Shown here: positions 1-64,000 of the stretch, piece after piece
How the letters are laid out: every line of letters begins with the position of its first letter
Numbering within the stretch: the first letter of the stretch is position 1
Source of the DNA: Desulfatiglandales bacterium
Lineage (GTDB): Bacteria; Desulfobacterota; DSM-4660; Desulfatiglandales; Desulfatiglandaceae
Reading direction: 5' to 3'
NCBI GenBank assembly: GCA_963662465.1
Contig: OY759599.1
Location: forward strand, 7,008,001 to 7,072,000
DNA: 64,000 bases
Notes under the pieces: model-generated
What the model was told of the DNA's origin: nothing
What the model saw: only the letters and a program-made list of their open reading frames with translations
Databases searched by the model: none
Program-made: the position numbers and the translations under genes

Positions 1-1
1 A

Positions 2-436
2 TAAAGGAATTTGGATCGGGTTGACATTTCCTTTGTCGAATTTGAAGAAAATATTCATCCAGTAGTTGATCCTGTTAAGTACAGCTCTGCCAGTGAGAGA
101 CGCAGCGGCTTTTTGAAAGGCCTCTGGATTTTCAACGTCAACAAATGCGTTTTCGCTGAGCCTGTATTTGATGCCTTGTTTGTCGAGCTGGAGTTGAATG
201 GCATTGTGGCCGTTGAAATAGAATTCTGCACGAATTTGAATATGACCATTGAGTTGGTCGGTTAGAATCCTCATTACACCGTTTGACAACCCTTTGAATC
301 CGAGAGCCCTGAGGAGCCTGACAATGCCTGCTGGAGAAAAGAGGGAGAGAATGTAGCCTCGAATAATAACCCGATCGAAGCAGAAATATTTGAACTTGAT
401 ATTTTTTGAGAATTGATTCAAAAATGAGTTCTTCAT
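2..436 (-). CDS. Hypothetical protein running off the left edge (MKNSFLNQFSKNIKFKYFCFDRVIIRGY...FYFNGH...), possibly mobile-element associated
   Basis: Hand translation: ATG at 436 with a GGAGG RBS and no stop before the window edge; absent from the ORF track. Confidence 0.6.
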   Translation of the reverse strand, partial: MKNSFLNQFSKNIKFKYFCFDRVIIRGYILSLFSPAGIVRLLRALGFKGLSNGVMRILTDQLNGHIQIRAEFYFNGHNAIQLQLDKQGIKYRLSENAFVDVENPEAFQKAAASLTGRAVLNRINYWMNIFFKFDKGNVNPIQIPL

Positions 437-742
437 GGGTGTTCCTCCGGTAAGTGAGTGTTGGCTAAACAATCCATACCGGATCGCCCATGAAATTCCA
501 AATCAAAGAAGGGGATTTTAGGCAGGGGGTAAGAGACTTCAGGATGGTCAGATGGGGTCAAGCGCTTCATCAACTTTAATATCCGGGATTTGCCCCGGCC
601 GAAAATATTTAACCATCATGTCATTAGCCCCCTGCCTACAGCCCTTTTCGGAACTTTAGTTTGGTAAACTATCACGGTAATCGGAAAATCGAAAGAAACG
701 CATGAATGCATGGGCGTCCCCCTGCCCCCGGAGCGAGCAAAA

Positions 743-1069
743 ATGGAAAGAGTTGCAGCTGACACTATTGAAAGCAGGTTTTCTTGTATGCCGAATGCAG
801 AGAAAATGTCCGTAATTACCCACGGAGCGGCGTTACTTCTTTCGGAATGGAAAAAGCGCCTTTTCCTTGCGGAAAGCAAAATTCGGCATTTTGAGGACAA
901 ATACCATTCCAGTTTGGCCGATATTGAAGAGAAAGGACTGCCTGACGATGCTGACTTCGAGATGCACGAAGAGTACATTATGTGGCGCCACTGGACGGAC
1001 GCGGCTTCGAAAGCCAGGAAAAGGGTTTCCGATTTAGAGTTCATCGCAGGACAGGGCCTGCACTGGTAA
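743..1069 (+). CDS. Small hypothetical protein, antitoxin-like
   Basis: ORF begins just after the junction motif GGGCGTCCCCC (712-722); acidic C-terminus with EEYIMW; TA context. Confidence 0.45.
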   Translation: MERVAADTIESRFSCMPNAEKMSVITHGAALLLSEWKKRLFLAESKIRHFEDKYHSSLADIEEKGLPDDADFEMHEEYIMWRHWTDAASKARKRVSDLEFIAGQGLHW

Positions 1070-1104
1070 ACCGAGCTATGTTGGCTACTGAACGACTGTT
1101 GGAG

Positions 1105-1263
1105 ATTATCTTAGACGAAATTGAATGGTCACATATCAAGGAAACGCTTCGTCTTTTAGGCGACAAAAAATCATTGGCCGCTTTGGTAGAGTCTCATGCC
1201 ATTCGTGACAGAGGTGGAAGACCTGAAGGGATCGACCCGGAAGACGCCTTCAAAGATGTATAA
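1105..1263 (+). pseudogene. Phd/YefM antitoxin, 5'-truncated copy of 20614-20880
   Basis: Near-identical to sequence from 20722 onward; N-terminus missing. Confidence 0.85.
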
Positions 1264-1429
1264 GATAATCATTGCCAAAAATGCTCAGAAAGATTTATCC
1301 TGGTTTAGAAAGAACGATAGAAGCAGTTATATAAAATGCTTCTATTTGGTGAGAGAGGTCATGCAAAATCCAAGGGGTGGCACAGGAAAACCTGAACGTC
1401 TGAAGTACTTCGAAAAAGAAGTCTGCTGA
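1256..1429 (+). pseudogene. Txe/YoeB toxin, 3'-truncated copy of 20873-21139
   Basis: GTGKPERLK motif; identity to the intact copy ends at 1424, where GCTGAAA repeats begin. Confidence 0.85.
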
Positions 1430-1509
1430 AAGCTGAAAAGATAGGGATGAGGAAAAGCTGTAGACTTGCGAGACAATGTCCCTCATTGGGCACAAGGAGA
1501 TGACGATAT

Positions 1510-1776
1510 ATGCCGAGAATAACTCTTAAAGAAACCATAATCAAAGAAATAGATATTCCAATGGAAGCGTTATATGACCTGATAGACAATCTGTCTCGGG
1601 AAGAACGGGAGAGCGTTTTGAATAGACTGCGAAAAGAACCTGTAAAGCTCAAAGTCTTCCAGAAGGATAAAATTGAATCAATTTTAGGCGATTTTACATC
1701 TACAAATATTTATGAGGATGATTTTCTAACAGATTTAGAAGAAGGTTTAAAAAAATCATCTGTTTATAGCAGATAA
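1510..1776 (+). CDS. Putative antitoxin
   Basis: 88 aa acidic ORF with an AAGGAG RBS, directly upstream of a RelE-like gene. Confidence 0.6.
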   Translation: MPRITLKETIIKEIDIPMEALYDLIDNLSREERESVLNRLRKEPVKLKVFQKDKIESILGDFTSTNIYEDDFLTDLEEGLKKSSVYSR

Positions 1777-1780
1777 CCTC

Positions 1781-2035
1781 ATGCCTTTCATAACCGAACT
1801 TAGAGACGACATTGAGAAATTCATCCAGAAGCACGGCCTTTCAAAGAAATGGGAAAAAGCCAGGAGGCTTTTTGAAAATGATCCCTCGCATCCTTCTCTA
1901 AATATCGAGCTATTGGAACCAAAACATCGGCTGATCTATTCGTTTCGTGTAGACAAAAAATTCAGAGCAATCTTCATCTGTTTGCCCGGCGAGAAAGTGG
2001 AAATAGTCGCAGTAACGAAACATTACCATAAGTGA
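1781..2035 (+). CDS. RelE/ParE-superfamily toxin
   Basis: NDPSHPSL...YSFRVDKKFRAIF...KHY pattern. Confidence 0.75.
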   Translation: MPFITELRDDIEKFIQKHGLSKKWEKARRLFENDPSHPSLNIELLEPKHRLIYSFRVDKKFRAIFICLPGEKVEIVAVTKHYHK

Positions 2036-2079
2036 AAAATGCCGTCGCCATGTCCAAAAACGTGAAGAAAAGGGTCGAA

Positions 2080-2315
2080 AAGATAGGGATGAGGGATGAC
2101 AGAAGGGCTGAGGGATGACAAAAGGGATGAGGGATGAAAGGTGAAAGCTGAAAAAAACAGGAGTGAAAGCTGAAATTAGAGAGGGAGGATGGGGTTTCCG
2201 CATAAGATCTGAAGAAGCGGGAGTTTAGGGATTGAACGAAAAGGGCCAAACGATGAAAGCCAACCCCTCAACCCTGTTATCACTCTCCCCCTTCAGCTTT
2301 CATCCCTCACCCCTG
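2080..2315. repeat. 7-mer short repeats (GGGATGA, GCTGAAA) with a downstream inverted partner (TTCAGC/TCATCCC)
   Basis: Read directly; the same family occurs at about 1425-1452 and 32685-32745. Confidence 0.75.
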
Positions 2316-2370
2316 TCTTTTCAAAGGAAGAAGGGGAGTTAGGTGAATAACCTTGCAAACCTTTCAACAT

Positions 2371-2598
2371 TATGGTGAGGCCCAAAGCGCTGAACCAAGA
2401 GCTGATTTTGTCCATAAAATGCGATTGGCGCTGAAAGAATTAAGAGAAACCAGGATATGGTTACTTATAATCGTGAGGTCTGACTTAATAAAACCTGCAT
2501 CAAAACTTGATGACTTGTTAGATGAAAGTAACCAATTGATCTCGATTTTTGTTAAAAGTATAGGCACTGCCAAAAAGAACAAGGAGAAGACTTCATAA
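2371..2598 (+). pseudogene. Four-helix-bundle (23S rRNA IVP-like) protein, 5'-truncated
   Basis: YGEAQSAE.RADFVHKMRLALKELRET motif; begins directly after the junction ...CCTTTCAACAT. Confidence 0.8.
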
Positions 2599-2696
2599 TT
2601 CGACATTCCCTGTTCAACATTCGACATTAAATCAACCTGTTAGATTAAATACAGCCATTGTCTAAAAAATGTTGCTTTTTTGTATTGCACCCTAAG

Positions 2697-3079
2697 AGGA
2701 AGGGTCGAAAAGGCGCCTACTGGGAAGATCGCTATCATGCGACGGCGATAGAAACAAACAGACATTTGTCTCAGTGTCTTGTTTACATTGACCTCAATAT
2801 GGTTCGTGCAGGAGTCGTAGATCATCCGCCGGACCAAAACCAAGTATTGCAGTAGGCAGTGAATCCTTTGTCGCCGCTACGAAAGAAGCCTTTGGAAACA
2901 AAGGGGAGGGGCGGGAAATTATTGGGGGTGATGGGAGCTATGAACTCCGAGAGACAGCAGCGGCTTACAAGGGCGTTTTTGGGGATGAAAATGCTGCTCT
3001 AAGGGTTCAAAATGAGTATTTCTGGAAAGATTCTCATTGAAAATCAATAAGATGGTGCTTAAATTCTTGGTCCGACCCC
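2697..3079 (+). pseudogene. Remnant of a RAYT-B type transposase plus its 3' end module
   Basis: RKGAYWEDRYHATAIE...YIDLNMVRAGVV is homologous to 10215-10976; ends in GGTCCGACCCC (3069-3079). Confidence 0.8.
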
Positions 3080-3423
3080 AAAGCCCGCCCAGCAGGGCGA
3101 GCATGCCGGATAAACGTAACGATAAGGTGTAGAGTTCATAAAAGGTGAGAAACTCACTGAAAACTGCAAAAAGTCCGCAACGGACTTGATGCTGAATTGC
3201 GCAAAAAATTTTGGACATAGGGTAACTACCTGTTATTACAGGGTTTGCAGTTTTTTGAAGTTTTTTCTTGACAGGAGCATTATAGGATGTCCCCCATTAC
3301 GCATGTAATCCAAGGGGCGGAGCTGTATCAAAAGAAGCTATGGCAATGTGAAACAAACCCCATTAGACACACTGAGGTTCGACCCCAAGAGCATTACATT
3401 CCCATGCATCGTAGGAGGTAAAA

Positions 3424-3663
3424 ATGTTACTGAATTATACTGCAAAATATTCCAAAATCGCTTCTGGCTATATGGGTCAGTTAGTTGAATGGCCTGAAGT
3501 TGTGACTGAAGGCAAGGACATAGAAGACTGCCGCATGATGTTGAGAGATGCCCTTAATGAAATGCTTCTAGCTTATAAGCAACAGAGAAAGGAAATACCC
3601 ATAGGTGGGGCTCTGATTGAGCAAGTTCCAATAGAGGTTCAGGATGTCTATCAAACGGCGTGA
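3424..3663 (+). CDS. hicB: HicB-family antitoxin
   Basis: EWPEVVTEGKDIEDCRMMLRDAL; AGGAGG RBS. Confidence 0.85.
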   Translation: MLLNYTAKYSKIASGYMGQLVEWPEVVTEGKDIEDCRMMLRDALNEMLLAYKQQRKEIPIGGALIEQVPIEVQDVYQTA

Positions 3664-3832
3664 TCTGGTACGATACTTTGAAAAAAATGGATTTTGGCTT
3701 TTGCGGGAGGGTTCAAATCATTCGATATACACAAATGATGTAAAAACCATTCCTGTCAAGAGGCATCGAGCCCTCGACAGAATTACGGCCAATGAACTTT
3801 GCAAACAAGCTGGACTTAAACCAAAATTCTAA
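3644..3832 (+). CDS. hicA: HicA-family toxin
   Basis: LREGSNHSIY...VKRH motif. Confidence 0.85.
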   Translation: MSIKRRDLVRYFEKNGFWLLREGSNHSIYTNDVKTIPVKRHRALDRITANELCKQAGLKPKF

Positions 3833-4029
3833 AACCGCTGTTATTTGGAAAAACAAGCAAAACGCATAAGAGCATAGGACGTCCCCCATGATAAAAGTGC
3901 ATCGCAAATACAGAAAACCTCTCATATTCGTGAAAAGTGACAAGTAACCCCCGAACGCCCCCCCTGGCGCACCCGTAAAAATCCTGTAAAATCATGTAAA
4001 TCCTGTCTAAAAAAAACCACTAATAAATC

Positions 4030-4058
4030 TTGACAACCCCATCGACTTAAATTATACG
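4030..4058 (+). promoter_or_regulatory. Sigma70-like promoter of MarR gene, probably leaderless
   Basis: TTGACA-17 nt-TATACG ending 8 nt before the ATG; the paralog has TTGACA-17-TAGTGT at 14530-14558. Confidence 0.5.
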
Positions 4059-4066
4059 TTCCCCAT

Positions 4067-4456
4067 ATGAACACGGCATACGAACAGGAAATTCGGTACA
4101 AACTCCTGAAACTCCTGTCCGCCGAGTCACATGTATCCCAGCGGGCCATGGCGAAGGAGATGGGCATCAGCCTGGGTAAAACCAACTACGTCCTCTCGGA
4201 ACTGGCGGAAAAAGGCATCATCAAGATGAAACGTCTCAAAAACGCTCCGCAGAAAATACCCTACGTCTACATCCTCACCCCCTGGGGCCTGGAACAGAAA
4301 GCCAGAATCACCGCCCGCTTCCTGAAGCACAAAATGGCCGAATACGAAGCCATCAAAGACCAGATCAAAGACATCACCAAAGAACTCAAAACATTGGAAA
4401 ACCTGCGTAATTCAGACATGCATTTACTGAAAGAAACAGCCAAAATTAACCCCTAA
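4067..4456 (+). CDS. EPS-associated MarR-family transcriptional regulator
   Basis: SQRAMAKEMGISLGKTNY...YILTP.G...K pattern. Confidence 0.85.
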   Translation: MNTAYEQEIRYKLLKLLSAESHVSQRAMAKEMGISLGKTNYVLSELAEKGIIKMKRLKNAPQKIPYVYILTPWGLEQKARITARFLKHKMAEYEAIKDQIKDITKELKTLENLRNSDMHLLKETAKINP

Positions 4457-4658
4457 AACGTAAAACTTAAAACTTAAAACTGCTTTCTGTAACCCAAAGG
4501 GCGGAGCTGTATCCACCTCCCCGCAACAACGACAACAACAAAAGCTTGAGCCCCTTGCTTTATAAATATTTTTTGAGGGAAGACCAGGAACGGATTGCTT
4601 CAATCATGGAAAAGACTGTAAGCCTGTGTTAACAAATTAGACTGGTTTCTACCTTTTT

Positions 4659-4847
4659 ATGCTGAATATTGCGCAACGAAAGACGCTGGTAACGATCTTA
4701 ATCGAAGTAGGCAAGTTTATTATTGTTGGTATGGTTATTGGCTATTTTGTTTCTCCTCGCCCAATTGCCGCAGGAGCGGCTATTGCCGGTGCACTTTTCG
4801 CACTTTGTTGTTTTGTAGTTGCTGTACTCATCAGCAAGGAGGTGTAG
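4659..4847 (+). CDS. Small two-TM membrane protein (copy 1; copy 2 at 27863-28051)
   Basis: Two hydrophobic segments; duplicated. Confidence 0.55.
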   Translation: MLNIAQRKTLVTILIEVGKFIIVGMVIGYFVSPRPIAAGAAIAGALFALCCFVVAVLISKEV

Positions 4848-5341
4848 TATGGATATTATGACATGGATCTTTTTATTTGGCGCCGCCATAGTGCTTGGTG
4901 CCCCTTTACTGGACGCGATCGATATCGAAGGCAAAGTCATTTCAGCTGACGTTGGACTTTTGCTAAATATTTGGTTTCTGGATCATCCGGCAAGACCGGC
5001 GTAGGAATAATGCGGATAATACCAAATAGTACATTGCTTAACATCCAAAGACTTCCAAGGCAAGAAACCTATCCGCGTGTATCTGCGAAAATCTGCATCC
5101 CAATAGAGAAAATGACAGAGCAATGGAACACGATGTTCAGCGGTATTTAACAAAGAAAGTTTGTCACGCTAGTCAACAACGTCCCCTAAGTCCCCTAAAA
5201 ACACCTATTCTTGGAACATAAACACTTCATAATCAATAACTTGGGCGACCCCACGACAAGCTGATACAATCAAAGCTCCCGAAATCGAAACCCAAAAAAA
5301 ACAATCCTGAGCATCCTGAAAATCCTGTCTAAACAAACTAA

Positions 5342-6424
5342 ATGCCTCGCCAACCAAGACTTGACGCTCCCGGCCTTCTTCAACACGTAATGGCGCGGGG
5401 AATAGAACGGCGAAAGATTTTCTTCGACGACAAAGATCGGGAGGCTTTCCTGGAAAGGTTCGCCGGCATCCTCGAAGAAACACAAACCCAGTGCTACGCC
5501 TGGGCCTTGATTCCGAATCATTTTCATCTCCTCTTACGAACAGGTCCTACTCCGCTCAGCAAGGTGATGCGCCGTCTTATGACTGGGTACGCCGTCACCT
5601 TCAACAAAAGACATAAGCGCGCAGGCCATCTCTTTCAGAACCGATATAAATCCGTTGTGTGCGAAGAAGACGCCTATCTTCTGGAACTCATTCGTTACAT
5701 CCATTTGAATCCATTAAGAGCCGGTTTGGTAAAGGATCTTCAAGAACTGGACAAATACCCCTGGGCCGGCCACAGCGCCATCCTTGGCAACCGCAAAAAT
5801 CCGCTTGTTCCACCCGAGGAACCCAACGAACCCAATAAACTCAAAGAACCCAACGAGCCGATGAAGTCTCTTGCTGAGAAGACCATCGAAGACGTCCTCC
5901 TGCATTTCAGTGAAACCGCAAAAGTCGCTCGCCGAAAATACCACGAATTTGTCGAAAAAGGCATCGATCAAGGCAGACGCTCCGAATTCCAAGGGGGCGG
6001 GCTTGTTCGAAGCGCCGGCGGGAAGAAAGCAGGGCTCCTGGGTAGATCGAAAGAAGAAAGAGAGAAGGGGGATACGAGGGTATTGGGGAGCGGCGATTTT
6101 GTGACTGAGGCGTTGAGGCAAGCGGGTGAAGAATGGGAGAAGAGTTACAGGGAGAAAATGCCATTAGAAGAACTGATGAAAACGGTCGCGACCCACTTCG
6201 AAGTAGAGGAAAGTGATTTGAAGTCTTCCAGTAAGAAAAAGCAAGTGGTTGAGGCAAAATCCGCATTCGGGTATCTTGCAATTAAGAAACTGGGGTATTC
6301 AGGACGGGAAGTTGGGAGTTTTTTGAATATGAGAAGTTACAGTGCAATCAGAAGGGCTCAGGAAGGGCAAAAAGTGGTTGACAACCGAGGAGATATGTGT
6401 AAAGTATTGAAAATCATGGAATAG
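5342..6424 (+). CDS. REP-associated tyrosine (Y1/HUH) transposase, RAYT-A, with C-terminal HTH-like extension
   Basis: MPRQPR, HVMARG, PNHFHLL (HUH), GHLFQNRYKS, YIHLNP (catalytic Tyr). Confidence 0.9.
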   Translation: MPRQPRLDAPGLLQHVMARGIERRKIFFDDKDREAFLERFAGILEETQTQCYAWALIPNHFHLLLRTGPTPLSKVMRRLMTGYAVTFNKRHKRAGHLFQNRYKSVVCEEDAYLLELIRYIHLNPLRAGLVKDLQELDKYPWAGHSAILGNRKNPLVPPEEPNEPNKLKEPNEPMKSLAEKTIEDVLLHFSETAKVARRKYHEFVEKGIDQGRRSEFQGGGLVRSAGGKKAGLLGRSKEEREKGDTRVLGSGDFVTEALRQAGEEWEKSYREKMPLEELMKTVATHFEVEESDLKSSSKKKQVVEAKSAFGYLAIKKLGYSGREVGSFLNMRSYSAIRRAQEGQKVVDNRGDMCKVLKIME

Positions 6425-6466
6425 TGGCAACGTCCCCCATACGCAGTGGCAACGTCCCCCATACGC
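6423..6466 (+). repeat. Junction motif A, tandem 22-bp duplication (AGTGGCAACGTCCCCCATACGC) at the RAYT-A stop
   Basis: CAACGTCC also at 5177, 7246, 7561, 7619, 13227, 15836, 15927, 21214, 22123, 22303, 22368, 28322, 31482, 53499, 53557. Confidence 0.9.
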
Positions 6467-6492
6467 ATACGCCCATACGGAGGTTTTCACGC

Positions 6493-6744
6493 ATGGAAAT
6501 GGAATATGTTGGCGAAATCCTGCAGGATGGGCGCCTATCCCTACCGCCGGAGGTAGGAAAAGAGTTTTCAATTGGAGAAAAGGTCTCTGTTCGTTTGCGG
6601 AAAAGGTCTCGGAAAAAAACAAAGGGGCTGTCTCCTCAGGCCAGGGAGTTGATTGAACTGTTTGAACAAGCCCCTGGCAGAGGTGGCTACTGCGGAAAAG
6701 AGATAAACAGGGAATTTATCCATGAAAGAGACAATGTTTTTTGA
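6493..6744 (+). CDS. AbrB-like antitoxin
   Basis: DGRLSLPPEV motif; overlaps the PIN gene. Confidence 0.65.
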   Translation: MEMEYVGEILQDGRLSLPPEVGKEFSIGEKVSVRLRKRSRKKTKGLSPQARELIELFEQAPGRGGYCGKEINREFIHERDNVF

Positions 6745-7234
6745 TTCCAACATCTTTATCTATGCTGCTGATAAAGAATCACGATTTTATGCCGAGTCCG
6801 TTGGAATCCTCAAAGATGGTCTTCAAACAGGCCTGGCTACATGCGATCTGTGCTTTCTTGAATTCTATCAGGTCATCACGGACGGGCGAAAAACACCCAA
6901 TCTTCTACCACCTCAAGACGCCCTGACATATATTAAAAAACTGTGGAATACCCCCGAAATAGACGTTTTTGAGGTCGATATCCCTACCACCTTCTTGGAG
7001 GAAAAAAACCAGGAAGAACTTGTACGATACAACGTAATAAAATACGACATCTACGATTATCTTATTGCTTTGTGCCTTAAAATGAATGGGATAAACCAAA
7101 TTGTCACATTCAACGTAAAGGATTTCCAGAAATATCCCTGGCTGACTGTAGTGGACCCGCGTCGCAGGCCCAGTTCATTTCAAACTTCCGTGATATGCCC
7201 TCTGCCCCCAGATCCCCAAAGCAGTGGAAAATAG
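6722..7234 (+). CDS. PIN-domain (VapC-like) toxin
   Basis: FFDSNIFIY...EFY...IYDYLIA...TFNVKDF. Confidence 0.85.
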   Translation: MKETMFFDSNIFIYAADKESRFYAESVGILKDGLQTGLATCDLCFLEFYQVITDGRKTPNLLPPQDALTYIKKLWNTPEIDVFEVDIPTTFLEEKNQEELVRYNVIKYDIYDYLIALCLKMNGINQIVTFNVKDFQKYPWLTVVDPRRRPSSFQTSVICPLPPDPQSSGK

Positions 7235-7262
7235 TGGAATAGTGGCAACGTCCCCCATTACT

Positions 7263-7372
7263 TAGAAAATGGGATCAACCCGGAATTGATCGAAATGCTC
7301 TTGGACAGTCTGGTAAAAAGTCCTCACCAGGTGTTGGTTACGACTCACAGTCCCTTGATTCTGAACTACCTG
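7263..7372 (+). pseudogene. 110-bp internal fragment of the AAA ATPase gene
   Basis: Reads as identical to 25477-25586; follows motif A. Confidence 0.9.
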
Positions 7373-7751
7373 AGTTGCCAACCAATACGGAGCCAAGAAT
7401 ATTGGACAGGATCAACAAGATTAACCGGATATACGCCCTTCGCGTAGCGAATGTAGTATTTTCAATTTCTTCTCTCCGAGGCGTGGGCAAGAAATTGGAA
7501 ATGTAAACAAAAAAATCCTGAAAATCCTGTGAATCCTGTCTAAAAAAGTAACAAAAGCACCAACGTCCCCCATTACATGCCCTTGACGGTTAGAGAGGTA
7601 ACAACCTTACAAACCTGCCAACGTCCCTTATTATTTTTTTCTGCTCTGTGCCGTAATGTTCGATGCGTATATTTCGGACTATCTTCTTGCATTTCTCGGG
7701 TTAACTGGTAGTATGTCTCGGGTTTATTAACGTTAACCGAGGTGAAAACTT

Positions 7752-9008
7752 ATGTATAAAAGGGATGCAGAACAGCTTCTTGTTGAATTGCTTGCCGACT
7801 TCCGTATTGTGTACCTTACCGGACCACGGCAATCCGGAAAGACCACACTTGCAAAAAGGCTTGCGGAGAAACTGGGGATGAAATATGTAACCCTGGATGA
7901 TCAGGCGGTTCTGGCAACAATAAATAATGACCCACATGGCTATATCCGCTCGCTGGCAGGACAGCAGATCGTTCTCGATGAATTTCAGTATGCGGAGGGA
8001 CTGATTCCGGCAATCAAGGAGGCTTCTGATGCATTGGTTGAGGGGGAGAGAGGTAAATTTCTGCTTACCGGATCAGCTGATATCTTTCGATCCGCAAAAA
8101 CACAGGAGGCATTACCGGGTCACCTGGCAAGAGTTGAACTGTATCCGCTCTCTTTGGCGGAAATCAAGGCGAATTCATTCAACCTGATTGACTATCTTGC
8201 TGAGGGGGGATTCAAGTCTATATCAAGACCATCACCGCCTCGTGATGAAATTGCCCAACTGTTGATTTGTGGAGGTTATCCGGAGGTACAAGATAAAAAA
8301 AACAGGCGGTCGCGTCAAACATGGTTCAAATCGTACATTGAAGGACGCCTTTTGAAGGATTTTGAAAGCTTGTACGCTGCTCGTGGGGATTATCGTTCCA
8401 AACTTTCGTCCCTGGTGACGCGTTTAGCCGGGTTAAGTGGTAATCTGTTGAAGAATGCGAGTATTGCAAATGACCTGGGACTCGATGATAAGCTGGTGAA
8501 ATCCTATGTGGAAATCCTGGAATTAATGTTTATCGTCAAACGTCTTCCCGCTTATGTCAAAAATGCGGCAAAACGAACTGTTATTGGTATGCCTAAAGTA
8601 CAGTTCGTCGATACCGGTCTCGCCTGTTACCTCCTGGGTCTGCGCCGGATCGAAGCGTTACGCCATTCACAATTTTATGGCGGGTTATTCGAAACTTATG
8701 TGTTTATGGAGTGTTGCAAACATAAGACCTGGGCCGAAGAAGATGTCAGGCTGTATCATTTTCGGGATAAACGGAAAAATGAAGTGGACCTGGTACTCGA
8801 GAAAAGTGATTCAAGGGTTATCGGAGTGGAGGTTAAAGCATCGGCAACAGTCAGAGAGAGTGATTTTAAGGGACTGATAAAACTATCTGATTATGCGGGG
8901 CAACATTTTCAGCATGGGGTTTTGTTGTATACCGGCAATGAAATCTTACCATTCAAGCAGAAGGACAGAGAGTTTCATGCCATTCCGTTTTCCATATTAG
9001 AGGGCTGA
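7752..9008 (+). CDS. AAA_14 + DUF4143 ATP-binding protein
   Basis: GPRQSGKT, LDEFQ, LLTGS, GGYPE, EVDLV..EVK motifs. Confidence 0.9.
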   Translation: MYKRDAEQLLVELLADFRIVYLTGPRQSGKTTLAKRLAEKLGMKYVTLDDQAVLATINNDPHGYIRSLAGQQIVLDEFQYAEGLIPAIKEASDALVEGERGKFLLTGSADIFRSAKTQEALPGHLARVELYPLSLAEIKANSFNLIDYLAEGGFKSISRPSPPRDEIAQLLICGGYPEVQDKKNRRSRQTWFKSYIEGRLLKDFESLYAARGDYRSKLSSLVTRLAGLSGNLLKNASIANDLGLDDKLVKSYVEILELMFIVKRLPAYVKNAAKRTVIGMPKVQFVDTGLACYLLGLRRIEALRHSQFYGGLFETYVFMECCKHKTWAEEDVRLYHFRDKRKNEVDLVLEKSDSRVIGVEVKASATVRESDFKGLIKLSDYAGQHFQHGVLLYTGNEILPFKQKDREFHAIPFSILEG

Positions 9009-9214
9009 GCAAAAAACCTCTGTGGCCTCAGCGCTCTTGGGGCTCACAAAATGTCTCATGTCAAGGGCTGACCCCGTTCCTAGGTGGTCTTGGTAGAATG
9101 TCCTCGTGTGTCGGCTTGGTGACAATGATTATACGACCATCGTTTGTGGTGCATGGCAGGCGGGTGTTCGATGTTCATCCCTATAGTTGCGTCCCCTAAA
9201 CACATAACCGAGAA

Positions 9215-9370
9215 TTGGAACTTTTTGAGAACTTCAAACCCTGCGATGGGGAACGCCATCGCCCCTACCTCATCGCCGAGGCCGGGGTCAATCATGAAGG
9301 GAGCATGGACATAGCCAGGCGCCTGATCGAGGAGGCCAAGGAAGGCGGGGCCGATGCCATCAAGTTTCAG
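9215..9370 (+). pseudogene. NeuB/SpsE N-acetylneuraminate synthase N-terminal fragment
   Basis: PYLIAEAGVNHEG...GADAIKFQ, cut just before GGTCTGACCCC (9381). Confidence 0.85.
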
Positions 9371-9619
9371 ATAAATCCTTGGTCTGACCCCAAAACCCTT
9401 TGAACATCGCTTGTTGTGATAATTAAGAGCTCAATCAATAATTCAGGCGCCCGTCTTCATTATCTGTCAAATGCATCGTTGGGGTTACCAGCAATCATCA
9501 AAAGCCTGCTCCTGATATTGCCGCATATATGCTTTCACGATATTTACGTCCCCCATTACAATATTTAGTTACAAAGTGCCAACGTTACCCCTTACACTTA
9601 ACATTACGTGAGGTATCCA

Positions 9620-9847
9620 ATGGAACCGAACAAAATCGCATCTGAAATAATGAAATTAAGTGTTCCTCAAAAGCTGATTCTGGCTCAGGACATCTGGGAT
9701 TCAATTGCCCTTGAAGGAGGTAATTTGCCTTTGCCGCAGTGGCAGAAACGCGAGCTTGAATGGAGATATGCCCAGTATAATCAAGGTGAAATGGGACTTC
9801 ATGACTGGCGTGAAGTGCATGAGGAACTTCGAAAAACAGATCTATGA
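9620..9847 (+). CDS. Addiction-module antitoxin
   Basis: LSVPQKLILAQDIWDSI...WQKREL pattern. Confidence 0.8.
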   Translation: MEPNKIASEIMKLSVPQKLILAQDIWDSIALEGGNLPLPQWQKRELEWRYAQYNQGEMGLHDWREVHEELRKTDL

Positions 9848-10125
9848 GACTCAGGTATTCTGATAGGGCCAAGGATGACTTGCGGATTGCCTTCAATTGG
9901 TACGAAGCCCAACGGCGCGGATTAGGACTTGACTTTTTGGACTGCGTTGAAGCGGCAATTGAGACAATCCAAGAGACGCCGAGGCTGTATGCGGAACACC
10001 ATCTTAACTTCAGGCGCGCGTTAGTGCGACGATTTCCTTTTTCGATTTTTTACACGATCGAAGAAACGGAGATAGTTTTACATGCTGTTTTTGACAATAG
10101 ACAAGATCCAGCTCGTTTGCCATAA
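9844..10125 (+). CDS. RelE/ParE toxin
   Basis: WYEAQRRGLGLDF...RRFPFSIFY...AVFDNRQDP. Confidence 0.85.
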   Translation: MRLRYSDRAKDDLRIAFNWYEAQRRGLGLDFLDCVEAAIETIQETPRLYAEHHLNFRRALVRRFPFSIFYTIEETEIVLHAVFDNRQDPARLP

Positions 10126-10214
10126 AGATAGCATTCCCAAAGAAACGCATAAGGGCATAGACGTTCCCATCATTCCACTATGTAACTGACGTTCCTCTTT
10201 ACACGTTGTTCTTG

Positions 10215-10976
10215 ATGCCCCGCGCCAACCGACATTTTATCCCCGGCTATATTTGGCATATCACCCATCGATGCCATAAGAAAGAGTTTCTTCTAAAATT
10301 TGACAAGGACAAAAGTCGCTGGTTATGGTGGCTATTTGAGGCGAAGAAGCGCTATGGAACGTGTATCTTGGATTACATGGTTACATCGAATCACATCCAT
10401 CTCTTGCTGTACGATATAGCTGATAGGGAATGCATTCCGAGAACAATTCAGCTGATTGCGGGCAGAACAGGGCAGGAATTCAACCAAAGAAAACGCCGTA
10501 AGGGCGCCTTTTGGGAAGACCGTTACCATGCGACTGCAGTTGAATCCCGTGAGCATTTAACCCAATGCATTTTATACATCGATCTCAATATGGTCCGAGC
10601 TGGAGTGGTGAGCCACCCATTGGAGTGGGGGCGTTTTAGCGGTTACAACGAAATTCAGAACCCTAAAGAGAGATACTCGCTCATTGATCACGCACAATTG
10701 GTGACTCTTCTCGGCAAGGAGGGCATAGATGAACTCATTGATTCGCACGCCACTTGGGTGGATGAAGCCGTGAATCAGGGAAACAAGCCACGTGAGGTCA
10801 AGTGGATGGAAAGCATCGCGGTTGGAAGCAAAGAGTTCGTGGAAAAGATCAAAGAAAAGCTGGGGGCCTTATTTCTGAGTCGTAAGGTGGAAGGGGAAGA
10901 AGGCCGGTATGAACTCCACGATCCACAACGCCCCTACAGGCTTACAGAGAATTCCTTTCCATGGCGGGATCTTTAG
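10215..10976 (+). CDS. REP-associated tyrosine (Y1/HUH) transposase, RAYT-B
   Basis: MPRANR, WHITHRC, TSNHIHLL (HUH), GAFWEDRY, YIDLNMVRA. Confidence 0.9.
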   Translation: MPRANRHFIPGYIWHITHRCHKKEFLLKFDKDKSRWLWWLFEAKKRYGTCILDYMVTSNHIHLLLYDIADRECIPRTIQLIAGRTGQEFNQRKRRKGAFWEDRYHATAVESREHLTQCILYIDLNMVRAGVVSHPLEWGRFSGYNEIQNPKERYSLIDHAQLVTLLGKEGIDELIDSHATWVDEAVNQGNKPREVKWMESIAVGSKEFVEKIKEKLGALFLSRKVEGEEGRYELHDPQRPYRLTENSFPWRDL

Positions 10977-11004
10977 CGAAAACTTTCAGCAGCTCTTTCT
11001 TAAA

Positions 11005-11104
11005 ACCCGCTTTTTAGGGGCAAAAAGGGGGTTTTAAGGCTCTAAAACAAGCTTCTTTTTGTGGTTATCGTAGTTATTACAAGTTGTTGCTGAGGTCCGA
11101 CCCC
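11005..11104 (+). repeat. RAYT-B 3' end module ending in motif B (GGTCCGACCCC)
   Basis: Related ~100-bp modules end at 3079, 12301, 12576, 21489, 23409; bare motif at 3376, 9065, 9381, 20568. Confidence 0.8.
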
Positions 11105-11361
11105 AAGAAAAATTTGCAAACCCCAAGAAAACAATAAAATTGAAATTCTCATCCGTCCCCCATTGCGCCAAAATTATTACAGAAAACATCCTAACCCCTG
11201 CGGCTTTCCGCTTCGGGTGCCTTTGTAATCCGGCTTGTCGAAGATGCCGAAATGCGGTGTCCCGTGAAATTGACGAAGTCAAGAGCGGAGCTCATTAGGA
11301 TAGCTTGCCCGATCCCAGCCCCCCAATGGATGCCCCCCTTATGATGTGTAAGCCCTAATGC

Positions 11362-11400
11362 TTGACAGCTTCCAAAACGATGTGTATACATGATGCATAT
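11362..11400 (+). promoter_or_regulatory. vapBC promoter/operator
   Basis: TTGACA-17 nt-TATACA with extended TG; overlapping palindromic TGTATACA and ATGCAT. Confidence 0.6.
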
Positions 11401-11422
11401 CCATTGCGCTGCAGGAGGTGCT

Positions 11423-11653
11423 ATGAATACAGCCAAAATCTTTAGGAGCGGAAATTCTCAGGCAGTACGCTTGCCAAAAGATTTCCAGTTTAATGTATCT
11501 GAAGTCGAGATTTATCGCAGGGGGGATGAGGTGGTCCTGCGAAAGAAGCTTCAGAATCTATCCAGGGTTTTTGACCTGCTAACCGACATGTCCGATGATT
11601 TCATGGAAGACGGTCGTAATCAGCCTCCCATGCAGGAGAGAGAACCGTTTTGA
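11423..11653 (+). CDS. vapB: VapB (AbrB/MazE-type) antitoxin
   Basis: AKIFRSGNSQAVRLPK. Confidence 0.9.
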   Translation: MNTAKIFRSGNSQAVRLPKDFQFNVSEVEIYRRGDEVVLRKKLQNLSRVFDLLTDMSDDFMEDGRNQPPMQEREPF

Positions 11654-12054
11654 TATATATGTTGGACACGGACATTTGCATTTACACGATCAAACGCAAA
11701 CCAAGCAGTGTTGTGAATCGACTTGAACAGCTTAAGCCTGGCGAACTTGCAATGTCTGCCATCACTTTTGCGGAGTTGGTGAATGGGGCAAAGAAAAGCA
11801 AGTATGTTGAAGCAAATATGGAGCGGCTCAATGCCTTGGGTGAATTGATCGACGTCCGACCGTTTGATAAACAGGCTGCCCTTTTTTACGGAAGTGTTCG
11901 CTCCAGCCTTGAGAAGAGAGGAGAAGTGATCGGCGGAAACGATCTCTTGATAGCGGCTCATGCACTAAGTCTCAACTGGACCCTGGTTACGAATAACGAA
12001 AAGGAATTCAGACGGGTTGAAGGATTGAGAGTTGAAAATTGGGTCGATGCATAA
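11650..12054 (+). CDS. vapC: VapC toxin
   Basis: YMLDTDICIY...DLLIAAHA...VTNNEKEF. Confidence 0.9.
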   Translation: MIYMLDTDICIYTIKRKPSSVVNRLEQLKPGELAMSAITFAELVNGAKKSKYVEANMERLNALGELIDVRPFDKQAALFYGSVRSSLEKRGEVIGGNDLLIAAHALSLNWTLVTNNEKEFRRVEGLRVENWVDA

Positions 12055-12576
12055 TCGTGTTGATTTACAAAAGAAAATCCAGTGAGTTAAGTCCAGAATC
12101 GTCTCTTGCTCCTTCGGTTTTGTGCGGTTTCTGTCATCTGTCAGCTGAACGCTGCGATCTGTTTTTCCGGCCCTTCGACCTCTGACTTCTGGTTCTTAAA
12201 GGCCTCTTTTTGACCCCCAAAAGGGGTGTTTAAGGTCCAGAAACCCCCTGTATTGTGGGGTAACATGCCGATATTAAGGGATTCAGCTTGGTCCGATCCC
12301 CAATCCAACCCCTGCCTTCCCCGTGAAACCTCTTTTGTATTTGTTTCACCGGAGCTTCATCGGGCTGCTAAAAAAGAGCAGTGGAATAGTAGCAGCGTTC
12401 CCCACGTCCCCCGTTGAACTAAATACCTGCCTATGGGAGGCAAACGCTCCGGATTCCTTTTCTCCGTTTTCTTAAAGGCGCCTTTTTGGGGTCAAAAAGC
12501 GTGTTTTAAGGTTGATTTTTGGGTTTTTTTTAGGCTTAACCTATTGAATAAATGGGAATGTTCCTGGTCCGACCCC

Positions 12577-12783
12577 GACCCTGCATCAGAGATTGCAAAA
12601 GCTCTTAAAAAGGCAGGCTTTCGGCTTGAGCGACAAAAGGGAAGCCACGCAAGATTTGAACATGAAGACGGACGAACAACAACTGTACCTATTCACGCGG
12701 GCCAAGATATCGGCAGAGGCCTTTTTAGAAAAATTCTTCGCGATATTGAAATGAGCTTCGACGAGTTTAGAGAATTTCTATAA
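12577..12783 (+). pseudogene. HicA toxin, 5'-truncated at motif B
   Basis: RQKGSH...TTVPIH...LFRKILRD begins right after GGTCCGACCCC. Confidence 0.8.
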
Positions 12784-13256
12784 TATCCAAGTGTCTATGG
12801 GAACATCGGAATTGGAAGAGTATGTTCACAACGTTCTCCATTGGCTATCCCCTCCGAAGGACTGTGTGCAGTAAAAATTCAGTTGCCTGAATTCTTACTG
12901 CGACAACAAGAAAAAAACAGTGGAATCCGTGTCATCCGCCGTGCCCCGTTGAACCAGGTCCCCTTTCAGGGTGTTCAACTGGGGTGCCAAAAAAAGACTA
13001 ACGACCTCCCTTATTAAGAGTCAAGCAAAGACTTGACCCTTATGTTGCGTGCCAAAATCTTGAGTTACTGAATTACAAATGGACGTCCCCCAGATTCCCT
13101 CAAGTTCAAGTATGATGAGTGCTTGGAAAAACGATGATATCACGGCAGAGGAGATTTTTGATGCCTGATATCGGCGCCCTTGCTTTGGTGAAACATGAAT
13201 ACAGCGATAAAATAGTGGAATAGTGGCAACGTCCCCCATTACACGGATGAACTGAT

Positions 13257-13805
13257 ATGAGCGAAATGGTAAAATTTGAAGAACTGCAAAACCTTATCAT
13301 CGAAATCAGGGAACAAAAGGTTTTGCTCGACGCTGATGTTGCTCAAATTTACGGTGTAGAAACAAGAGACATTAATAAAGCGGTTGCCAACAACCCTGAA
13401 AAATTTCCATCGGGTTATGTTTTTGAAGTCTCTAAAGAGGAAAAAGATGAACTGGTGGAAAATTTCCACCGGTTCAACCGACTGAAGCATTCCACCGTGA
13501 AACCGAAAGCCTTCCCGGAAAAAGGTTTGTACATGCTCGCAACGATCCTCAAGAGTCCGCAAGCGGTACGGGCGACGCTGGCAATTATTGAAACTTTTTC
13601 GAAGATGAGAAAGCTGTCAAGTAATATCAAAGCGCTTTCAAAAATCAGTGAAAAGGATGAGCAGCAGAGCCTTATGAAAAAGAGTGGTGAAATTATCGCT
13701 GAGCTCCTGGACGAAGATCTTGAAACATCGGAAACGGAAACATCCATAGAATTGAATTTTGCAGTCTTGAAGTTCAAGCACCTGGTGAAAAAGAAGAACA
13801 AATGA
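13257..13805 (+). CDS. ORF6N-domain protein
   Basis: VLLDADVAQIYGVET...N.EKFP...PKAF.EKGLYMLATILKS. Confidence 0.85.
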   Translation: MSEMVKFEELQNLIIEIREQKVLLDADVAQIYGVETRDINKAVANNPEKFPSGYVFEVSKEEKDELVENFHRFNRLKHSTVKPKAFPEKGLYMLATILKSPQAVRATLAIIETFSKMRKLSSNIKALSKISEKDEQQSLMKKSGEIIAELLDEDLETSETETSIELNFAVLKFKHLVKKKNK

Positions 13806-13918
13806 CAAAGGTCTGCCTAGATTCAATAGCCCTTTGTTTCGAAAATTTTGTCATTATGCTTTTGTAAAAAGCCCTTAAAAAAAATCCTGTAAAATCCTGT
13901 AAATCCTGTCTAAAAAAA

Positions 13919-14326
13919 ATGGAACAAGAAGACCTGACCCACAAAATTATCGGCTGTGCCTACAAAGTATACAACAGACTGGGCTTCGGCTTCCTGGAAA
14001 GCATCTACCACAAAGCCATGCTGATCGAACTCGCAAGGGCCGGACTAAAAGCAGAATCTGAAAAAGGCTTAACCGTTCATTATGATGAGATGGTTATTGG
14101 AGAGTTCTCAGCCGACATATTTGTGGAAAATGAAATCATCGTAGAACTCAAAGCGGTTGAGCGGCTGATGAAAGTGCATGAAGTGCAAGTGGTGAACTAC
14201 CTAACAGCATCGAAAAATGAAATTGGCCTCCTAATAAACTTCGGCCCAACAGGCGTCAAAGTCACCCGCAAATACCGAAAATCCCTCAAACAGGCACAAA
14301 GAATCAACCCAAAAAAAATCCTGTAA
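13919..14326 (+). CDS. GxxExxY protein
   Basis: GFGFLESIY, ADI.VE..IIVELK, Q..NYL, GLLINFG. Confidence 0.9.
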   Translation: MEQEDLTHKIIGCAYKVYNRLGFGFLESIYHKAMLIELARAGLKAESEKGLTVHYDEMVIGEFSADIFVENEIIVELKAVERLMKVHEVQVVNYLTASKNEIGLLINFGPTGVKVTRKYRKSLKQAQRINPKKIL

Positions 14327-14565
14327 AATCCTGTAAATCCTGTCTAAAAAAAAAGCCCAAAAGCAACCCGCAAATACCCAAAAAACCCTCAGACAGGATC
14401 AAAGAATCAACCAGAAAAAGAAACCCAAAAAAAATCCTGTAAAATCCTGTAAATCCTGTCTAAAAAAAATACAAAAAATTGTATCCAGTCAGAAACTGGG
14501 CACCTAAATTCTCACTGCAAAAAAAACCGTTGACATCTTCCCCGTCTTCGCCTAGTGTTCGCCCC

Positions 14566-14951
14566 ATGAACCATCTTTACGAACAAGAAATACGCTACAA
14601 AGTCCTGAAACTCCTGGCATCCAAGGCCAATCTCTCCCAGCGGGAAATGGCCAAACGAATGGGTATCAGCCTGGGGAAAACCAACTATGTCCTCACGGAA
14701 CTGGCCAACAAAGGCATCATCAAAATAAAACGTTTCAAAAGCGCCCCCAGCAAAATCCTTACACCTACACGCTGACGCCCCAAGGCCTTGAAGAGAAGGC
14801 CAAAATAACCCTAAAATTCCTGAAACGGAAACTCTCTGAATACGAAGAGATCAAGCGACAGATAAAAGAGATTGCAAAAGAAGCCGAAAAAGACAAAGTT
14901 CTCGATTACACAGGCGCCGACACAAACGAAGTATTGGTTCAAATCATTTAA
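14566..14951 (+). pseudogene. EPS-associated MarR regulator, frameshifted near 14755
   Basis: 1-nt loss relative to the copies at 28704 and 57052. Confidence 0.85.
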
Positions 14952-14966
14952 CGAAAGAAAACACTT

Positions 14967-15038
14967 ATTCCAACCATATAAATGATTTTCCGTTATGGAA
15001 ATCAAGGAGCGGAGCCGTCTCCGAAGGCTGAGTCCCCC
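14967..15038 (+). repeat. Junction module C (TCCAGTCATATAAATGATTTTCC...GCGGAGCCGTCTCCGAAGGCTGAG)
   Basis: Also at about 23433-23487, 29109-29176, 57457-57528; short form GGCGGAGCTGTATC at about 3316 and 4500. Confidence 0.75.
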
Positions 15039-15168
15039 GAGAATTCGGGTGCCTGAATTTTAATGCAACACCCCTTTGCTCCAACAATCATCAATAGTCA
15101 ATATTCAATCTCAATGGGTGCCCCATTGCGCAACATTATTGCCACGACCCTAAGAGAGGAGGTTTAAA

Positions 15169-15411
15169 ATGTTAACGATAAATGGAGTATATGACAAGGG
15201 GAAGATTGAGTTGTTAAAGGGAGTTCCGATTAAAGGAAAAAGAAGCGTGATTGTCGTTTTCCTTGATGAACCTGTTCCGGACACTTATCGTGGATTGGAG
15301 ATAGACCCAATCAGAGCTTTAAGAGGTTGTGCAAAAGGTATAAACTTGACCCAGAAATTGTTGGAATCCCGGAGAGAGGATTTAAACCTTGAAGAATCAA
15401 AATGGGGATGA
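15169..15411 (+). CDS. Putative antitoxin (AF2212-like N-terminus)
   Basis: TINGVYDKGKIEL; upstream of a PIN gene. Confidence 0.65.
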   Translation: MLTINGVYDKGKIELLKGVPIKGKRSVIVVFLDEPVPDTYRGLEIDPIRALRGCAKGINLTQKLLESRREDLNLEESKWG

Positions 15412-15817
15412 TAAGGGTTACGTTCTTGACAGTTCCGCCTTCTTAACCTTTTTTGAAGATGAAAAAGGAGCAGATACTGTCCAAGAACTACTTGAAATGG
15501 CAAAGAAAGATGAGCTTGTTATTTTTGTCTGTTTTGCCACTTTTACTGAAGTTTTCTATATCACATTTCGAGAGCAGGGACGAGAAGAAGCTCAGAAGCG
15601 AGTTGAATTGATGGCCAAACTTGCGATAACAAGAATTGAATCTTCAGAAGAGATTGGCTTAATAGCCGGAAGATTAAAGGCGACCCATAAACTCTCCTTT
15701 GCCGACGCATGGATAGCAGCAACAGCAATTTTGTATGCTTCAACCCTCGTGCATAAAGACCCTGAATTCGAGCAGTTGGAAGATGAGATAGAAATCTTAA
15801 AGTTGCCTTATAAATGA
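15389..15817 (+). CDS. PIN-domain VapC toxin
   Basis: YVLDSSA...LSFADAWIAATA...HKDPEF. Confidence 0.85.
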   Translation: MKNQNGDDKGYVLDSSAFLTFFEDEKGADTVQELLEMAKKDELVIFVCFATFTEVFYITFREQGREEAQKRVELMAKLAITRIESSEEIGLIAGRLKATHKLSFADAWIAATAILYASTLVHKDPEFEQLEDEIEILKLPYK

Positions 15818-16322
15818 ATAAAGCAGCAAAAGCACCAACGTCCCCCATTACATTACATAATCTGTATGCTTTTCTGTGAACTTCGTGCCTTTGTGGTTTG
15901 TTTTCAGTGGTAACGCAGTTAAGTAGCAACGTCCTTCATTCCCGACCTACGTTTTTTCTACATAGACTTTTTTCTTGACAGGGGTATTATAGGATCTTAT
16001 CGTTCGCGTTTTAAAAATAAGTTCTGCAAATTTTGCCGAGGAGGCAGGCAGCACTTACTTGGCGGAACAACATCTCCACGATAAAATACGATATCAGAGG
16101 CATTGGTAGTACATCCCCGGTAAGGATACAGGCCCATAAGGGGAACAGGAACGAGCGCCTTGATAGATTGATTCGAAATTGTCGTAATTCATAGCTATTA
16201 TTATTTTTTAATGGATTCAAAAACAATACGATAACATGCTGGAATAACGATGGACATTCACAGCTGTTTGTATTATGTTAGTTTCCCAACATTACAACCA
16301 CTTGAAATAACAGGGGAACTAT

Positions 16323-19300
16323 ATGAACCGACATGTGACGCATGTGTTCATTTTCGCATCAGTGTGTTTTTTGGTTTGGTTTTGCAGTTTTTCAAAGGTG
16401 CAGGCATCACCTGTTTCAGCAGGTACTGGAAATAATATAAATGCCAGCAATTCCCGCTTAGATTCTAAAGGCGCTAGGACAGTACCTTTTGGCATTTCCT
16501 TTTCGTAAAGCTTTACGTTGAATGAATAGCCTGAAAAGGCTTTTTTCTCCAATTTTTAAAATAAAACAGGAATTTTTTTGGCAATTCTCAGAAAAAGCTG
16601 GACTTTCAGATCAACTTGGCCGATGATTACTGCCTATGGGAATCAGAAGCCAAAAAGGAAGAAAAGAGAGAGGCAAGATTGGAGTTCGCAAGCATCTTAA
16701 TGCAGATGCAATTTTCAAGCGTCTGCATAAAGATTTTTCTGAAGTCTCTGACTGCCGTGAGGATCCCGATATTACTATTGCGGATGCCTTGATGTCCGGG
16801 TTTGCAATGTTTTCGCTCAAGGAGCCATCGTTGCTTGCCTTTGATGAAAGAAGAAAAACCGATAGTAATCTTGGGAACATATACCATATTGGAAAGATCC
16901 CATGTGACAGTACGATGCGCACCATTCTTGATGAAGTGCTCGCAGAAGAACTTCGGAAACCGTATAGGAATATCTTCTGGGAACTGCAAAGGGGAAAGGT
17001 GCTTGAACGTATGGTATTTTTCGAAGGTTGTTATCTTCTATCTTTGGATGGAACGGGTTTCTTCTCATCGAAGAAACTTTCCTCTGATAGTTGTTTGGTA
17101 AAAGTATCGAAAAAAACCGGCGAAAAAACCTATTATCAGCAGATGTTGGGGGCAGCAATTGTCCATCCGGATTTCAAAGAGGTCATTCCGCTTGCTCCGG
17201 AATTCATAGTCAAGCAGGATGGCCAAAGCAAGAACGACTGTGAGCGTAATGCCGCGAAACGTTTCTTGCAAAAGCTAAAAGAGGAGCATCCCCATCTGCC
17301 TATCATTATAACAGAGGACGCGTTAAGTTCGAATGCACCCCACATTGAAGAAATACAAAAGCAAAATTTTCATTATATTCTGGGAGTTAAAAAAGGAGAT
17401 CACCATTTCTTGTTTAATCACGTCGAACAAGCGCGGATAAATGGTGACGTCACTGAATTCGAATTGGTCGATAAAGAGGATCCGGAAAAAATACATCGTT
17501 TCCGATTTATTAACCAGGTACCTCTCAATGCCTCTAACAAGAATATGCTGGTTAACTTTCTGGAATATTGGGAAATTACACCGAAAAAAACAAAACATTT
17601 TAGTTGGGTGACAGATTTTTTAATAGGAAAGGACAATGCATACCAGCTAATGCGAGGCGGCCGTGCGAGATGGAAGATCGAAAATGAAACCTTCAATACT
17701 CTTAAGAACCAAGGATATCATTTTGAACACAACTACGGGCTCGGCAAGAAGAATCTGAGTGTTGTTTTTGCGATGCTCATGATGCTGGCATTCTTGGTGG
17801 ATCAAACTCAACAGCTTTGTTGCCCTCTATTTATAGCCGCATGGCATAAACTCGGCTCAAAAAGGGAATTGTGGGAACGGATGAGAGCTTTGTTTAGAGA
17901 TTTTGAATTCAAATCGATGAGGATGCTCTATGAAGCCCTCTATTATGGCGTAAAGTTTCAAGCGCCAGTTATTCTATATAACAGTGGTTAAATTTGTCAT
18001 GCCCAAGTTCGCATACAAAAATGCTCTCATTAATAAAAAACTGGAGATTCCGGAAATGGATATCTCTGCCCTAACTCGTGCTTTTATGCTCTTACTCTTG
18101 TCAAAGAAGCTCAACCTGCAAGAAATCGAGGGAGGTAATAGTGGATTTAATACAATTTTTCTGAAAAGGATCTGATCTCAGGGTTTGTTTTTGAAATATG
18201 TTTTTCAAACTCTGTGAGTAAATTCTTGACCGGGAATTGCTGTATAAATGCCGGTGCATCATCAAATCAACAAACTGGTCAATCTGAAAATCAACCCAGA
18301 CCTTTCGGTCAGAAGAATGATCGGCAGAAAATCCCAAAGCTTGAACGAAACAGGCTGGAAGAAGGTAAAAAATCAGCACCTGTAAGGAAACGAAAAAAAA
18401 AGAAAAAATCAAATAAAACGAAAACTGCCAAGAAAAAGCGTGAGGGAACTCTATCATCGGATGATGATGCCTCTCACATTGCAAACAAAAGGAAAAAGGT
18501 CAAAAAGATTAACGTTACAGCAGAAAGAGTTGACGATATACCCCTATTGATAAAGGCCATGGTGAAAATGGGTATACAAGAAGCTATAGACCAACACATC
18601 CCAGTTCAAAAGAACCAAAGAGATTTGAGCTGGGGATGGACGGCTGTTATATGGTTGGCATATATGTTATCGGAGGGAGACCATCGCAAAGTAGTCGTCC
18701 GGGAATATGTATCTGGAATGCGGCATACCTTAATCGAATTAACAGGATTGATAATCTCCGAAAATGATTTCACAGACGATCGTTTAGCGAATCTTGCCAG
18801 GTATTTAAGCGATAACGATATTTGGAGCAAAGTTGAAGAGAGAATAAGTGGCAATACGATTGAAGCATATGAGTTGCCGGAAGAAACTGTCAGGGTTGAT
18901 GCTACGACTGTATCCGGCTACCACAAAACAGTTGAAGGTGGGATATTCCAATTTGGTGTTAGTAAAGACGACCCCAATAGACCGCAAATAAAAATCATGA
19001 CGGGTTCGCTGGATCCTCTTGGGATGCCGTTAGCCACGGATGTTGTTCCAGGGCAAATGGCCGATGACAAATTGTATGCACCTATCATAAGTCGCATTCA
19101 CTCTATGCTCCAGAAACAAGGTGTCCTTTATGTGGGCGATTGCAAACTGAGTTCTCTTGAAAATCGTTTACACATTAAGGAAAAAGCGGAAGGACATTAC
19201 TTATGTCCATTGCCTAATACTGGGAAAACCCCAGAATATATGGAGAAATGGATAGATGAAGGAAATTTGAAAGACAAAAAGAACGAGTTGATAAAGTACA

Positions 19301-20229
19301 TCGTCCAAGACGATAAAGGTCAAGAGGAACTGAAAGCAAAAGGGTATGAGATAGAGCGTAACCAATCTGGTGAAATAAATGGAAAAGTGCTGAAATGGAA
19401 GGAACGCGTATTGATTGTAAAATCACCAGCGTATGAAAAGCAAAAAGAACTGGGATTGGAACGACGGCTTAAAAGCGCCGAGGAAAAATTATATGCTCTG
19501 ACACCACCAAGAGGCCCGGGGAAAAGGCAGATCAAAGAAAGAGAAAAATTAATAGAATCAGCAAAATCGATTTTGAAAAAACATAGGGTGAAAGATTTCC
19601 TTAAATATGAATATGTGCGGGAAGTAGAAAGTAAAACGAAATATATTGGTAAAGGTAGAGGGAGTGTCAAAAGAGAGAAAAAGGTTGAAGAAAGAATACG
19701 TTATCAAATAACAAAAGTGACACGGATTAAGGAAGCAATAGATGCGGAGAAGAAGAAGTATGGGTGGAAGGCCTATGTTACAGATGTATCAAAGGAGCGA
19801 CTTGATTTTATTGATGTAGTTAGGTCTTATCGAAAACAATACCGGGTTGAACGAATATTTAACCGACTGAAAAGTAGGCTAAACATCGCTCCATTTTACG
19901 TAAAAAGGGAAGATCAAGTTAAAGGAATAACGCATCTTCTGATGATAGGAGTCAGGGTAATTACTCTGGTTGAATTTGTTGTTCGCCGCTCATTAGCAAG
20001 AAGCGACGAAAAGCTTGTTGGATTGCACCTGGGAAATCCCAAGAAAGCTACGAACAATCCAACGTGTGAGAAGCTATTAAATGCTTTCAGCAAAATTACA
20101 TTAACGATAATTGAAACAGGAGATAGTGTGATAAGACATCTAACCCCACTTTCTCAATTGCAACGTGAAATTCTAAAACACTTTGGACTTAGCACTTCTA
20201 TATACGATAATTTAGAAGTTATGCAATAG
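16323..20229 (+). pseudogene. IS1634-family transposase interrupted at 16444/18252
   Basis: ERVDDIPLL, VRVDATT, YVGDCKL, VERIFNRLK; removing the nested IS and one TSD restores a 699-aa frame. Confidence 0.85.
16445..18242 (+). mobile_element. 1798-bp DDE IS, copy 1 (transposase 16636-17991)
   Basis: TIR CAGCAATTCCCG; 9-bp TSD TATAAATGC; LSLDGTG, TEDAL, RWKIENETFN. Confidence 0.92.
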
Positions 20230-20613
20230 TAAAATATTATCGTCATAGTCCTTACAGGTTGTCACAATTGAAATACAGATTTTACGACAATTTATATGAT
20301 TGTTGGAGATATGGAACGATGGTGTTTTACGCACGATCCATTCCATTTTCTGCCCTATTGTGTTGTTCCAATATTCGACGTGTGTTGTTTTTCAGGCTTT
20401 ACTAACCCATGGATGCATGTTGCTCAAAAAGACTCCTGGTAGGCTTTCCGGAAATAACTTTTCCCCCTGCCAAGAGAGGTACCCTCTACCAGATTTCGAA
20501 ATTAATCGAAGTGCAAATTTAAAACGCGAACGATAAGTAGGATGTCCCCTATTACGGGGTTTTCCATGGTCCGACCCCAATCCACCATTGTCTGAACCGG
20601 CAAGGAGTTTGAA

Positions 20614-20880
20614 ATGCAAACCATTACATATGATAAAGCGTCGCAAAATTTGAAGAGCGTTATCCTTAGAGCCGTGAGGGATAAAGAGGAAACGGTTATT
20701 GCAAGTGATGAAGGGTCCGTTATTATCTTAGACGAAATTGAATGGTCACATATCAAGGAAACGCTTCGTCTTTTAGGCGACAAAAAATCATTGGCCGCTT
20801 TGGTAGAGTCTCATGCCATTCGTGACAGAGGTGGAAGACCTGAAGGGGTCGACCCGGAAGACGCCTTCAAAGATGTATAA
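20614..20880 (+). CDS. Phd/YefM antitoxin
   Basis: ASQNLKSVI...EWSHIKETL; overlaps YoeB. Confidence 0.85.
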   Translation: MQTITYDKASQNLKSVILRAVRDKEETVIASDEGSVIILDEIEWSHIKETLRLLGDKKSLAALVESHAIRDRGGRPEGVDPEDAFKDV

Positions 20881-21139
20881 GATAATCATTTCCAAAAATG
20901 CTCAGAAAGATTTATCCTGGTTTAGAAAGAACGATAGAAGCAGTTATATAAAATGCTTCGATTTGGTGAGAGAGGTCATGCAAAATCCAAGGGGTGGCAC
21001 AGGAAAACCTGAACGTCTGAAGTACTTCGAAAAAGAAGTCTATAGTCGCCGTATCAATCATAAAGACCGTATGATTTATACCATTTATGAAGGTTTAAAT
21101 GAAATAGACATCACTTCTTTCCGCGGTCATTATGAATAG
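20873..21139 (+). CDS. Txe/YoeB toxin
   Basis: GTGKPERLK...YSRRINHKDRMIY...GHY. Confidence 0.9.
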   Translation: MYKIIISKNAQKDLSWFRKNDRSSYIKCFDLVREVMQNPRGGTGKPERLKYFEKEVYSRRINHKDRMIYTIYEGLNEIDITSFRGHYE

Positions 21140-21572
21140 CCCCAGCGCAACTCTGCTTTTTTGTGAACTTCGTGCCTTTGTGGTTTGTTTTCAGCGGTAA
21201 CGCAGTTAAGTAGCAACGTCCCCCATTTCTCTATCTTATTTATCACTCAATAACATCATTTTCAATCAATTTTGCAAGCCTCATGTGTTATATACATAAC
21301 ACATGAATTTGACCTTGTCCGGGACAATCTTTTCCTCCTATTATTTGTGAAGTTGCCCCTCTGGCCGCTTCACACATTAAACCCTGAAAACTTGGTTTTT
21401 TAGTGCGAAATGTAAGGTTTAAGGGCAAAAATGAGGCTTCTTTTGGGAAGTTCAGTAAGTAATTCGACGAGTTGCTGAGGTTCGACCCCAATACCTTCCA
21501 AAAGTCCCCCATAACATTGTCCCTTTACAATTAAATTACCTCAGTATTCACATTAAAAGCGGGGTACGCGAA

Positions 21573-21806
21573 ATGATGAGAGCGAATTTTACAATAAGGC
21601 TGAACGAACTTGACGCTGACCTCATTAAGAAGCTTAAGGGCTTTTTTCGGGATGATAATATCGTTGAGATTAATGTCTTCGATGAAGTGGATGAAACTCA
21701 GTATCTGTTTTCTACAGCGGCTAACCGGGAGTCATTGTACCGGTCCCTTGAGGAATTCAAGAAGGGGGAGTTTGTCCATAAGCAACCCCACGAGCTTTCG
21801 GCGTGA
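21573..21806 (+). CDS. YefM-like antitoxin
   Basis: DETQYLFSTAANRESL motif; upstream of a YoeB fragment. Confidence 0.7.
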   Translation: MMRANFTIRLNELDADLIKKLKGFFRDDNIVEINVFDEVDETQYLFSTAANRESLYRSLEEFKKGEFVHKQPHELSA

Positions 21807-21970
21807 TTCACTTCACCAAAGAGGCATGGGAACATTACCTGTATTGGCAGGCGACTGATAAATCCACCCTTAAAAAGATCAATATTCTGATCCGCGACAC
21901 AGTCAGGAGTCCCTTCAGGGGGCTGGGCAAACCTGAACCTTTGAAGCGAAATCTGGCCGCGGTTCAATAA
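21803..21970 (+). pseudogene. Txe/YoeB toxin, 3'-truncated
   Basis: Hand translation: FTKEAWEHYLYWQ...GLGKPEPLK, then a stop before a motif A module. Confidence 0.8.
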
Positions 21971-22139
21971 AAAAAACTAACAAAACTACCAACATCCCCC
22001 ATTAACTCACAAAAAAACACGACCTGTTCTGAGTCCTTAATCTTTTAACCTAATCCGTGAAAATCCGTGTAAATCCGTGGCAAAAAACACAAATAAACCA
22101 GTGCAATAACGCAGTTAGATAGCAACGTCCCTCATTATG

Positions 22140-22250
22140 CATGCCTGAACCTCCGGGAGAGATAAGGCTGGTGCATGGGGAAGATCGTGCCCGGCATGCC
22201 CTTTCGGAAGCGCTCTATCCCCTAAAAACAACAATAAACCAACCATGACC
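22140..22250 (+). pseudogene. 3' fragment of the MBL-fold hydrolase gene
   Basis: Near-identical to 35963-36073; follows motif A at 22123. Confidence 0.85.
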
Positions 22251-22387
22251 CCTATGAAAAAAATCCTAAAAATCCTGTCTAAAAATAAAGCAACAAAAGT
22301 GCCAACGTCCCCCATTACCCTCAATTGAGGAGATATGTGGGAGATATCGAGAATAGTGGAATAGTGGCAACGTCCCCCATTACACAG

Positions 22388-22526
22388 GTTTAAGGTGTAA
22401 GGTGTAAGGTGTAAGGTGTAGGGTGTAGAGGGGGTAGGAAAAAAGGTATAAGGCATAGGGTTTAAGGTATAAGGTATAAGGCGAACCCCGCACCTTGTTC
22501 CCTACACCTTAAACCTTAAACCTTAA
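22388..22526. repeat. 7-mer tandem repeats (AAGGTGT/AAGGTAT) with inverted partner (ACCTTAA)
   Basis: Read directly. Confidence 0.85.
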
Positions 22527-22527
22527 G

Positions 22528-22692
22528 CTTACAGGCTATTCAGCCCATGCAGATCAAAGCATGCTGGTCAATTGGGTAAAAGCCATGCCTGAACCTCCGG
22601 GTGAAATCCGGCTTGTGCATGGGGAGAGCAGCGCCCGCCATGCCCTTGCCCGGGCATTGGGACTGTAACCCTGCCACCAGACAACGACAATA
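22528..22692 (+). pseudogene. 3' fragment of a paralogous MBL-fold hydrolase
   Basis: LTGYSAHADQSMLVNWVKAMPEPPGEIRLVHGE. Confidence 0.8.
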
Positions 22693-22708
22693 AGCGAAGC
22701 CCCGTGCC

Positions 22709-23242
22709 TTGTTAATTGAGAATTTAAAGGACATGCTCGTTGAGCTGCGTGGCCAAAGTGTTTTGCTCGATAGCGATGTTGCCGAAATATACGGTATTGA
22801 GACAAAACGAGTCAATGAGGCAGCAAAAAATAATCCTGATAAATTTCCGCGTGATTACATGTTTGAGGTCAGCGAAGGGGAGTTTTCGGATTTGCGGTCG
22901 AAATTTTCGACCACAAAATTTGCAAAGACAAGAGCCTTACCGAAAGCCTTCACTGAAAAAGGTTTGTACATGATTGCTACGATATTGAAAAGTAAACAGG
23001 CTACAGAAGCGACGTTTGCAATCATTGAAACTTTTTCAAAAATCAGACAGCTATCAAGAAACATTCAGGAGCTATCGATTGTTCAAGATAAAGCGGATCA
23101 GAAAGCACTCATGCAGAAAAGTGGCGAGATTATCACTGAACTCCTGGATGACGACCTGCAAACAACCGACACAGAAACATCGATAGAACTGAACTTCGCC
23201 GTTTTGAAGTTCAAGCACGCGATAAAGAAGAAGAAAAAATGA
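22709..23242 (+). CDS. ORF6N-domain protein (paralog of 13257; start uncertain)
   Basis: VLLDSDVAEIYG...PKAFTEKGLYM; shared C-terminal SIELNFAVLKFKH. Confidence 0.8.
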   Translation: MLIENLKDMLVELRGQSVLLDSDVAEIYGIETKRVNEAAKNNPDKFPRDYMFEVSEGEFSDLRSKFSTTKFAKTRALPKAFTEKGLYMIATILKSKQATEATFAIIETFSKIRQLSRNIQELSIVQDKADQKALMQKSGEIITELLDDDLQTTDTETSIELNFAVLKFKHAIKKKKK

Positions 23243-23551
23243 GAAATATCGAATATGGGATTGCCTGTGCACGCTCTGCACGAACATCCCCAAGTCTATA
23301 TTTTCTTAAAAGCCCCTTTTTGCCCCAAAAAGGGAGTTTTAAGGCCTAAAATGGGGCCTTTTTTTCCATCTATTGTAGTTATTACAATGGGTTGCTGAGG
23401 TCCGACCCCAAGAGCTAGCGAAAAAAGTAATTAATCCAGTCATATAAATGATTTTCCTTTATGGAAGTCAAGGGGCTGAGCTGTATCAGCGCATCGGTAT
23501 TTTCAAAGGAAGAAGGGGAGTTAGGGGAATAACCTTACAAACCTTCCAACG

Positions 23552-23700
23552 TTAAGTATTTATGGGATATTGGACGATCGGGCCGTCCAGCACTACTTTG
23601 AACTGGGCTGTGAGGTCGAAGGCCTGGGCCGCGGGCATGTTAAGCGAATCAAGGATCAGGTGCGAAACGCTTCTCAAAACCGGCAAGAAGAAACGGGGGT
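23552..23700 (+). pseudogene. C-terminal fragment of a nucleotide-sugar dehydrogenase (also about 53570-53716)
   Basis: YFELGCEVEGLGRGHVKRIKD is homologous to 61890-61986. Confidence 0.75.
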
Positions 23701-23708
23701 AAGTCAAA

Positions 23709-23945
23709 ATGGAAACCATAATTGAGCTAAATGACAAAAAGATGCAGTTGAAGGAGTGTATTGCCCAAATAGAGAAAACGGGCAAAACTCTAATTATTTC
23801 CCGCGGCAAAAAGCCGGTGGCCAAGTTGATACCACACAAAAGCAAGGACCCGCTCAGTATGGACCCGACGTTGAGGGGTGCTTTTTTTGTCGATGACCCG
23901 ATGGCTCCCCTGTCGGAAGCTGATTGGCCCGAGGCGCTTCGATGA
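23709..23945 (+). CDS. Phd-like antitoxin
   Basis: IISRGKKPVAKLIP. Confidence 0.8.
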   Translation: METIIELNDKKMQLKECIAQIEKTGKTLIISRGKKPVAKLIPHKSKDPLSMDPTLRGAFFVDDPMAPLSEADWPEALR

Positions 23946-24327
23946 TTCTACTCGATACGCACGCCATTGTTTGGCTTGCTTCAGACAGGATCGGTTTACG
24001 GAGAAGGGGCGAGCATTGATCAGGGATAATGCGGGCCAGTTGTATGTCTCTGTTGTGTCTGCGTGGGAGATATCCATGTTGCACAAACGAAATCGCCTGC
24101 AACTGCCCATGGAGCCGGAACAGTATGTTGATCGCCTCATCAAACAGCATGATTTGAACGAAGTGCCTTTGGAGCGAAAAGTTGTTCAGCTTTCTGTTCG
24201 TTTGCCTGATATCCACAATGATCCCTTCGATCGGGTGCTCATTGCTCTGTGCCGGGAAGAGGGATGGCTTCTTCTGTCAAAGGACAAAATTATTCGGAAG
24301 TACCCGAGCGTACAGATTGCATGGTGA
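23942..24327 (+). pseudogene. VapC PIN toxin, frameshifted (intact copy at 53958)
   Basis: TCAGACAGG versus TCAGACCAGG; LLDTHA, HNDPFDR. Confidence 0.85.
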
Positions 24328-24630
24328 ACAATTAATCCCGAGGTAACAAATCTTGAACAAGGACCGGATAAACGGACACCTTCACCTTTAAGCTTTTATA
24401 AAAACAGCGTAATCTGTGAAATCCGCCTGCCCCGTTCAATTTTTACCCCGTTAAACCTTCTTTTTCCTTTGTTTAACTGGGGCACGCCAGTGACGAGTGG
24501 AACGTATTTAACCGGGGTGCCAAAAAAACTAAAGGTTCACCAGTAAAGTAACAAAAGCACCAACGTTATATAATAAAAAAACCAACAGGTTACACTCCCC
24601 ATTACACATCTGTGTCCTATTTTAAAAAAA

Positions 24631-25780
24631 ATGCAACTGACTCGAATCAAGATTGACAACTTCAAGTCCCTGGTAGACTTTGACTTGAACTTGCCTAAAT
24701 TTACCTGTCTCATTGGCCTCAATGGCGCGGGTAAATCCACAGTTCTGCAATGCTTTGATTTTTTAGCCCAGCAGTGCCAAGGGGATATTGAGGGGTGGCT
24801 TGATCGCAGGCATTGGTCCACGGCAGAGTTGAGTTCTCGGCTGACATACAAAAGCAACATTGATTTTACGGTCGAACTTGAAAAAGATGGTGGAGCGTTA
24901 TTGGAGTGGGATTGCAGTTTCAATCGAAAAGAACTGCGTTGTACGCGGGAAAGCATCACCGTCAATGGCCATCAGATTCTAAAGGTCGAGGATGGATATT
25001 TTTCCGTATCCGGGGGGACGTCTGCATCCAGTCAAAAACAGATCGATTTTTTCTACCAGGGTTCCATTCTGTCGCAGTTGAGGGAAACACATCTGCCTGA
25101 TGACCTTCTGGAATTCAAACATTTTTTTCACCATCTTCATGCCCTGGACATGCTTTCCCCGGAACTACTCCGTCAACGGACCAGGGAGTCTCAGGGCGGC
25201 CTGGGGATCGGCGGAGAAAGTCTTTCTGCCTTTCTGCATGAGGTCGGGGCGAAGCGACGCTCTGAAATCATCGACAAGCTGAAACAGGCCTATCCGCAAC
25301 TGCTGAGACTCGACGTGACCTCACTCCGTTCGGGTTGGAAGCAACTGGATATTACTGGAAATATGTTAAAAAGGTTATTTCCACTGAAGCCCGTCACGTC
25401 AGTGATGGCTTATTGCGCATGCTGGCGATATTTACCCAGTTGGGCAACGAACAAAGCTTCATCCTCCTTGATGAGATAGAAAATGGGATCAACCCGGAAT
25501 TGATCGAAATGCTCTTGGACAGTCTGGTAAAAAGTCCTCACCAGGTGTTGGTTACGACTCACAGTCCCTTGATTCTGAACTACCTGGAGGATGATATTGC
25601 GCAGGAGGGCGTCGTATACCTCTACAAAACCCCAGAGGGCCATACCCTGGCCATACGGTTCTTCAGCATTACCTCAATGGCCGAAAAGCTGTCTGTTATG
25701 GGACCCGGCGAGGCCTATGAAGACACCCTGCTGGTTGAATTGCAGGATGAGATCAACAACATCGTCATGGGAGAGGCTTG
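24631..25780 (+). pseudogene. AAA_21/ABC-type ATPase, frameshifted near 25360
   Basis: GLNGAGKST in one frame; SDGLLR, LLDEIENG, TTHSP in another. Confidence 0.85.
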
Positions 25781-25813
25781 GGGTGCTGGTTTTGACAAGA
25801 AAAGGTTGACGTT

Positions 25814-26167
25814 ATGGCGGTCCTGTTCAAGGATTCGGACGATTCATCCAGCAGTGGCCGCGGCCTTTGGCAGGATAAACGAGAATCGATGCTCAAGGGA
25901 TTCACGAGAGAGAACTTTCATTACGGCGTGCCCATGGCGCCCAGGCCGATTTCCGAGGCATGGCTTCTCTGCGCATTACGGGAACGCTACCAGCACTGCG
26001 ACAGGCTGGAAGAGGAGTCTGGCCGGAGGCATTCGACTAACCCATTGAAGAAACAACTTGAAGAACACCTGTGCAAGCTGATGACACGGGAGCTTACTGG
26101 TGACAAAGATTCAACAGGGAGAATTGGACGTGTACCGCATCACCATGCCGAGTATGACGGCCTTTAA
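25814..26167 (+). pseudogene. Fragment of a putative ATPase partner protein
   Basis: VLFKDSD...GVPM..ISEAWLL resembles TOPRIM-like partners of such ATPases. Confidence 0.45.
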
Positions 26168-26475
26168 AGAACGATGCGATCAGGTTCTGGATTTGTTGAG
26201 TTTCCCTTCAGCCCCTAGGCAATAATATATTCGGTTACTCTGAATAGGACACGGATTTACACAGATGCACACAGATAAAAGCAAAAAATATCTACGTTTA
26301 TCTGTGTCCCATTTAAAAAGGAGGATAATTGGCTCGTACATTAACCCTTCATTCTCTTCATGTCCTTCATGGTAAAATACGCTGTAACCTCCCCATCTAT
26401 GACCCCGGCCCACAAGTCCTTTTGGAATCTACGTTTACGTTTCTTGGCGAAGGACGCAATTTACTGTTTTAGCAG

Positions 26476-26988
26476 CAATACCCGTGAATGAATAACGTTC
26501 ATCCTTATGGCTGATCTGTATTTCACCATGAAGGGCATGAAGACCATGAAGAAGTTCACTTTTGGAACTTAATAAGGGGAAGATAAAATCTGATTAAATG
26601 ATGTTAATTCAGACCTCGTTATTTCGCTCCGTTTTAAGACACGAAAAATGGACGTTTTGTGGCCCATCATGGCCTGTCATACGCTCATTATAAACATAAG
26701 TATTTGATGTTTCGAGAAGCTGAAAGCCAATGAACGTCCAATTTTAGTGTAAGGAACCATTTTTTTCAGGTTTTTTGACAGGATTTACATGATTTTATGG
26801 ATACTTACATCCATTTTCTTTTATCCTGTCAATCCTGTTAATCCTGTCAGAATATTGAGGTCTGTAATTTGAATATCTTTATGAGTTTTGAAAATCCGGT
26901 TCACTTTTTTCACACAGCCTCTTCATGCCCTTCATGTTCTTCATGGTAAACCAAGCAATGTATGAATCAAATTCATTCACGGGTATTG
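26476..26988. mobile_element. MITE with IS4-type ends
   Basis: TIR CAATACCCGTGAATGAAT, same as the IS at 46008; 10-bp TSD GTTTTAGCAG. Confidence 0.9.
26610..26864. mobile_element. Nested MITE with ends of the 2325-bp IS type
   Basis: CAGACCTC...GAGGTCTG; 5-bp TSD TAATT. Confidence 0.8.
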
Positions 26989-27062
26989 GTTTTAGCAGCG
27001 TCCAGCTTCCCACAAGTGGAATTTATTGTTGCAATTTTGTGTAATATCTGTAAACCTAAACC

Positions 27063-27336
27063 ATGGAATTTGAGTGGGATGATAAAAAAAGCCGGAGTAA
27101 CCGGGCCAAACATGGCATTGATTTTCATACTGCCAAGGCTTTGTGGGACGATGACAACCGGGTTGAAATTCAGAGCCCTTACCCACTTGAAAGCAGGAAT
27201 ATTTTAATTTGGTGCGCTTGATAACAAACTATGGACGGCAATTTTCATAAGGCGCGGGAGTGCGCTGCGAATTATATCCGTCAGACGCGCCGGAAAGCGG
27301 GAGGCAAATCTCTATGGTCAAAAAGAAAACGGCTAA
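27063..27336 (+). pseudogene. BrnT toxin, frameshifted near 27208
   Basis: MEFEWDDKKSRSNRAKHGIDF...RIISVR by hand translation. Confidence 0.8.
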
Positions 27337-27580
27337 GAGCACAGAGGAATTTGATCGGAGATTCGATGATGGTGAAGACATCCATGAGTTGATTGACATT
27401 TCCAAAGCCAAAATTGTGCGGCATGGTCGAAAAGTACGTATCACACTTGATGTAGCAGAAGAGCTGGTTAAAGAAATTGACGGCATCAGGGATACGATCG
27501 GCGTGGACCGTGGGGCCTTGATCAAGGTTTGGCTGTATGAAAGGGTTAAACAAGAAAAGGCTTCGATTGCCAAGCGTTGA
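27314..27580 (+). CDS. BrnA/CopG-type antitoxin
   Basis: EEFDRRFDDGEDI...GVDRGALIKVWL. Confidence 0.8.
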   Translation: MVKKKTAKSTEEFDRRFDDGEDIHELIDISKAKIVRHGRKVRITLDVAEELVKEIDGIRDTIGVDRGALIKVWLYERVKQEKASIAKR

Positions 27581-27599
27581 GTATGGATAACGACCCACC

Positions 27600-27716
27600 T
27601 GGGGTTTGGTTGATTGCTTTTCGTTTGTGGTTATGAAAGAAAAACGGATAAAACAAGCATTAACCTTTGATGATCACTTCCGACAAGCAGGCTTTCAAAC
27701 GCCGTTGCTTGGGTAA
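27600..27716 (+). pseudogene. C-terminal PIN/VapC fragment
   Basis: WGLVDCFSFVVM...ALTFDDHFRQAGF. Confidence 0.75.
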
Positions 27717-27862
27717 AGCACCGACTCCTCGCCCGGCTGCCCTTTTCAATACTGAAAGACGGGGTCGTGGGCTATTTTGAGGGAAGACCAGGAACGGATT
27801 GCTTCAATCATGGAAAAGACTGTAAGCCTGTGTTAACAAATTAGACTGGTTTCTACCTTTTT

Positions 27863-28051
27863 ATGCTGAATATTGCGCAACGAAAGACGCTGGTAACGAT
27901 CTTAATCGAAGTAGGCAAGTTTACTACTGTTGGTATGGTTATTGGCTATTTTGTTTCTCCTCGCCCAATTGCCGCAGGAGCGGCTATTGCCGGTGTACTT
28001 TTCGCACTTTGTTGTTTTGTAGTTGCTGTACTCATCAGCAAGGAGGTGTAG
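27863..28051 (+). CDS. Small membrane protein (copy 2)
   Basis: Near-identical to 4659-4847. Confidence 0.55.
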   Translation: MLNIAQRKTLVTILIEVGKFTTVGMVIGYFVSPRPIAAGAAIAGVLFALCCFVVAVLISKEV

Positions 28052-28337
28052 TATGGATATTATGACATGGATCTTTTTATTTGGCGCCGCCATAGTGCTT
28101 GGTGTTGGTTTCTGGATCATTTCTGGATCATCCGGCAAGACCGGCGTAGGAATAATGCGGATAATACCAAATAGTACATTGCTTAACATCCAAAGACTTC
28201 CAAGGCAAGAAACCTATCCGCGTGTATCTGCGAAAATCTGCATCCCAATAGAGAAAATGACAGAGCAATGGAACACGATGTTCAGCGGTATTTAACAAAG
28301 AAAGTTTGTCACGCTAGTCAACAACGTCCCCCTGCCT

Positions 28338-28580
28338 TATGAGATGGTTATTGGAGAGTTCTCAGCGGACATATTTGTGGAAAATGAAATCATCGTAGAA
28401 CTCAAAGCGGTTGAGCGGCTGATGAAAGTGCATGAAGTGCAAGTGGTGAACTACCTAACAGCATCGAAAAATGAAATTGGCCTCCTAATCAACTTCGGCC
28501 CAACAGGCGTGAAAGCAACCCGCAAATACCGAAAACCCCTCAACCAGGCACAAAGAATCAACCCAAAAAAAATCCTGTAA
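28338..28580 (+). pseudogene. GxxExxY protein, 5'-truncated at motif A
   Basis: Matches the 13919 gene from about 14085 onward. Confidence 0.85.
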
Positions 28581-28703
28581 AATCCTGTTAATCCTGTCTA
28601 AAAAAAATACAAAAAATTGTATCCAGTCAGAAAATGGATGCGCAAATTCTCACTGCAAAAAAAACCATTGACATCTTCACCGTCTTCGCCTAGTGTTCGC
28701 CCC

Positions 28704-29090
28704 ATGAACCATCTTTACGAACAAGAAATACGCTACAAAGTCCTGAAACTCCTGGCATCCAAGGCCAATCTCTCCCAGCGGGAAATGGCCAAACGAATGG
28801 GCATCAGCCTGGGTAAAACCAACTATGTCCTCACAGAACTGGCCAACAAAGGCATCATCAAAATAAAACGGTTCAAAAGCGCCCCCAGCAAAGTCCCTTA
28901 CACCTACACGCTGACACCCCAAGGCCTTGAAGAGAAGGCCAAAATAACCCTCAAATTCCTGAAACGGAAACTCTCTGAATACGAAGAGATCAAGCGACAG
29001 ATAAAAGAGATTGCAAAAGAAGCCGAAAAAGACAAAGTTCTCGATTACACAGGCGCCGACACAAACGAAGTATTGGCTCAAATCATTTGA
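28704..29090 (+). CDS. EPS-associated MarR regulator
   Basis: LSQREMAKRMGISLGKTNY...YTLTPQG. Confidence 0.85.
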   Translation: MNHLYEQEIRYKVLKLLASKANLSQREMAKRMGISLGKTNYVLTELANKGIIKIKRFKSAPSKVPYTYTLTPQGLEEKAKITLKFLKRKLSEYEEIKRQIKEIAKEAEKDKVLDYTGADTNEVLAQII

Positions 29091-29199
29091 CGAAAGAAAA
29101 CAGCAATTATTCCAGTCATATAAATGATTTTCCGTTATGGAAATCAAAGAGCGGAGCCGTCTCCGAAGGCTGAGTGAGTGTTCCGAGAAGAGGTGAGAT

Positions 29200-29454
29200 A
29201 TGCTCAATCAAATCAATATTGAATATCCCCAAAATTTACCCGATATTCTTCAAACAACAAAGAAAGATTTTGAGAAAGAAGCCAGGATGGCAATGGCGGT
29301 AAAGTTGTTTGAAATGAAAAGATTGTCATCCGGGATCGCAGCAACATTGGCAGGACTTGACAGAGTCAACTTTTTGCTCAACCTTCATCGGTTCAATGTC
29401 CCAATGATAGACCTTGATGAAGATGAACTTCTATCGGATATCCAAAGTGCCTGA
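29200..29454 (+). CDS. UPF0175-family antitoxin
   Basis: AVKLFEMKRLSSGIAATLAG. Confidence 0.8.
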   Translation: MLNQINIEYPQNLPDILQTTKKDFEKEARMAMAVKLFEMKRLSSGIAATLAGLDRVNFLLNLHRFNVPMIDLDEDELLSDIQSA

Positions 29455-29944
29455 AACAAGAGAGCTTGTCATTAATACAGGACCTTTACTGGCCCTCATA
29501 GCCGGCATTGGCGACTTGTCATTGCTGGAGCCGCTCTACAAACATGTACTTGTTCCTTTTGAAGTCTGTCAAGAAATTGAAGCGGGAGGAACTTCCGGTT
29601 TTGGGGTAAGTGAATTTCGAAGAACCATGTTTATTGAAAAAAGAACGCATTTTTTGAATATTACTCCATTTCTTGGCAATGTACTCGATTTAGGCGAGGC
29701 TTCCGTTATTCAACTCGCTTTGGATGAAAATATTTGTACAGTTTGTATTGACGAGGCCATGGGCCGGAGAATTGCACGATTAAATGGGCTCCAAGTAACA
29801 GGTTCGATTGGGGTGTTAATCCGTGCAAAAAGAGCCGGATTTGATTTTTCGATGCGAGAAGCCACAAATCGAATGCGATCTAAAGGGATATATTTGAGTA
29901 AAAAAGTCATCGATTTTGCAATTAAGCAGAGCGGTGAAATCTGA
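29447..29944 (+). CDS. DUF3368 PIN-like protein
   Basis: VINTGPL...LDLGEASVI...IDEAMGRR...TGSIGVL. Confidence 0.85.
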   Translation: MPETRELVINTGPLLALIAGIGDLSLLEPLYKHVLVPFEVCQEIEAGGTSGFGVSEFRRTMFIEKRTHFLNITPFLGNVLDLGEASVIQLALDENICTVCIDEAMGRRIARLNGLQVTGSIGVLIRAKRAGFDFSMREATNRMRSKGIYLSKKVIDFAIKQSGEI

Positions 29945-30219
29945 AAATGGTTATGAAGGTTACCAGGCCGAGAATATCTTCTTTATTGAAACAAAGTCAC
30001 AGGGCACCAACGTTCTGTTATCCCCTATCGTACCTTATTATAAAAGGGAAAGTGATGACATGTGAATGGAAACCTGGCAACTTAGCTGTTTCCCGAGCCT
30101 AAGCGGATACAGTGTTTATTCCGGATTCCGGCCGGGACAAACAATCCTTAAAATCCTGTGAATCCTGCCTGCCCCGTGAAACCCGTTTTGTTGTTTCACT
30201 GGGGTCTAAGAAAAACAAG

Positions 30220-31461
30220 ATGCCCCGCCAACCAAGACTTGACGCTCCAGGCCTCCTCCAACACGTCATGCCGGCTCCGTTCAATTCCGCAGGACAGCGT
30301 AGCGTATTTAACGGGGGCCCGGGGAATAGAACGACGAAAGATCTTCCTCGATGACAAGGATCGCGAGTCTTTCCTGGAAAGGTTCGCCAATATCCTTGAA
30401 GAAACCCAAACGCAATGCTACGCTTGGGCCTTGATTCCAAATCACTTCCATCTTCTTTTACGAACAGGCCCTACCCCACTCAGCAAGGTCATGCGCCGCT
30501 TAATGACCGGATACGCCGTGACCTTCAACAAAAGACATAAACGTTCCGGCCATCTCTTCCAAAACCGACCTGCCCGACATCGGCTTCGCCTTCAGGCGAG
30601 GCGGGCGGGTACAAATCCGTTGTGTGCGAGGAAGACACCTATCTCCTGGAACTGGTCCGCTACATTCACTTGAATCCGCTACGGGCGAGCCTGGTTCAGA
30701 ATCTCCAAGAGCTCGACAAATACCCCTGGACCGGCCACAGCGCCATCATAGGCCGACGAAAAAACCCCCTAATACCAGAGGTCAGCGATCAGAAGTCGGA
30801 AGTCAGCAGCCAAAAAACACCCAGAGCCCCCTCCGTCGCAGACGGATTGCCTTTTTCCCTTTCGTCCGGAAAGGGAAAAAAACAACAAAATAATCCTGAT
30901 AATCCTGTAAATCCTGTCAAAGAAAAAAAGCTGTTAGCCGAAAAGACCATCGAAGATACCCTCCTCCATTTCGCCGAAACCAAAAGAGCCGCTATAAAAA
31001 AGTATCGAGAATTCGTGGAAAAAGGGATCAAACAGGGTACCCGCGAAGATCTTCAAGGAGGCGGCCTTGTCAGGAGCGCCGGTGGAGATGCGGCAGGCCT
31101 TCTCGGGCGTAAAGCAGAAGAACGGGAGAAGGGAGACGCGAGGATTTTGGGGAGTGGTGATTTTGTTGAGACAACCCTTCACCAGTCTGAAAAATTGCTT
31201 GAAAGGAAATATGGACCCAAGAAAGCGATTGAAGATTTGATAAAGGATGTTTCAGAGGTTTTCGGAGTATCTCCTGAGCTGATTTGTTCAGGGAGCAGAA
31301 AGCCTAAAATCTCTGATGCCCGAGCTATTGTAGCACATATGGCGGTTGAGGAAACGGACCACAAGGCAACGGATGTAGCGAAACATCTTGGAATTAAGCA
31401 AACAAGCGTTCTACAATCGGTGAAGAAGGGGAAGGTTCTGTGTAATAGAGTAGGGCTATAA
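30220..31461 (+). pseudogene. RAYT-A paralog disrupted by two mini-insertions (30271-30316, 30569-30609)
   Basis: Homologous to 5342-6424; motif A follows at 31482. Confidence 0.9.
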
Positions 31462-31503
31462 GCGTAAACTAGTGAAACAAGCAACGTCCCCCACCCCATT
31501 ACG

Positions 31504-32088
31504 TTCGGTGCCACCCATCATGGCCAAAAATCCTGCGGCCTTTCCACCATCGGCTGCACCTCCTTCTTCCCGTCCAAACCCCTGGGCTGCTACGGCGACG
31601 GCGGCGCCGTCTTCACACACGACGACACCCTGGCCGACAAAATGCGCCAGATCCGCGTTCACGGCCAAAAAGCCAAACACCAGCACCCCCTGGTGGGTAT
31701 TAACGGCCGCCTCGACACAATTCAGGCAGCCATCCTTCTCGAAAAAATCGACCTCTTCCCCGAAGAATGCCGTCTCCGCTGGGAAGCGGGTCAACGGTAT
31801 AATGAGCTCCTGACGGGTATCCCTGGAATTCAGGTTCCAGCGGTTGCTGAAGGAAATGATTCGGTTTATGCCCAATACACCATGCTGACAAAAGACCGTG
31901 AAATGCTATCGAATGCTCTGAAGGCCGAAAGCATCCCGTCTGTTGCCTACTATGCCGTGCCTCTTCATCTCCAAGGCGTATTTTCAGATTTGGGTCATAA
32001 AGCGGGAGACTTCCCTGTGAGTGAAAAGGTTGCTTCACAGTGCTTGAGTTTACCGATGCATCCATATGCTTTTGCAGAGAAAGAATAA
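31504..32088 (+). pseudogene. DegT/WbpE-like aminotransferase, 5'-truncated at motif A
   Basis: SFFPSKPLGCYGDGG...GINGRLDTIQAA...LSLPMHP. Confidence 0.9.
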
Positions 32089-32126
32089 AACGTTATGATT
32101 CGGATACAAAATAGTGGGAGACGTTG

Positions 32127-32438
32127 ATGGATAATAAGAAGAAAAAAGCATTAGAATCCAAGGGGTATAGGGTCGGTTCTGCAGAAGATTTCCTGGGCCT
32201 GAGCAGGGAAGAATCCCAATACATCGAACTCAAGTTGGGACTTAGCAAGGCGCTCGCCGAGTTGCGCAGACAGAGCAATTTAACCCAACTTCAGGTGGCC
32301 AAAATTTTGAAATCAAGCCAATCAAGGATCGCCAAACTGGAAAGTGGGGACCCAAGCGTATCTCTGGACCTTCTTATCAAATCCCTACTTGCCATGGGTG
32401 CTACAAAAAATGGTATTGCAAAAGCAATCAATGTATAG
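32127..32438 (+). CDS. XRE HTH antitoxin-like protein, orphan
   Basis: LTQLQVAKILKSSQSRIAKLE. Confidence 0.8.
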   Translation: MDNKKKKALESKGYRVGSAEDFLGLSREESQYIELKLGLSKALAELRRQSNLTQLQVAKILKSSQSRIAKLESGDPSVSLDLLIKSLLAMGATKNGIAKAINV

Positions 32439-32749
32439 AACCCAAGGTACGGTGGTGATCCTCTGGGCAACAAAGCGGGTATTAAAATAACGGTGAAGAA
32501 TGTTCGTGCCAGTAGAGAGGTTGCTATTGCCGTTTGAGATATCCCCATCCTATCACCCTTTGAAGAATCAACAGAAACTCGCTTTGCGTCTTTAGTGCCT
32601 GTGACTCAGCCATAAGATCAGAAGGTGACAACGTTATAAAAGAAACGCATGAATGCATGGGCGTCCCCCTACCCCTGAAAAGACAGGGATGAGGGATGAA
32701 AGCTGAAAGCTGAAATTAGGGATGAAGGATGAAAAGATAGGAATAAAAA

Positions 32750-35700
32750 ATGACGCCTGAAATCCACCACCTAGGAGCAAAAGACTGCGTAACCGGTTCA
32801 TGCCACCTGATGCAGACAGCATCCGGCGTGAACATCCTCGTGGACTGCGGCAAGGCATATGGTCGTGACCCAGAACTCCCCTTCAACCAGTTTCCTGTTC
32901 AACCCGGCGAGATCGACTACCTGTTTCTGACCCACGCCCACATCGATCACATCGGCAGGACGCCAGACCTGATCGATGCCGGATTCCAGGGCGAGATCAT
33001 CTGCACTCACGCCACCAAAGCCCTGTTGATTCCCATGCTCCATGATGCCATGTCGTTTTCAGATAGAACCGGCAAAGAAATCCACCGCATGGAAGGTCTT
33101 ATTGATGAACTGTCATGGGGATTTGAACTTCATGAAACGTTTTCCCTTAAACAGGGGATCACATTCAAGCTGGGCAATGCCGGCCACATCCTGGGATCAT
33201 GTTTTATCCGCTTTGAAGTCCCCAATGACACTTCCATAACCCAAAACCCAAAACTCAAAACCAAAAACCGCTGTTCCATCGTTTTCTCAGGAGACCTTGG
33301 ATGCACAAACACCCCCATCCTGCCGGACCCTGACCCGCCCGATGCCTGTGATCTTCTGGTGATGGAATCCACTTATGGAGATAGAAACCATACCGGCCGA
33401 GAAGACCGGGTTCACGCTTTGGAAAGATTGCTTCATAAAGCCCTTGAGGACAAAGGGATTGTTTATATTCCCGCGTTTTCCCTTGGGAGAACCCAGGAGC
33501 TGCTTTATGAGCTGGACCGGATCGGAACAAAGGTTCCGGTGTTTGTGGATTCTCCCCTTGGCCTTAAAATTACAAAAATTTATTCAAATCTTGAAGCGTT
33601 TTGGGATAAAGAAGCAAAGGCTCTCAAGGCAAAGGGCGACCATCCCATTGATTTTAAAAATCTTTATGCCGTGGAGAGATACCGGGATCATCAAAAGCTG
33701 CTGGATATCAAAGGCCCTGCCATCATCATAGCGGGTAGCGGCATGTGTACGGGCGGGCGTATTGTGGATCATCTGGAACGCATAAGTCTAAATGTTGTGG
33801 GGTTTACTCTAACATATTGAAATTATTTCATCTGTTAAACGGTTCAGAATCAATATCCTAATCAAAGCGCATTTCGTGAGGCCAAACATTTTTTCCTGAA
33901 TTCGCCTTAGCGGAAAAAAGTTAGGGACTTTTTTTGATAAGTGTGCATAATCATAGTGCAACAGTCTATGTTAAATTAGAGAGGTTGCACATGATTAATA
34001 ATATTAAGAGAGCTTTGACAATGTTGGACAAAGCTCAAAACAGACTTGCAAGACAATGTTATTACGATCCAAAACAGTATCCTGAGATTTTCTTTGAAAT
34101 TGAGAAATGCATTAATGCCATCAGATCATGGATCAATGAAAGGGAGATGTTTCAATCATTGCAATATTTTTATGTAACATTGTCTGCTCTTATTGATGAA
34201 TTTGGTAGGTTAATAAGTCAATTATGGGATATTTGTAAGCCAATAAAAGGGAAAAAAAGCATTCCAAAAACACAACGGGATCGACAGAAAATTAGAATCT
34301 TTTATTCAATTCGTTCAATGATAAGTAATATTACTAAAAAATTGAATAATGTAAAAAGTCGTGATAGTACAATCAGTATTGCATTTGAGATAGGGATGTT
34401 AAAATCTTTTGATAAATCCATAATCGAAAATGTAAAAAAGAAAATGGAAGACCTTGTTTCTAAACGAGGAAATCAAACATATATCTTTCCTTATAATAAC
34501 ACCGAAAGCTATCATGCTCTCGTAAAAGATAGTAAGAAGTTTCGCATTGAAGTATTAGATAAACTCGATAAATATGATCACCACACAGGCCATAATTCAA
34601 CATGTTCTGGACCTAAAGAATATATTTTATCTGGTTTCCGCGGGAATCCTCGAAAAACAATAATGAATGGAGGAGAACAACAGACATTCCCAATCCGCAT
34701 GATACAATGCCGGAAGTGCAAACAAAAGTTCTCTCTTGTTCCCAGCTTTCTCCCAAGGGAAAAGAATTTTGGTATAGAGATTATTGGGCACGTATTTCGG
34801 AATATGTACCGTTTTAATGCGAGCATTCAAGGAGCCATCGAAAGCCTTAAAATTATTGGCAAAAAAAGTGTCAAAAGCAAACAGACCATCTTGAACTGGA
34901 ATCGATGGGCAGGAACACTTCATCCTGCAACAATACTAACAAGAGCAGGAGTGAAAGGCTCAGGATATCTACAGGAAGATGAGGGCTTTGAAAAAGAACC
35001 AAATTTAAGAACTTATTCTGTAGTTATGGTCGATCCTGAAAATTTATTAGTATGGCACTCCGATTATGTTGATCATGTTGATGAAGAAAACCTGTGCGGT
35101 TCATTTGAGGATTTTTTGCAAAAAATCGACTTCAAAATCCTTGGTGTAACAAAAGATAAGTGGAAAGCCTCAACCAATGCTATCAAGACCGTATTCCATA
35201 ACATTTGGGTCGGATATTGCCATCGTCATTGTTTGAAAAACTTCTACGATGCACTATCAAAATATCAAAAAGAATCAAAATGTACCGACCAAGAAGTGGA
35301 CAAGCTTTATAAAAAATTTAAGAAAGTTTTGAAAACATCCACATCTAAAGTTAACTTGGAAGTAAAGATTAAGGCATTAGATGACGATGCATTTTCTCAT
35401 CCATTACTAAAAAAGAGGGTAGTAGAATTAAAAGAAAATGCCACTCATTATACCTCTCATAAAAATAGAAATGGGATAAAACAAACAACCTCCATTGTTG
35501 ACAATTATTTAAAAGGAATCAAACGTAAACTAAAACAAATTGAGAGTTTTCGAGATAAGAAATGGGCAAGTCTTTTCTTTCGAGCACATGCGACTATCAG
35601 GAATTTTGTCCCATTTTTACCTGGCGCAAAAAATGCTCATAAAAGTCCCTTTGAATTAGCCAACGGCCAAACATTTGACTTACCTTGGATTCAAGTTATG

Positions 35701-36071
35701 AATGTTCATAATGCATTCTTGTTTACCGAAAACGCCTTTTAATTTTGATGGGTTATACAACCCCACAACATTTAGACTTATGCGATCTGGAACATGGTCT
35801 TCAAGATTCAGCAAATGACATCTTTTTCGTGGGATACCAGGCAAAGGGAACACCCGGCAGGCGGATCATTGAAAAGAAAGTCCCCGTTAAAGCAGGCATC
35901 CATACCCTCACGGGCTATTCAGCCCATGCGGATCAGAGCATGCTGGTTAGCTGGGTAAAATCCATGCCTGAACCTCCGGGAGAGATAAGGCTGGTGCATG
36001 GGGAAGATCGTGCCCGGCATGCCCTTTCGGAAGCGCTCTATCCCCTAAAAACGACAATAAACCAAGCCTGA
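32750..36071 (+). pseudogene. MBL-fold beta-CASP metallo-hydrolase interrupted by an IS
   Basis: VTGSCH, THAHIDH, GHILG, ESTYG, GYSAHAD, VHGE. Confidence 0.9.
33779..35784 (+). mobile_element. 2006-bp unclassified IS, copy 1 (ORF 33934-35742)
   Basis: 26-bp TIR CGCATAAGTCTAAATGTTGTGGGGTT; 8-bp TSD ATCTGGAA. Confidence 0.92.
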
Positions 36072-36334
36072 CCTTATGTTGCGAGTTTCCCTAACTGCCT
36101 AAAGATATTGACATTTCGATATCTTGTTCAGGAACTGATGAAGTCCTTGCAATATTAGCATGTTAACCCATTTAATAGCTTTTCCGAAAAGTATTTCGCA
36201 ACATAATAATAGACGAAAAACGTTGATGTTCATATCGGGAGATTCGTTTTTGGATCATCAAACAGCGATCCATATTCGATCTGTCCGCAGCGAGCATTAC
36301 TGCGCATTCATTCTCAATAGATCGACTGTAGTGC

Positions 36335-37354
36335 CTACAGGGTGTCCAGCCAAGCCAGAGTTTTTCCCTTGGCTTCCCAGTCGATCAGGGTTTCTACCTT
36401 ATTATCAAAAGCGATCCTTGAAGCCGTAAATTCCATGAAGGTTTTCTGCAGATCTGCTTTAGCATTCAGGTCCAACCTTAAATAGCCCATGGTTGTTTGA
36501 AGATTTTCATGTCCAAGTCGGTTTTTAATCTCAGTGATGTCTTTTCCCTGCAATAGCATGTTTACTGCACAGGAATGCCGGAAGCTGTGGGCGGGGCTCA
36601 GTGTTTTGAGCCGTTTTTCCGACAATGCCATAGTGAGATACTTTTTGCATATTCGGTGAATGCCGTTGCGTGTCAATGCTTGTGCACGCTGATTGATGAA
36701 TAGGCAGTTCCGGTAAATGGGTCTGGGTGTCAGACGATACCGCTCAATGTAAAGGGTTATCAACTCCACGGTCTTTGGAAGAAGTCTGATTTGGCGATAG
36801 CGGTTTCCTTTGCCGAGAATAGCAAGGGTGCTGTTTTGCGAATCAAAATAGTCGAGCTTCAACCCCGCGATTTCACCTGCCCTGGACCCTGAGTCATAGA
36901 GAAGATGAAGAATGGCGTAATCTCTCACGCCCCCCGGTTTTTCCAGGTCAACCCCTTGAAAGACTTTGAGGATTTCATCCGGGGTAAGATATCCAATGAG
37001 CTTTTTTTGAGCGCGTTTCTGTGGAATGTTGCGTATGACCTGTGCGATACCTTTATGTTCAGGGTATATGAGCATGATCATTTTGGCAAAGGACTTAATG
37101 GCGGCCAGGCGCTGATTACGCGTTCTGGGGCAGTTGAGCCTTCGATCCTCGATGTGGTTCAGAAATGAAACAATCGTGTCAAATGAAAAATGTTCCATCT
37201 CAAGATGCCGGACTGAGACATGATGGTATCCGGCCGCGAAAGGAAGAAGCAAGGTAAACGCATCCCGATAGGAAGAGATGGTCTGCTGACTGACCCCTTT
37301 GAGACGGGGTAGATAATGATCAAAAAACTGGTGTATGGCGTCTGAGATCTTCAT
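36335..37354 (-). CDS. Tyrosine recombinase (outer trio, third gene)
   Basis: RNQRLAAIKSF, GKGNR, HSFRHS, LGHENLQTTMGY. Confidence 0.9.
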   Translation of the reverse strand: MKISDAIHQFFDHYLPRLKGVSQQTISSYRDAFTLLLPFAAGYHHVSVRHLEMEHFSFDTIVSFLNHIEDRRLNCPRTRNQRLAAIKSFAKMIMLIYPEHKGIAQVIRNIPQKRAQKKLIGYLTPDEILKVFQGVDLEKPGGVRDYAILHLLYDSGSRAGEIAGLKLDYFDSQNSTLAILGKGNRYRQIRLLPKTVELITLYIERYRLTPRPIYRNCLFINQRAQALTRNGIHRICKKYLTMALSEKRLKTLSPAHSFRHSCAVNMLLQGKDITEIKNRLGHENLQTTMGYLRLDLNAKADLQKTFMEFTASRIAFDNKVETLIDWEAKGKTLAWLDTL

Positions 37355-37709
37355 ATGTCCTGAAGCTCCTTCATGTTGAAGTCGAGGAGTTGCCGGCGCT
37401 GATCGGCATCGGTGAACTTGAGATAGACGGCTGTGTAGCGATATTTTCGGTGACCCATATAAGCGGAAAGGATGGGCAAAGCAGACTGGGGATCCTCACC
37501 CCGGTCACAAATACTCTGGAGCGTGTTGACCGCGAAGGAATGCCGTAAGAAATCCAAACGTTTGGATTTGCTGCGTTATCCAAACCTAAATAAAATCCAA
37601 ACCTTTTCTTAAATAACCTGATATTTAAGTATTTTTATCGGAAAAGGTTTGGATTTTATTGCATAACGTATGACCTTTTTATCAAACAAATGAACAGGAG
37701 GTCATACGA

Positions 37710-38948
37710 ATGAATGTACAAAATCTGCGGGATAATTATCCCAAACTCATTTCCTACATGGAAACCAACGGTTACTCAAAAACTTACGTTGACAGTTTTA
37801 AAAGGGAGATTAAAAAAACTCTGGCGTCTGAGGATTCAGAGGAATGGTCATGTTATAAAGATGTATATTTGGGATACACCAAAAAATCATATTCTCCTAA
37901 CACTCTTCGCGATAAACGGACTGTCATTGGAGCCATTGAGCAGTTTGATGTTCATGACAGATACCCGAATGGAAGGTGCAGGCATCAACTCTTCGAAAGG
38001 GGTTCTTATCCCTTGTTGTCACCGGAATTCAAATCCGTCATCGATCTTTACCATGAAGTTGAAAAGAAACGTGGCAAGAAAAAATCTGCTACCGTTTATA
38101 CCGAATCCCATAATGCATCCACATTTTTCTTATCCCTTCAGCAAAAAGGAATTAACGGCCTGGGAAAGACTACAGAAGAAGCCGTGCTTTCAATATTTAT
38201 GTCCCCGGATGAAACCCTGCTCAAGAGCTGTTCTTACAAAAAAAACATTGCTGCGGTATTGAAGGCGTGTATCCCTTATCATCCAGAAACATGTCCTCAA
38301 ATTTTAGCCTTCCTTCCCGCTTTAAGGGAAACTCGAAAAAATATTCAGTACCTTACATCGAAGGAAATCCAGAAAGTTAAGGGCGTACTGGCTGATGGTG
38401 AAAATCTTCTTACGCTCCGTGACAAAGCAATTGGAATGCTTGCACTTTACACAGGCGTGCGTGGCTGTGATATTGCAGGATTGAAACTTGACGATATTGA
38501 CTGGAACAGGGATTTTATTGATATCAAACAGCAGAAAACAGCAATCCCTCTTGAACTTCCTTTAACAGCAGTTGTCGGAAATGCCATTTATGACTATCTG
38601 ACGTCAGAGCGCCCACGCACAGAAAGCAGATATATTTTTGTTTCCCAGCTTAAACCATATGAACAACTGAAAAACAAAAGCATTGGCAACGTGGCAGCTC
38701 TGATCATGAAAGCAGCAGGTATCCGGCAGTTAAAAGGCGATCGGAAAGGATTTCATATCTTCCGCCATCACTTTGCCACAGAACTTTTGGGGAACGGAGT
38801 TCCTCAGCCTGTTATCAGCAGGACACTTGGTCACACTTCACCAGATTCTCTTGAATCATACCTAAGAGCAGATTTCCCGCATTTGAAGGAATGTGCCATC
38901 AGCATAGAAGGTGTTCCTGTACCAAAGGAGGTGTTTTACCATGAATAA
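37710..38948 (+). CDS. Tyrosine recombinase (RitA-like)
   Basis: TGVRGCDI, HIFRHH, LGH...Y. Confidence 0.9.
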   Translation: MNVQNLRDNYPKLISYMETNGYSKTYVDSFKREIKKTLASEDSEEWSCYKDVYLGYTKKSYSPNTLRDKRTVIGAIEQFDVHDRYPNGRCRHQLFERGSYPLLSPEFKSVIDLYHEVEKKRGKKKSATVYTESHNASTFFLSLQQKGINGLGKTTEEAVLSIFMSPDETLLKSCSYKKNIAAVLKACIPYHPETCPQILAFLPALRETRKNIQYLTSKEIQKVKGVLADGENLLTLRDKAIGMLALYTGVRGCDIAGLKLDDIDWNRDFIDIKQQKTAIPLELPLTAVVGNAIYDYLTSERPRTESRYIFVSQLKPYEQLKNKSIGNVAALIMKAAGIRQLKGDRKGFHIFRHHFATELLGNGVPQPVISRTLGHTSPDSLESYLRADFPHLKECAISIEGVPVPKEVFYHE

Positions 38949-41900
38949 ATTCACTTCTTTTCTTGCGCCGCTCATGCAGGCATATGTTTTCTATCAAAAA
39001 GCATCCGGACGTTGGAGTGAAGCTTCTTCTTATGGACCAAACCTCATCCTGTTTGACCGATACTGCAAGAAGCAACATCCGGAAGCTGCACTTCTATCTC
39101 AGGAAATGGTGAATGGATGGTGCCATCAGCGCGACACAGAATCCAACAATTCGTGCAGATCAAGAATCAATGTTGTTGTAAGTTTTATACGATACTTGAG
39201 AAAGCGCGGAAAAACAGATGTCATGGAGCCTGAAATTCCAAGGAAAGAGCGATGCCAGACCTCGTTAAGCCCCGGGCGGTTTTGCGGTGGTCCAATCGTG
39301 TTTTCAAGCAGTTAGAGTGTCTCTAATTGAGAATTGGACAGTCGAAGTTGCAAGATATTAATATAATTTTTGAAATTTTTTAATTTGTAAAAATTAATTG
39401 ACACTTCCGGAAGGATGGAATACTCTCGTTTCTGCAAACAATGAAGCGAGGCAATCATGACCCAGGGATTATTGTTCGATGATGTATCGAACGAAGATAA
39501 AGCGCTTAAATTCATCGGCCAGCGGCTCTATCTGAAATTTAAAGACGACATCGAAACGCACGTCAGCCTTTACCATAATGACGTCTTGGTAAAGACTGCT
39601 GACCTTTCTGACAAGGTGGCCAAAAGATTTTTTGTCGTCGAAGCCGCCGAGCTTGGCGCTACCAAAACCCATCTTGCAGAAGCGCTTAACATCAGCCGCC
39701 AGACCATCCATAACTACCAGGAAATAAAGAAACATTTCGGTCTTGAAGGCCTTATCCGCAACTATACGCCTTCAAAAGGTGCGACCTTGCGCCAGAACCG
39801 TGAAGCCCATGCCGATGAAGCTCTTAAAGGGAACAAGGCCAGGCAACTGGAGCAGATACGAAAAGGGGAGAGAGAGCGGCTGGATACACAAGTTGAACTC
39901 CCTTTCGGCGACCGCACTCTTGACCCGGAAGATCAACCCTTCAGCGAGAAACATGGCTGGGAAGCAACGCGCTATGCGGGCGTTTTTACTTACCTGATTA
40001 CTTTGATCCACCTCAATAACTGGGCGCGGATGACATCCTCCTTCTTGGGAAATAAATATAAGTTATTGTTTACTTTTGTCTTGATGATTGCAAAGAATAC
40101 CCGCTCCATCGAGCAACTGAAAAATCTTCACGGACGCGAAGCAGGTCTCATCCTTGGCATCCGGAATTTGCCAAGCAAAACAAAGGCGCGCGTATGGCTT
40201 TATGCTGCCTGCAAGTTGGATACAGCACGCCAGATGCTGTCTCATTTTACCCTCCAGCAAATTCGTTCCGGACTCGTCGGCACATGGCTGTGGTTTGTAG
40301 ACGGTCATTTGTTGCCTTATACCGGGAAAAACAAAGTACATAAAGCCTTCAATACGCAGCGGAGGATGATGGTTCCGGGTCGCAACAACATCGTTGCTTG
40401 CGATTCAAGCGGCAGGGTCATTGATTTTGAGATTCAGGAGGGAAAAGGCGATATCCGTAATTATCTTATTAAGTTAGGGATTAAATGGAAGGCAGAAGTC
40501 ACTCCAGGACCGGTGATGGTATTTGACCGGGAAGGGCAAGGGGGCAATTTTTTTTATGAAATGAATCTGGCAGGAGTCGGTTTTGTAACTTGGGAAAAGA
40601 ATGTTGACATCAATAAGCTCAAGGCGTTGGACGAAGAGTTGTTCACAGAAGAATTCAGTTTAAATGGCAAGTCATATCGGATATTTGAAGGGGAAAAGGT
40701 ATTCACCTGCGACGTAGATGAAAAGAAAACTGAAACTCTAACGATTAGGCGCATTTATCTATGGAATGTTTCCAGTAACCGCCGGACCTGCGCTCTGTCG
40801 AATGTTCCATCGGACAGAATGGGCACAGAGCAATGCGCAATGGCGATCCTCAACCGTTGGGGAGCCTCTGAAAACACCTTTAAGCATATAGGAGACAAAC
40901 ATCCCCTTAACTACCAACCGGGATATTCGTTTACTGAAAGTCAGAATCAGGAAATCGCCAATCCTGAACTCAAAGAGATCAAGACGAAGGCTTCCGGAAT
41001 TAAGGCAAAGCTTGTAGGACTGTATAAAAAGCTGTCAAAAAGCAACGAAGTCCTCAATAAAGATGGCAGTACTCGGAAAAACAGTGTCCGCCAAAATGTC
41101 CTTTCGCAGATCAAAGAAAAGGAGTCTGAGGTTGAAATCTTGAAGGGGAAAGTAAAACAACTCCCTGAAAGAGTGGATGTTTCATGGCTGGAGGATTACA
41201 CTTGTTTTCAGCGTATTTGTGATGAAAGCAAGTATTTATTTGACCTTGTGACCGCAAGCGTGTGGAATGCTCGCAAGCAAATGGTAGAGTGGCTTCTGCC
41301 GCTTTACGAAAACAAGAATGAGTATGTTGATCTATTCTATGCCATTACCAATTGCCATGGCTGGATAAGGAGCGACAATAAGAAAGTGACAGTACGTCTT
41401 GAGCCCCTCCAACAGCCCAGTCGTCTTGCCGCCCAAAAACAGTTTTGCCGGAAACTAAGTCAGTTGAGGGTAATCACCCCCCGCTGGAAAATTACTCCAG
41501 CTTGAAGTCGGAAATTCGCCCCTCAAATAGGCAAGTGTCCAAAAATCGGGGGGTAAAACCACCTCTCGTAACGAGGTCTGGATGCACATATATTCCCCAT
41601 TCTTTTACAGGTGTTGAGCTGGAAAATTTTTTCCATGCTTGTGATAGCCTGCCTTCAGTATCCCACACTCCCGAACAGCGATCACGGAAAATAACTATTC
41701 CTGTGTTCTTCCGTTTTCTTTACAGTAGTGGAATACGAACTTATGAGGCAAGAATGCTGAGGGTTAAGGACGTCGACTTGTGCAATGGGATTATGAATAT
41801 CCGTTATTCCAAGGGGAGTGCTCAGCACTACGTAGTGCTACATGACTCCATGAATAAACTTTTAAAAATATATGACGAAGCTATACGGAAGCAGTACCCT

Positions 41901-42245
41901 CACAGAACTTATTTTTTCCCTGCAAAAGGTAACACTTTCCATAAAAGGAAATGGGTACAGACAAATTTTCGGGAATTGTGGGATAAATATAATAGCTCTC
42001 ATGCTACTGCATATGAGCTCAGGCACCATTATGCCATAAAAAACATCAACCGCTGGACAGATGAAGGCTTTGGGTTTGATGCGAAACTGCTCTATCTCAG
42101 CAAAAGCATGGGACACAGCACACTGGAAAGCACAAAATATTATTATTCCCTTGTTCCCGGAATGGCTGACATCTTGGAAGAAAAAACAGGAATGGATTTC
42201 GAAAGCATTGTGCCGGAGGTGGATTATGAAGAAAGCGACGAATGA
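38941..42245 (+). pseudogene. Tyrosine recombinase (RitB-like) interrupted by the IS at 39256-41580
   Basis: N- and C-terminal parts rejoin across the TSD; SGIRTYE, YELRHH, MGH...YY. Confidence 0.88.
39256..41580 (+). mobile_element. 2325-bp IS with a 682-aa putative DDE transposase (39457-41505)
   Basis: 12-bp TIR CAGACCTCGTTA; 5-bp TSD GATGC; VDGH, VFDREG, RWGASENTFK. Confidence 0.9.
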
Positions 42246-43275
42246 GTCTGTTGTAATCGCACGCCATATCAATGCTTTTTTGAATGAATATGTTCCTTCC
42301 CAGAAAAGTCACAGCAGCCACACATTGAAATCCTATCAGTATGCTCTGGCTTTATATATCGGTTTTTTGGAGGCCAAAAAAGGAATAAGTACAGAAAGCT
42401 TGTGTGGTGGATGTTTCAGAAGAATAATAATCGAGGAATGGCTGCAATGGCTGATAGAAGTGCGTTGTTGCAGGCCGGAAACCTGTAACAACCGGTTAGC
42501 ATCCTTAAGAGCATTCCTAAAATACATGGCCAGTAGGGAAGTCCGCCTGCTGTACCTTTCCGAGGAGGCAACAAGAATTCCACGGAAAAAGGAAATACGC
42601 AAAAGAGTAAAAGGGATGAGCAAAAAAGCAGTACGGGTATTGTTATCGGTTCCGGATTTATCCAGAAAAACAGGGCGAAGGGATCTATCACTTATGATTG
42701 TCATATACAGCACTGCCGCCAGAATAGATGAAATACTGTCTTTAAAAACAGAACAACTTCATTTGGACGTGGAAAAGCCGAATATCACCATCATTGGAAA
42801 GGGAAGCAAAATAAGAACCCTGTATCTTCTACCTAAGGCTGTTGCACATTTAAAAAAATATCTGGGAGAATTTCATGGTGATACTCCAGATCCAGAAGCT
42901 TATGTTTTTTATTCAAGGAACACCGGATCACATGGGAAAATGAGTCAGACTGCAGTAAACAAGCAACTGAAAAAACATGCCAGAGCCGCCCATGAAATAT
43001 GTGATGAGGTACCACGAGATCTTCATGCGCATCAACTGAGACATGCAAAGGCCTCCCACTGGCTGGAAGATGGCATGAATATCGTACAAATTTCATTTCT
43101 TTTAGGGCATGAGCAGTTACAGACAACGATGATATATATGGACATTACCCTAGAGCAGGAATTGAAAGCCCTTGCAACACTTGAAGATGAAAACGACAAG
43201 AAGGTATCAAAGAAATGGAAAAATCAAAAAGATGGTCTGGCGGATTTCTGTGGCGTTAAGTCAATGAAGAAGTAA
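42226..43275 (+). CDS. Tyrosine recombinase (RitC-like)
   Basis: CNNRLASLRAF, GKGSK, HQLRHA, LGHEQLQTTMIY. Confidence 0.9.
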   Translation: MKKATNESVVIARHINAFLNEYVPSQKSHSSHTLKSYQYALALYIGFLEAKKGISTESLCGGCFRRIIIEEWLQWLIEVRCCRPETCNNRLASLRAFLKYMASREVRLLYLSEEATRIPRKKEIRKRVKGMSKKAVRVLLSVPDLSRKTGRRDLSLMIVIYSTAARIDEILSLKTEQLHLDVEKPNITIIGKGSKIRTLYLLPKAVAHLKKYLGEFHGDTPDPEAYVFYSRNTGSHGKMSQTAVNKQLKKHARAAHEICDEVPRDLHAHQLRHAKASHWLEDGMNIVQISFLLGHEQLQTTMIYMDITLEQELKALATLEDENDKKVSKKWKNQKDGLADFCGVKSMKK

Positions 43276-44124
43276 AAAATAAAATCCAAACTTTTTTGTA
43301 TCGAATTCCTTAAATATCAGACATCTTTAAAAAAGGTTTGGATTTTATTTAGGTTTGGATAACGTAGACTATGGGGTGTGGGTGCGCTGAATACCGTATT
43401 TCCAATGATGCGTCTTTTGTGTTTGAGGCAGATATCGTCCAGAGCCCCATGGAATGCAGCATATATGCGATTCGAATGCAAGATACCGCCCTTTGGGGCG
43501 GGCAAAAGCCACGGGCTTTCATTTTGAAGCTCCTGTTTTACAGACAGGTAATTGTTCATATGCTGAATTACGGTGGAAGAAAGGGCGATGAGCCGGTCTT
43601 TCCTGAACTTTGTTTTTTCTACATATAGGGTGCCGTCGTCTTTTCGGTAGTGCTGTTTTTTCAGCCGGAGAGGCTCGGAGATTCTCATGCCGCATTGAGC
43701 GAGAAGAAAGACAACCGTGTAAACCGTGAGATCGTTAAAGAAATATTTGGGGTTTTGTCTGATTTTTCGGTGTATGGCCCTCAGCATGCGCTGGATTTGG
43801 GAGGGAGAAAAAATGAAAGGTACGAATGCGTTTTCTCTTTGCAGGGGGAAATTCTCGAGCGGATTGTCCTCCAGTACCTGAACTCGAATGAGATAGTCGA
43901 AAAACCCCCGTGCGGTCATGATGATGCTATTGACGGATCGAGGTTCCAGTTTGAGAGATCTTTTGAATGCGAGAAAATCGAGAGGGCTGATCCGTTGTAT
44001 GCTGAGGCCCGTTTCTTCCATGAAAAGATCGAAAGGCCGCAGATTGCTTCGAAGATTTTTGTCTGTAAAACCCAGATCCCCGCGATAAGCCACATATGCT
44101 TCCAGTTGTTCTGAGATACCGCTT

Positions 44125-45294
44125 TTAAAGTGTTTCATGGAAAAGTCTCTTTCGCATCAATTGGGTGTGGATATGGATATAGTGCTGCGTTGTCTGAATG
44201 CGGTCATGGCCCAGCATCTCTTTGACCTGGAAAATGGAAGCCCCCGCTTCCAAAAGGTTCTGAGCGTAAGTGTGTCTGAGGCAGTAAGCGGATTCCGATA
44301 TGCCTGCATTGTGTAGACATGCGGAGATATCACGACTGACGATGGCCGGGTGAATAGGCCGATAGGGCGCCCTCAGGGTTATAAATAGAGCCCTGTGTTT
44401 AGTTTGCGGGCGTGCATGTTTTACACAAGCAACAACGGCTTTGAGGGCTTCATCGGGAAAAGGGAGATGCAACGGGACGGTATTCTTTCGATTGGTAATC
44501 CTGATTTCCTTTTTGGCAAATGAGATGTCATCCAATGTTAACAGACTGATCTCCTTGGGCCTGAGTCCAAGTGTATATGCCAGATAGAGCATGGCATTGC
44601 ACCGGATATCCCTGGGTCGTTCCCAGGATAGACTGGAAAAAAGATGATCAAGCTCCTTCGGCCGTAGAAATCTTGGCGGTTTAGCCTGAGCATAGAGAGG
44701 CGGGCCCGACAACAAGGTCGACAGATCTTTTTGAAGGATATTTCTCTAAAAGTAAAGATATTGCAGAAAACCGCGCAGACAACTCCTGTGAGTGCAATGG
44801 GTTTTGGGGTTGTATCCAGCGTTGTAATGCTTCAGAAATGAATCAATTTCCTGTATGGTAAGCGTGTTAAGATGATCATTATGCAGGTATCGGTGAAGTC
44901 CTGAAAAAACACGCCGGCAGGTACGGACCCTTTCCTCGGCCACATTGCGAGTGTTTTTGTAATGGGCCAGATATCCTTCATAGATCTCGGGTAATGCTTC
45001 AGTGGGTTTACGCACGGGCTCTATGAGCTGATGATTTTCATACAGGTACTGAGAAAGCCCCGTGATCGGCGCCAGGGGAACGTGTTTAAGTTGGGATTCA
45101 CACTGAAAGGCCTTGAGATTTTCGTATTTAAACACATCGTTGAAACCCATGCCCGCGGCATTGGCAAACGCAACCCAGTGTTTCAAAATCAACTGATAGA
45201 ATCTGATTGTGTGGGGACTGTACTGCCGGGAAGACATCCACTGTAGATATGCATCGATTTGCGGATTCAAATCATCTAAGTGCCGGCATTTCAT
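44125..45294 (-). pseudogene. Tyrosine recombinase (outer trio, first gene) with an in-frame TAG at 44746-44748
   Basis: The two ORF-track pieces share a frame; LGLRPKE, LRHTYA, LGH...Y. Confidence 0.85.
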
Positions 45295-45322
45295 TTGGAC
45301 TCCTCCCGGAAAATATAAAAGC

Positions 45323-45625
45323 TTAATGCGCAACCAGTTTAAACTGCTTCCGGTATGCTTTAAGGGCATTGACGGTTTCCACAAAAGAGCTGTTTTCGCA
45401 TGTCATGACCATGTCGATGGTGTTGAAGTTTTTTCCGCAAAGAAAACATCTGGCCAGGTTGGTTTTCGGATTTGTGGCGGTTTGGAATTCACCGCAAATG
45501 GGACATAGGAATCGGAATTGACCTTCAGTCATCTTGCACGGAATTTTAAGAAGGTCCTCAATCAAAACAGAGATGGGGATGTGATTTCGCAACGCGAACA
45601 GTTCACTTCGGGTAAATTGTTTCAT
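45323..45625 (-). CDS. CHC2 zinc-finger protein
   Basis: CPIC...ARCFLC...NTIDMV. Confidence 0.75.
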   Translation of the reverse strand: MKQFTRSELFALRNHIPISVLIEDLLKIPCKMTEGQFRFLCPICGEFQTATNPKTNLARCFLCGKNFNTIDMVMTCENSSFVETVNALKAYRKQFKLVAH

Positions 45626-45734
45626 GGTGTCTCCTTTCAAAAACATGGTTTTCCGGGTTAAATACCCGCTTTATGCACGGAAAACGCGCACAAGGTGTTT
45701 ATAAATCCCACATTTCCAGAAGAAAGCCTATAAA

Positions 45735-45894
45735 GTCCTATTTTGCAATCACCACGATAAATCAGATAACTATCTGAAATAACATTTTAAAATGAATTTG
45801 ATGCGTCCATCTTTGCAATCACCATAAAAATGGACAGAACCTACCGATATAATTTTAGAAACATGATTTAACAGGTCCATCTTTGCAATTACCA
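45735..45894. repeat. Three 20-bp direct repeats (GTCCATCTTTGCAATCACCA-like) with a 70-bp period
   Basis: Starts at 45735, 45805, 45875. Confidence 0.8.
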
Positions 45895-46606
45895 CTTTCA
45901 GCACCGGAAAACCCGCCGAAATGGCCTGGTAAAAGGATCGAAGGAAAGACGGCATACAACTCCATAAGAAAAGCCATTTTGCTTTTCCGAAATTCTTGGT
46001 CTAGAAGCAATACCCGTGAATGAATTGGCTTCACTTTTTCTGAGGCCAATCCTCAGTAAAGATAATCGTCAAAATAAAAAGAAATTCTATATAAAAGCGA
46101 GAAAAAACGATCTAATAAGGCCATACGGCTGATTTTAGCGAATAATGCCGCAATACGGAGCGGGACATTCGCTTCATACTCGTTTAAACTCTGATGGGTT
46201 CATGTAAAGACCAACTAATCAGAAAACTTAGACGAGGATAGAGTCATGATCAAAAGGGTTTCAGAAATTTTTTCCAAAATTGAAAGTGATTTTGAGTTTG
46301 CTCCTTTTGAAAAAATTATTCAACCGATCATTGAGGATGCTCTCAAAGAACATCAGAAAGACAAAGGGTGCGGCTCTTTTGAATCACGCATAAAAGCGAT
46401 AAATAATGGCATGTTAGGTGATCTGCAGACCAAGTTGCTGAGGTTTTTTTCGAGAATAACATCTCAGTAAAAAGCTATGTCCGGGTTTTCGCGTCCGTGG
46501 ACAGTGGATGGTGGAAAAGTGAAAAAAGTTTTTTTTGTTGGCTGTCATTTTTTTCTGGCGCTTCTTTCAGTTTCTTGCTATATGAGAATGGTGAGGGAGG
46601 AACACC

Positions 46607-47503
46607 ATGAACAGAGCAAGAGACAATCACCGATTTTGTGGGCGTGAGTTTGCCCCCCAAGACGTTTCCTTGATTCAGGAAGTGGTCAAGAGCTGTCCAG
46701 GAATCAGCCGAACAGAATTGTCGTATACGGTGAGCGAACTGCTGGAGTGGAGACGGCCTAATGGGGGTCTCAAAGGTCGGGAGTGCCTGAACTTTTTGGA
46801 GCGATTGGAAAGCGAGGGGTATTTCAGGCTTCCGGAGAGCCATGGGAACGGACCGAGGAAAGGTACGAGACGGCACATTGCTCCGGCAAAAGATTCTCCG
46901 GCTTGGGCCGGACTGTCTGGGAGTGTAGAGGCGTTTTCGCCCCTGGATATGGAACTGGTCAAAAGCGCGGAACAGCGCCGACTTTTCAAAGATCTTGTAA
47001 GCCGTTACCACTATCTTGGATATGCCATGCCCTTTGGAGCGAAGCTTCAATATCTGGTATACGTAACCCGTCCCATTCGACAAGTTGTCGGCTGTGTTCA
47101 ATTCTCCAGTCCAGCTTGGCGGATGAAGGCCAGGGATCAATGGATTGGCTGGGATGACGCGACACGCGGGCGAGATCTTCAGCAGATCGTAAACAACAGT
47201 CGATTGTTGGTCCTGCCAAGGATACGCAATCTGGCCAGTTCGCTGCTTTCGTGTGTTTTGAGTCGGCTTCGAGAGGACTGGCGGGTCCATTATGCAGTGG
47301 ATCCCTTGTTGGTGGAGACGCTGGTAGACCAAAAGCGTTATCATGGTGAGTGTTACCGGGCAGCCAACTGGATTGAACTGGGAAAGACCAGCGGTCGCGG
47401 ACGAATGGACAGAGCTGGTAAACGGTACGGAGCAGATGTGAAAACCATCCTGGTTTACCCACTGGTAAAAAATGCCGTCCGCCGGCTTAAAGGGGGGAGA
47501 TAG
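46607..47503 (+). CDS. DUF4338 (DruA-like) protein
   Basis: YHYLGY, RDQWIGW, NNSRLL, GECYRAANW...G.TSGRG. Confidence 0.85.
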   Translation: MNRARDNHRFCGREFAPQDVSLIQEVVKSCPGISRTELSYTVSELLEWRRPNGGLKGRECLNFLERLESEGYFRLPESHGNGPRKGTRRHIAPAKDSPAWAGLSGSVEAFSPLDMELVKSAEQRRLFKDLVSRYHYLGYAMPFGAKLQYLVYVTRPIRQVVGCVQFSSPAWRMKARDQWIGWDDATRGRDLQQIVNNSRLLVLPRIRNLASSLLSCVLSRLREDWRVHYAVDPLLVETLVDQKRYHGECYRAANWIELGKTSGRGRMDRAGKRYGADVKTILVYPLVKNAVRRLKGGR

Positions 47504-47508
47504 CACTT

Positions 47509-49071
47509 ATGGGAGCAACTCCAGCACTTTCTTCCCTGGAATATCCTTATGGTCAGAGTCATGATTATTTTGAGCGCATCATAAGTATCCTTGATTCCGG
47601 TGAGGGAAATTCGATGGATATGAGCAAATTAGAACAGGAGCTTGAGAAGCGGGGGCGTGAGTTGATGCGCATTTTGCTTCAGGAACATCTTAATAACCGC
47701 AGCCCCGGCAAAAGCCGTGAACCTGTGAAGGATGTAGATGGAATCAAACGAATTGAAACACCTGCCCATGAACGAAAGATTGAAACAGTGTTCGGCAGGG
47801 TTGAGCTCAATCGTGCCGGATACGGCAATCAAGGATGTAAAAGTCTTCACCCGCTGGATGCCGAACTGAACCTTCCCCCAGAGATTTATTCATTGGAGCT
47901 ACAGCGAAGAGTAGCAGAAGACGCGGCAAAGAACTCTTTTGATGAGGTTGTGGAAACCATCGCTAAAACCACCGGCGGGAATGTGCCCAAACGCCAGGCC
48001 GAAGAAGTGGTTCAACGTGCAGCCCGGGACTTCGATGCATTTTATGAGACGCACAAATGCCGATGTTCAGAAGAAAAAGCTACAGGATCCGTGTTGGCAA
48101 TTACCGCTGATGGGAAGGGCGTGGTACTCCACGAAAGAGACCTCAGAGAAAAAACACGCAAAGCAGCTGAAAAACGCAGACAAAAGATGGAAAAGCGGCT
48201 CTCGCAAGGGGAAAAAAAGAATGCCAAACGTATGGCCACTGTAGCCGCTGTATACACTACCGATTCATTTGAGCGCAGTCCTGATGACCTGCTTTCCGAA
48301 AGCGGTCCTCGCATCAAAAAAATGAAACGGCCACCTATAGAAAATAAACGAGTTTGGGCCAGTCTTGAAAAAGAACCTGAAGAGGTTATTAAAGAGGCTT
48401 TTACCGAGGCTCAAAACCGGGACCCAAACCATAAGAAAAACTGGGTGGCATTGGTTGATGGAAACAATACTCAGATCAACATTCTGCGCAACATTGCCAA
48501 AACCCAAGGCATTGACCTGACCATCATTGTAGATGTTATTCATGTTATAGAATACCTTTGGAATGCCGGCAGAGTCTTTCATCCTGAATCCGGTCCAGAG
48601 CTCGAACAATGGGTCGAACATCGTCTGAGGAAAATTCTTGAGGGAAAGGCAGGACACATGGCTGGCGGGATGCGCCGAAGTGCCACAAGAAAAAAAATCA
48701 GCGAAAAAAAACGAGAACCTGTAGACAAATGCGCCACCTACCTGCTCAATAAATCTCCTTATCTCAAATATAACCGCTATCTTTCCAAGGGTTTTCCTAT
48801 TGGAACCGGCGTTATTGAGGGAGCATGCCGGCATCTTGTAAAAGACCGGATGGAAATTACAGGGGCTAAATGGACCCTTCAGGGAGCCGAAGCAGTATTA
48901 CGGTTACGAGCCTTACGTTCAAGCAAGGACTTCGATGAGTACTGGACTTTTCATGAGGATTATGAGTACAAACGAAATCATCAAGCACTCTATGCTGATG
49001 GCTCGGTTCCTGCCACAACAAACTCAAAGTCATCTACTAAAAACACCGGCCATCTTAAAATAATCAAGTAA
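47509..49071 (+). CDS. ISKra4-family transposase
   Basis: PLDAELNLP, TADGKG, LVDG, DVIHV.EYLW, IGTGVIEGAC. Confidence 0.9.
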   Translation: MGATPALSSLEYPYGQSHDYFERIISILDSGEGNSMDMSKLEQELEKRGRELMRILLQEHLNNRSPGKSREPVKDVDGIKRIETPAHERKIETVFGRVELNRAGYGNQGCKSLHPLDAELNLPPEIYSLELQRRVAEDAAKNSFDEVVETIAKTTGGNVPKRQAEEVVQRAARDFDAFYETHKCRCSEEKATGSVLAITADGKGVVLHERDLREKTRKAAEKRRQKMEKRLSQGEKKNAKRMATVAAVYTTDSFERSPDDLLSESGPRIKKMKRPPIENKRVWASLEKEPEEVIKEAFTEAQNRDPNHKKNWVALVDGNNTQINILRNIAKTQGIDLTIIVDVIHVIEYLWNAGRVFHPESGPELEQWVEHRLRKILEGKAGHMAGGMRRSATRKKISEKKREPVDKCATYLLNKSPYLKYNRYLSKGFPIGTGVIEGACRHLVKDRMEITGAKWTLQGAEAVLRLRALRSSKDFDEYWTFHEDYEYKRNHQALYADGSVPATTNSKSSTKNTGHLKIIK

Positions 49072-49873
49072 ACTCTCAACAGACGAATCAATAGAATAGC
49101 AACCACGGGATCGTCATATCGAAAAATGCAAAAGAGCCACACCCAAAGACAAATACAGGAAAGGCACGATTCTGACGCCGGTTGTTTTGGTTTGGCTATG
49201 CTTTGCATTAGCTTTGCGTCGAAACTTGAATTACGACAAAACTTTGAACTGGCTGGTCGCCGGTATGCGCTGGAAGGATTTGGATTTCCATGGAAAATTT
49301 GTAAAAGCAGGCACGATTAGCCATGCTCGATCCAAAATGGGAATTGACGTCTTTCGTACCATTTTTTACAGATTTGCTTCGACTTTCAAAGACATTGAAC
49401 CTCCTGATTTTCATGGAATGAGAACCGCTATGTTTGATGGTACCTCCTTGACAATGCCGGACACTGAAAGCAATTGGCAAAAGTTTGGAAAACACAACTC
49501 GGGAAGAGGCTACGGCGCATTCCCGCAAATGAGATTGGTTGCATTAATGGGTCTGACTGCCCGTCGAATTATAGATATTGCTTATGCTCCCTACAAAGGA
49601 AAAAAGACCGGCGAAAGAACCTTGATGTTTCAAATCCTGAAAAGATGTTCAATAGAAAGCGCATTATTGCTTTTTGATGCTGGATTTTACTCATTTGATT
49701 TGGCCAATTATATGTTCGAGAATGGGATTCAACACATTATGAAAATAGCAAAATCGGGAAAATTAAAACCAATTCCTGGTTCCCAAATGCTTGACGGCAG
49801 TTATCTGAGCAAAATTGACGGGAAAATCGTTGAATCGGAAGACCCGAAAACCGGCCGGAAAAAATGGAAAAAG

Positions 49874-51879
49874 CGCATAAGTCTAAATGTTGTGGGGTTT
49901 ACTCTAACATATTGAAATTATTTCATCTGTTAAACGGTTCCGAATCAATATCCTAATCAAAGCGCATTTCGTGAGGCCAAACATTTTTTCCTGAATTCGC
50001 CTTAGCGGAAAAAAGTTAGGGACTTTTTTTGATAAGTGTGCATAATCATAGTGCAACAGTCTATGTTAAATTAGAGAGGTTGCACATGATTAATAATATT
50101 AAGAGAGCTTTGACAATGTTGGACAAAGCTCAAAACAGACTTGCAAGACAATGTTATTACGATCCAAAACAGTATCCTGAGATTTTCTTTGAAATTGAGA
50201 AATGCATTAATGCCATCAGATCATGGATCAATGAAAGGGAGATGTTTCAATCATTGCAATATTTTTATGTAACATTGTCTGCTCTTATTGATGAACTTGG
50301 TAGGTTAATAAGTCAATTATGGGATATTTGTAAGCCAATAAAAGGGAAAAAAAGCATTCCAAAAACACAACGGGATCGACAGAAAATTAGAATCTTTTAT
50401 TCAATTCGTTCAATGATAAGTAATATTACTAAAAAATTGAATAATGTAAAAAGTCGTGATAGTACAATCAGTATTGCATTTGAGATAGGGATGTTAAAAT
50501 CTTTTGATAAATCCATAATCGAAAATGTAAAAAAGAAAATGGAAGACCTTGTTTCTAAACGAGGAAATCAAACATATATCTTTCCTTATAATAACACCGA
50601 AAGCTATCATGCTCTCGTAAAAGATAGTAAGAAGTTTCGCATTGAAGTATTAGATAAACTCGATAAATATGATCACCACACAGGCCATAATTCAACATGT
50701 TCTGGACCTAAAGAATATATTTTATCTGGTTTCCGCGGGAATCCTCGAAAAACAATAATGAATGGAGGAGAACAACAGACATTCCCAATCCGCATGATAC
50801 AATGCCGGAAGTGCAAACAAAAGTTCTCTCTTGTTCCCAGCTTTCTCCCAAGGGAAAAGAATTTTGGTATAGAGATTATTGGGCACGTATTTCGGAATAT
50901 GTACCGTTTTAATGCGAGCATTCAAGGAGCCATCGAAAGCCTTAAAATTATTGGCAAAAAAAGTGTCAAAAGCAAACAAACCATCTTGAACTGGAATCGA
51001 TGGGCAGGAACACTTCATCCTGCAACAATACTAACAAGAGCAGGAGTGAAAGGCTCAGGATATCTACAGGAAGATGAGGGCTTTGAAAAAGAACCAAATT
51101 TAAGAACTTATTCTGTAGTTATGGTCGATCCTGAAAATTTATTAGTATGGCACTCCGATTATGTTGATCATGTTGATGAAGAAAACCTGTGCGGTTCATT
51201 TGAGGATTTTTTGCAAAAAATCGACTTCAAAATCCTTGGTGTAACAAAAGATAAGTGGAAAGCCTCAACCAATGCTATCAAGACCGTATTCCATAACATT
51301 TGGGTCGGATATTGCCATCGTCATTGTTTGAAAAACTTCTACGATGCACTATCAAAATATCAAAAAGAATCAAAATGTACCGACCAAGAAGTGGACAAGT
51401 TTTATAAAAAATTTAAGAAAGTTTTGAAAACATCCACATCTAAAGTTAACTTGGAAGTAAAGATTAAGGCATTAGATGACGATGCATTTTCTCATCCATT
51501 ACTAAAAAAGAGGGTAGTAGAATTAAAAGAAAATGCCACTCATTATACCTCTCATAAAAATAGAAATGGGATAAAACAAACAACCTCCATTGTTGACAAT
51601 TATTTAAAAGGAATCAAACGTAAACTAAAACAAATTGAGAGTTTTCGAGATAAGAAATGGGCAAGTCTTTTCTTTCGAGCACATGCGACTATCAGGAATT
51701 TTGTCCCATTTTTACCTGGCGCAAAAAATGCTCATAAAAGTCCCTTTGAATTAGCCAACGGCCAAACATTTGACTTACCTTGGATTCAAGTTATGAATGT
51801 TCATAATGCATTCTTGTTTACCGAAAACGCCTTTTAATTTTGATGGGTTATACAACCCCACAACATTTAGACTTATGCG
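49874..51879 (+). mobile_element. 2006-bp unclassified IS, copy 2 (ORF 50029-51837)
   Basis: Same TIR as copy 1; 8-bp TSD GGAAAAAG. Confidence 0.92.
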
Positions 51880-52586
51880 GGAAAAAGGTTGAAATAATCG
51901 TTCGTGTAATTCATTTCCAAATTCCAGGTTTTTGACCTGTACGTTTAATTACAAGCCTCTTGGATTCAGATATCAGCGCAAAAGAGATTGTCACCCATTA
52001 TCATAAGCGCTGGGATATAGAAATTGCTTTTGATGAAATTAAAACTCATCAGTGCGCTACTCTTAAAGGGCAAATGCCGACCATAATTCGTAGTAAACGC
52101 AGTGATTTGGTTGAACAGGAATTGTATTCAATAATGATCGTATACAATCTGATTCGCTCTTTGATCCAAGAAGCAACAAACATGGAAGGCGGTGATCCTT
52201 TGTTGATCAGTTTCGTAGATACTGTCGATCTTATCATACAAAGTGCCCCACTCATGAGTATGATAACGGGAAAGAGAAAAGAAAAGCGGTCTTTTCTGCT
52301 TAAAATGATCGCAGAATCAAAAATTGATAGACCACGCAGACCCAGACGTAATCCACGGGTCATAAAAGTAAAAATGTCTAATTTCAAACGAAAGCGTAGC
52401 AAGGATAAATCGCAAACCGTCCATTTCAATCAAGATGTGGAAGTCCTGTACAAAAAGGCAGCATGAACATCATTCATTCACGGGTATTGGGTCTAGAAGC
52501 AGGATGAAAAATTGACTGGATAGCCGTCTTATGAAAGGGCTGGAGGGGAAGTCTTATGGGAAGGTCTGTTCAGGGTCAATGTTAAT

Positions 52587-53046
52587 CTAAAAGGAGTTTT
52601 CAGGATAAACCGTTTCATGTATCCTGACGATAATCGGTTCCATGTTTGCAACGGGTATGTCAGTCACGGGAATCAGTTTGTAATACCCTGATATCAAAGT
52701 TCTTTGCTGATTTTTCGCGTCCATTTTTGCAACGCTTGATGCGATTGGCCCGTCAGAGCGCTGTCTCCTGTTGATATTGCGTTCCCGCTGTTTTTCTCTG
52801 TTTCGCTGGGCGTATTCTGGATTCTTTTTCCTGTACTGCTTCCAATATCCCGTGTTATGCTTTAACCATTCCGTCTTACAAGCGGCCTGGTCGTTGCGGT
52901 AGTCTTCATCACTGGCTAATTTACGGCGCTGCCAGTCGTTTTTTCGTGCTCTCTGGCATTCTTTTTGAGTGCAGTGTTTTTGATTAGGATGCCTCGCGCT
53001 AATGACAAACGAGCGCCCACAATGTTTGCATTTTCTCCGTTTCATA
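52587..53046 (-). CDS. Hypothetical Cys-rich basic protein of the outer element
   Basis: CKHC...QKHCTQKECQRARK; AGGAGG RBS. Confidence 0.7.
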
Positions 53047-53724
53047 AAGACCACCTCCTGAACAGAAGCTACAGGTCTTTGCCTAAAACGGTCAATTTAT
53101 TCAAATTGTTAAAACGGTAATGATCGCTCGCATGAAATGGTGGCAGCCGGTCATAAAAAAGCCACCATCTTTTACGGCAGGTAAAGCGGAAGGGCTACCA
53201 TTCAAATCCTCTTGTCTCATACGCAATAAAAAACCGCCGGTCCATGGGCGGGGTAAGCGGGGTACGGATTTATCAATCCTTAGGGCGGGATCAGCGGGGT
53301 ACTGGCAACATAATCAGACTCGCAACATAATGACCCCACTCCTACAAAACCCAAAACCATCTTTGCTCTCTTCGTTACCTTCTGTAAAAAGCCCTTAAAA
53401 AAAATCCTGTAAAATCCTGTAAATCCTGTAAATCCTGTCAAAAAAGATCGGAAAATCGAAAGAAACGCATGAATGCATGGGCGTCCCCCTACCCTTTGCA
53501 ACGTCCCCCATTACATGCCCTTGACGGTTAGAGAGGTAACAACCTTACAAACCTGCCAACGTCCCCATTAAGTATTTATGGGATATTGGACGATCGGGCC
53601 GTCCAGCACTACTTTGAACTGGGCTGTGAGGTCGAAGGCCTGGGCCGCGGGCATGTTAAGCGAATCAAGGATCAGGTGCGAAACGCTTCTCAAAACCGGC
53701 AAGAAGAAACGGGGGTAAGTCAAA

Positions 53725-53961
53725 ATGGAAACCATAATTGAGCTAAATGACAAAAAGATGCAGTTGAAGGAGTGTATTGCCCAAATAGAGAAAACGGGCA
53801 AAACTCTAATTATTTCCCGCGGCAAAAAGCCGGTGGCCAAGTTGATACCACACAAAAGCAAGGACCCGCTCAGTATGGACCCGACGTTGAGGGGTGCTTT
53901 TTTTGTCGATGACCCGATGGCTCCCCTGTCGGAAGCTGATTGGCCCGAGGCGTTTCGATGA
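53725..53961 (+). CDS. Phd-like antitoxin (copy 2)
   Basis: Near-identical to 23709-23945. Confidence 0.8.
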   Translation: METIIELNDKKMQLKECIAQIEKTGKTLIISRGKKPVAKLIPHKSKDPLSMDPTLRGAFFVDDPMAPLSEADWPEAFR

Positions 53962-54344
53962 TTCTACTCGATACGCACGCCATTGTTTGGCTTGCTTCAG
54001 ACCAGGATCGGTTTACGGAGAAGGGGCGAGCATTGATCAGGGATAATGCGGGCCAGCTGTATGTCTCTGTTGTGTCTGCGTGGGAGATATCCATGTTGCA
54101 CAAACGAAATCGCCTGCAACTGCCCATGGAGCCGGAACAGTATGTTGATCGCCTCATCAAACAGCATGATTTGAACGAAGTGCCTTTGGAGCGAAAAGTT
54201 GTTCAGCTTTCTGTTCGTTTGCCTGATATCCACAATGATCCCTTCGATCGGGTGCTCATTGCTCTGTGCCGGGAAGAGGGATGGCTTCTTCTGTCAAAGG
54301 ACAAAATTATTCGGAAGTACCCGAGCGTACAGATTGCATGGTGA
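53958..54344 (+). CDS. VapC PIN toxin (intact copy)
   Basis: ILLDTHA, SAWEI, HNDPFDR. Confidence 0.88.
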   Translation: MILLDTHAIVWLASDQDRFTEKGRALIRDNAGQLYVSVVSAWEISMLHKRNRLQLPMEPEQYVDRLIKQHDLNEVPLERKVVQLSVRLPDIHNDPFDRVLIALCREEGWLLLSKDKIIRKYPSVQIAW

Positions 54345-54710
54345 ACAATTAATCCCGAGGTAACAAGTCTTGAACAAGGACCGGATAAACGGACACCTTC
54401 ACCTTTAAGCTTTTATAAAAACAGCGTAATCTGTGAAATCCGCCTGCCCCGTTCAATTTTTACCCCGTTGAACCTTCTTTTTCCTTTGTTTAACTGGAGC
54501 ACGCCAGTGACGAGTGGAACGTATTTAACCGGGGTGCCAAAAAAACTAAAGGTTCACCAGTAAAGTAACAAAAGCACCAACGTTATGTAAGAGTTGGCAA
54601 CTCAAAACCCAAAACTCAAAACCCAACACCATCTTTGCTCTCTTCGTTACCTTTTGTAAAAAGCCCTTAAAAAAAATCCTGTAAAATCCTGTAAATCCTG
54701 TCTAAAAAAA

Positions 54711-56949
54711 ATGGAACAAGAAGACCTGACCCACAAAATTATCGGCTGTGCCTACAAAGTATACACAGCAATTCCCGCTTAGATTCTAAAGGCGCTAGGA
54801 CAGTACCTTTTGGCATTTCCTTTTCGTAAAGCTTTACGTTGAATGAATAGCCTGAAAAGGCTTTTTTCTCCAATTTTTAAAATAAAACAGGAATTTTTTT
54901 GGCAATTCTCAGAAAAAGCTGGACTTTCAGATCAACTTGGCCGATGATTACTGCCTATGGGAATCAGAAGCCAAAAAGGAAGAAAAGAGAGAGGCAAGAT
55001 TGGAGTTCGCAAGCATCTTAATGCAGATGCAATTTTCAAGCGTCTGCATAAAGATTTTTCTGAAGTCTCTGACTGCCGTGAGGATCCCGATATTACTATT
55101 GCGGATGCCTTGATGTCCGGGTTTGCAATGTTTTCGCTCAAGGAGCCATCGTTGCTTGCCTTTGATGAAAGAAGAAAAACCGATAGTAATCTTGGGAACA
55201 TATACCATATTGGAAAGATCCCATGTGACAGTACGATGCGCACCATTCTTGATGAAGTGCTCGCAGAAGAACTTCGGAAACCGTATAGGAATATCTTCTG
55301 GGAACTGCAAAGGGGAAAGGTGCTTGAACGTATGGTATTTTTCGAAGGTTGTTATCTTCTATCTTTGGATGGAACGGGTTTCTTCTCATCGAAGAAACTT
55401 TCCTCTGATAGTTGTTTGGTAAAAGTATCGAAAAAAACCGGCGAAAAAACCTATTATCAGCAGATGTTGGGGGCAGCAATTGTCCATCCGGATTTCAAAG
55501 AGGTCATTCCGCTTGCTCCGGAATTCATAGTCAAGCAGGATGGCCAAAGCAAGAACGACTGTGAGCGTAATGCCGCGAAACGTTTCTTGCAAAAGCTAAA
55601 AGAGGAGCATCCCCATCTGCCTATCATTATAACAGAGGACGCGTTAAGTTCGAATGCACCCCACATTGAAGAAATACAAAAGCAAAATTTTCATTATATT
55701 CTGGGAGTTAAAAAAGGAGATCACCATTTCTTGTTTAATCACGTCGAACAAGCGCGGATAAATGGTGACGTCACTGAATTCGAATTGGTCGATAAAGAGG
55801 ATCCGGAAAAAATACATCGTTTCCGATTTATTAACCAGGTACCTCTCAATGCCTCTAACAAGAATATGCTGGTTAACTTTCTGGAATATTGGGAAATTAC
55901 ACCGAAAAAAACAAAACATTTTAGTTGGGTGACAGATTTTTTAATAGGAAAGGACAATGCATACCAGCTAATGCGAGGCGGCCGTGCGAGATGGAAGATC
56001 GAAAATGAAACCTTCAATACTCTTAAGAACCAAGGATATCATTTTGAACACAACTACGGGCTCGGCAAGAAGAATCTGAGTGTTGTTTTTGCGATGCTCA
56101 TGATGCTGGCATTCTTGGTGGATCAAACTCAACAGCTTTGTTGCCCTCTATTTATAGCCGCATGGCATAAACTCGGCTCAAAAAGGGAATTGTGGGAACG
56201 GATGAGAGCTTTGTTTAGAGATTTTGAATTCAAATCGATGAGGATGCTCTATGAAGCCCTCTATTATGGCGTAAAGTTTCAAGCGCCAGTTATTCTATAT
56301 AACAGTGGTTAAATTTGTCATGCCCAAGTTCGCATACAAAAATGCTCTCATTAATAAAAAACTGGAGATTCCGGAAATGGATATCTCTGCCCTAACTCGT
56401 GCTTTTATGCTCTTACTCTTGTCAAAGAAGCTCAACCTGCAAGAAATCGAGGGAGGTAATAGTGGATTTAATACAATTTTTCTGAAAAGGATCTGATCTC
56501 AGGGTTTGTTTTTGAAATATGTTTTTCAAACTCTGTGAGTAAATTCTTGACCGGGAATTGCTGAAGTATACAACAGACTGGGCTTCGGCTTCCTGGAAAG
56601 CATTTACCACAAAGCCATGCTCATCGAACTCGCAAGGGCCGGACTAAAAGCAGAATCTGAAAAAGGCTTAACCGTTCATTATGATGAGATGGTTATTGGA
56701 GAGTTCTCAGCGGACATATTTGTGGAAAATGAAATCATCGTAGAACTCAAAGCGGTTGAGCGGCTGATGAAAGTGCATGAAGTGCAAGTGGTGAACTACC
56801 TAACAGCATCGAAAAATGAAATTGGCCTGCTAATCAACTTCGGCCCAACAGGCGTCAAAGCTACCCGCAAATACCGAAAACCCCTCAAACAGGCACAAAG
56901 AATCAACCAGAAAAAGAAACCCAAAAAAAATCCTGTTAATCCTGTCTAA
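54711..56949 (+). pseudogene. GxxExxY protein interrupted by an IS
   Basis: Matches the 13919 gene on both sides of the insertion. Confidence 0.9.
54766..56563 (+). mobile_element. 1798-bp DDE IS, copy 2 (transposase 54957-56312)
   Basis: TIR CAGCAATTCCCG; 9-bp TSD AAGTATACA. Confidence 0.92.
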
Positions 56950-57051
56950 AAAAAATACAAAAAATTGTATCCAGTCAGAAACTGGGCACCTAAATTCTCA
57001 CTGCAAAAAAAACCGTTGACATCTTCCCCGTCTTCGCCTAGTGTTCGCCCC

Positions 57052-57438
57052 ATGAACCATCTTTACGAACAAGAAATACGCTACAAAGTCCTGAAACTCC
57101 TGGCATCCAAGGCCAATCTCTCCCAGCGGGAAATGGCCAAACAAATGGGCATCAGCCTGGGGAAAACCAACTATGTCCTCACAGAACTGGCCAACAAGGG
57201 CATCATCAAAATAAAACGATTCAAAAGCGCCCCCAGCAAAGTCCCTTACACCTACACGCTGACACCCCAAGGCCTTGAAGAGAAGGCCAAAATAACCCTC
57301 AAATTCCTGAAACGGAAACTCTCTGAATACGAAGAGATCAAGCGACAGATAAAAGAGATTGCAAAAGAAGCCGAAAAAGACAAAGTTCTCGATGCCACAG
57401 GCGCCGACACAAACGAAGTATTGGCTCAAATCATTTAA
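57052..57438 (+). CDS. EPS-associated MarR regulator
   Basis: Near-identical to 28704-29090. Confidence 0.85.
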   Translation: MNHLYEQEIRYKVLKLLASKANLSQREMAKQMGISLGKTNYVLTELANKGIIKIKRFKSAPSKVPYTYTLTPQGLEEKAKITLKFLKRKLSEYEEIKRQIKEIAKEAEKDKVLDATGADTNEVLAQII

Positions 57439-57663
57439 CGAAAGAAAACAGCAATTATTCCAGTCATATAAATGATTTTCCGTTATGGAAATCAAAGAGC
57501 GGAGCCGTCTCCGAAGGCTGAGCCCCCCGAGAATTCGGGTGCCTGAATTTTAATGCAACACCCCTTTGCTCCAACAATAAATCCCCTTCGTTTTCTTCGT
57601 TACCTTCTGTAAAAAACAAATCCTTGAAATCCTGTTAATCCTGTCAAAAAAAAAGGCCTAAAA

Positions 57664-59304
57664 ATGAAAATTACCCAACCCAACATCGCCGTCATCGGCT
57701 CCGGCTACTGGGGCAAGAACCTTGTTCGCAACTACCACCAGCTCGGCGCCCTCAAGCTCATCTGCGACAAAAACGAAACCGTCCTTTCCAGTTTTTTGGA
57801 ACAATACCCCGGTATCGACACCTGCTTTGCCCTAAATGATGTCCTGTCCCGTGAAGACATTCAAGGCATCGTCATTGCTACCCCGGCGGAGACCCACTAC
57901 ACCCTGGCACGGGAAGCGCTACTCGCCGGCAAGCATGTTTATATCGAAAAGCCCCTGGTACTCAAAGAGGAAGATGGGCAGGATCTGATCCGACTGGCCA
58001 AAGAGAGCGATCTGGTTCTGATGGTCGGCCACCTGCTTCAGTACCATCCGGTCTTCCTCAAACTGAAGGACATGGCCGTCTCCGGTGAACTGGGCAGGAT
58101 CAACTACATCTATTCCCATCGGCTCAATTTAGGCAAAATCCGCCGGGAAGAAAATATCCTCTGGTCCTTTGCCCCCCACGATATCTCCATGATCCTCTCC
58201 CTGGCCGGCGAAGAACCGGATGCGGTCATGGCCACGGGCGGCAACTACCTTCACAAAAAAATCGCTGATGTCACCACCACGCACATGGAGTTCCCCTCCG
58301 GCCTCCGTGCCCACATCTTCGTCTCCTGGCTGCATCCCTTCAAGGTTCAGCAACTGGTGGTGGTCGGGGACAAAAAGATGGCGGTATTTGACGACACCCT
58401 GCCCTGGGAAGACAAACTGCTGCTCTACCCCCACGAAATCAACTGGCGGAACAACATCCCCGTCCCGTCCAAAGCGGAAGCCGAAAGGGTCGATATCCCC
58501 CAGGCGGAACCCCTCCGTATGGAATGCGAACATTTTCTCCAGTGCATTGCCGACGGACGGAACCCACAAACGGACGGGGCTGAAGGGCTGCGGGTTTTGC
58601 GGATCCTGAATGCCGCCCAGCGGTCGCTGGATGTTGAGGGGGAAAAGATTGATCTCGCGCAAAGACGCAAAGGCGCAAAGAAGTTAGAGGACGGAAGACG
58701 TGGGGTGGAACCGGCAACCGACAACCGGCAACCGACAACTGATTTCTTTGTTCACGAAACCGCGATCATCGACGACGGCTGCGAAATCGGCAAAGGATGC
58801 AAAATCTGGCATTTTTCCCATATCCTGTCCAACACAACCCTGGGCGAAAACTGCAATATCGGGCAAAACGTGGTGATCGGTCCCGATGTCGCCATCGGCA
58901 AAGGGTGTAAAATTCAGAACAATGTTTCCGTTTACAAAGGCGTTACCCTGGAAGACGGTGTTTTCTGCGGACCGTCCATGGTCTTTACCAACATCTACAA
59001 CCCAAGGGCCGAAATCCGGAAGATGGACTAGGTCCGCCCGACCCTGGTGAAACACGGCGCGACCCTGGGGGCCAACTGCACCATCGTATGTGGAACCACC
59101 ATCGGGGAATACGGCTTTGTGGGCGCCGGCGCCGTGATCACCCACAATGTTCCGGACCATGCCCTTATGCTAGGCAACCCCGCTCGCCGCGTCGGATGGA
59201 TGTGCCAATGCGGAGAACGCCTGACTGACGATCTGGATTGCCTGGCCTGCGGCAAAACCTATGAAAAAAACGAAGACGGCTTAAAAGAAATTAGACAGGA
59301 TTAA
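57664..59304 (+). pseudogene. Gfo/Idh/MocA oxidoreductase-hexapeptide acetyltransferase fusion (WbpB-WbpD-like), TAG at 59029
   Basis: [25 protein letters not shown]; frame continues after the stop to 59304. Confidence 0.88.
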
Positions 59305-59456
59305 CAGGATCAACAAGATTAAAAACAAGAAAACAATCCTGCAAAATTCTGTTAATCCTGTCAGAAAACAGTCTTTTGTTGAAAAAACCTTTCAGATGTG
59401 TATAAGAACTTGCCTTCTTTGTAAAGCATCCGGTAATATTTGATAATCTTCTTGAG

Positions 59457-59990
59457 ATGATGGGGTCGAATGCTGAAATTGTCTATGTTGATAAAATCGT
59501 TCCCGATGCTTACCATGGAACTGAGCTTAAAACAGCTCTAAAAATACTCAGAGGAAAGAACTTTATTCCGAGCAGAGGGAAAGAAACATATTTAGGGGAT
59601 GGCGTATATTTTTACGAAAGCTCATTATGGCACGCCAGACAATGGTGTCAAAGGCGTTTTCCTGGTTTAAGACATGGTGTAATTTGTGCTGCAATCAATT
59701 TAAGGAGGTGTTTGGACCTCCATAATTACGAACACCGCAAGCTTCTTCAGCAAGTAAGATTAAACTTGGAAATGAAAGGTTACAAAAAATTAACCGACAC
59801 TTTTTTGATAAACTTCTGCGCTACCAACATAAAAGAATTTGACACCGTTAGATGGACATACACCGCAACTGGCGGCAAATATGGCAAAATATATCCAGGA
59901 TCAAGAATAGATGATTTTTCACAGCTCATAATTTGCGTAAGAAACCAGGAATCAATTCTCAGCATTGAACTGGCTGATGAGGGGGGCTGA
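59457..59990 (+). CDS. Putative ADP-ribosyltransferase-fold toxin (CmdT-like)
   Basis: YHGT, YLGDGVYFYE, C-terminal Q.I.CVRN; triad context. Confidence 0.6.
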   Translation: MMGSNAEIVYVDKIVPDAYHGTELKTALKILRGKNFIPSRGKETYLGDGVYFYESSLWHARQWCQRRFPGLRHGVICAAINLRRCLDLHNYEHRKLLQQVRLNLEMKGYKKLTDTFLINFCATNIKEFDTVRWTYTATGGKYGKIYPGSRIDDFSQLIICVRNQESILSIELADEGG

Positions 59991-59992
59991 AA

Positions 59993-60265
59993 ATGGAAAA
60001 TGAGTTAAGAGATTTCAGGCAAAAAATAGTTCAGTATTTTTCCGAAATAAGCGATGACCAACTCCGTAAAGATATGGAAAAGGCCGGATATGAGGTTTAT
60101 AAAAATGTAGACGTCCATATTTTGAGCGATGCTGTTTCTGAAGAAGAATTTACATTTTCGGTAAAGAGCAGAACAGCCAGGACTGCCTTCAACAAAGTAG
60201 ACCTTAGGTTTCATAACGTTTTTACGCCAGACAACTATCCATATAATTTCAAGATTGCTGCTTAA
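59993..60265 (+). CDS. Putative chaperone-addicted antitoxin
   Basis: 90 aa; aromatic-rich tail ending NYPYNFKIAA. Confidence 0.55.
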   Translation: MENELRDFRQKIVQYFSEISDDQLRKDMEKAGYEVYKNVDVHILSDAVSEEEFTFSVKSRTARTAFNKVDLRFHNVFTPDNYPYNFKIAA

Positions 60266-60280
60266 AGGCGCCTTCATAAA

Positions 60281-60745
60281 ATGATGACAAGTCAGGCACA
60301 ATTCAAACACCATCCCATCTGTTTGAGGGATGTGCGGGTTATAGAACTATACATCAGAGGAAATATCCATCCTGATGAAATCAACGAAGAGCAAGCAGCG
60401 AGGAACTCATCAATTAACGTTGGTCATTCTGAATACGACACGGCAAACCATCGTATAGTTGTGGGTCTCACTTTAGAACTCAAAGAGGGTGAGGAAAAGG
60501 AAAGTGAATTGCCCTATTTCCTCAAGGTTGAATTAGCAGCCTTGTTCGAAGTTGATGAGTCTAAGTTCGACAAAGAACACATTTATGATTGGGCTAGAAG
60601 GAACGCGCCATTTATTCTTTTTCCATACCTAAGAGAAGAAGCTTATGCTCTCACAATAAGGGCTGGTTATAAGCCGTTAATTCTTCCTCTTCTTGAAGTT
60701 CCTACATTTCAATCCGAAAGAATGGCTCCAACAGCTGAACTGTGA
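60281..60745 (+). CDS. SecB-like chaperone
   Basis: LKVELAALF...NAPFILFPYLRE...T..AGY.PLILP. Confidence 0.85.
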   Translation: MMTSQAQFKHHPICLRDVRVIELYIRGNIHPDEINEEQAARNSSINVGHSEYDTANHRIVVGLTLELKEGEEKESELPYFLKVELAALFEVDESKFDKEHIYDWARRNAPFILFPYLREEAYALTIRAGYKPLILPLLEVPTFQSERMAPTAEL

Positions 60746-60814
60746 GCAATTCTTTTCGCAAAAGAAATCCTGTAAAATCCTGTTAATCCTGTCAAAAAAA
60801 CCGGAGAACCGTTG

Positions 60815-61986
60815 ATGCAACAGAAACAACCCAATGCAACCATCAACAACGCCTCCTCTCCTCTCGGCGTGTCCACCTCCCCCAGCGGAGAGGCGTTCCC
60901 TTTGATCTTTTTGGAAAATTCCGTACCTGAACCGGGGCATTTCCCCCGTGGAGGCTGAAGATCCGGATGTGGCGCCCTTGATTCAACGGTGTGTACAGGA
61001 CAAAAAGACCCTCACCGCCACCTTTACCTACGACGCCCTGTCCCTTGCGGACGTGGTGGTAGTGGATGTTCAGTGCGATTACCACAAGGAGAGCCTGGGG
61101 AATGTTCGTCAGGGACATGCCGACATAGAGGCGCTGGAAGAGAGTCTCAAGATTATCGGAGAGAAGATTGAACCGCACTGTCTGGTCTTGATCGAAACGA
61201 CCGTTCCTCCCGGCACCACGGAGTATGTGGCATACCCCATCATAAAAAAGGCCTTTGAAGCGCGCGGCCTTTTTCAGAGATCAGATGTCGAAGATCAGCG
61301 ATCAGAGCAGGCAAATCCCGAATCAGAGCCCCAATCTCAGTCCTCCTTGCCCCGTGAAATTCACGTCAGTGACGAGCGCAGCGAATTTCACCGGGGTGAC
61401 CTCCGACCTCTGACCTCTGTCCTCTGACGTCTGTCCTCTGTCCTCTGACGTTTGTCCTCCGTCCTATGGGTCGGATAGTGGCCGCCTCCAAAATTATTCA
61501 AGCGCTTGAATCGGAGAAGCCGGCGACAGATAGATGTAAGAGTTGGAAACTCAAAACCCAACACCATCTTTGCTCTCTTCGTTACCTTCTGTAAAAAGCC
61601 CTTAACAAATATCCTGTAAAATCCTGCCTGCCCCGTAGCTCCGGCAGATGGTACTGGGGTTAATCCTGTCTAAAAAAAGGTCCCGGTTTTTCAGGAACCA
61701 GGACAAACTGAAGGAAACCGCCGTTCAGGATGACCTGGATCAGACCCTGTCCGGAGCTGATGCCATTATCCTGGCCGTACGACACCAGGCCTATCTTGAT
61801 CTGGAGCCGGATAAGGTGGTGAAAATGATCGGTGGTCCGGCGGCCGTGGTGGACTGCTTCGGGGTGTCGGACGACGACGCCATCAAGCGGTATTTCGAGT
61901 TGGGCTGCGAAGTGAAAGGTCTCGGCCGAGGGCACATCAAACGCATTAAAGATGAGGTTCGAAACGCTTTTCAAAACCAGCAATAA
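60815..61986 (+). pseudogene. Nucleotide-sugar dehydrogenase, fragmented
   Basis: VVVDVQCD, LIETTVPPGTT; C-terminal LAVRH...VKGLGRGH; middle replaced by repeats. Confidence 0.8.
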
Positions 61987-62141
61987 AGAAAATGGCTACA
62001 GGCAGTAGGAAATGGGGGCCTTTTCGAACCTATAACCCATGGCCTATCGCCTATCAGCCATTACCAAAATCCTGAAAATCCTGTAAATCCTGTCTAAAGA
62101 AGAAGAGCTATGTTCAACAAAATATTAAGGAAAGGGTTTAC

Positions 62142-62651
62142 ATGGATATTAAAAACGCAAAAATCCTGGTTATCGGTGGCGCAGGCTTTATCGGCAGTCA
62201 TGTTGTGGCGGAATTGCTCAAAACAGATGTTGCTGAAATCCTCATCTAAGACAATTTTACAAGAGGAAAACACGACAACATATCCCCGTACCTCGGCGAT
62301 CCACGCTGTACGGTCTACCCCAATGGCGGTGATATTCGGGATACCGATGTGCTGGCCGATGCCATGACGGGGTTGATGACGTTGTACACCTCGCCGCCAT
62401 GTGGCTGCTCCACTGCAAGGATTACCCCCGGACGGCCTTTCATGTAAACATTGAGGGCACATTTAATGTCTTGGAGGCCTGCGTTAAAAGCAATGTGAAA
62501 CGGCTGGTTTATTCTTCTTCCGCCTCTTTGTATGGCGATGCTGTTGAAGTCCCTATGACCGAGGAGCATCCGTTCAATAAATGTGCTTGCCCTTCAATCC
62601 GATATCAACGACGAATTTTACAATGTTGGTACTGGCGTACAAACCAGTATA
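62142..62651 (+). pseudogene. NAD-dependent epimerase/dehydratase, degraded and IS-interrupted
   Basis: ILVIGGAGFIGSH, VNIEGTFNVL, YSSSAS, YNVGTG; stops and frameshifts. Confidence 0.85.
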
Positions 62652-64000
62652 CAGACCTCGTTACGAGAGGTGGTTTTACCCCCCGATTTTTGGACACTTG
62701 CCTATTTGAGGGGCGAATTTCCGACTTCAAGCTGGAGTAATTTTCCAGCGGGGGGTGATTACCCTCAACTGACTTAGTTTCCGGCAAAACTGTTTTTGGG
62801 CGGCAAGACGACTGGGCTGTTGGAGGGGCTCAAGACGTACTGTCACTTTCTTATTGTCGCTCCTTATCCAGCCATGGCAATTGGTAATGGCATAGAATAG
62901 ATCAACATACTCATTCTTGTTTTCGTAAAGCGGCAGAAGCCACTCTACCATTTGCTTGCGAGCATTCCACACGCTTGCGGTCACAAGGTCAAATAAATAC
63001 TTGCTTTCATCACAAATACGCTGAAAACAAGTGTAATCCTCCAGCCATGAAACATCCACTCTTTCAGGGAGTTGTTTTACTTTCCCCTTCAAGATTTCAA
63101 CCTCAGACTCCTTTTCTTTGATCTGCGAAAGGACATTTTGGCGGACACTGTTTTTCCGAGTACTGCCATCTTTATTGAGGACTTCGTTGCTTTTTGACAG
63201 CTTTTTATACAGTCCTACAAGCTTTGCCTTAATTCCGGAAGCCTTCGTCTTGATCTCTTTGAGTTCAGGATTGGCGATTTCCTGATTCTGACTTTCAGTA
63301 AACGAATATCCCGGTTGGTAGTTAAGGGGATGTTTGTCTCCTATATGCTTAAAGGTGTTTTCAGAGGCTCCCCAACGGTTGAGGATCGCCATTGCGCATT
63401 GCTCTGTGCCCATTCTGTCCGATGGAACATTCGACAGAGCGCAGGTCCGGCGGTTACTGGAAACATTCCATAGATAAATGCGCCTAATCGTTAGAGTTTC
63501 AGTTTTCTTTTCATCTACGTCGCAGGTGAATACCTTTTCCCCTTCAAATATCCGATATGACTTGCCATTTAAACTGAATTCTTCTGTGAACAACTCTTCG
63601 TCCAACGCCTTGAGCTTATTGATGTCAACATTCTTTTCCCAAGTTACAAAACCGACTCCTGCCAGATTCATTTCATAAAAAAAATTGCCCCCTTGCCCTT
63701 CCCGGTCAAATACCATCACCGGTCCTGGAGTGACTTCTGCCTTCCATTTAATCCCTAACTTAATAAGATAATTACGGATATCGCCTTTTCCCTCCTGAAT
63801 CTCAAAATCAATGACCCTGCCGCTTGAATCGCAAGCAACGATGTTGTTGCGACCCGGAACCATCATCCTCCGCTGCGTATTGAAGGCTTTATGTACTTTG
63901 TTTTTCCCGGTATAAGGCAACAAATGACCGTCTACAAACCACAGCCATGTGCCGACGAGTCCGGAACGAATTTGCTGGAGGGTAAAATGAGACAGCATCT
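62652..64000 (-). mobile_element. Second copy of the 2325-bp IS, inverted and running off the window
   Basis: Reverse complement of the sequence ending at 41580; TIR at 62652. Confidence 0.92.

Follow-up and report, generated by a model that had tools for sequence, protein, structure and literature searches.

IS608 inserts 3' of TTAC, and elements of the IS91, ISCR and Helitron type use two-tyrosine Rep-type enzymes and one-ended rolling-circle capture. Going by the accessible parts of the literature, well-studied Y1 enzymes recognise hairpins. In the accessible text of Quentin 2018 (PMC6006769), IS608 and ISDra2 target the lagging-strand template, TnpA_REP proteins of subclass 2.1.2 combine a Y1/HUH core with a C-terminal Bac_DnaA_C-like helix-turn-helix (HTH), and no REP-like sequence is reported near genes of subclass 2.1. 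The TIR consensus given in the accessible part of Di Nocera 2013 (PMC3733652) is G-rich, GGGG[AT][CG]A[CG]. In the procA (prochlorosin) clusters of marine picocyanobacteria, TnpA_REP genes of subclass 2.1 are interspersed among the array; a role of the transposase in array expansion was proposed there, unproven, and in a later note the authors stated that the evidence neither supported nor rejected causation (Laurenceau et al., 10.1101/2020.03.09.984088).

The locus described here, a one-way stack of TA/defence units with an HUH transposase, looks like a previously undescribed mode of collecting and shuffling genes. We consider it somewhat more probable than not (about 0.58) that the array was built and reshuffled by a single-strand Y1/HUH transposase of the TnpA_REP (RAYT) kind carrying a DnaA-domain-IV-like HTH.

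A unidirectional cassette array

The window (the whole 64,000-nt stretch of DNA that was analysed, from genome G000) contains most of a ~45-kb unidirectional cassette array, further pieces of which are scattered by IS insertions:

1..32100, plus strand: main part of the array in the window (motif scans, Pfam)
53345..57650, plus strand: second array segment (motif copies 53499, 53557 and 54578)

The left edge lies ~11 kb upstream of the window, near genome position 6,996,900. Two IS elements break the main part at 16445-20230, and IS and recombinase-trio insertions cut off the second segment, which carries copies of a PIN unit and of a GxxExxY plus MarR-like unit; an IS flanked by a 9-bp target duplication interrupts the latter. 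Units hold a TA pair, a candidate defence gene, a transposase gene or a gene fragment. At 1-33 kb all ORFs with a Pfam match were on the plus strand and all 25 minus-strand ORFs scanned were without one; at 33-64 kb the minus-strand matches were confined to recombinase-trio or IS genes. The first-pass annotation was therefore right that the recognisable genes outside insertions all point one way, as it was about the polysaccharide setting, since DegT, GFO/IDH-hexapeptide, UDP-glucose dehydrogenase and epimerase fragments were found.

A polar word at the unit ends

The word CAACGTCC matched 18 times in the window, 17 on the plus strand and once on the minus strand, where shuffled sequences gave 1.17 +/- 1.02 matches (largest 4). 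The 17 plus copies listed earlier thus stand, while the reported absence of reverse copies does not; the sole minus match (39007-39014) lies within a recombinase-trio insertion. The complete 16-nt form, CAACGTCCCCCATTAC, gave plus to minus counts in the window of 8:0 (at most 1 mismatch), 11:0 (2), 19:1 (3) and 30:2 (4). Across the whole genome the exact 16-mer was found 9+/0-, 7 of the 9 within the window, and at up to 3 mismatches it clusters at 6.996-7.041 Mb of the 8.16-Mb genome (26:1, versus 62:49 in the remainder). A second word, GGTCCGACCCC, occurred in the window in 5 exact and 4 one-mismatch copies, all plus (0.6 expected):

3069..3079, 11094, 12566, 20568 and 23399, plus strand: exact copies of GGTCCGACCCC (motif scan)
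3376, 9381, 12290 and 21479, plus strand: one-mismatch copies (motif scan)

Scanning both strands of the genome upheld polarity and clustering for the 16-mer; the bare 8-mer CAACGTCC was not polar (89+/90-), and GGTCCGACCCC was found 16+/9-.

Each unit closes with a composite end of ~32 nt, made of two tandem half-repeats of ~8 nt, of roughly ten sequence types, followed by the invariant CAACGTCCCCCATTAC. Tandem 12-nt copies of GTCCCCCATTAC were also observed. Representative ends and units are:

5177..5192, plus strand: direct-orientation motif upstream of RAYT-A, right edge of a duplicated unit
6445..7261, plus strand: complete unit of orf106 and PIN toxin, ending in motif 7246-7261 (cross-genome alignment)
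7561..7634, plus strand: gene-less 58-nt unit between motif copies 7561 and 7619, identical to 53499-53565
13227..13242, plus strand: motif copy of the AATAGTGG x2 type, 14 nt ahead of the ORF6N gene start (motif scan)
15836..15942, plus strand: two motif copies (15836, 15927) past the PIN gene ending at 15817 (motif scan)
21214..21229, plus strand: motif copy 75 nt past the YoeB stop codon (motif scan)
22303..22383, plus strand: motif pair 65 nt apart (22303, 22368; motif scan)
23547..23554, plus strand: shortened variant CAACGTTA, without 6 nt of the C-run of its sister copy at 53557, CAACGTCCCCATTA
9580, 12829, 24561, 30008, 32629 and 54578, plus strand: other CAACGTT copies (motif scan)

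Arrays in related genomes

Arrays of the motif word are also present in further genera of a single Desulfobacterales family, where a reversed control pattern gave 0-4 hits per genome. The G081 array has 103:0 copies over ~120 kb (150 kb scanned) at a median spacing of 714 nt, the G075 array (L060) has 23:0, and smaller loci have 8:0 (L061, in NaphS2) and 4:0 (L059). A comparison across related genomes, proposed with the first description, therefore recovered the same arrangement on a larger scale, and in genomes without an integron integrase (G081, G075). These arrays share TA/defence genes and many copies of one Y1/HUH clade (Y1_Tnp plus DnaA-type HTH); in G081 ~20 RAYT-A loci, all on the array strand, stand among ~100 units, making RAYT-A the commonest unit. 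The orf106 and PIN unit is 89% identical over 817 nt between G000 and G081 and is bounded by the motif at all four ends, with unrelated outer flanks. In G010, the closest relative, no array is present at the left flank that both genomes share, and no empty-versus-filled pair was obtained. Joints in assembled contigs of public runs either matched paralogous copies within the genome itself or had sides 22-30 nt long, and no circle junction was seen among them.

RAYT genes and their motifs

5342..6424, plus strand: RAYT-A, 360 aa (Pfam Y1_Tnp 50.2 bits, Bac_DnaA_C 40.3 bits)
6428..6465, plus strand: tandem motif pair, CAACGTCCCCCATACG twice, beginning 4 nt after the RAYT-A stop (6424)
10206..10976, plus strand: RAYT-B, 256 aa, Y1_Tnp only (Pfam)
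10996..11108, plus strand: 113-nt repeated element after RAYT-B, ending in GGTCCGACCCCAAG
30158..31461, plus strand: second RAYT-A-family gene, frameshifted (Y1_Tnp and Bac_DnaA_C in two frames)

In the alignment, the N-terminal Y1_Tnp domain of RAYT-A has both the HUH motif (NHFHLLL) and the tyrosine helix (RYIHLNP) intact, and the C-terminus is a Bac_DnaA_C helix-turn-helix. RAYT-A is putatively assigned to TnpA_REP subclass 2.1 by its domain architecture; its score against the NCBIfam family REP_Tyr_transpos (71.9 bits, cut-off 80) weighs against the RAYT-A model. RAYT-B is 27% identical to RAYT-A, and its copies elsewhere in the genome are fragmentary and, with few exceptions, lie in the array region.

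Of the motifs stated to follow both genes directly, that of RAYT-A starts at 6428, after the stop at 6424, and GGTCCGACCCC lies at 11094 after the RAYT-B stop (10976), at the end of the 113-nt element. That element consists of a hairpin with 17-nt arms (10999-11038), a linker and GGTCCGACCCCAAG, and recurs at 21381-21493 and 23301-23413. Since G081 has the same element type, with GGTCCGACCCC at 13:0 on the array strand, but no RAYT-B relative, the tie of GGTCCGACCCC to RAYT-B is weaker than that of the motif to RAYT-A.

A motif lies 4-20 nt past the stop codon in all six full-length RAYT-A-clade genes (6 genomes), and one at 31482 comes after the frameshifted gene. Upstream of RAYT-A there is no inverted partner motif, and it is therefore neither a REPtron nor a TIRtron. 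Five Y1 paralogues of 334-337 aa elsewhere in G000, plus L028, do have inverted-repeat flanks, with GAACGTCCCC as the outer end; outside arrays, the motif core thus forms the outer end of the inverted repeats that surround Y1 paralogues. Among 61 sampled genomes of the family, a RAYT-A-clade match (best E at most 1e-90) is present in all five that have at least 10 motif copies, as it is in 8 of the 21 with any copy. The motif is held by 8 of the 10 genomes with a RAYT-A-clade match versus 13 of the 51 without a strong one, the latter with 1-6 copies each; two genomes with a strong match hold no copy, and many assemblies in both of these groups are fragmented. The co-occurrence and the paralogue ends support a link between motif and Y1 enzyme that goes beyond adjacency.

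Junctions and truncation scars

Twelve 5'-truncated gene pieces adjoin a motif, 8 in G081 and the following 4 in G000, in agreement with the earlier observation that truncated genes begin on motifs:

7246..7372, plus strand: motif, then directly a 110-nt internal ATPase-gene piece (100% = 25477-25586), the junction 1 nt past ...CATTAC
22123..22250, plus strand: motif, then directly the last 114 nt of the beta-CASP gene (= 35960-36073, 96%)
28322..28580, plus strand: motif, 7 unrelated bases, then a 5'-truncated GxxExxY/PDDEXK_3 gene (= 14085 onward; profile positions 57-110 of 117)
31482..32088, plus strand: motif CAACGTCCCCCACCCCATTAC, then at once the 3' half of a DegT aminotransferase gene (Pfam, profile positions 195-345 of 360)

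In G081, 8 of the 28 RAYT-A pieces found by tblastn have their start between -8 and +14 nt of a motif end, each at a different residue (140-312), and continue toward the 3' end of the gene; no 3'-truncated piece among the 28 adjoins a motif. In these scars the 3' end is thus constant and the 5' end varies, a pattern for which faulty excision could be the source just as well.

Duplicated units are likewise bounded by motifs, as in 4975-5186 (100% identical to 28120-28331), whose right edge is the motif at 5177..5192. In the self-alignment of the window, 16 of the 128 ends of 32 pieces fell within 10 nt of a motif, a generous count since some pieces are alike merely through holding it, against 4.3 +/- 2.0 for random places (2000 draws, largest 15); breakpoints are enriched at motifs, as had been anticipated. 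In G081 the corresponding numbers were 103 of 406 right and 48 of 406 left ends (11.8 +/- 3.3 expected), from pieces that are not mutually independent. The other ends (303 right, 358 left) lie away from motifs, and this majority weighs against the RAYT-A model.

It is quite improbable that the 16-nt word instead serves long polysaccharide operons as a signal in regulation or at the transcript level (for processing, for anti-termination or for the binding of a regulator) and is carried with TA genes settling there, with the junctions as incidental decay of a gene junkyard. Such a signal would fit the motif being always co-oriented with genes and intergenic, often 15-40 nt ahead of a start codon. 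Polysaccharide genes adjoin arrays or single copies in 5 of the 7 loci examined (G000, G081, L009, L011 and L013; not G075 and L012), and the MarR-like genes that recur in arrays resemble the EPS-associated regulator family TIGR04176 (66.6 bits, cut-off 88). It leaves unexplained, however, the twelve junctions of intact motif and truncated gene, the gene-less 58-nt units and tandem GTCCCCCATTAC copies, and the enrichment of repeat ends. Moreover, solitary Y1 genes at a distance from polysaccharide loci have inverted repeats that end in this same core, and the G075 array begins after folate-metabolism genes.

Another account, which we regard as unlikely, takes the motif-delimited stacks as real and RAYT-A as a mere successful passenger, the units being moved by an unrecognised recombinase encoded elsewhere or by homologous or illegitimate recombination between the ~30-nt ends. 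Because every unit ends in a motif, any passenger would show one past its stop codon, and that after RAYT-A possibly marks only one more unit. The 13 motif-holding genomes without a strong RAYT-A match, the missing Y1-type hairpin and two serine recombinase genes within the G081 array also fit. Against this, the arrays have no recombinase besides Y1 in common, as the Pfam scan of ORFs found no resolvase in the window and no Phage_integrase match was found in the G081 array (140 + 55 ORFs scanned). Homologous recombination does not explain why motifs are joined to genes at arbitrary internal points, and with a bias to one side, nor would a passenger account for the motif core at the ends of paralogous Y1 genes outside arrays or for RAYT-A being the commonest G081 unit.

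The integron reading

Sedentary chromosomal integrons typically have unidirectional arrays rich in TA genes, as far as the accessible literature goes, and G000 has five matches above the cut-off of the integron integrase profile (TIGR02249, 265 bits), four of them full-length. The locus could then be an integrase-less attC cluster with unusual sites served in trans by one of these integrases. This is close to refuted and hardly credible. None of the integrases is within the array, the nearest gene being a split one ~150 kb off. A fold-based scan of G000 did find canonical ~86-nt attC-like sites (CGCGAAC...GTTCGCG) beside two integrases, a family that scored 52 hits over the genome and none within 6.99-7.11 Mb; over 94 kb at and around the window the scan gave 5 sporadic hits, none at a motif, and the motif regions had neither R''/R' pairing nor a long imperfect hairpin. 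G081 and G075 have no match above the cut-off (best 84 and 97 bits). The original claim of an array without IntI/attC is therefore upheld, and the arrays are polar, motif-delimited and unaccounted for by that system.

A model for RAYT-A

The proposal that RAYTs capture and stack DNA at their end motifs is supported and extended as to structure; as to mechanism, we infer binding and cleavage by RAYT-A, the circle, and the strand and base cut. The HTH of RAYT-A would bind the variable half-repeats, and the HUH core would nick the strand that carries the motif, at ...CATTAC or immediately 3' of it. Nicks at two successive motifs would free a unit, in the form of a single-strand circle, and the array would close again. 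In the reverse reaction a unit would be inserted 3' of any motif, which would make units accumulate head to tail with a single orientation. A second nick at a non-cognate place would fuse an intact motif to a 5'-truncated unit.

By cumulative GC skew, origin and terminus fall near 5.77 and 1.79 Mb, respectively, which makes the plus strand at 7.0 Mb the lagging-strand template; in all three arrays G exceeds C on the motif strand. Further observations weigh against the RAYT-A model. Minority motif clusters occur on the opposite strand of the same replichore (91.8-103.8 kb, 7.090-7.108 Mb and 8.15 Mb), and no conserved hairpin accompanies the 16-nt word. Against it stand also the missing inverted partner of RAYT-A, the incomplete co-occurrence of motif and RAYT-A clade among the sampled genomes, and the array-free flank of G010.

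Comparison with known systems

Like sedentary chromosomal integrons, the arrays are long unidirectional stacks of short units, mostly single genes or TA pairs (over 100 in G081), with a recombination-site-like repeat at each unit end, gene-less units and units common to several genera. Unlike them, 2 of the 3 array-bearing genomes here are without an integron integrase, the enzyme is an HUH/Y1 nuclease in place of a tyrosine recombinase, one-sided truncation scars occur often, and the ends are a 16-nt invariant word with tandem half-repeats and no attC structure, where an attC is a folded site of 60-140 nt.

RAYT-A has the domain architecture given for TnpA_REP subclass 2.1.2 in the accessible literature. 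The paralogues in G000 are true TIRtrons whose repeat ends share the ACGTCCCC core. RAYT-A differs from RAYT and TIRYT genes in having no inverted partner and in being present in many copies, not one. REPs and TIRs, in the accessible descriptions, are non-coding and dispersed or in inverted pairs, whereas the copies here are strictly direct, clustered and gene-delimiting.

With IS200/IS605 elements (IS608, ISDra2) the locus shares a Y1 HUH protein, an active strand on the lagging-strand template, as far as the accessible text on those elements goes, and foreign DNA joined immediately 3' of a short word ending in TTAC. It differs in a word without subterminal hairpins, in left and right ends of the same sequence, and in cargo genes, not the transposase alone, between ends that are stacked and not dispersed. 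The earlier comparison with IS91/ISCR holds as an analogy only, since RAYT-A is a one-tyrosine IS200-type protein and ORF scans of the window and of G081 found no two-tyrosine Rep-type gene in the arrays. One fixed and one variable end and the capture of adjacent gene fragments are shared with IS91, ISCR and Helitrons, but in these arrays it is at its 3' end that each unit is fixed.

The procA clusters are likewise arrays of small genes with many truncated, mostly C-terminal, transposase fragments, and there too the enzyme co-occurs with the arrays across genomes. In those clusters transposase and procA genes lie face to face, neither a delimiting motif nor an inverted repeat was detected, and amplification is confined to one gene family; here the transposase genes are co-oriented with diverse genes, and a conserved word separates them.

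Polarity of the unit-end word

The arrays described here are real and recurrent; they are polar, delimited by a motif and free of integrases. Their best explanation, to which we give a probability of roughly 60%, is that an associated Y1/HUH enzyme would excise and insert cassettes at the 16-nt word CAACGTCCCCCATTAC. The window covers positions 7,008,001-7,072,000 of a one-contig genome of 8.16 Mb (G000), with a G+C content of 49.5% for the genome and 44% for the window. The first-pass annotation had described polarised motifs at unit boundaries and had noticed no reverse-strand copy. The 8-mer CAACGTCC, which is the head of the 16-nt word, was found 18 times in the window against 1.17 ± 1.02 times in shuffles, with 17 copies on the + strand and one on the − strand, at 39007. 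The count is far over the shuffle expectation and the polarity was borne out, with the statement about the reverse strand corrected by that one copy.

Copies of the 16-nt word in the window, + strand:− strand
Up to 1 mismatch, 8:0
Up to 2 mismatches, 11:0
Up to 3 mismatches, 19:1
Up to 4 mismatches, 30:2

When both strands of the whole genome were scanned, the exact 16-mer kept this strandedness (9+/0−, seven of the nine inside the window), whereas the bare 8-mer was unbiased (89+/90−). With up to three mismatches, the word was counted 26+/1− at 6.996-7.041 Mb and 62+/49−, mostly noise, in the rest of the genome, where lesser genuine clusters are located at 38-57 kb, 92-104 kb (on −), 7.06-7.11 Mb and 8.09-8.15 Mb. 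Identical motif-bearing stretches at 37.8-57.5 kb and 8.09-8.12 Mb, both outside the window and with flanks alike at 37867/8090813, 37941/8090887 and 39580/8092526, reflect a large duplication of recent date, in which array material was included.

The 16 nt ahead of the word consist of two tandem half-repeats of ~8 nt each. Some ten types were distinguished, among them a doubled AATAGTGG, AAGTTTAT/AAGTTGA and AACCTTAC/AAACCTTC; 12-nt copies of GTCCCCCATTAC in tandem were also present. Half-repeat types are common to different genomes, and to transposase and non-transposase units. No hairpin was common to 22 motif sites when 260 nt around each were folded, and the whole window gave no Rfam match at gathering thresholds.

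Gene content and neighboring elements

The proposal that all recognizable genes outside the inserted mobile elements share one strand agreed with the Pfam results: every Pfam-supported gene at 1-33 kb is on the + strand, and the minus-strand matches in the window are IS or recombinase-trio genes.

Features of the window
1-33 kb, +, PIN, MazE, ParE, HicA, Phd/YoeB, UPF0175/DUF3368 and ORF6N genes (Pfam)
1-33 kb, +, GxxExxY/PDDEXK_3, MarR-like HTH_24, ATPases and three Y1_Tnp genes (Pfam)
5342-6424, +, RAYT-A, Y1/HUH transposase gene
10206-10976, +, RAYT-B, second Y1 gene
4067-4456, MarR-like HTH_24 gene
14479-14775, MarR-like HTH_24 gene
28617-29090, MarR-like HTH_24 gene
56965-57438, MarR-like HTH_24 gene
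24631-26048, OLD/AbiL-like ATPase
16445-18242 and 54766-56563, identical 1798-bp IS copies
36335-45384, two tyrosine recombinase gene sets (recombinase-in-trio-like) and a Transposase_29 gene, between array segments
62649-64000, second, inverted copy of the Transposase_29 element
46607-49071, DruA/DUF4338-hit ORF immediately before an ISKra4-family transposase gene (NCBIfam 357.6 bits)
2077-2140, short tandem array
22384-22480, short tandem array
32677-32756, short tandem array

PADLOC assigned three units to the candidate defense families PDC-S01, PDC-S05 and PDC-M25A. The last of these is the OLD/AbiL-like ATPase (297 + 211 bits), which is split over two overlapping frames and therefore probably frameshifted; an internal 110 nt of it is copied beside the motif at 7246. 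The DruA/DUF4338-hit ORF is probably an IS accessory gene and not a Druantia defense gene. The IS at 54766 interrupts a GxxExxY gene and has duplicated 9 bp of its target, since 13965-13973 recurs on both sides. MarR-like HTH_24 genes were found in every array, and the one at 14479 resembles the NCBIfam EPS-associated MarR regulator at 66.6 bits, below the cut-off of 88.

Further repeats were seen around the units. After the motif at 22368 comes a tandem array of GGTGTAAGGTGTAAGG...; several units have repeats of the GGGATGAGGGATGA type upstream. A third repeat, made of two to three (A)ATCCTGT at a spacing of 10-11 nt and then CTAAAAAA, is frequently placed just ahead of a start codon (GxxExxY, MarR-like, RAYT-A) or of a motif end and may be a promoter, operator or binding array. 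A strict 3-nt-spaced form of the pattern was not found in the array of G081, a genome of another genus.

Copies of the third repeat in the window
3974-4024
5296-5346
7507-7557
13877-13927
14311-14361
14427-14477
22246-22296
28565-28615
30885-30935

Arrays in other genomes

The exact 16-mer also turned up in further genera and families within the order. Polar sets of motif copies were counted at the following loci.

Motif copies, array strand:other strand
G081 (another genus, 2 contigs), 150 kb, up to 3 mismatches, 103:0
G075 array (L060), 23:0
Delta proteobacterium NaphS2 locus (L061), 8:0
L059 locus, 4:0

The G081 array extends over ~120 kb with a median motif spacing of 714 nt and has the same gene repertoire as that of G000, full-length DegT included. 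On its other strand the only scoring genes are IS transposases and a serine recombinase, and a Pfam scan detected no tyrosine recombinase in it. The array continues into a polysaccharide locus (Wzx-like flippase, NeuB, 2-epimerase); polysaccharide genes adjoin arrays or single motif copies at five of the seven loci looked at.

Two same-genus genomes, G010 and G004, were compared with G000 for empty sites, and both were rearranged, with no unit-level gain or loss readable. The left flank of G010 is 89-92% identical to that of G000 up to 6,996,861, where synteny ends; G010 then continues with DNA that G000 has at 4.30-4.26 Mb. Relative to G010, the closest same-genus genome, the array begins on its left at a rearrangement breakpoint (6,996,861; 4,299,700; loci L016/L017), and a motif-like site is present at 4,300,490 in G000. 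Motif arrays may seed large inversions. Assembled contigs from four public sequencing runs were also compared, the uncovered parts in runs X3 and X4 carrying no weight. Their strongest joints (5186>14085 and 4900>4975) are G000's own second copies. Marine metagenome contigs showed joints at the motif edges 7259, 7574, 11107 and 15822, which may simply be the repeat itself because the joint sides are just 22-30 nt long. In these genomes and contigs, neither a circle nor a polymorphic site came to light.

Units, junctions and scars

Each unit behaves as a separate piece that can move, and the scars form a polar pattern. Over 817 nt, the orf106+PIN unit (6445-7261) and a unit of the G081 array are 89% identical; both carry the motif at both ends, and the similarity stops within ~2 nt after ...CCCCCATT. 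A gene-less 58-nt unit is present twice (7561-7627 = 53499-53565). The expectation that breakpoints of self-alignments would gather at motifs held in part: ends within 10 nt of a motif were enriched in G000 (16 of 128, versus 4.3 ± 2.0 expected) and in G081 (103 of 406 right and 48 of 406 left ends, versus 11.8 ± 3.3), but most ends lie away from motifs, and the aligned pieces are not independent of one another.

One-sided scars are the clearest signal among the junctions. In these, a whole motif is followed, 0-7 nt on, by the interior of a gene that runs to its normal 3' end. Four such junctions were seen in G000 (an ATPase piece, GxxExxY, a beta-CASP tail and a DegT 3' half). Eight RAYT-A pieces in G081 start −8 to +14 nt from the motif end, at residues 140, 144, 182, 194, 212, 217, 297 and 312, and none of the G081 pieces is a 3'-truncated RAYT-A abutting a motif. 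No matching 5' halves were found upstream of the scars, which for this reason resemble truncated copies or the outcome of faulty excision, and not genes split in two. The 110-nt ATPase piece has a still intact source 18 kb away, with 100% identity; therefore, copying does occur.

The word could also be read as a regulatory signal, which we consider improbable. Among raw G081 ORFs the distances are untidy, with medians of 105 nt from stop to motif and 134 nt from motif to start, and we draw nothing from them.

Association with RAYT-A

RAYT-A (360 aa) combines a Y1_Tnp domain (50.2 bits) with a Bac_DnaA_C domain (40.3 bits, cut-off 31.5) in Pfam, and its HUH (NHFHLLL) and Tyr (RYIHLNP) motifs are intact and conserved. 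Against NCBIfam NF047646 (REP-associated tyrosine transposase equivalog), RAYT-A scored 71.9 and RAYT-B 60.5 bits, below the cut-off of 80; phmmer searches of RAYT-A against solved structures returned nothing significant (E at least 0.3). Motifs had been said to follow both transposase genes directly. In six of six full-length RAYT-A-clade genes, from six genomes, the motif indeed lies 4-20 nt after the stop codon, and RAYT-B is followed by a copy of the element that ends in the second motif, GGTCCGACCCC.

By itself, a motif after the RAYT-A stop could just mean that the gene is one more unit and the enzyme a passenger only. We regard this as unlikely, as the motif core is the outer end of inverted repeats around scattered Y1 paralogues. 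Five such paralogues in G000 (334-337 aa) have inverted repeats, with GGACGTTCGTCAG upstream and CTGACGAACGTCCCC downstream, and at locus L028 CTAGGGGACGTCCGTGAAATA is paired with its own complement around a Y1 gene. This is the published TIRtron layout (PMC3733652), with the motif core as the outer end. These inverted repeats would be more telling for a link to the enzyme than the motif after the stop. The motifs flanking RAYT-A itself are all direct, one lying upstream at 5177 and two downstream at 6428 and 6450. A search for inverted repeats at the window's three Y1 genes detected only chance-level pairs, save for a hairpin after RAYT-B. Among named records, distant homologues carry ACGTCCCC on both strands (1/1 or 2/2) and closer RAYT-A homologues have co-oriented copies only; the named relatives are Desulfobacterales MAGs and Delta proteobacterium NaphS2.

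Motif and enzyme also co-occur. The motif is held by 8 of the 10 genomes with a RAYT-A-clade hit versus 13 of the 51 without, and at least 10 copies were found in 5 of the 61 sampled family genomes, all five with such a hit (Fisher p of 0.002 and 4e-5, values inflated by relatedness and assembly quality). RAYT-A is the commonest G081 unit, with ~20 loci, every one on the array strand. Between the copies compared, the N-terminal domain is 81-91% conserved and the C-terminal HTH part 46-58%, and we infer that the HTH would read the variable half-repeats.

The second motif is itself a polar junction element. GGTCCGACCCC has five exact and four one-mismatch copies in the window, all on +, and is the end of a ~113-nt repeated element whose other parts are a 17-nt-arm hairpin and a linker. 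Its distribution in G081 is 13:0 on the array strand, and no RAYT-B relative was found in that array. RAYT-B fragments are nearly restricted to the array region in G000 (7 of 10 matches at 7,002,452-7,018,973).

Integrons in the same genome

Integrons require a tyrosine recombinase together with folded attC sites. Five matches in G000, including four full-length ones, exceed the integron-integrase cut-off (TIGR02249). All lie outside the window, the nearest being a split gene ~150 kb off, and no match was found in G081 or G075 above the cut-off of 265 (best 84 and 97 bits). Sites were sought with a purpose-written, fold-based scan for AAC...GTT-bounded hairpins, not with IntegronFinder. It recovered canonical ~86-nt sites (CGCGAAC...GTTCGCG) to the left of the 6.79-Mb integrase and to the right of the 3.29-Mb one. 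This attC-like family has 52 matches in the genome, in several clusters near integrases, and no match at 6.99-7.11 Mb. The integrase matches, some further integrase fragments and the site clusters are located at 3.20-3.35 Mb, 6.73-6.79 Mb and other places. In the 94 kb around the window the scan gave five sporadic matches, none at a motif. True integrons and motif arrays therefore coexist in one cell.

The claim that the array is without IntI and attC was upheld by the missing integrase in the window and the missing attC-like sites at 6.99-7.11 Mb. Like an integron, the motif array is unidirectional and made of short cassettes. Unlike one, it has no TIGR02249 integrase beside it, and its motif ends lack the paired R''(..AAC)/R'(GTT..) boxes in ~60-140-nt imperfect inverted repeats. 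An integron or CALIN reading was rejected on the lack of IntI in the array, the lack of attC at motifs and the integrase-free G081 and G075 arrays, and we give an atypical integron next to no credence.

Proposed mechanism and implications

Our favored explanation, excision and insertion by the associated enzyme, can be carried further into a tentative proposal, to which we give slightly less than an even chance. A Y1 transposase with a DnaA-like HTH would excise and insert single-strand cassettes at the 16-nt word on the lagging-strand template. In Desulfobacterales, often in surface-polysaccharide loci, this would produce arrays of strict polarity with over 100 TA, defense and other units. 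The variable tandem half-repeats would serve as specificity tags for the fast-diverging HTH domain, and several enzyme-and-end pairs would share one array. This would amount to a new gene-capture platform, an "HUH integron" in which a TnpA_REP-type Y1 with a DnaA-like HTH handles ssDNA cassettes at the 16-nt word.

To our knowledge, integrons are the only well-understood bacterial device for stockpiling and reshuffling promoterless cassettes. If the proposal is true, cassette capture would have been invented a second time, independently, with an HUH nuclease acting on single strands and a word of 16 nt. Our literature search found no description of cassette arrays with HUH/Y1 or tyrosine transposases; the motif string was found in no bacterial context, only in unrelated animal, plant and fungal papers. 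TnpA_REP subclass 2.1/RAYT group 1, left without REPs or role in the cited papers (PMC6006769; bioRxiv 2020.03.09.984088), would likewise gain a candidate substrate and a function that can be tested. The same subclass is interspersed with picocyanobacterial prochlorosin gene clusters, with many C-terminal fragments; no delimiting repeat was found there, and a later note leaves causation open (bioRxiv 2020.03.09.984088). The prochlorosin gene arrays of marine picocyanobacteria may rest on the same chemistry. The word offers biochemists a short, defined target, which could perhaps also serve in single-strand DNA tools, and NaphS2, a named isolate, carries one of the polar loci. The array may account for the build-up of TA and candidate defense genes in the surface-polysaccharide loci of sulfate reducers.

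Comparison with known systems

Xer-dependent dif modules have two inverted 11-nt arms and a 6-nt spacer. Judged by eye from printed sequences, the AATAGTGG-type end alone shows a partial dyad around CAACGT (7/10), and the other end types seem to have none. Unlike IS91, ISCR and Helitron elements, the window and the G081 array contain no two-tyrosine Rep-type HUH family in Pfam scans. RAYT-A shares with REPtrons a Y1 transposase with HUH and catalytic Tyr, but it falls under the NF047646 cut-off, its motif has no palindrome, and the copies are direct and clustered. REPtron genes are instead flanked by palindromic REPs, mostly as inverted pairs, of which further copies are scattered over the genome.

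IS200/IS605 elements provide a comparison for the strand. The cumulative GC skew of G000 places the origin at ~5.77 Mb and the terminus at ~1.79 Mb, which makes the + strand the lagging-strand template at 7.0 Mb. In all three arrays the strand with the motif shows G>C (0.032-0.048; by local skew only in G081 and G075). PMC6006769 states that IS608 and ISDra2 target the lagging-strand template, on which the motif strand of the main G000 array also lies, with the minority clusters opposite. This finding is compatible with the model and not decisive, because gene orientation biases alike and the minority clusters are opposite. IS200/IS605 elements also carry subterminal hairpins at both ends, which TnpA recognizes. 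None was detected at the 16-nt word, and the GGTCCGACCCC element has its 17-nt-arm hairpin ~55 nt upstream.

TIRtrons, whose TIRYTs are described in PMC3733652, correspond to TnpA_REP subclass 2.1. RAYT-A differs from them in having no terminal inverted repeats, which the five G000 paralogues and L028 do have. According to PMC6006769, subclass 2.1.2 has a Bac_DnaA_C-like tail, with no REP-like sequence reported nearby and no function. By domain architecture, RAYT-A resembles the TIRYTs in its Y1 core and C-terminal HTH, which in that group is of the Bac_DnaA_C, HTH_23 or HTH_28 kind.

Follow-up and report, generated by a model that had tools for sequence, protein, structure and literature searches.

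A ~110-nt module beside a RAYT-like Y1/HUH transposase gene as the probable terminal repeat of a mobile unit, with single copies across a toxin-antitoxin cassette island

We propose, with a probability of roughly 0.7, that a ~110-nt module found next to RAYT-B, a RAYT-like Y1/HUH transposase gene, forms the gene-distal repeat that terminates a mobile unit, and that its other copies in the 64-kb window (the whole stretch of DNA that was analyzed) are stray single ends lying at the seams of a cassette island. The module recurs with a constant anatomy, accompanies relatives of RAYT-B in other genomes, and is bordered at its outer edge by a hot spot of short duplications. RAYT-like enzymes that come with terminal inverted repeats abound, the RAYT-B family alone comprising at least 8000 protein candidates at E <= 0.001, yet they are little covered in the literature that we searched. 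The end anatomy described here, in which 55 nt of spacer separate a palindrome from an 11-nt terminal box, is kept from Desulfobacterota to Gammaproteobacteria, Nitrospirota and anammox bacteria, and the module offers a concrete substrate for a cleavage assay.

A repeated module with a local hairpin

The terminal motif GGTYCGACCCC, with at most one mismatch, occurs 11 times in the window, nine times on the + strand, as compared with 1.32 ± 1.32 matches in shuffled windows, and 11 matches were reached in none of 100 shuffles. A loose hairpin pattern (TTAAA..TTTT..AAAA..TTYAAGG) detects exactly six + strand sites in the window, and 50–65 nt past each of them lies the terminal motif, which gives modules ending at 3079, 11104, 12300, 12576, 21489 and 23409. 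These are the six modules listed in the earlier note, made from the sequence alone, and they do align, as it had assumed (142 columns, 66% mean column identity). The four copies that it described as lacking a transposase all exist, although the one placed at 12301 ends at 12300; similarly, the end that it gave for the module beside RAYT-B, 11104, is correct, but the module starts at about 10997–10999, and a start at 11005 clips the 5' arm of the hairpin. No further full-length copy was found in the window with a profile built from the six. Three extra + strand copies of the motif (3386, 9391 and 20578) represent only the last 15–20 nt of the module, without the hairpin, and are referred to below as short ends. 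All nine ends, six modules and three short ends, are co-oriented with each other and with the genes of the island. The features, all on the + strand, are as follows.

2694..3031, +, decayed RAYT-B copy (tblastn E 7e-20 and 2.6e-5)
2962..3079, +, module on the decayed RAYT-B, hairpin degraded (alignment, fold, profile, covariance model)
3372..3386, +, short end without hairpin, CTGAGGTTCGACCCC (motif search)
9372..9391, +, short end without hairpin (matches the terminus of the 3079 module at 18 of 20 nt)
10215..10976, +, RAYT-B, 253-aa Y1/HUH transposase-like gene (Pfam Y1_Tnp, E 9.4e-9)
10997..11104, +, module beside RAYT-B (nhmmer 10997–11105; covariance model 121.9 bits)
11100–11111 and 11120–11131, +, duplication spanning the element end, ACCCCAAGAAAA twice (repeat detection)
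12193..12300, +, solo module, motif variant GGTCCGATCCC (hairpin pattern, alignment, profile)
12441..12576, +, solo module with ~30–45 nt of RAYT-B 3' coding tail (blastn, alignment)
12577..12783, +, hicA without a start codon of its own, abutting the outer edge of a module (Pfam HicA_toxin, E 1.9e-21)
20558..20578, +, short end without hairpin (motif search)
21382..21489, +, solo module, hairpin degraded, motif variant GGTTCGACCCC (hairpin pattern, alignment, fold, profile)
23303..23409, +, solo module (hairpin pattern, alignment, fold, profile)

Each of the six co-oriented modules, ~110 nt in length, is composed of a 17-bp imperfect palindrome, a spacer of ~55 nt and then GGTCCGACCCC, and it is at this motif that the similarity among copies ends. 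Beside RAYT-B, the hairpin occupies 10999–11038 (17-nt arms with one mismatch, 6-nt loop), and the terminal box spans ~11080–11104, with the motif at 11094–11104. The hairpin foot reads TTCTTAAA in every intact copy, and the six modules fall into two terminal subtypes, ..GTTGCTGA-GGTCCGACCCC and ..CTT-GGTCCGACCCC. An inverse copy of the terminal motif at the other end of the module was not found.

When the six window copies are folded as DNA, the palindrome belongs to the minimum-energy structure in four, and the hairpin is degraded in two. The folding energy of the whole module was no better than that of shuffles for the six window copies (z from -2.4 to +0.5); the conserved structure is confined to the local hairpin. 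Across 127 copies, in an alignment that was fitted to a covariance model and is biased towards structure for that reason, stem positions are paired in 81.6% of the cells (75.5 ± 0.5% in shuffles; 40–60% in slid controls), and 183 cells carry double changes, compared with 99.7 ± 7.8 in shuffles. The outer CTTA/TAAG and TTTT/AAAA pairs are almost invariant, while the central four or five pairs of the stem are variable and are formed in ~55–70% of the copies. Covariation of the palindrome is also compatible with a dimer that binds double-stranded DNA.

The surroundings of the solo copies differ. The module ending at 12300 sits 140 nt downstream of a VapB/VapC (MazE-like/PIN) pair, and the one ending at 23409 lies 62 nt downstream of an ORF6N-domain gene (22709–23242) and is 75% identical to a solo module at 125–234 of a related locus (L002). 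The short end at 20558..20578 directly follows an A-type signal (..CCCCTATTAC), the signal associated with a second RAYT clade, RAYT-A, discussed below, and it resembles termini of the form ..TTCATGrTCCGACCCC in NaphS2, whose locus (L001) falls into the window's clade.

Pairing of the module with RAYT-B and its relatives

RAYT-B is a Y1 HUH protein, as is evident from its Pfam match, its invariant catalytic columns and its fold. In an alignment with 16 relatives, the HUH (NHIH) and Tyr (YIDLNM; Y121) columns are invariant, and RAYT-B is intact at all of the invariant columns. An AlphaFold (AF2) model of the protein (mean pLDDT 72.5, pTM 0.77) has E. coli TnpA-REP (4er8) as its best PDB match (E 5.3e-6, TM 0.64 on the target), followed by the IS608 and ISDra2 TnpA structures. 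At the level of sequence, a PDB search with the single RAYT-B sequence returned nothing at E <= 0.01, and the family profile matched only 4er8, marginally (E 0.14).

The RAYT-B reading frame stops at a TAG (10974–10976), and nine codons further on, inside the hairpin foot, lies an in-frame TAA (11001–11003), which is where the 262-aa NaphS2 relative terminates. In the window's clade, that is, in NaphS2 and L002, the hairpin foot marks the end of the reading frame; in the 263-aa relatives, the C-terminal coding region and the right repeat share sequence that includes the hairpin. A left, inverted copy of the module was not found at the window's RAYT-B by motif search, nhmmer or the covariance model, nor was a left repeat found in NaphS2 or L002. 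RAYT-B of the window has lost its left copy, or never had one, and only the 3' end is present; because it possesses this single end, it is probably not an autonomous insertion sequence.

A scan of one genome per species gave 613 pattern matches, 603 of them encoding a RAYT-B relative. Out of these relatives, at least 603 in number, the best-scoring 80 matches were kept, corresponding to 79 loci from Desulfobacterota, Nitrospirota, anammox bacteria, Gammaproteobacteria and others, and all locus counts below are derived from these. The core motif GG[TC]CCGACCC, with at most one mismatch, is present on the gene strand within 260 nt downstream of the gene in 65 of the 73 loci with enough flanking sequence, and in 61 of 74 loci an inverted copy is located no more than 300 nt upstream, mostly 106–130 nt from the start codon. 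It occurs on both sides of the gene in 51 of 68 loci, and its background elsewhere in the loci is 0.11 per kb (73 matches in 641,702 nt). The tie between module and RAYT-B that had been suspected from the window is borne out by these counts. The designation "end module" was right in that the module is an end of the element; it was incomplete, since most relatives carry an inverted copy at the other end as well.

An nhmmer profile built from the window's six copies alone gives full-length matches on both flanks of the relatives, which argues that a widespread element, probably of the TIRYT/TIRtron kind, has the module as its terminal inverted repeat of ~110 bp. The covariance model yields 127 module matches at E <= 0.001. 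Outside the window there are 114 matches of at least 90 nt: 50 at gene 3' ends, 41 inverted at gene 5' ends and 23 elsewhere. Furthermore, the T/C variant at position 3 of the motif is common to both ends in 53 of 55 loci (permutation p < 1e-4). Gene-less inverted pairs that resemble miniature elements were identified in five loci (L005, L012, L029, L059 and L073), and several single gene-less copies exist in other loci as well. A plasmid search for RAYT-B relatives gave 16 matches, all below 60% identity (best 33%), and no close relatives. A PIN toxin-antitoxin pair adjoins an end of the RAYT-B type both in NaphS2 and in the window; the two pairs are 73% identical and their neighbors differ.

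Single ends, edge duplications and island seams

The ends and short ends of the window coincide with seams of a toxin-antitoxin cassette island, including two genes that are cut. At the first of these, the earlier note had seen NeuB cut just before the motif, and this is confirmed: residues 13–53 of the ORF at 9215–9403 align with residues 25–65 of the 385-aa SpsE (1vli; E 3.8e-8), and the similarity ceases where the last 20 nt of the module begin. The NeuB-family N-terminal fragment (9215–9380) is joined to the short end at 9372–9391, the gene having been cut after ~55 codons. The second, hicA, had been said to start mid-gene, which is true of its start codon and a few residues, both missing, but not of the HicA domain, which is complete (profile positions 2–57 of 58); the only in-frame ATG (12433) is located upstream of the module ending at 12576. 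In addition, a HicB-like (UPF0150) gene without hicA begins 38 nt after the short end at 3386. NaphS2 has a solo module directly adjoining a RAYT gene that is truncated at its 5' side, as well as a 600-nt segment with a copy of one short end and its flank on either side.

The outer edge of the module is also a hot spot of duplication. Among the relatives' ends, the flanks show no evident target-site duplication. Of 65 right flanks, 30 contain a repeated 7-mer in the 40 nt next to the end, as do 21 of 61 left flanks; in windows 60–400 nt further out the corresponding counts are 7/123, 4/118, 2/115 and 5/112, and in random windows 15/395, so that controls lie at 2–6% overall. In-register tandem copies at right ends peak 0–3 nt inside the edge (22–26 of 65, compared with 5–9 of 65 at other offsets), with a weaker peak at left ends (6–9 of 61). 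As such duplications are also present in complete or isolate genomes, for example those of Desulfosarcina alkanivorans and Desulfobulbus rhabdoformis, they are not an artefact of metagenome-bin assembly. They suggest a scar of repeated nicking and resealing at the outer edge, and would then constitute indirect in vivo evidence that the ends are still being cut; they could instead stem from replication slippage or repair independent of the enzyme. In the window, end-anchored duplications are found at two of the nine ends: at 11104, where the repeat listed above spans the end, and at 12576, where the terminal GACCC(C) is duplicated in tandem.

In the reading that we favor, the element end has two conserved parts, the subterminal palindrome, whose 5' foot would carry the ancestral stop codon of the transposase, and the terminal box ~55 nt further on, which ends in GGTCCGACCCC. 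RAYT-B would recognize the palindrome, probably as a single-stranded hairpin, by analogy with other Y1 enzymes, and would nick a single strand where the terminal box meets the outside DNA, and rejoin it; the cut would be expected 0–3 nt inside the outer edge of GGTCCGACCC(C). The other five copies in the window are single ends, and no fewer than two, perhaps all five, would be left from former RAYT-B copies, while ends located at seams of the cassette island would fit end-anchored rearrangements, such as adjacent deletions or joins. Among the points against this reading is that the locus in the window lacks the two-ended layout by which the element is defined.

The gene-less copies and short ends might, alternatively, be nothing but inert debris of RAYT-B insertions that were deleted or overwritten, by agents that would include IS elements and the more numerous A-type units, with the enzyme idle in the array. 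We regard this as a serious reading for the gene-less copies and as a real, if not the probable, outcome. Two of the five, those ending at 3079 and 12576, are relics of whole RAYT-B copies rather than separately laid signals, because RAYT-B coding remnants persist there. The copy ending at 3079 does follow a RAYT-B remnant, as had been noted: the decayed gene at 2694–3031 directly precedes it, retains residues 91–135 at 76% identity and residues 200–252 at 33%, has C-terminal coding that extends through the hairpin, as in the 263-aa relatives, and matches positions 1342–1900 and 5559–6117 of the NaphS2 locus with 78–91% identity (blastn). Likewise, the 12576 copy and one NaphS2 solo retain ~30–45 nt of RAYT-B coding tail, the former matching the NaphS2 locus at 3757–3890 and 5307–5441 (blastn, 77–78% identity). 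None of the five copies is accompanied by a working gene. The two degraded hairpins, the abundance of IS copies and gene fragments in the region, and the seven of nine ends without an end-anchored duplication point in the same direction. However, the solos ending at 12300, 21489 and 23409 start at the hairpin foot, with only chance-level matches to RAYT-B coding sequence beside them (tblastn, E <= 10), which is unexpected from random deletions. Nor would idle debris readily account for a RAYT-B that is intact in all invariant columns, for nine ends in a single orientation, or for genes cut exactly at ends, such as hicA and the NeuB-family gene.

A more far-reaching proposal, which we consider rather improbable, is that co-oriented single ends behave like the recombination sites of an integron. 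RAYT-B would cut two successive ends on the same strand, each at its outer edge, a "cassette plus end" would be freed as a single-stranded circle and re-inserted after another end, and the array would be fed by both RAYT-A and RAYT-B through their respective end signals; the micro-duplications (in ~40% of the relatives) would be the scar of a nick, a short extension and resealing. If it is true that single co-oriented ends serve as junctions, this would amount to a second, HUH-based route to arrays of defense and toxin-antitoxin cassettes. The co-orientation of modules and short ends with the genes agrees with this proposal, as do the PIN pair next to an end among different neighbors in NaphS2 and in the window, and the bracketed 600-nt segment of NaphS2. 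A RAYT gene without a left end directly follows a right end in L015; in L001, L002 and L045 the distance is greater, and a co-oriented upstream end is found in only four of 13 loci without a left repeat. Moreover, no cassette with the same end boundaries is common to the window and the 79 loci, between which similarity is at the level of genes only (73–83%), the near-identical duplications within the window have their boundaries at A-type signals or within genes and not at RAYT-B ends, and gene-less copies in other genomes are mostly inverted pairs (five pairs).

That the hairpin is a transcription terminator or RNA-stabilizing element of the upstream genes, and that the repeat is kept for this purpose, is very unlikely. 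REPs are reported to act in this way (Di Nocera et al. 2013, PMC3733652), the modules are preceded by + strand genes, and the stem is flanked by runs of A and T. However, a terminator scan of 9000–13500 flagged six sites, as compared with 5.6 ± 2.5 in shuffles, all of them outside the module hairpins. There was no Rfam match and no tRNA in the window, and it would be left unexplained why 61 of 74 relatives have an inverted copy upstream and why a terminal box is conserved at a distance of 55 nt.

We rejected the idea of an attC-like site for a tyrosine recombinase in a chromosomal integron, the least credible of the readings, despite an array-like island with small co-oriented toxin-antitoxin cassettes between repeats and six tyrosine recombinase ORFs at 36335–45384: none of the six reaches the NCBIfam integron-integrase models (best 69.1 bits, cut-off 265), leaving no integron integrase within the 64-kb window, the module lacks an inverse core, its far end holding no terminal motif in inverse orientation, and in 65 of 73 loci it accompanies a gene for a Y1 transposase.

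Comparison with known systems

The mobile unit that we favor most closely resembles the "TIRtrons", RAYT-like genes flanked by terminal inverted repeats, whose enzymes have been termed "TIRYTs" (Di Nocera et al. 2013, PMC3733652). According to that report, some but not all TIRs share GGGGWSAS, TIRs can overlap the gene, and copies occur as singles, dimers or groups. The element described here shares with this published description, on which, rather than on the sequences of its 26 examples, our comparison is based, a RAYT-like Y1 gene that in most relatives lies between terminal inverted repeats instead of GTAG REPs, repeats that may overlap gene ends, copies that are single, dimeric or grouped, and an outer motif starting GGGG[AT][CG]. 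Inverted repeats flank the gene at both ends in 51 of 68 relatives, while RAYT-B of the window has the 3' copy only; dispersed copies are represented in the window by the five further modules and the three short ends.

There are also differences. The outer 8 nt, GGGGTCGG, agree with GGGGWSAS at seven of eight positions; position 7 of the outer motif is G where the consensus has A, without exception in 62 left and 66 right ends. With its ~110 nt the repeat is long, and it contains a conserved subterminal palindrome, the Tyr motif is YIDLNM and not Y...NP, and in the window the gene is one-ended and its gene-less copies are single and co-oriented. Judging from sequence, the element would be a member of the TIRtron kind in which the end anatomy is better defined and the ends bear a new footprint. 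Among the matches listed in our literature searches, there was no relevant paper on bacterial repeats for the motif strings, and none on the subject of tandem duplications flanking RAYTs.

Most TIRYTs fall into subclass 2.1 according to Quentin et al. 2018 (PMC6006769), which equates it with the Group 1 RAYTs of Bertels et al. 2017 (PMC5581495). The motifs NHIH, WE and YIDLNM of RAYT-B are nearest to those of subclasses 2.1 and 2.3 in Table 1 of PMC6006769, and for these two subclasses Quentin et al. found no REP-like sequence or structure. For the largest subclass, no repeat structure had been found according to one of these works. Here, the end anatomy is fixed.

In having a gene between inverted, hairpin-bearing repeats and gene-less copies elsewhere, the element is also similar to REPtrons (REP/BIME), and E. 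coli TnpA-REP is the best fold match of the RAYT-B model. Unlike REPs, the module has no conserved GT[AG]G at the hairpin foot (GTAG occurs in the spacer of just two of the six window copies), and it is three to four times longer than a REP. RAYT-B scores 60.6 bits with the NCBIfam REP_Tyr_transpos model (NF047646), below its cut-off of 80. In a canonical REPtron, one gene copy is accompanied by tens to hundreds of repeats dispersed over the genome; for the element described here, 64 kb of the genome were covered.

With the IS200/IS605 elements IS608 and ISDra2, the element has in common the HUH/Tyr fold, subterminal imperfect palindromes near the ends, a strong strand polarity and the absence of an obvious target-site duplication. 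In IS608-type elements, the ends do not form inverted repeats, and cleavage takes place 10–19 nt from the hairpins. In contrast, the ends described here are inverted repeats of each other, there is no tnpB, and the gap between hairpin and terminus is 55 nt; because this gap is far longer than that of IS608, the IS608 mechanism may not transfer to the module. The proteins differ as well: RAYT-B and its relatives, with YIDLNM and a C-terminal extension, are 253–263 aa in length, as opposed to a core-only protein of ~150 aa with Y...Q, the Tyr motif of subclass 1.1 in Table 1 of PMC6006769.

The likeness to integron attC arrays is one of layout, namely small co-oriented cassettes, many of them toxin-antitoxin pairs, between structured repeats; it is set against the lack of an integron integrase in the window, the lack of an inverse-core architecture and the tie of the repeat to an HUH enzyme.

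As to the second RAYT clade, the window contains two RAYT-A genes, at each of which the A-type signal (..GGCAACGTCCCCCATTAC) and the stop codon overlap, and the relation of this signal to RAYT-A appears to mirror, by analogy, that of the module to RAYT-B. The suggestion in the earlier note that two RAYT clades work on the same array, each with its own junction signal, is plausible on this analogy and retains the A-type signal at the RAYT-A stops in its favor, but two of the five gene-less copies are RAYT-B relics. The island region is rich in IS copies and gene fragments, and A-type units outnumber those of RAYT-B.

The A-type junction signal and a third repeat

RAYT-A, the second RAYT-like type in the window, appears to have a junction signal of its own, the A-type signal (..GGCAACGTCCCCCATTAC), every window copy of which lies on the + strand. 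This signal overlaps or immediately follows both RAYT-A stop codons; the B module, a ~110-nt end repeat, is placed likewise at the 3' end of the RAYT-B gene. Read as the reverse complement, the outer bases of the A-type signal are GGGGACG, similar to the GGGGTCG of the B end.

A-type features of the window
5342-6424, RAYT-A gene
30220-31461, RAYT-A gene, broken copy
6410-6443, +, A-type signal at RAYT-A 3' end, overlapping or directly adjoining the stop codon
31463-31506, +, the same, at the broken copy
7248-7261, 9546-9559, 13229-13242, 15838-15851, 22370-22383 and 53501-53514, +, examples of more than 20 further copies

The closest relative contig likewise has A-type signals separating its cassettes, four in all, and one of these four abuts the start of RAYT-B.

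About 20 window copies belong to a third repeat, which consists of AATCCTGTnAATCCTGTC and an A run after it and is almost always on the + strand (for example 3990-4007, 5312-5329, 13893-13910, 14327-14344, 28581-28598 and 57628-57645). Start codons, including that of RAYT-A, typically lie 5-60 nt downstream. In the A-type units the repeat may mark the left end or serve in expression.

Element edges and the hicA reading frame

Among the 79 best-scoring loci encoding RAYT-B relatives, ~40% of the RAYT-B-type right ends (gene-3' copies of the terminal repeat) carry short, noisy tandem duplications; fewer of the inverted upstream left ends do, and control windows give 2-6%. The duplications start within the terminal motif, 0-3 nt from its outer edge; those in the window are at 11100-11131 and 12566-12582.

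Directly after an A-type signal, units of 8-9 nt (ggtgtaagg.., ggtataagg.., accttaaacc..) form a long stutter at 22384-22520, which suggests that the edge phenomenon is common to the ends of the other RAYT, RAYT-A, as well.

At the module ending at 12576, a single open frame (12433-12783; 116 aa from the ATG at 12433) spans the entire module and runs on into hicA, so that HicA might be made as a fusion.

Cassette islands and their surroundings

In the cultured strain NaphS2, positions 941-6117 of the contig are a second example of the window-type island. Within 5 kb, all co-oriented, are three RAYT-B-family genes (a complete two-ended element at 941-1900, one with a right end only and one 5'-truncated), a PIN toxin-antitoxin pair accompanied by a gene-less solo module, and a short, hairpin-less end repeated along with its flank.

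The island of the window is itself interrupted, by the block 33779-52500 and 62649-64000.

Repeated IS copies and recombinase genes of the block
33779-35784 and 49874-51879, IS copies, equal to each other
16445-18242 and 54766-56563, IS copies, equal to each other
40232-41583 and 62649-64000, IS copies, the second inverted relative to the first
36335-45384, six Xer-like tyrosine recombinase ORFs, some split

Fragments of sugar/polysaccharide biosynthesis genes are dispersed across the island (9215-9380, 31642-32088, 60948-61427, 61648-61986 and 57664-59304), comprising a NeuB N-terminus, a DegT C-terminal half, UDP-glucose dehydrogenase pieces and an oxidoreductase-acetyltransferase. A polysaccharide gene cluster appears to have been invaded and broken up by cassettes.

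Follow-up and report, generated by a model that had tools for sequence, protein, structure and literature searches.

A duplicated toxin–antitoxin cassette and the one-directional array around it hint at an integron-like system of gene shuffling, with Y1 transposase–DnaA-C genes as the candidate agent

The window, a 64-kb stretch of DNA from a Desulfatiglandales genome (G000), carries two copies of a 1.0-kb toxin–antitoxin (TA) unit in which the tail of a sugar-nucleotide dehydrogenase gene is followed by a Phd-like antitoxin gene, a PIN/VapC toxin gene and a non-coding 3′ end (Table 1). That the unit opens with the tail of a dehydrogenase paralogue had been proposed in a preliminary description of this DNA, and is borne out by a match, at 82–85% nucleotide identity, with the 3′ end of the intact gene (76036–77724 in window numbering) and with those of other tail copies. 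The 51-aa dehydrogenase piece of copy 1 has no Pfam match of its own, whilst the equivalent tail ORF at 61648–61986 scores 28.1 bits against UDPG_MGDP_dh_C, below the 30-bit cut-off. The antitoxin matches PF02604 (Phd/YefM) weakly, at 20.3 bits against a cut-off of 29.8. Sequence searches of the PDB returned no useful homologue for either toxin or antitoxin, the best match of the latter being RelB (E = 0.65). The toxin of copy 2 contains a PIN domain (52.4 bits against PF01850, cut-off 23.6). As in VapBC type II systems, the small antitoxin gene lies upstream and overlaps that of the 128-aa toxin by 4 nt (ATGA; toxin start at 53958 in copy 2), an arrangement of the translationally coupled kind, and by inspection acidic residues occupy the usual PIN positions D5, E43, D97 and D115. 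The pair differs from VapBC in its weakly Phd/YefM-like antitoxin, which has no solved homologue by sequence, and in the broken toxin of copy 1. Within the 3′ end lies a member of a GCCCCGT..ACTGGGG hairpin family with eight plausible members among nine pattern matches in the genome; in copy 2 this hairpin is weakened by two substitutions.

Table 1. Features of the array and of the two copies of the TA unit (window positions; ^ marks a cassette boundary here and in the text)
Feature	Position	Strand	Remarks
One-directional array of site-delimited cassettes	1475..24605	+	25 + strand sites at ≤4 mismatches
Island-type Y1 (HUH) transposase + DnaA-C HTH gene	5342..6424	+	ATCCTGT 9-mers upstream; two tandem site copies from stop codon
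Second Y1-transposase gene in array	10206..10976	+	Y1 domain only
5′ half-site ending the preceding (truncated HTH_24) cassette	23528..23552	+	AATAACCTTACAAACCTTCC + AACGT
TA cassette copy 1	23553..24566	+	Boundaries under CAACGT^ model; alignment, BLAST, reads
Truncated UDP-sugar dehydrogenase paralogue, 3′ tail	23553..23725	+	About the last 55 codons, ending inside antitoxin start region; BLAST
Phd/YefM-like antitoxin, 78 aa	23709..23945	+	Both copies intact, with a single L/F difference
PIN/VapC toxin gene, copy 1	23942..24327	+	Inactivated by 1-nt deletion after 23985; deletion in X16 read contig
Hairpin CCCCGTTAAAC..GTTTAACTGGG	24446..24481	+	GCCCCGT..ACTGGGG family member
TA cassette's own 3′ half-site	24544..24566	+	TAA + AGTAACAAAAGCAC + CAACGT; family D19
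39-nt mini-module ending ..CTCCCCATTAC	24567..24605	+	Found again, in a different setting, at genome position 5,362,811
Third Y1–DnaA-C gene, split in two ORFs	30158..31461	+	9-mers and hairpin before it; between the two TA copies
Intergenic repeat R, left copy, ~100 nt (R85 + ATCCTGT 9-mers)	53345..53446	+	Flanks copy 2; D4, D14
Full 16-mer site, then 58-nt mini-cassette	53499..53562	+	Mini-cassette end is the half-site before copy 2
TA cassette copy 2	53563..54583	+	Antitoxin 53725–53961 and PIN/VapC 53958–54344 (128 aa) both intact
Repeat R, right copy	54617..54709	+	98% identical to left copy; D14

Pairwise alignment (MAFFT and BLAST) upholds the 1-kb duplication which had been described at 23552–24569 and 53568–54586: 23520–24573 matches 53527–54590 at 98.3% identity over 1064 aligned columns. 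With the unit and its flanks as query, two of 13 matches genome-wide are full length. Besides the VapC frameshift already described, a 1-nt deletion near codon 15 in copy 1, the copies show six substitutions within the unit and, at their left junction, differ by an indel of 6 nt. The junction strings given earlier were right, ..CCAACGT^TAAGTATT in copy 1 and ..CCAACGTCCCCAT^TAAGTATT in copy 2, as was the shared right end at ..AAAGCACCAACGTTAT with divergence after it. On the left, homology reaches ~22–27 nt upstream of the start first proposed, as AACCTTACAAACCT[T/G]CCAACG, because the upstream neighbours of both copies end in the same site class. The genome G010, of the same genus, has the full ..CCAACGTCCCCCATTAAGTA.. 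at its left junction, and the CAACGT^TAAG of copy 1 is therefore a secondary 7-nt deletion. On the right, the flanks of the two copies have no homology beyond CAACGTTAT, and ordinary homologous recombination in the flanks therefore cannot have set this junction. The reported lack of terminal inverted repeats (TIRs) is confirmed, none of the inverted pairs (eight and seven in the two copies) having arms at both termini. The junction sequences contain no target-site duplication (TSD) apart from the repeated site itself, and the unit lacks the combination of TIR and TSD at its ends that marks a MITE or classical IS.

The duplication is also seen in public reads from runs X15 and X16, which come from one sample and may be the source data of the assembled genome rather than an independent isolate. 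In both graphs the unit forms a separate node spanning exactly 23552–24569, at roughly twofold depth (106 in X15 and 70 in X16, against 54–63 and 39–53 in the flanks). The X16 node carries the alleles of copy 1, including the 1-nt deletion, and the X15 node those of copy 2. Both right exits occur in the reads, with depths of 57/42 for the copy 1 flank and 65/35 for the copy 2 flank. A mis-join or consensus error, the artefact the preliminary description had allowed for, is therefore excluded. An alternative junction, ..GGAATAGTGA + CAACGTTATATAAT.., forms a loose end in the read graph and is absent from G000.

The preliminary description placed CAACGT at both ends of the unit. The same short site does lie at each end, but CAACGT is only one half, the 5′ one, of a bipartite ~35-nt site conserved across genera: two tandem 8–9-mers leading into CAACGT^CCCCCATTAC. 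In the window CCAACGT occurs 14 times against 5.5 ± 2.6 expected, a count reached in none of 100 shuffles; the + strand has 11 of these 14 occurrences. At up to four mismatches the whole window holds 29 + strand and three − strand sites, on a genome background of ~4 in every 64 kb of each strand (outside the islands, 517 and 500 matches). In the first 24.6 kb, TA genes and others lie one after another between these sites, the cargo including an HTH_24 gene, a Y1–DnaA-C gene, an AAA ATPase, ParE, MazE–PIN, HicA, ORF6N, PDDEXK_3, Phd–YoeB (twice) and the Phd–VapC unit; IS elements interrupt the array at ~16.4–20.5 kb. Gene fragments adjoin sites directly, some of them without a start codon. Further duplicated modules are broken at the site motif, on the right at 4571/27775 and −4840/7079 and on the left at 28339 and 11179/79682. 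The AATAACCTTACAAACCTTCC class of site, which precedes copy 1, also ends a DnaA-C-domain ORF in locus L052 (a Y1–DnaA-C-type gene cut by the locus edge) and occurs in G041, whilst the 58-nt mini-cassette before copy 2 is also found at 7577–7634.

Among 18 site pairs which have their upstream 45 nt in common, 10 differ in the decamer after ACGT; in all five pairs with a common downstream cassette, this decamer is the same or 1 nt off. It thus tends to go with the downstream cassette, which favours the boundary after CAACGT given in the preliminary description. In G010, as in both copies of G000, the TA cassette's own 3′ site is without the CCCCCAT part, and cleavage after ..CATTAC would make it defective. 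Single-strand folds of ten site segments were no better than those of shuffles (z-scores −1.6 to +1.2). At 7.0 Mb the motif strand is the lagging-strand template (origin ~5.5 Mb, terminus ~1.75 Mb), a bias that is confounded with gene orientation; HUH/Y1 transposases, according to the IS608 literature, reportedly act in this orientation. Many sites are located at contig ends, and arrays currently break MAG assemblies.

Exactly or with one mismatch, the 16-mer of the site is present in 38 of 123 genomes and in 28 of the 69 genera of the class, where reversed-pattern controls give mostly 0–1 matches, with outliers of 7 (G007) and 5 (G107). Sites cluster on one strand in G072 and in G083/G041, the latter with 120 + 35 sites against 6 + 1 in the control; arrays extend to other genera, one having more than 100 sites. 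Between G041 and G000 we saw no recent transfer of complete cassettes, the segments in common being just 72–90% identical. In G010 the TA unit is present once, with the left flank of copy 1 and the right flank of copy 2. The unit thus occupies differing neighbourhoods, twice in G000 and once in G010, and the TA core lies between other flanks in G005. G010 also joins window position ..3300 straight to 15852..; the extra 12.5-kb block of G000, comprising ~12 cassettes, runs from just past one site up to and including a second, and its breakpoints have only 12 nt in common. The block 26476–29157 lies between the TA copies in G000 and upstream of the single copy in G010, and the difference between the two genomes therefore needs more than one event. 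The arrangement in G010 is not a simple deletion by recombination between two copies: its alleles are not those of copy 1 on the left and copy 2 on the right, and it retains block 26476–29157. The search proposed earlier for a donor locus, with the full dehydrogenase gene upstream of the TA pair, yielded none in 41 genomes; the copy in G010 opens with the same truncated tail. What had been called a motif-bounded mobile cassette is indeed a discrete unit with the site at both ends and with differing neighbourhoods in G000 and G010, whilst mobility is a reading of these comparisons: from the sequences, cassettes probably move as units.

The site is physically linked to genes which join a Y1 (HUH) transposase to a DnaA-C helix-turn-helix (HTH) domain, lying directly after their stop codon in at least eight genomes. 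ORFs which end 0–14 nt before a site module encode Y1_Tnp and/or Bac_DnaA_C in loci L047, L052, L076 and L080, and island-type genes have a same-strand site 17–80 nt past their end in G007, G024, G045, G050, G077, G083 and G092. The window gene at 5342–6424 and that of L047 match both PF01797 and PF08299, the genes of L052, L076 and L080 one of the two domains each. The Y1 HUH domain with a C-terminal HTH (Bac_DnaA_C) is the architecture of TnpA-Y1 subclass 2.1. Among NCBIfam models the RAYT family (NF047646) is the best match to the Y1 domain at 60–72 bits, below its cut-off of 80, and the IS200-type model NF033573 gives 19.8 bits against 55, placing the genes outside both the RAYT and the IS200/IS605 families. 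No match to a TnpB-type or Y2 transposase was noted among the window ORFs scanned. In G041, 36 of 75 Y1 matches fall inside the array region, on the array strand.

Three or more sites are found in nine of 14 genomes with an island-type gene and in seven of 109 without, a comparison whose p-values overstate the case, as the threshold was picked post hoc and the genomes are related. At no more than one mismatch, the site is absent from three of the 14 and present in 27 of the 109. We abandoned the view that every Y1 paralogue goes with the motif, some 20 diverged loci being scattered over the genome; the link is limited to the island-type genes and to the termini of IS-type paralogues. The latter, of 337 aa in G000, have inverted termini, GGGGACGTTCGTCAG and CTGACGAACGTCCCC, whose core is common with the site and which partially match the published GGGGWSAS-type TIR consensus. 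The island-type genes are without inverted repeats and their sites are in direct orientation only. It could be that the arrays often carry Y1–DnaA-C genes simply as cargo, without being driven by them; the site-like termini of the 337-aa paralogues are the sole independent argument against this view.

As to the agent, for which the preliminary description had offered no enzyme, the evidence points to the Y1 (HUH) transposase–DnaA-C genes. The reading we prefer, with a probability of about 0.5, is recombination at the sites at the level of cassettes, probably by the Y1 enzyme. The 1.0-kb unit is one cassette of the one-directional array, its separator the tandem 8–9-mer pair, specific to a site class, running into CAACGT and then CCCCCATTAC. 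This separator is the terminal sequence of the TIRYT-like genes of TnpA-Y1 subclass 2.1, and the dehydrogenase tail would be a remnant of the gene once upstream of the TA cassette. The second copy would have arisen by recombination at sites, taking the lineage from a single-copy A–TA–B arrangement, as in G010, to A–TA1–(29 kb)–TA2–B, and the toxin of copy 1 would have been lost later by frameshift. Cutting of the site is presumably the work of the Y1 enzyme; it would most likely act on single strands of the lagging-strand template, nicking and rejoining them near CAACGT^CCCCC, with the 9-mers presumably bound by its DnaA-type domain.

The most serious competitor, in our judgement unlikely yet deserving real weight, is recombination through short or longer homologies. 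The sites and the ~100-nt R repeats would then be MITE-like debris or solo ends spread by Y1 elements, and host recombination between them, by RecA or replication slippage, would duplicate, delete and reorder the intervening DNA, with the TA unit as a passenger. The outcome would be formally equal to site-specific exchange, and enterobacteria are known to undergo duplications mediated by REP sequences. The two direct R repeats on either side of copy 2 are long and similar enough for RecA-type recombination (~100 nt, 98% identical), R copies of 95–100% identity divide modules at 72–84 kb in window numbering, and a site of 22–27 nt is common to both TA copies on their upstream side. However, several breakpoints have just 12–16 nt in common, which is short for RecA-dependent exchange over 12–30 kb; the right junction of the unit shares essentially nothing past CAACGTTAT; and gene fragments abut the site directly. 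Furthermore, the recurrence of site classes and array layout across many genera suggests a dedicated process.

A Campbell-type integration we regard as improbable: a ~30-kb circle, be it an integrative element or a segment excised from the array, with its own TA copy would have crossed into a resident unit, creating A–TA1–(insert)–TA2–B in one step, with site boundaries older than the event. The contrast with A–TA–B in G010 is the classic signature of such integration, 1 kb at more than 98% identity is an efficient substrate, and several tyrosine recombinases are encoded at 36–53 kb, along with a primase-type zinc finger and IS elements. This account nevertheless only pushes the question back, as the incoming copy would already be site-precise at its ends in another neighbourhood. 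The left third of the interval (24.6–33 kb) is ordinary array, and the position of block 26476–29157 upstream of the unit in G010 argues against a simple foreign insert.

That the motif is mainly an expression signal of small operons, be it promoter, operator or RNA element, and marks module ends merely by being intergenic, is very improbable. It often lies 20–30 nt before a ribosome-binding site and start codon, one class of 8–9-mer resembles a −35 hexamer 17 nt before CATTAC, and ATCCTGT 9-mers immediately precede start codons of polysaccharide genes. Against this, a sigma-70 scan of 22200–24800 gave no + strand promoter at the sites (two matches, both on the minus strand; 4.0 expected), and neither promoters nor terminators in this interval exceeded shuffles or fell at sites. 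Rfam at gathering thresholds had no match in the whole window, the site also precedes fragments without a start codon, its core is common with transposase terminal repeats, and rearrangement breakpoints fall on it. It may still have a dual role which includes expression.

An integron cassette with attC is extremely unlikely, as is an assembly artefact, the latter excluded by the read contigs: TA cassettes are typical of chromosomal integrons, the genome has five integron integrases above the TIGR02249 cut-off and the left junction of copy 1, G^TTAAGT, chances to fit GTTRRRY, but the nearest IntI is ~215 kb off, 100-kb bins with IntI genes are without motif copies, the canonical site ..CGTCCCCC.. 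has no R″/R′ boxes and no fold, so that neither attC boxes or hairpin nor an IntI at the array head is found, and the array of more than 100 sites in G041 has no integrase (best 84 bits against a 265-bit cut-off). A crude attC scan was powerless, giving no match even beside bona fide IntI genes, and is not counted; self-BLAST for attC-like sites near these genes gave too few repeats for a model.

To our knowledge, integrons are the only well-understood bacterial system for stockpiling and reshuffling promoter-less gene cassettes, and recombination at the present sites hints at an integron-like gene-shuffling system so far undescribed. In a full-text search outside the subscription journals, judged on titles and the starts of abstracts, the 12-mer GTCCCCCATTAC had unrelated matches only; in the literature so covered, no title among the matches listed concerned HUH-linked, integron-like cassette arrays. 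It is tempting to go further, tentatively and with some doubt, and to propose a second, independent gene-cassette platform, an integron analogue run by an HUH/Y1 transposase with a DnaA-type domain. Its cassettes would end in (8–9-mer)×2–CAACGT and begin with CCCCCATTAC, would be broken and joined again at that bond, with the lagging-strand template as substrate, and would form one-directional arrays of up to ~100 sites in polysaccharide loci of the sulfate-reducing Desulfobacterota, shuffling TA modules and pieces of sugar-nucleotide enzyme genes. If this is true, HUH-site cassette arrays are a second solution to the integron problem, and TnpA-Y1 subclass 2.1 (TIRYT-type) proteins gain a function and a cognate DNA site. 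It would likewise explain why TA modules and gene fragments accumulate in loci for surface polysaccharides, which probably offers a way to vary the surface and to defend against phages, and a sequence-specific HUH enzyme with a ~35-nt site would be of interest for HUH tags and single-strand DNA tools. Even under plain recombination, annotation of the conserved site, of its classes and of the arrays would be worthwhile.

A number of parallels can be drawn with known systems. Of the same protein family are the TIRtrons with their TIRYT transposases (Di Nocera et al. 2013, PMC3733652; subclass 2.1, PMC6006769), which, in the parts of these papers drawn on here, have the same Y1 HUH core and C-terminal HTH or Bac_DnaA_C domain; the 337-aa paralogues of G000 have the layout described there, with terminal inverted repeats starting with GGGG. 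The island site differs in occurring in direct orientation only and in delimiting gene cassettes, and these parts of the two papers describe neither cargo nor cassette arrays. In the part of Quentin et al. 2018 (PMC6006769) drawn on, REP-like repeats were not found near subclass 2.1 genes. REPtrons, or REPINs with RAYT, likewise pair a domesticated-looking Y1 gene with a cognate short flanking repeat dispersed between genes, whereas the present site is non-palindromic, is without a GTAG tag and is clustered in islands instead of genome-wide.

The IS200/IS605 elements (IS608 'peel and paste') and the one-ended IS91/ISCR elements use HUH single-strand chemistry and prefer the lagging-strand template. 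Like the present units, they have a short specific flanking sequence and neither inverted repeats nor target duplication. Capture of an adjacent gene through an alternative end, as in IS91/ISCR, would by analogy explain a cassette which opens with a gene tail. Here, by contrast, no subterminal hairpins are present, the ends being without a fold, unlike the hairpin ends of IS200/IS605 and REP systems, and the units lie head to tail rather than dispersed. Finally, the sedentary chromosomal integrons differ from these arrays in having a linked IntI and a site with R″/L″/L′/R′ boxes or hairpin, where a linear ~35-nt site is found here; the candidate enzyme is an HUH/Y1 transposase and not a tyrosine recombinase, and the arrays lie inside polysaccharide gene clusters with gene fragments. 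Despite this, both consist of one-directional arrays, reaching ~100 sites, of ~0.1–2.6-kb cassettes with a site near each stop codon, and in both TA cargo is common and duplicated and 'empty' mini-cassettes occur.

Alignment and genome-wide BLAST give 98.3% identity across 1064 columns between the two copies of the 1-kb toxin–antitoxin (TA) unit, 23520-24573 and 53527-54590, and they are the only full-length copies which BLAST finds in the genome (G000), a single contig of 8.16 Mb in which the window occupies 7,008,001-7,072,000. Six substitutions separate them, along with a left-junction indel of 6 nt and a 1-nt deletion in copy 1, which is frameshifted in its PIN/VapC gene near codon 15. Contigs are available from public read runs X15 and X16, which come from one sample and are possibly the reads behind this assembly. 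There the unit is a graph node by itself, spanning exactly 23552-24569, with roughly double the depth of the flanking sequence. The copy 1 alleles, including the deletion, are found in one run and those of copy 2 in the other, and the right-hand exits of both copies are seen. This shows both the duplication and the frameshift to be genuine. The preliminary description is borne out and its interpretation is correct in outline: the duplication 30 kb apart, for which it had asked that reads be checked for an assembly artefact, is confirmed by alignment, BLAST and read contigs alike. The frameshift and few substitutions are confirmed as well, and no terminal inverted repeats were found in either copy. 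Its proposal that the unit opens with the tail of a nucleotide-sugar dehydrogenase paralogue also holds (see table).

Features of the TA unit, the array and their surroundings (window coordinates; entries marked "beyond" lie outside the 64-kb window)
Feature	Position	Remarks
Dehydrogenase tail	first ~170 nt of TA unit	82-85% to 3' end of UDP-sugar dehydrogenase gene
Antitoxin, Phd/YefM-like	after dehydrogenase tail	78 aa; Pfam score under cut-off
PIN/VapC toxin	ATGA overlap with antitoxin	128 aa; PF01850 at 52 bits
Non-coding 3' end		~240 nt; GCCCCGT..ACTGGGG-family hairpin and terminal TAA-AGTAACAAAAGCAC-CAACGT
Intact UDP-sugar dehydrogenase gene	76036-77724 (beyond)	
Further dehydrogenase 3' tails	61592-61958; 73932, 77429, 79108, 81176 (beyond)	at least five, ~300 nt, 84-95% identical
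Hairpins, GCCCCGT-stem-loop-stem-ACTGGGG	12943, 24429, 30171, 61630; 73970, 75982 (beyond)	
Cargo between consecutive sites, first part		HTH_24 gene, Y1-DnaA-C gene, AAA ATPase, ParE, MazE-PIN, HicA
Cargo between consecutive sites, last part		ORF6N/PDDEXK_3/HTH_24, two Phd-YoeB pairs, then Phd-VapC unit
MazE-PIN cassette, two copies	11179-12582; 79682-81085 (beyond)	68 kb apart, 99.8% identity
Composite IS	15995-20536	interrupts site
Tyrosine-recombinase cluster	36335-45384	six or seven ORFs, some adjacent and co-oriented

The further dehydrogenase tails lie downstream of the intact gene, each enclosed by ~100-nt R repeats, and this series resembles gene ends displaced by serial integrations. 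The hairpin stems vary by copy with pairing kept (GTGAAAC/GTTTCAC, GTTGAAC/GTTCAAC, GTTAAAC/GTTTAAC), and in other genera, too, the site comes with comparable hairpins.

The boundary motif first proposed, CAACGT, does stand at both TA copies, but belongs to a longer 16-mer, CAACGTCCCCCATTAC. Ahead of this 16-mer come first a stop codon and next two tandem 8-9-mers of a handful of classes. At up to two substitutions the 16-mer has 39 copies in G000, 18 in 7.0-7.1 Mb and 13 in the bins flanking the contig ends (8.0-8.16 Mb and 0-0.1 Mb). At up to four mismatches, a loose threshold with a genome-wide background of about four per strand per 64 kb, 25 sites lie on the + strand in 1-24.6 kb and three on the - strand in all 64 kb. 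The 29 kb separating the TA copies hold two weak sites only, together with IS elements, a third Y1 gene and tyrosine recombinases. The last, a cluster broken by IS insertions, look like 'recombinase in trio' elements, and similar three-gene sets recur at at least five other positions in G000.

G000 has two further repeats. Triplets of a 9-mer, AATCCTGTA, followed by an A-run occur in 16-20 copies in 3973-62101. Genome-wide there are 49 on the + strand, of which the 7.0-7.1 Mb bin has 25 and the 8.1-8.16 Mb bin 14, and 22 on the - strand; they stand immediately ahead of Y1 genes and of the ribosome-binding sites of polysaccharide genes that run in the same direction. Among 41 genomes, G000 and its congener G010 account for nearly all occurrences of the exact pattern, with analogous triplets of different 9-mers elsewhere. 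In addition, ~70-80 kb near the contig start (contig 29146-101959) recurs at its very end (8082092-8161625, outside the window) as a patchwork of blocks with 94.5-99.99% identity, and the contig's final base aligns to 101,959. Either the second motif island has truly undergone a large segmental duplication, or the closure of the circle was left unresolved in the assembly.

Rearrangement breakpoints fall at the sites. Breaks at or beside ..CGTCCCC.. are seen in four further duplicated modules, and the left-hand site module of the TA unit is common to five junctions, each then entering different DNA. G010 joins ..3300 directly to 15852.. (G000 window coordinates), and G000 therefore holds a 12.5-kb block of ~12 cassettes, which begins just past one site and ends with another, its breakpoints sharing only GTCCCCCATTAC. 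Amongst site pairs, which are not independent, the decamer after ..ACGT differs in 10 of 18 with the same upstream 45 nt and different downstream DNA, and is identical or 1 nt off in all five with the same downstream and different upstream DNA. The junction CAACGT/TA(T/A) is found at 24561, 54578 and 32629, and CAACAT/TAT at 2372. Because of this comparison and these junctions, a join at CAACGT/CCCCC appears preferable to one after ..CATTAC; the suggested unit boundary after CAACGT is thus favoured, though they do not settle the question.

One copy of the duplicated MazE-PIN cassette is preceded by a 45-nt module which also precedes Phd-VapC copy 2. The composite IS lies between ..TATAGGAT and TAGGATGTCCCCTATTAC, where 6 bp, TAGGAT, appear to be duplicated, and the site is uninterrupted in G010. 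A repeated end sequence, GTTGCTGAGG(T/A)CCGACCCCAAGAG, is present at several module junctions (23380-23412, 11080-11108, -4870..-4846) and where homology of the copy 1 upstream flank to G010 ends (23420/23421).

G010 has a single TA unit, 99% identical, with the upstream flank of copy 1 (running into an HTH_24 gene) and the downstream flank of copy 2, an arrangement also seen at flank depth in read runs X17 and X18. For most of the variable positions, one G000 copy agrees with G010 (and with G005, another genome, where alignable) whilst the other has a change of its own, so that G010 does not represent a simple recombinant of the two. The order is A-TA-B in G010 versus A-TA1-[29 kb]-TA2-B in G000, and more than one event is required between them because block 26476-29157 lies upstream of TA in G010. 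Since the G010 left junction has the full motif, CAACGT/TAAG in copy 1 is a later 7-nt deletion. G005 has the TA core only (97%), and the direct repeats on either side of it belong to a site that is analogous but distinct, with three 9-mers and then ..CCTGACCCCCCATTTCAC. A ~130-nt insertion in G010 (L022 11694-11824, at window 26779), with 94-97% identical copies in G000 at 415947, 1699401 and 3462654 among others, is a separate MITE-like element.

In a class survey of 123 genomes at least 90% complete, the 16-mer at up to one mismatch occurs in 38 genomes and 28 of 69 genera; reversed-pattern controls gave mostly 0-1, with outliers of 7 (G007) and 5 (G107). The exact 16-mer occurs in more than 129 stretches of a species-genome collection, against ~280 expected by chance in 596 Gb. 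However, among 80 listed loci, 38 are labelled Deltaproteobacteria, Desulfobacter* or Thermodesulfobacteriota and seven NC10; several listed contigs carry 2-4 same-strand copies at 0.9-1.4 kb spacing, and some Proteobacteria matches, inside one conserved coding sequence, look like chance. G041 (the same genome as G083), of a different genus in the family of G000, has 120 + 35 sites at up to two mismatches versus 6 + 1 in the control, those listed on the reverse strand extending from 1,277,800 to 1,364,130. Its cassettes encode DUF3368, PemK, HicB, RelB-PIN, HNH and HTH_24 proteins and NeuB/PglD fragments, and it shares site classes with G000, including that preceding TA copy 1. A polysaccharide cluster in another genus (G021) combines TA modules, site and hairpin with a truncated putative sugar-nucleotide dehydratase-like tail, its function judged by eye from the translation.

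The sites are associated with genes for a Y1 transposase with a DnaA-C domain. The end of the G000 gene at 5342-6424 coincides with two tandem sites; at L047, L052, L076 and L080 the ORF ending 0-14 nt before the site module is Y1_Tnp and/or Bac_DnaA_C; and in G007, G024, G045, G050, G077, G083 and G092 such a gene ends 17-80 nt before a same-strand site. In G041, 36 of 75 matches to the protein lie within 1.28-1.40 Mb, on the array strand. On either side of the 337-aa paralogues in G000 stand inverted GGGGACGTTCGTCAG / CTGACGAACGTCCCC, which have their core in common with the site. Three or more sites, a threshold picked post hoc, occur in 9/14 genomes with the gene versus 7/109 without, the genomes being related.

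On the best reading, which we infer from these associations, the Y1 enzyme would act at the sites and move the segments they bound. It may recognise the tandem 8-9-mers, possibly by its DnaA-type domain, a type which in DnaA binds 9-mers (PMC6006769), and would nick and rejoin DNA at the site, such that segments between two sites could be excised, copied or inserted. Had a site inserted into a gene, excision from there to the following downstream site would yield a cassette starting with a gene tail. Sites at 7.0 Mb are on the lagging-strand template, and as single strands are predicted to be unstructured relative to shuffles. The main rival, host recombination between repeats instead of Y1 action, is well supported for the R repeats flanking copy 2.

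The TA duplication leads to a broader feature which, as far as the searches reach, is undescribed. The sites differ from integron attC in being without attC boxes, and no integron integrase was found in the G041 genome. G000 itself has five integron integrase genes over the TIGR02249 cut-off (3.29, 4.43, 4.98, 6.13 and 6.79 Mb) and partial copies at 6.85 and 7.98 Mb. The nearest NCBIfam model to the Y1 domain is RAYT, scoring under cut-off. PMC6006769 places the Y1 and DnaA-C architecture in TnpA-Y1 subclass 2.1.2, for which it gives nearby repeats as not found previously, and the architecture is related to TIRYT/TIRtrons (PMC3733652).
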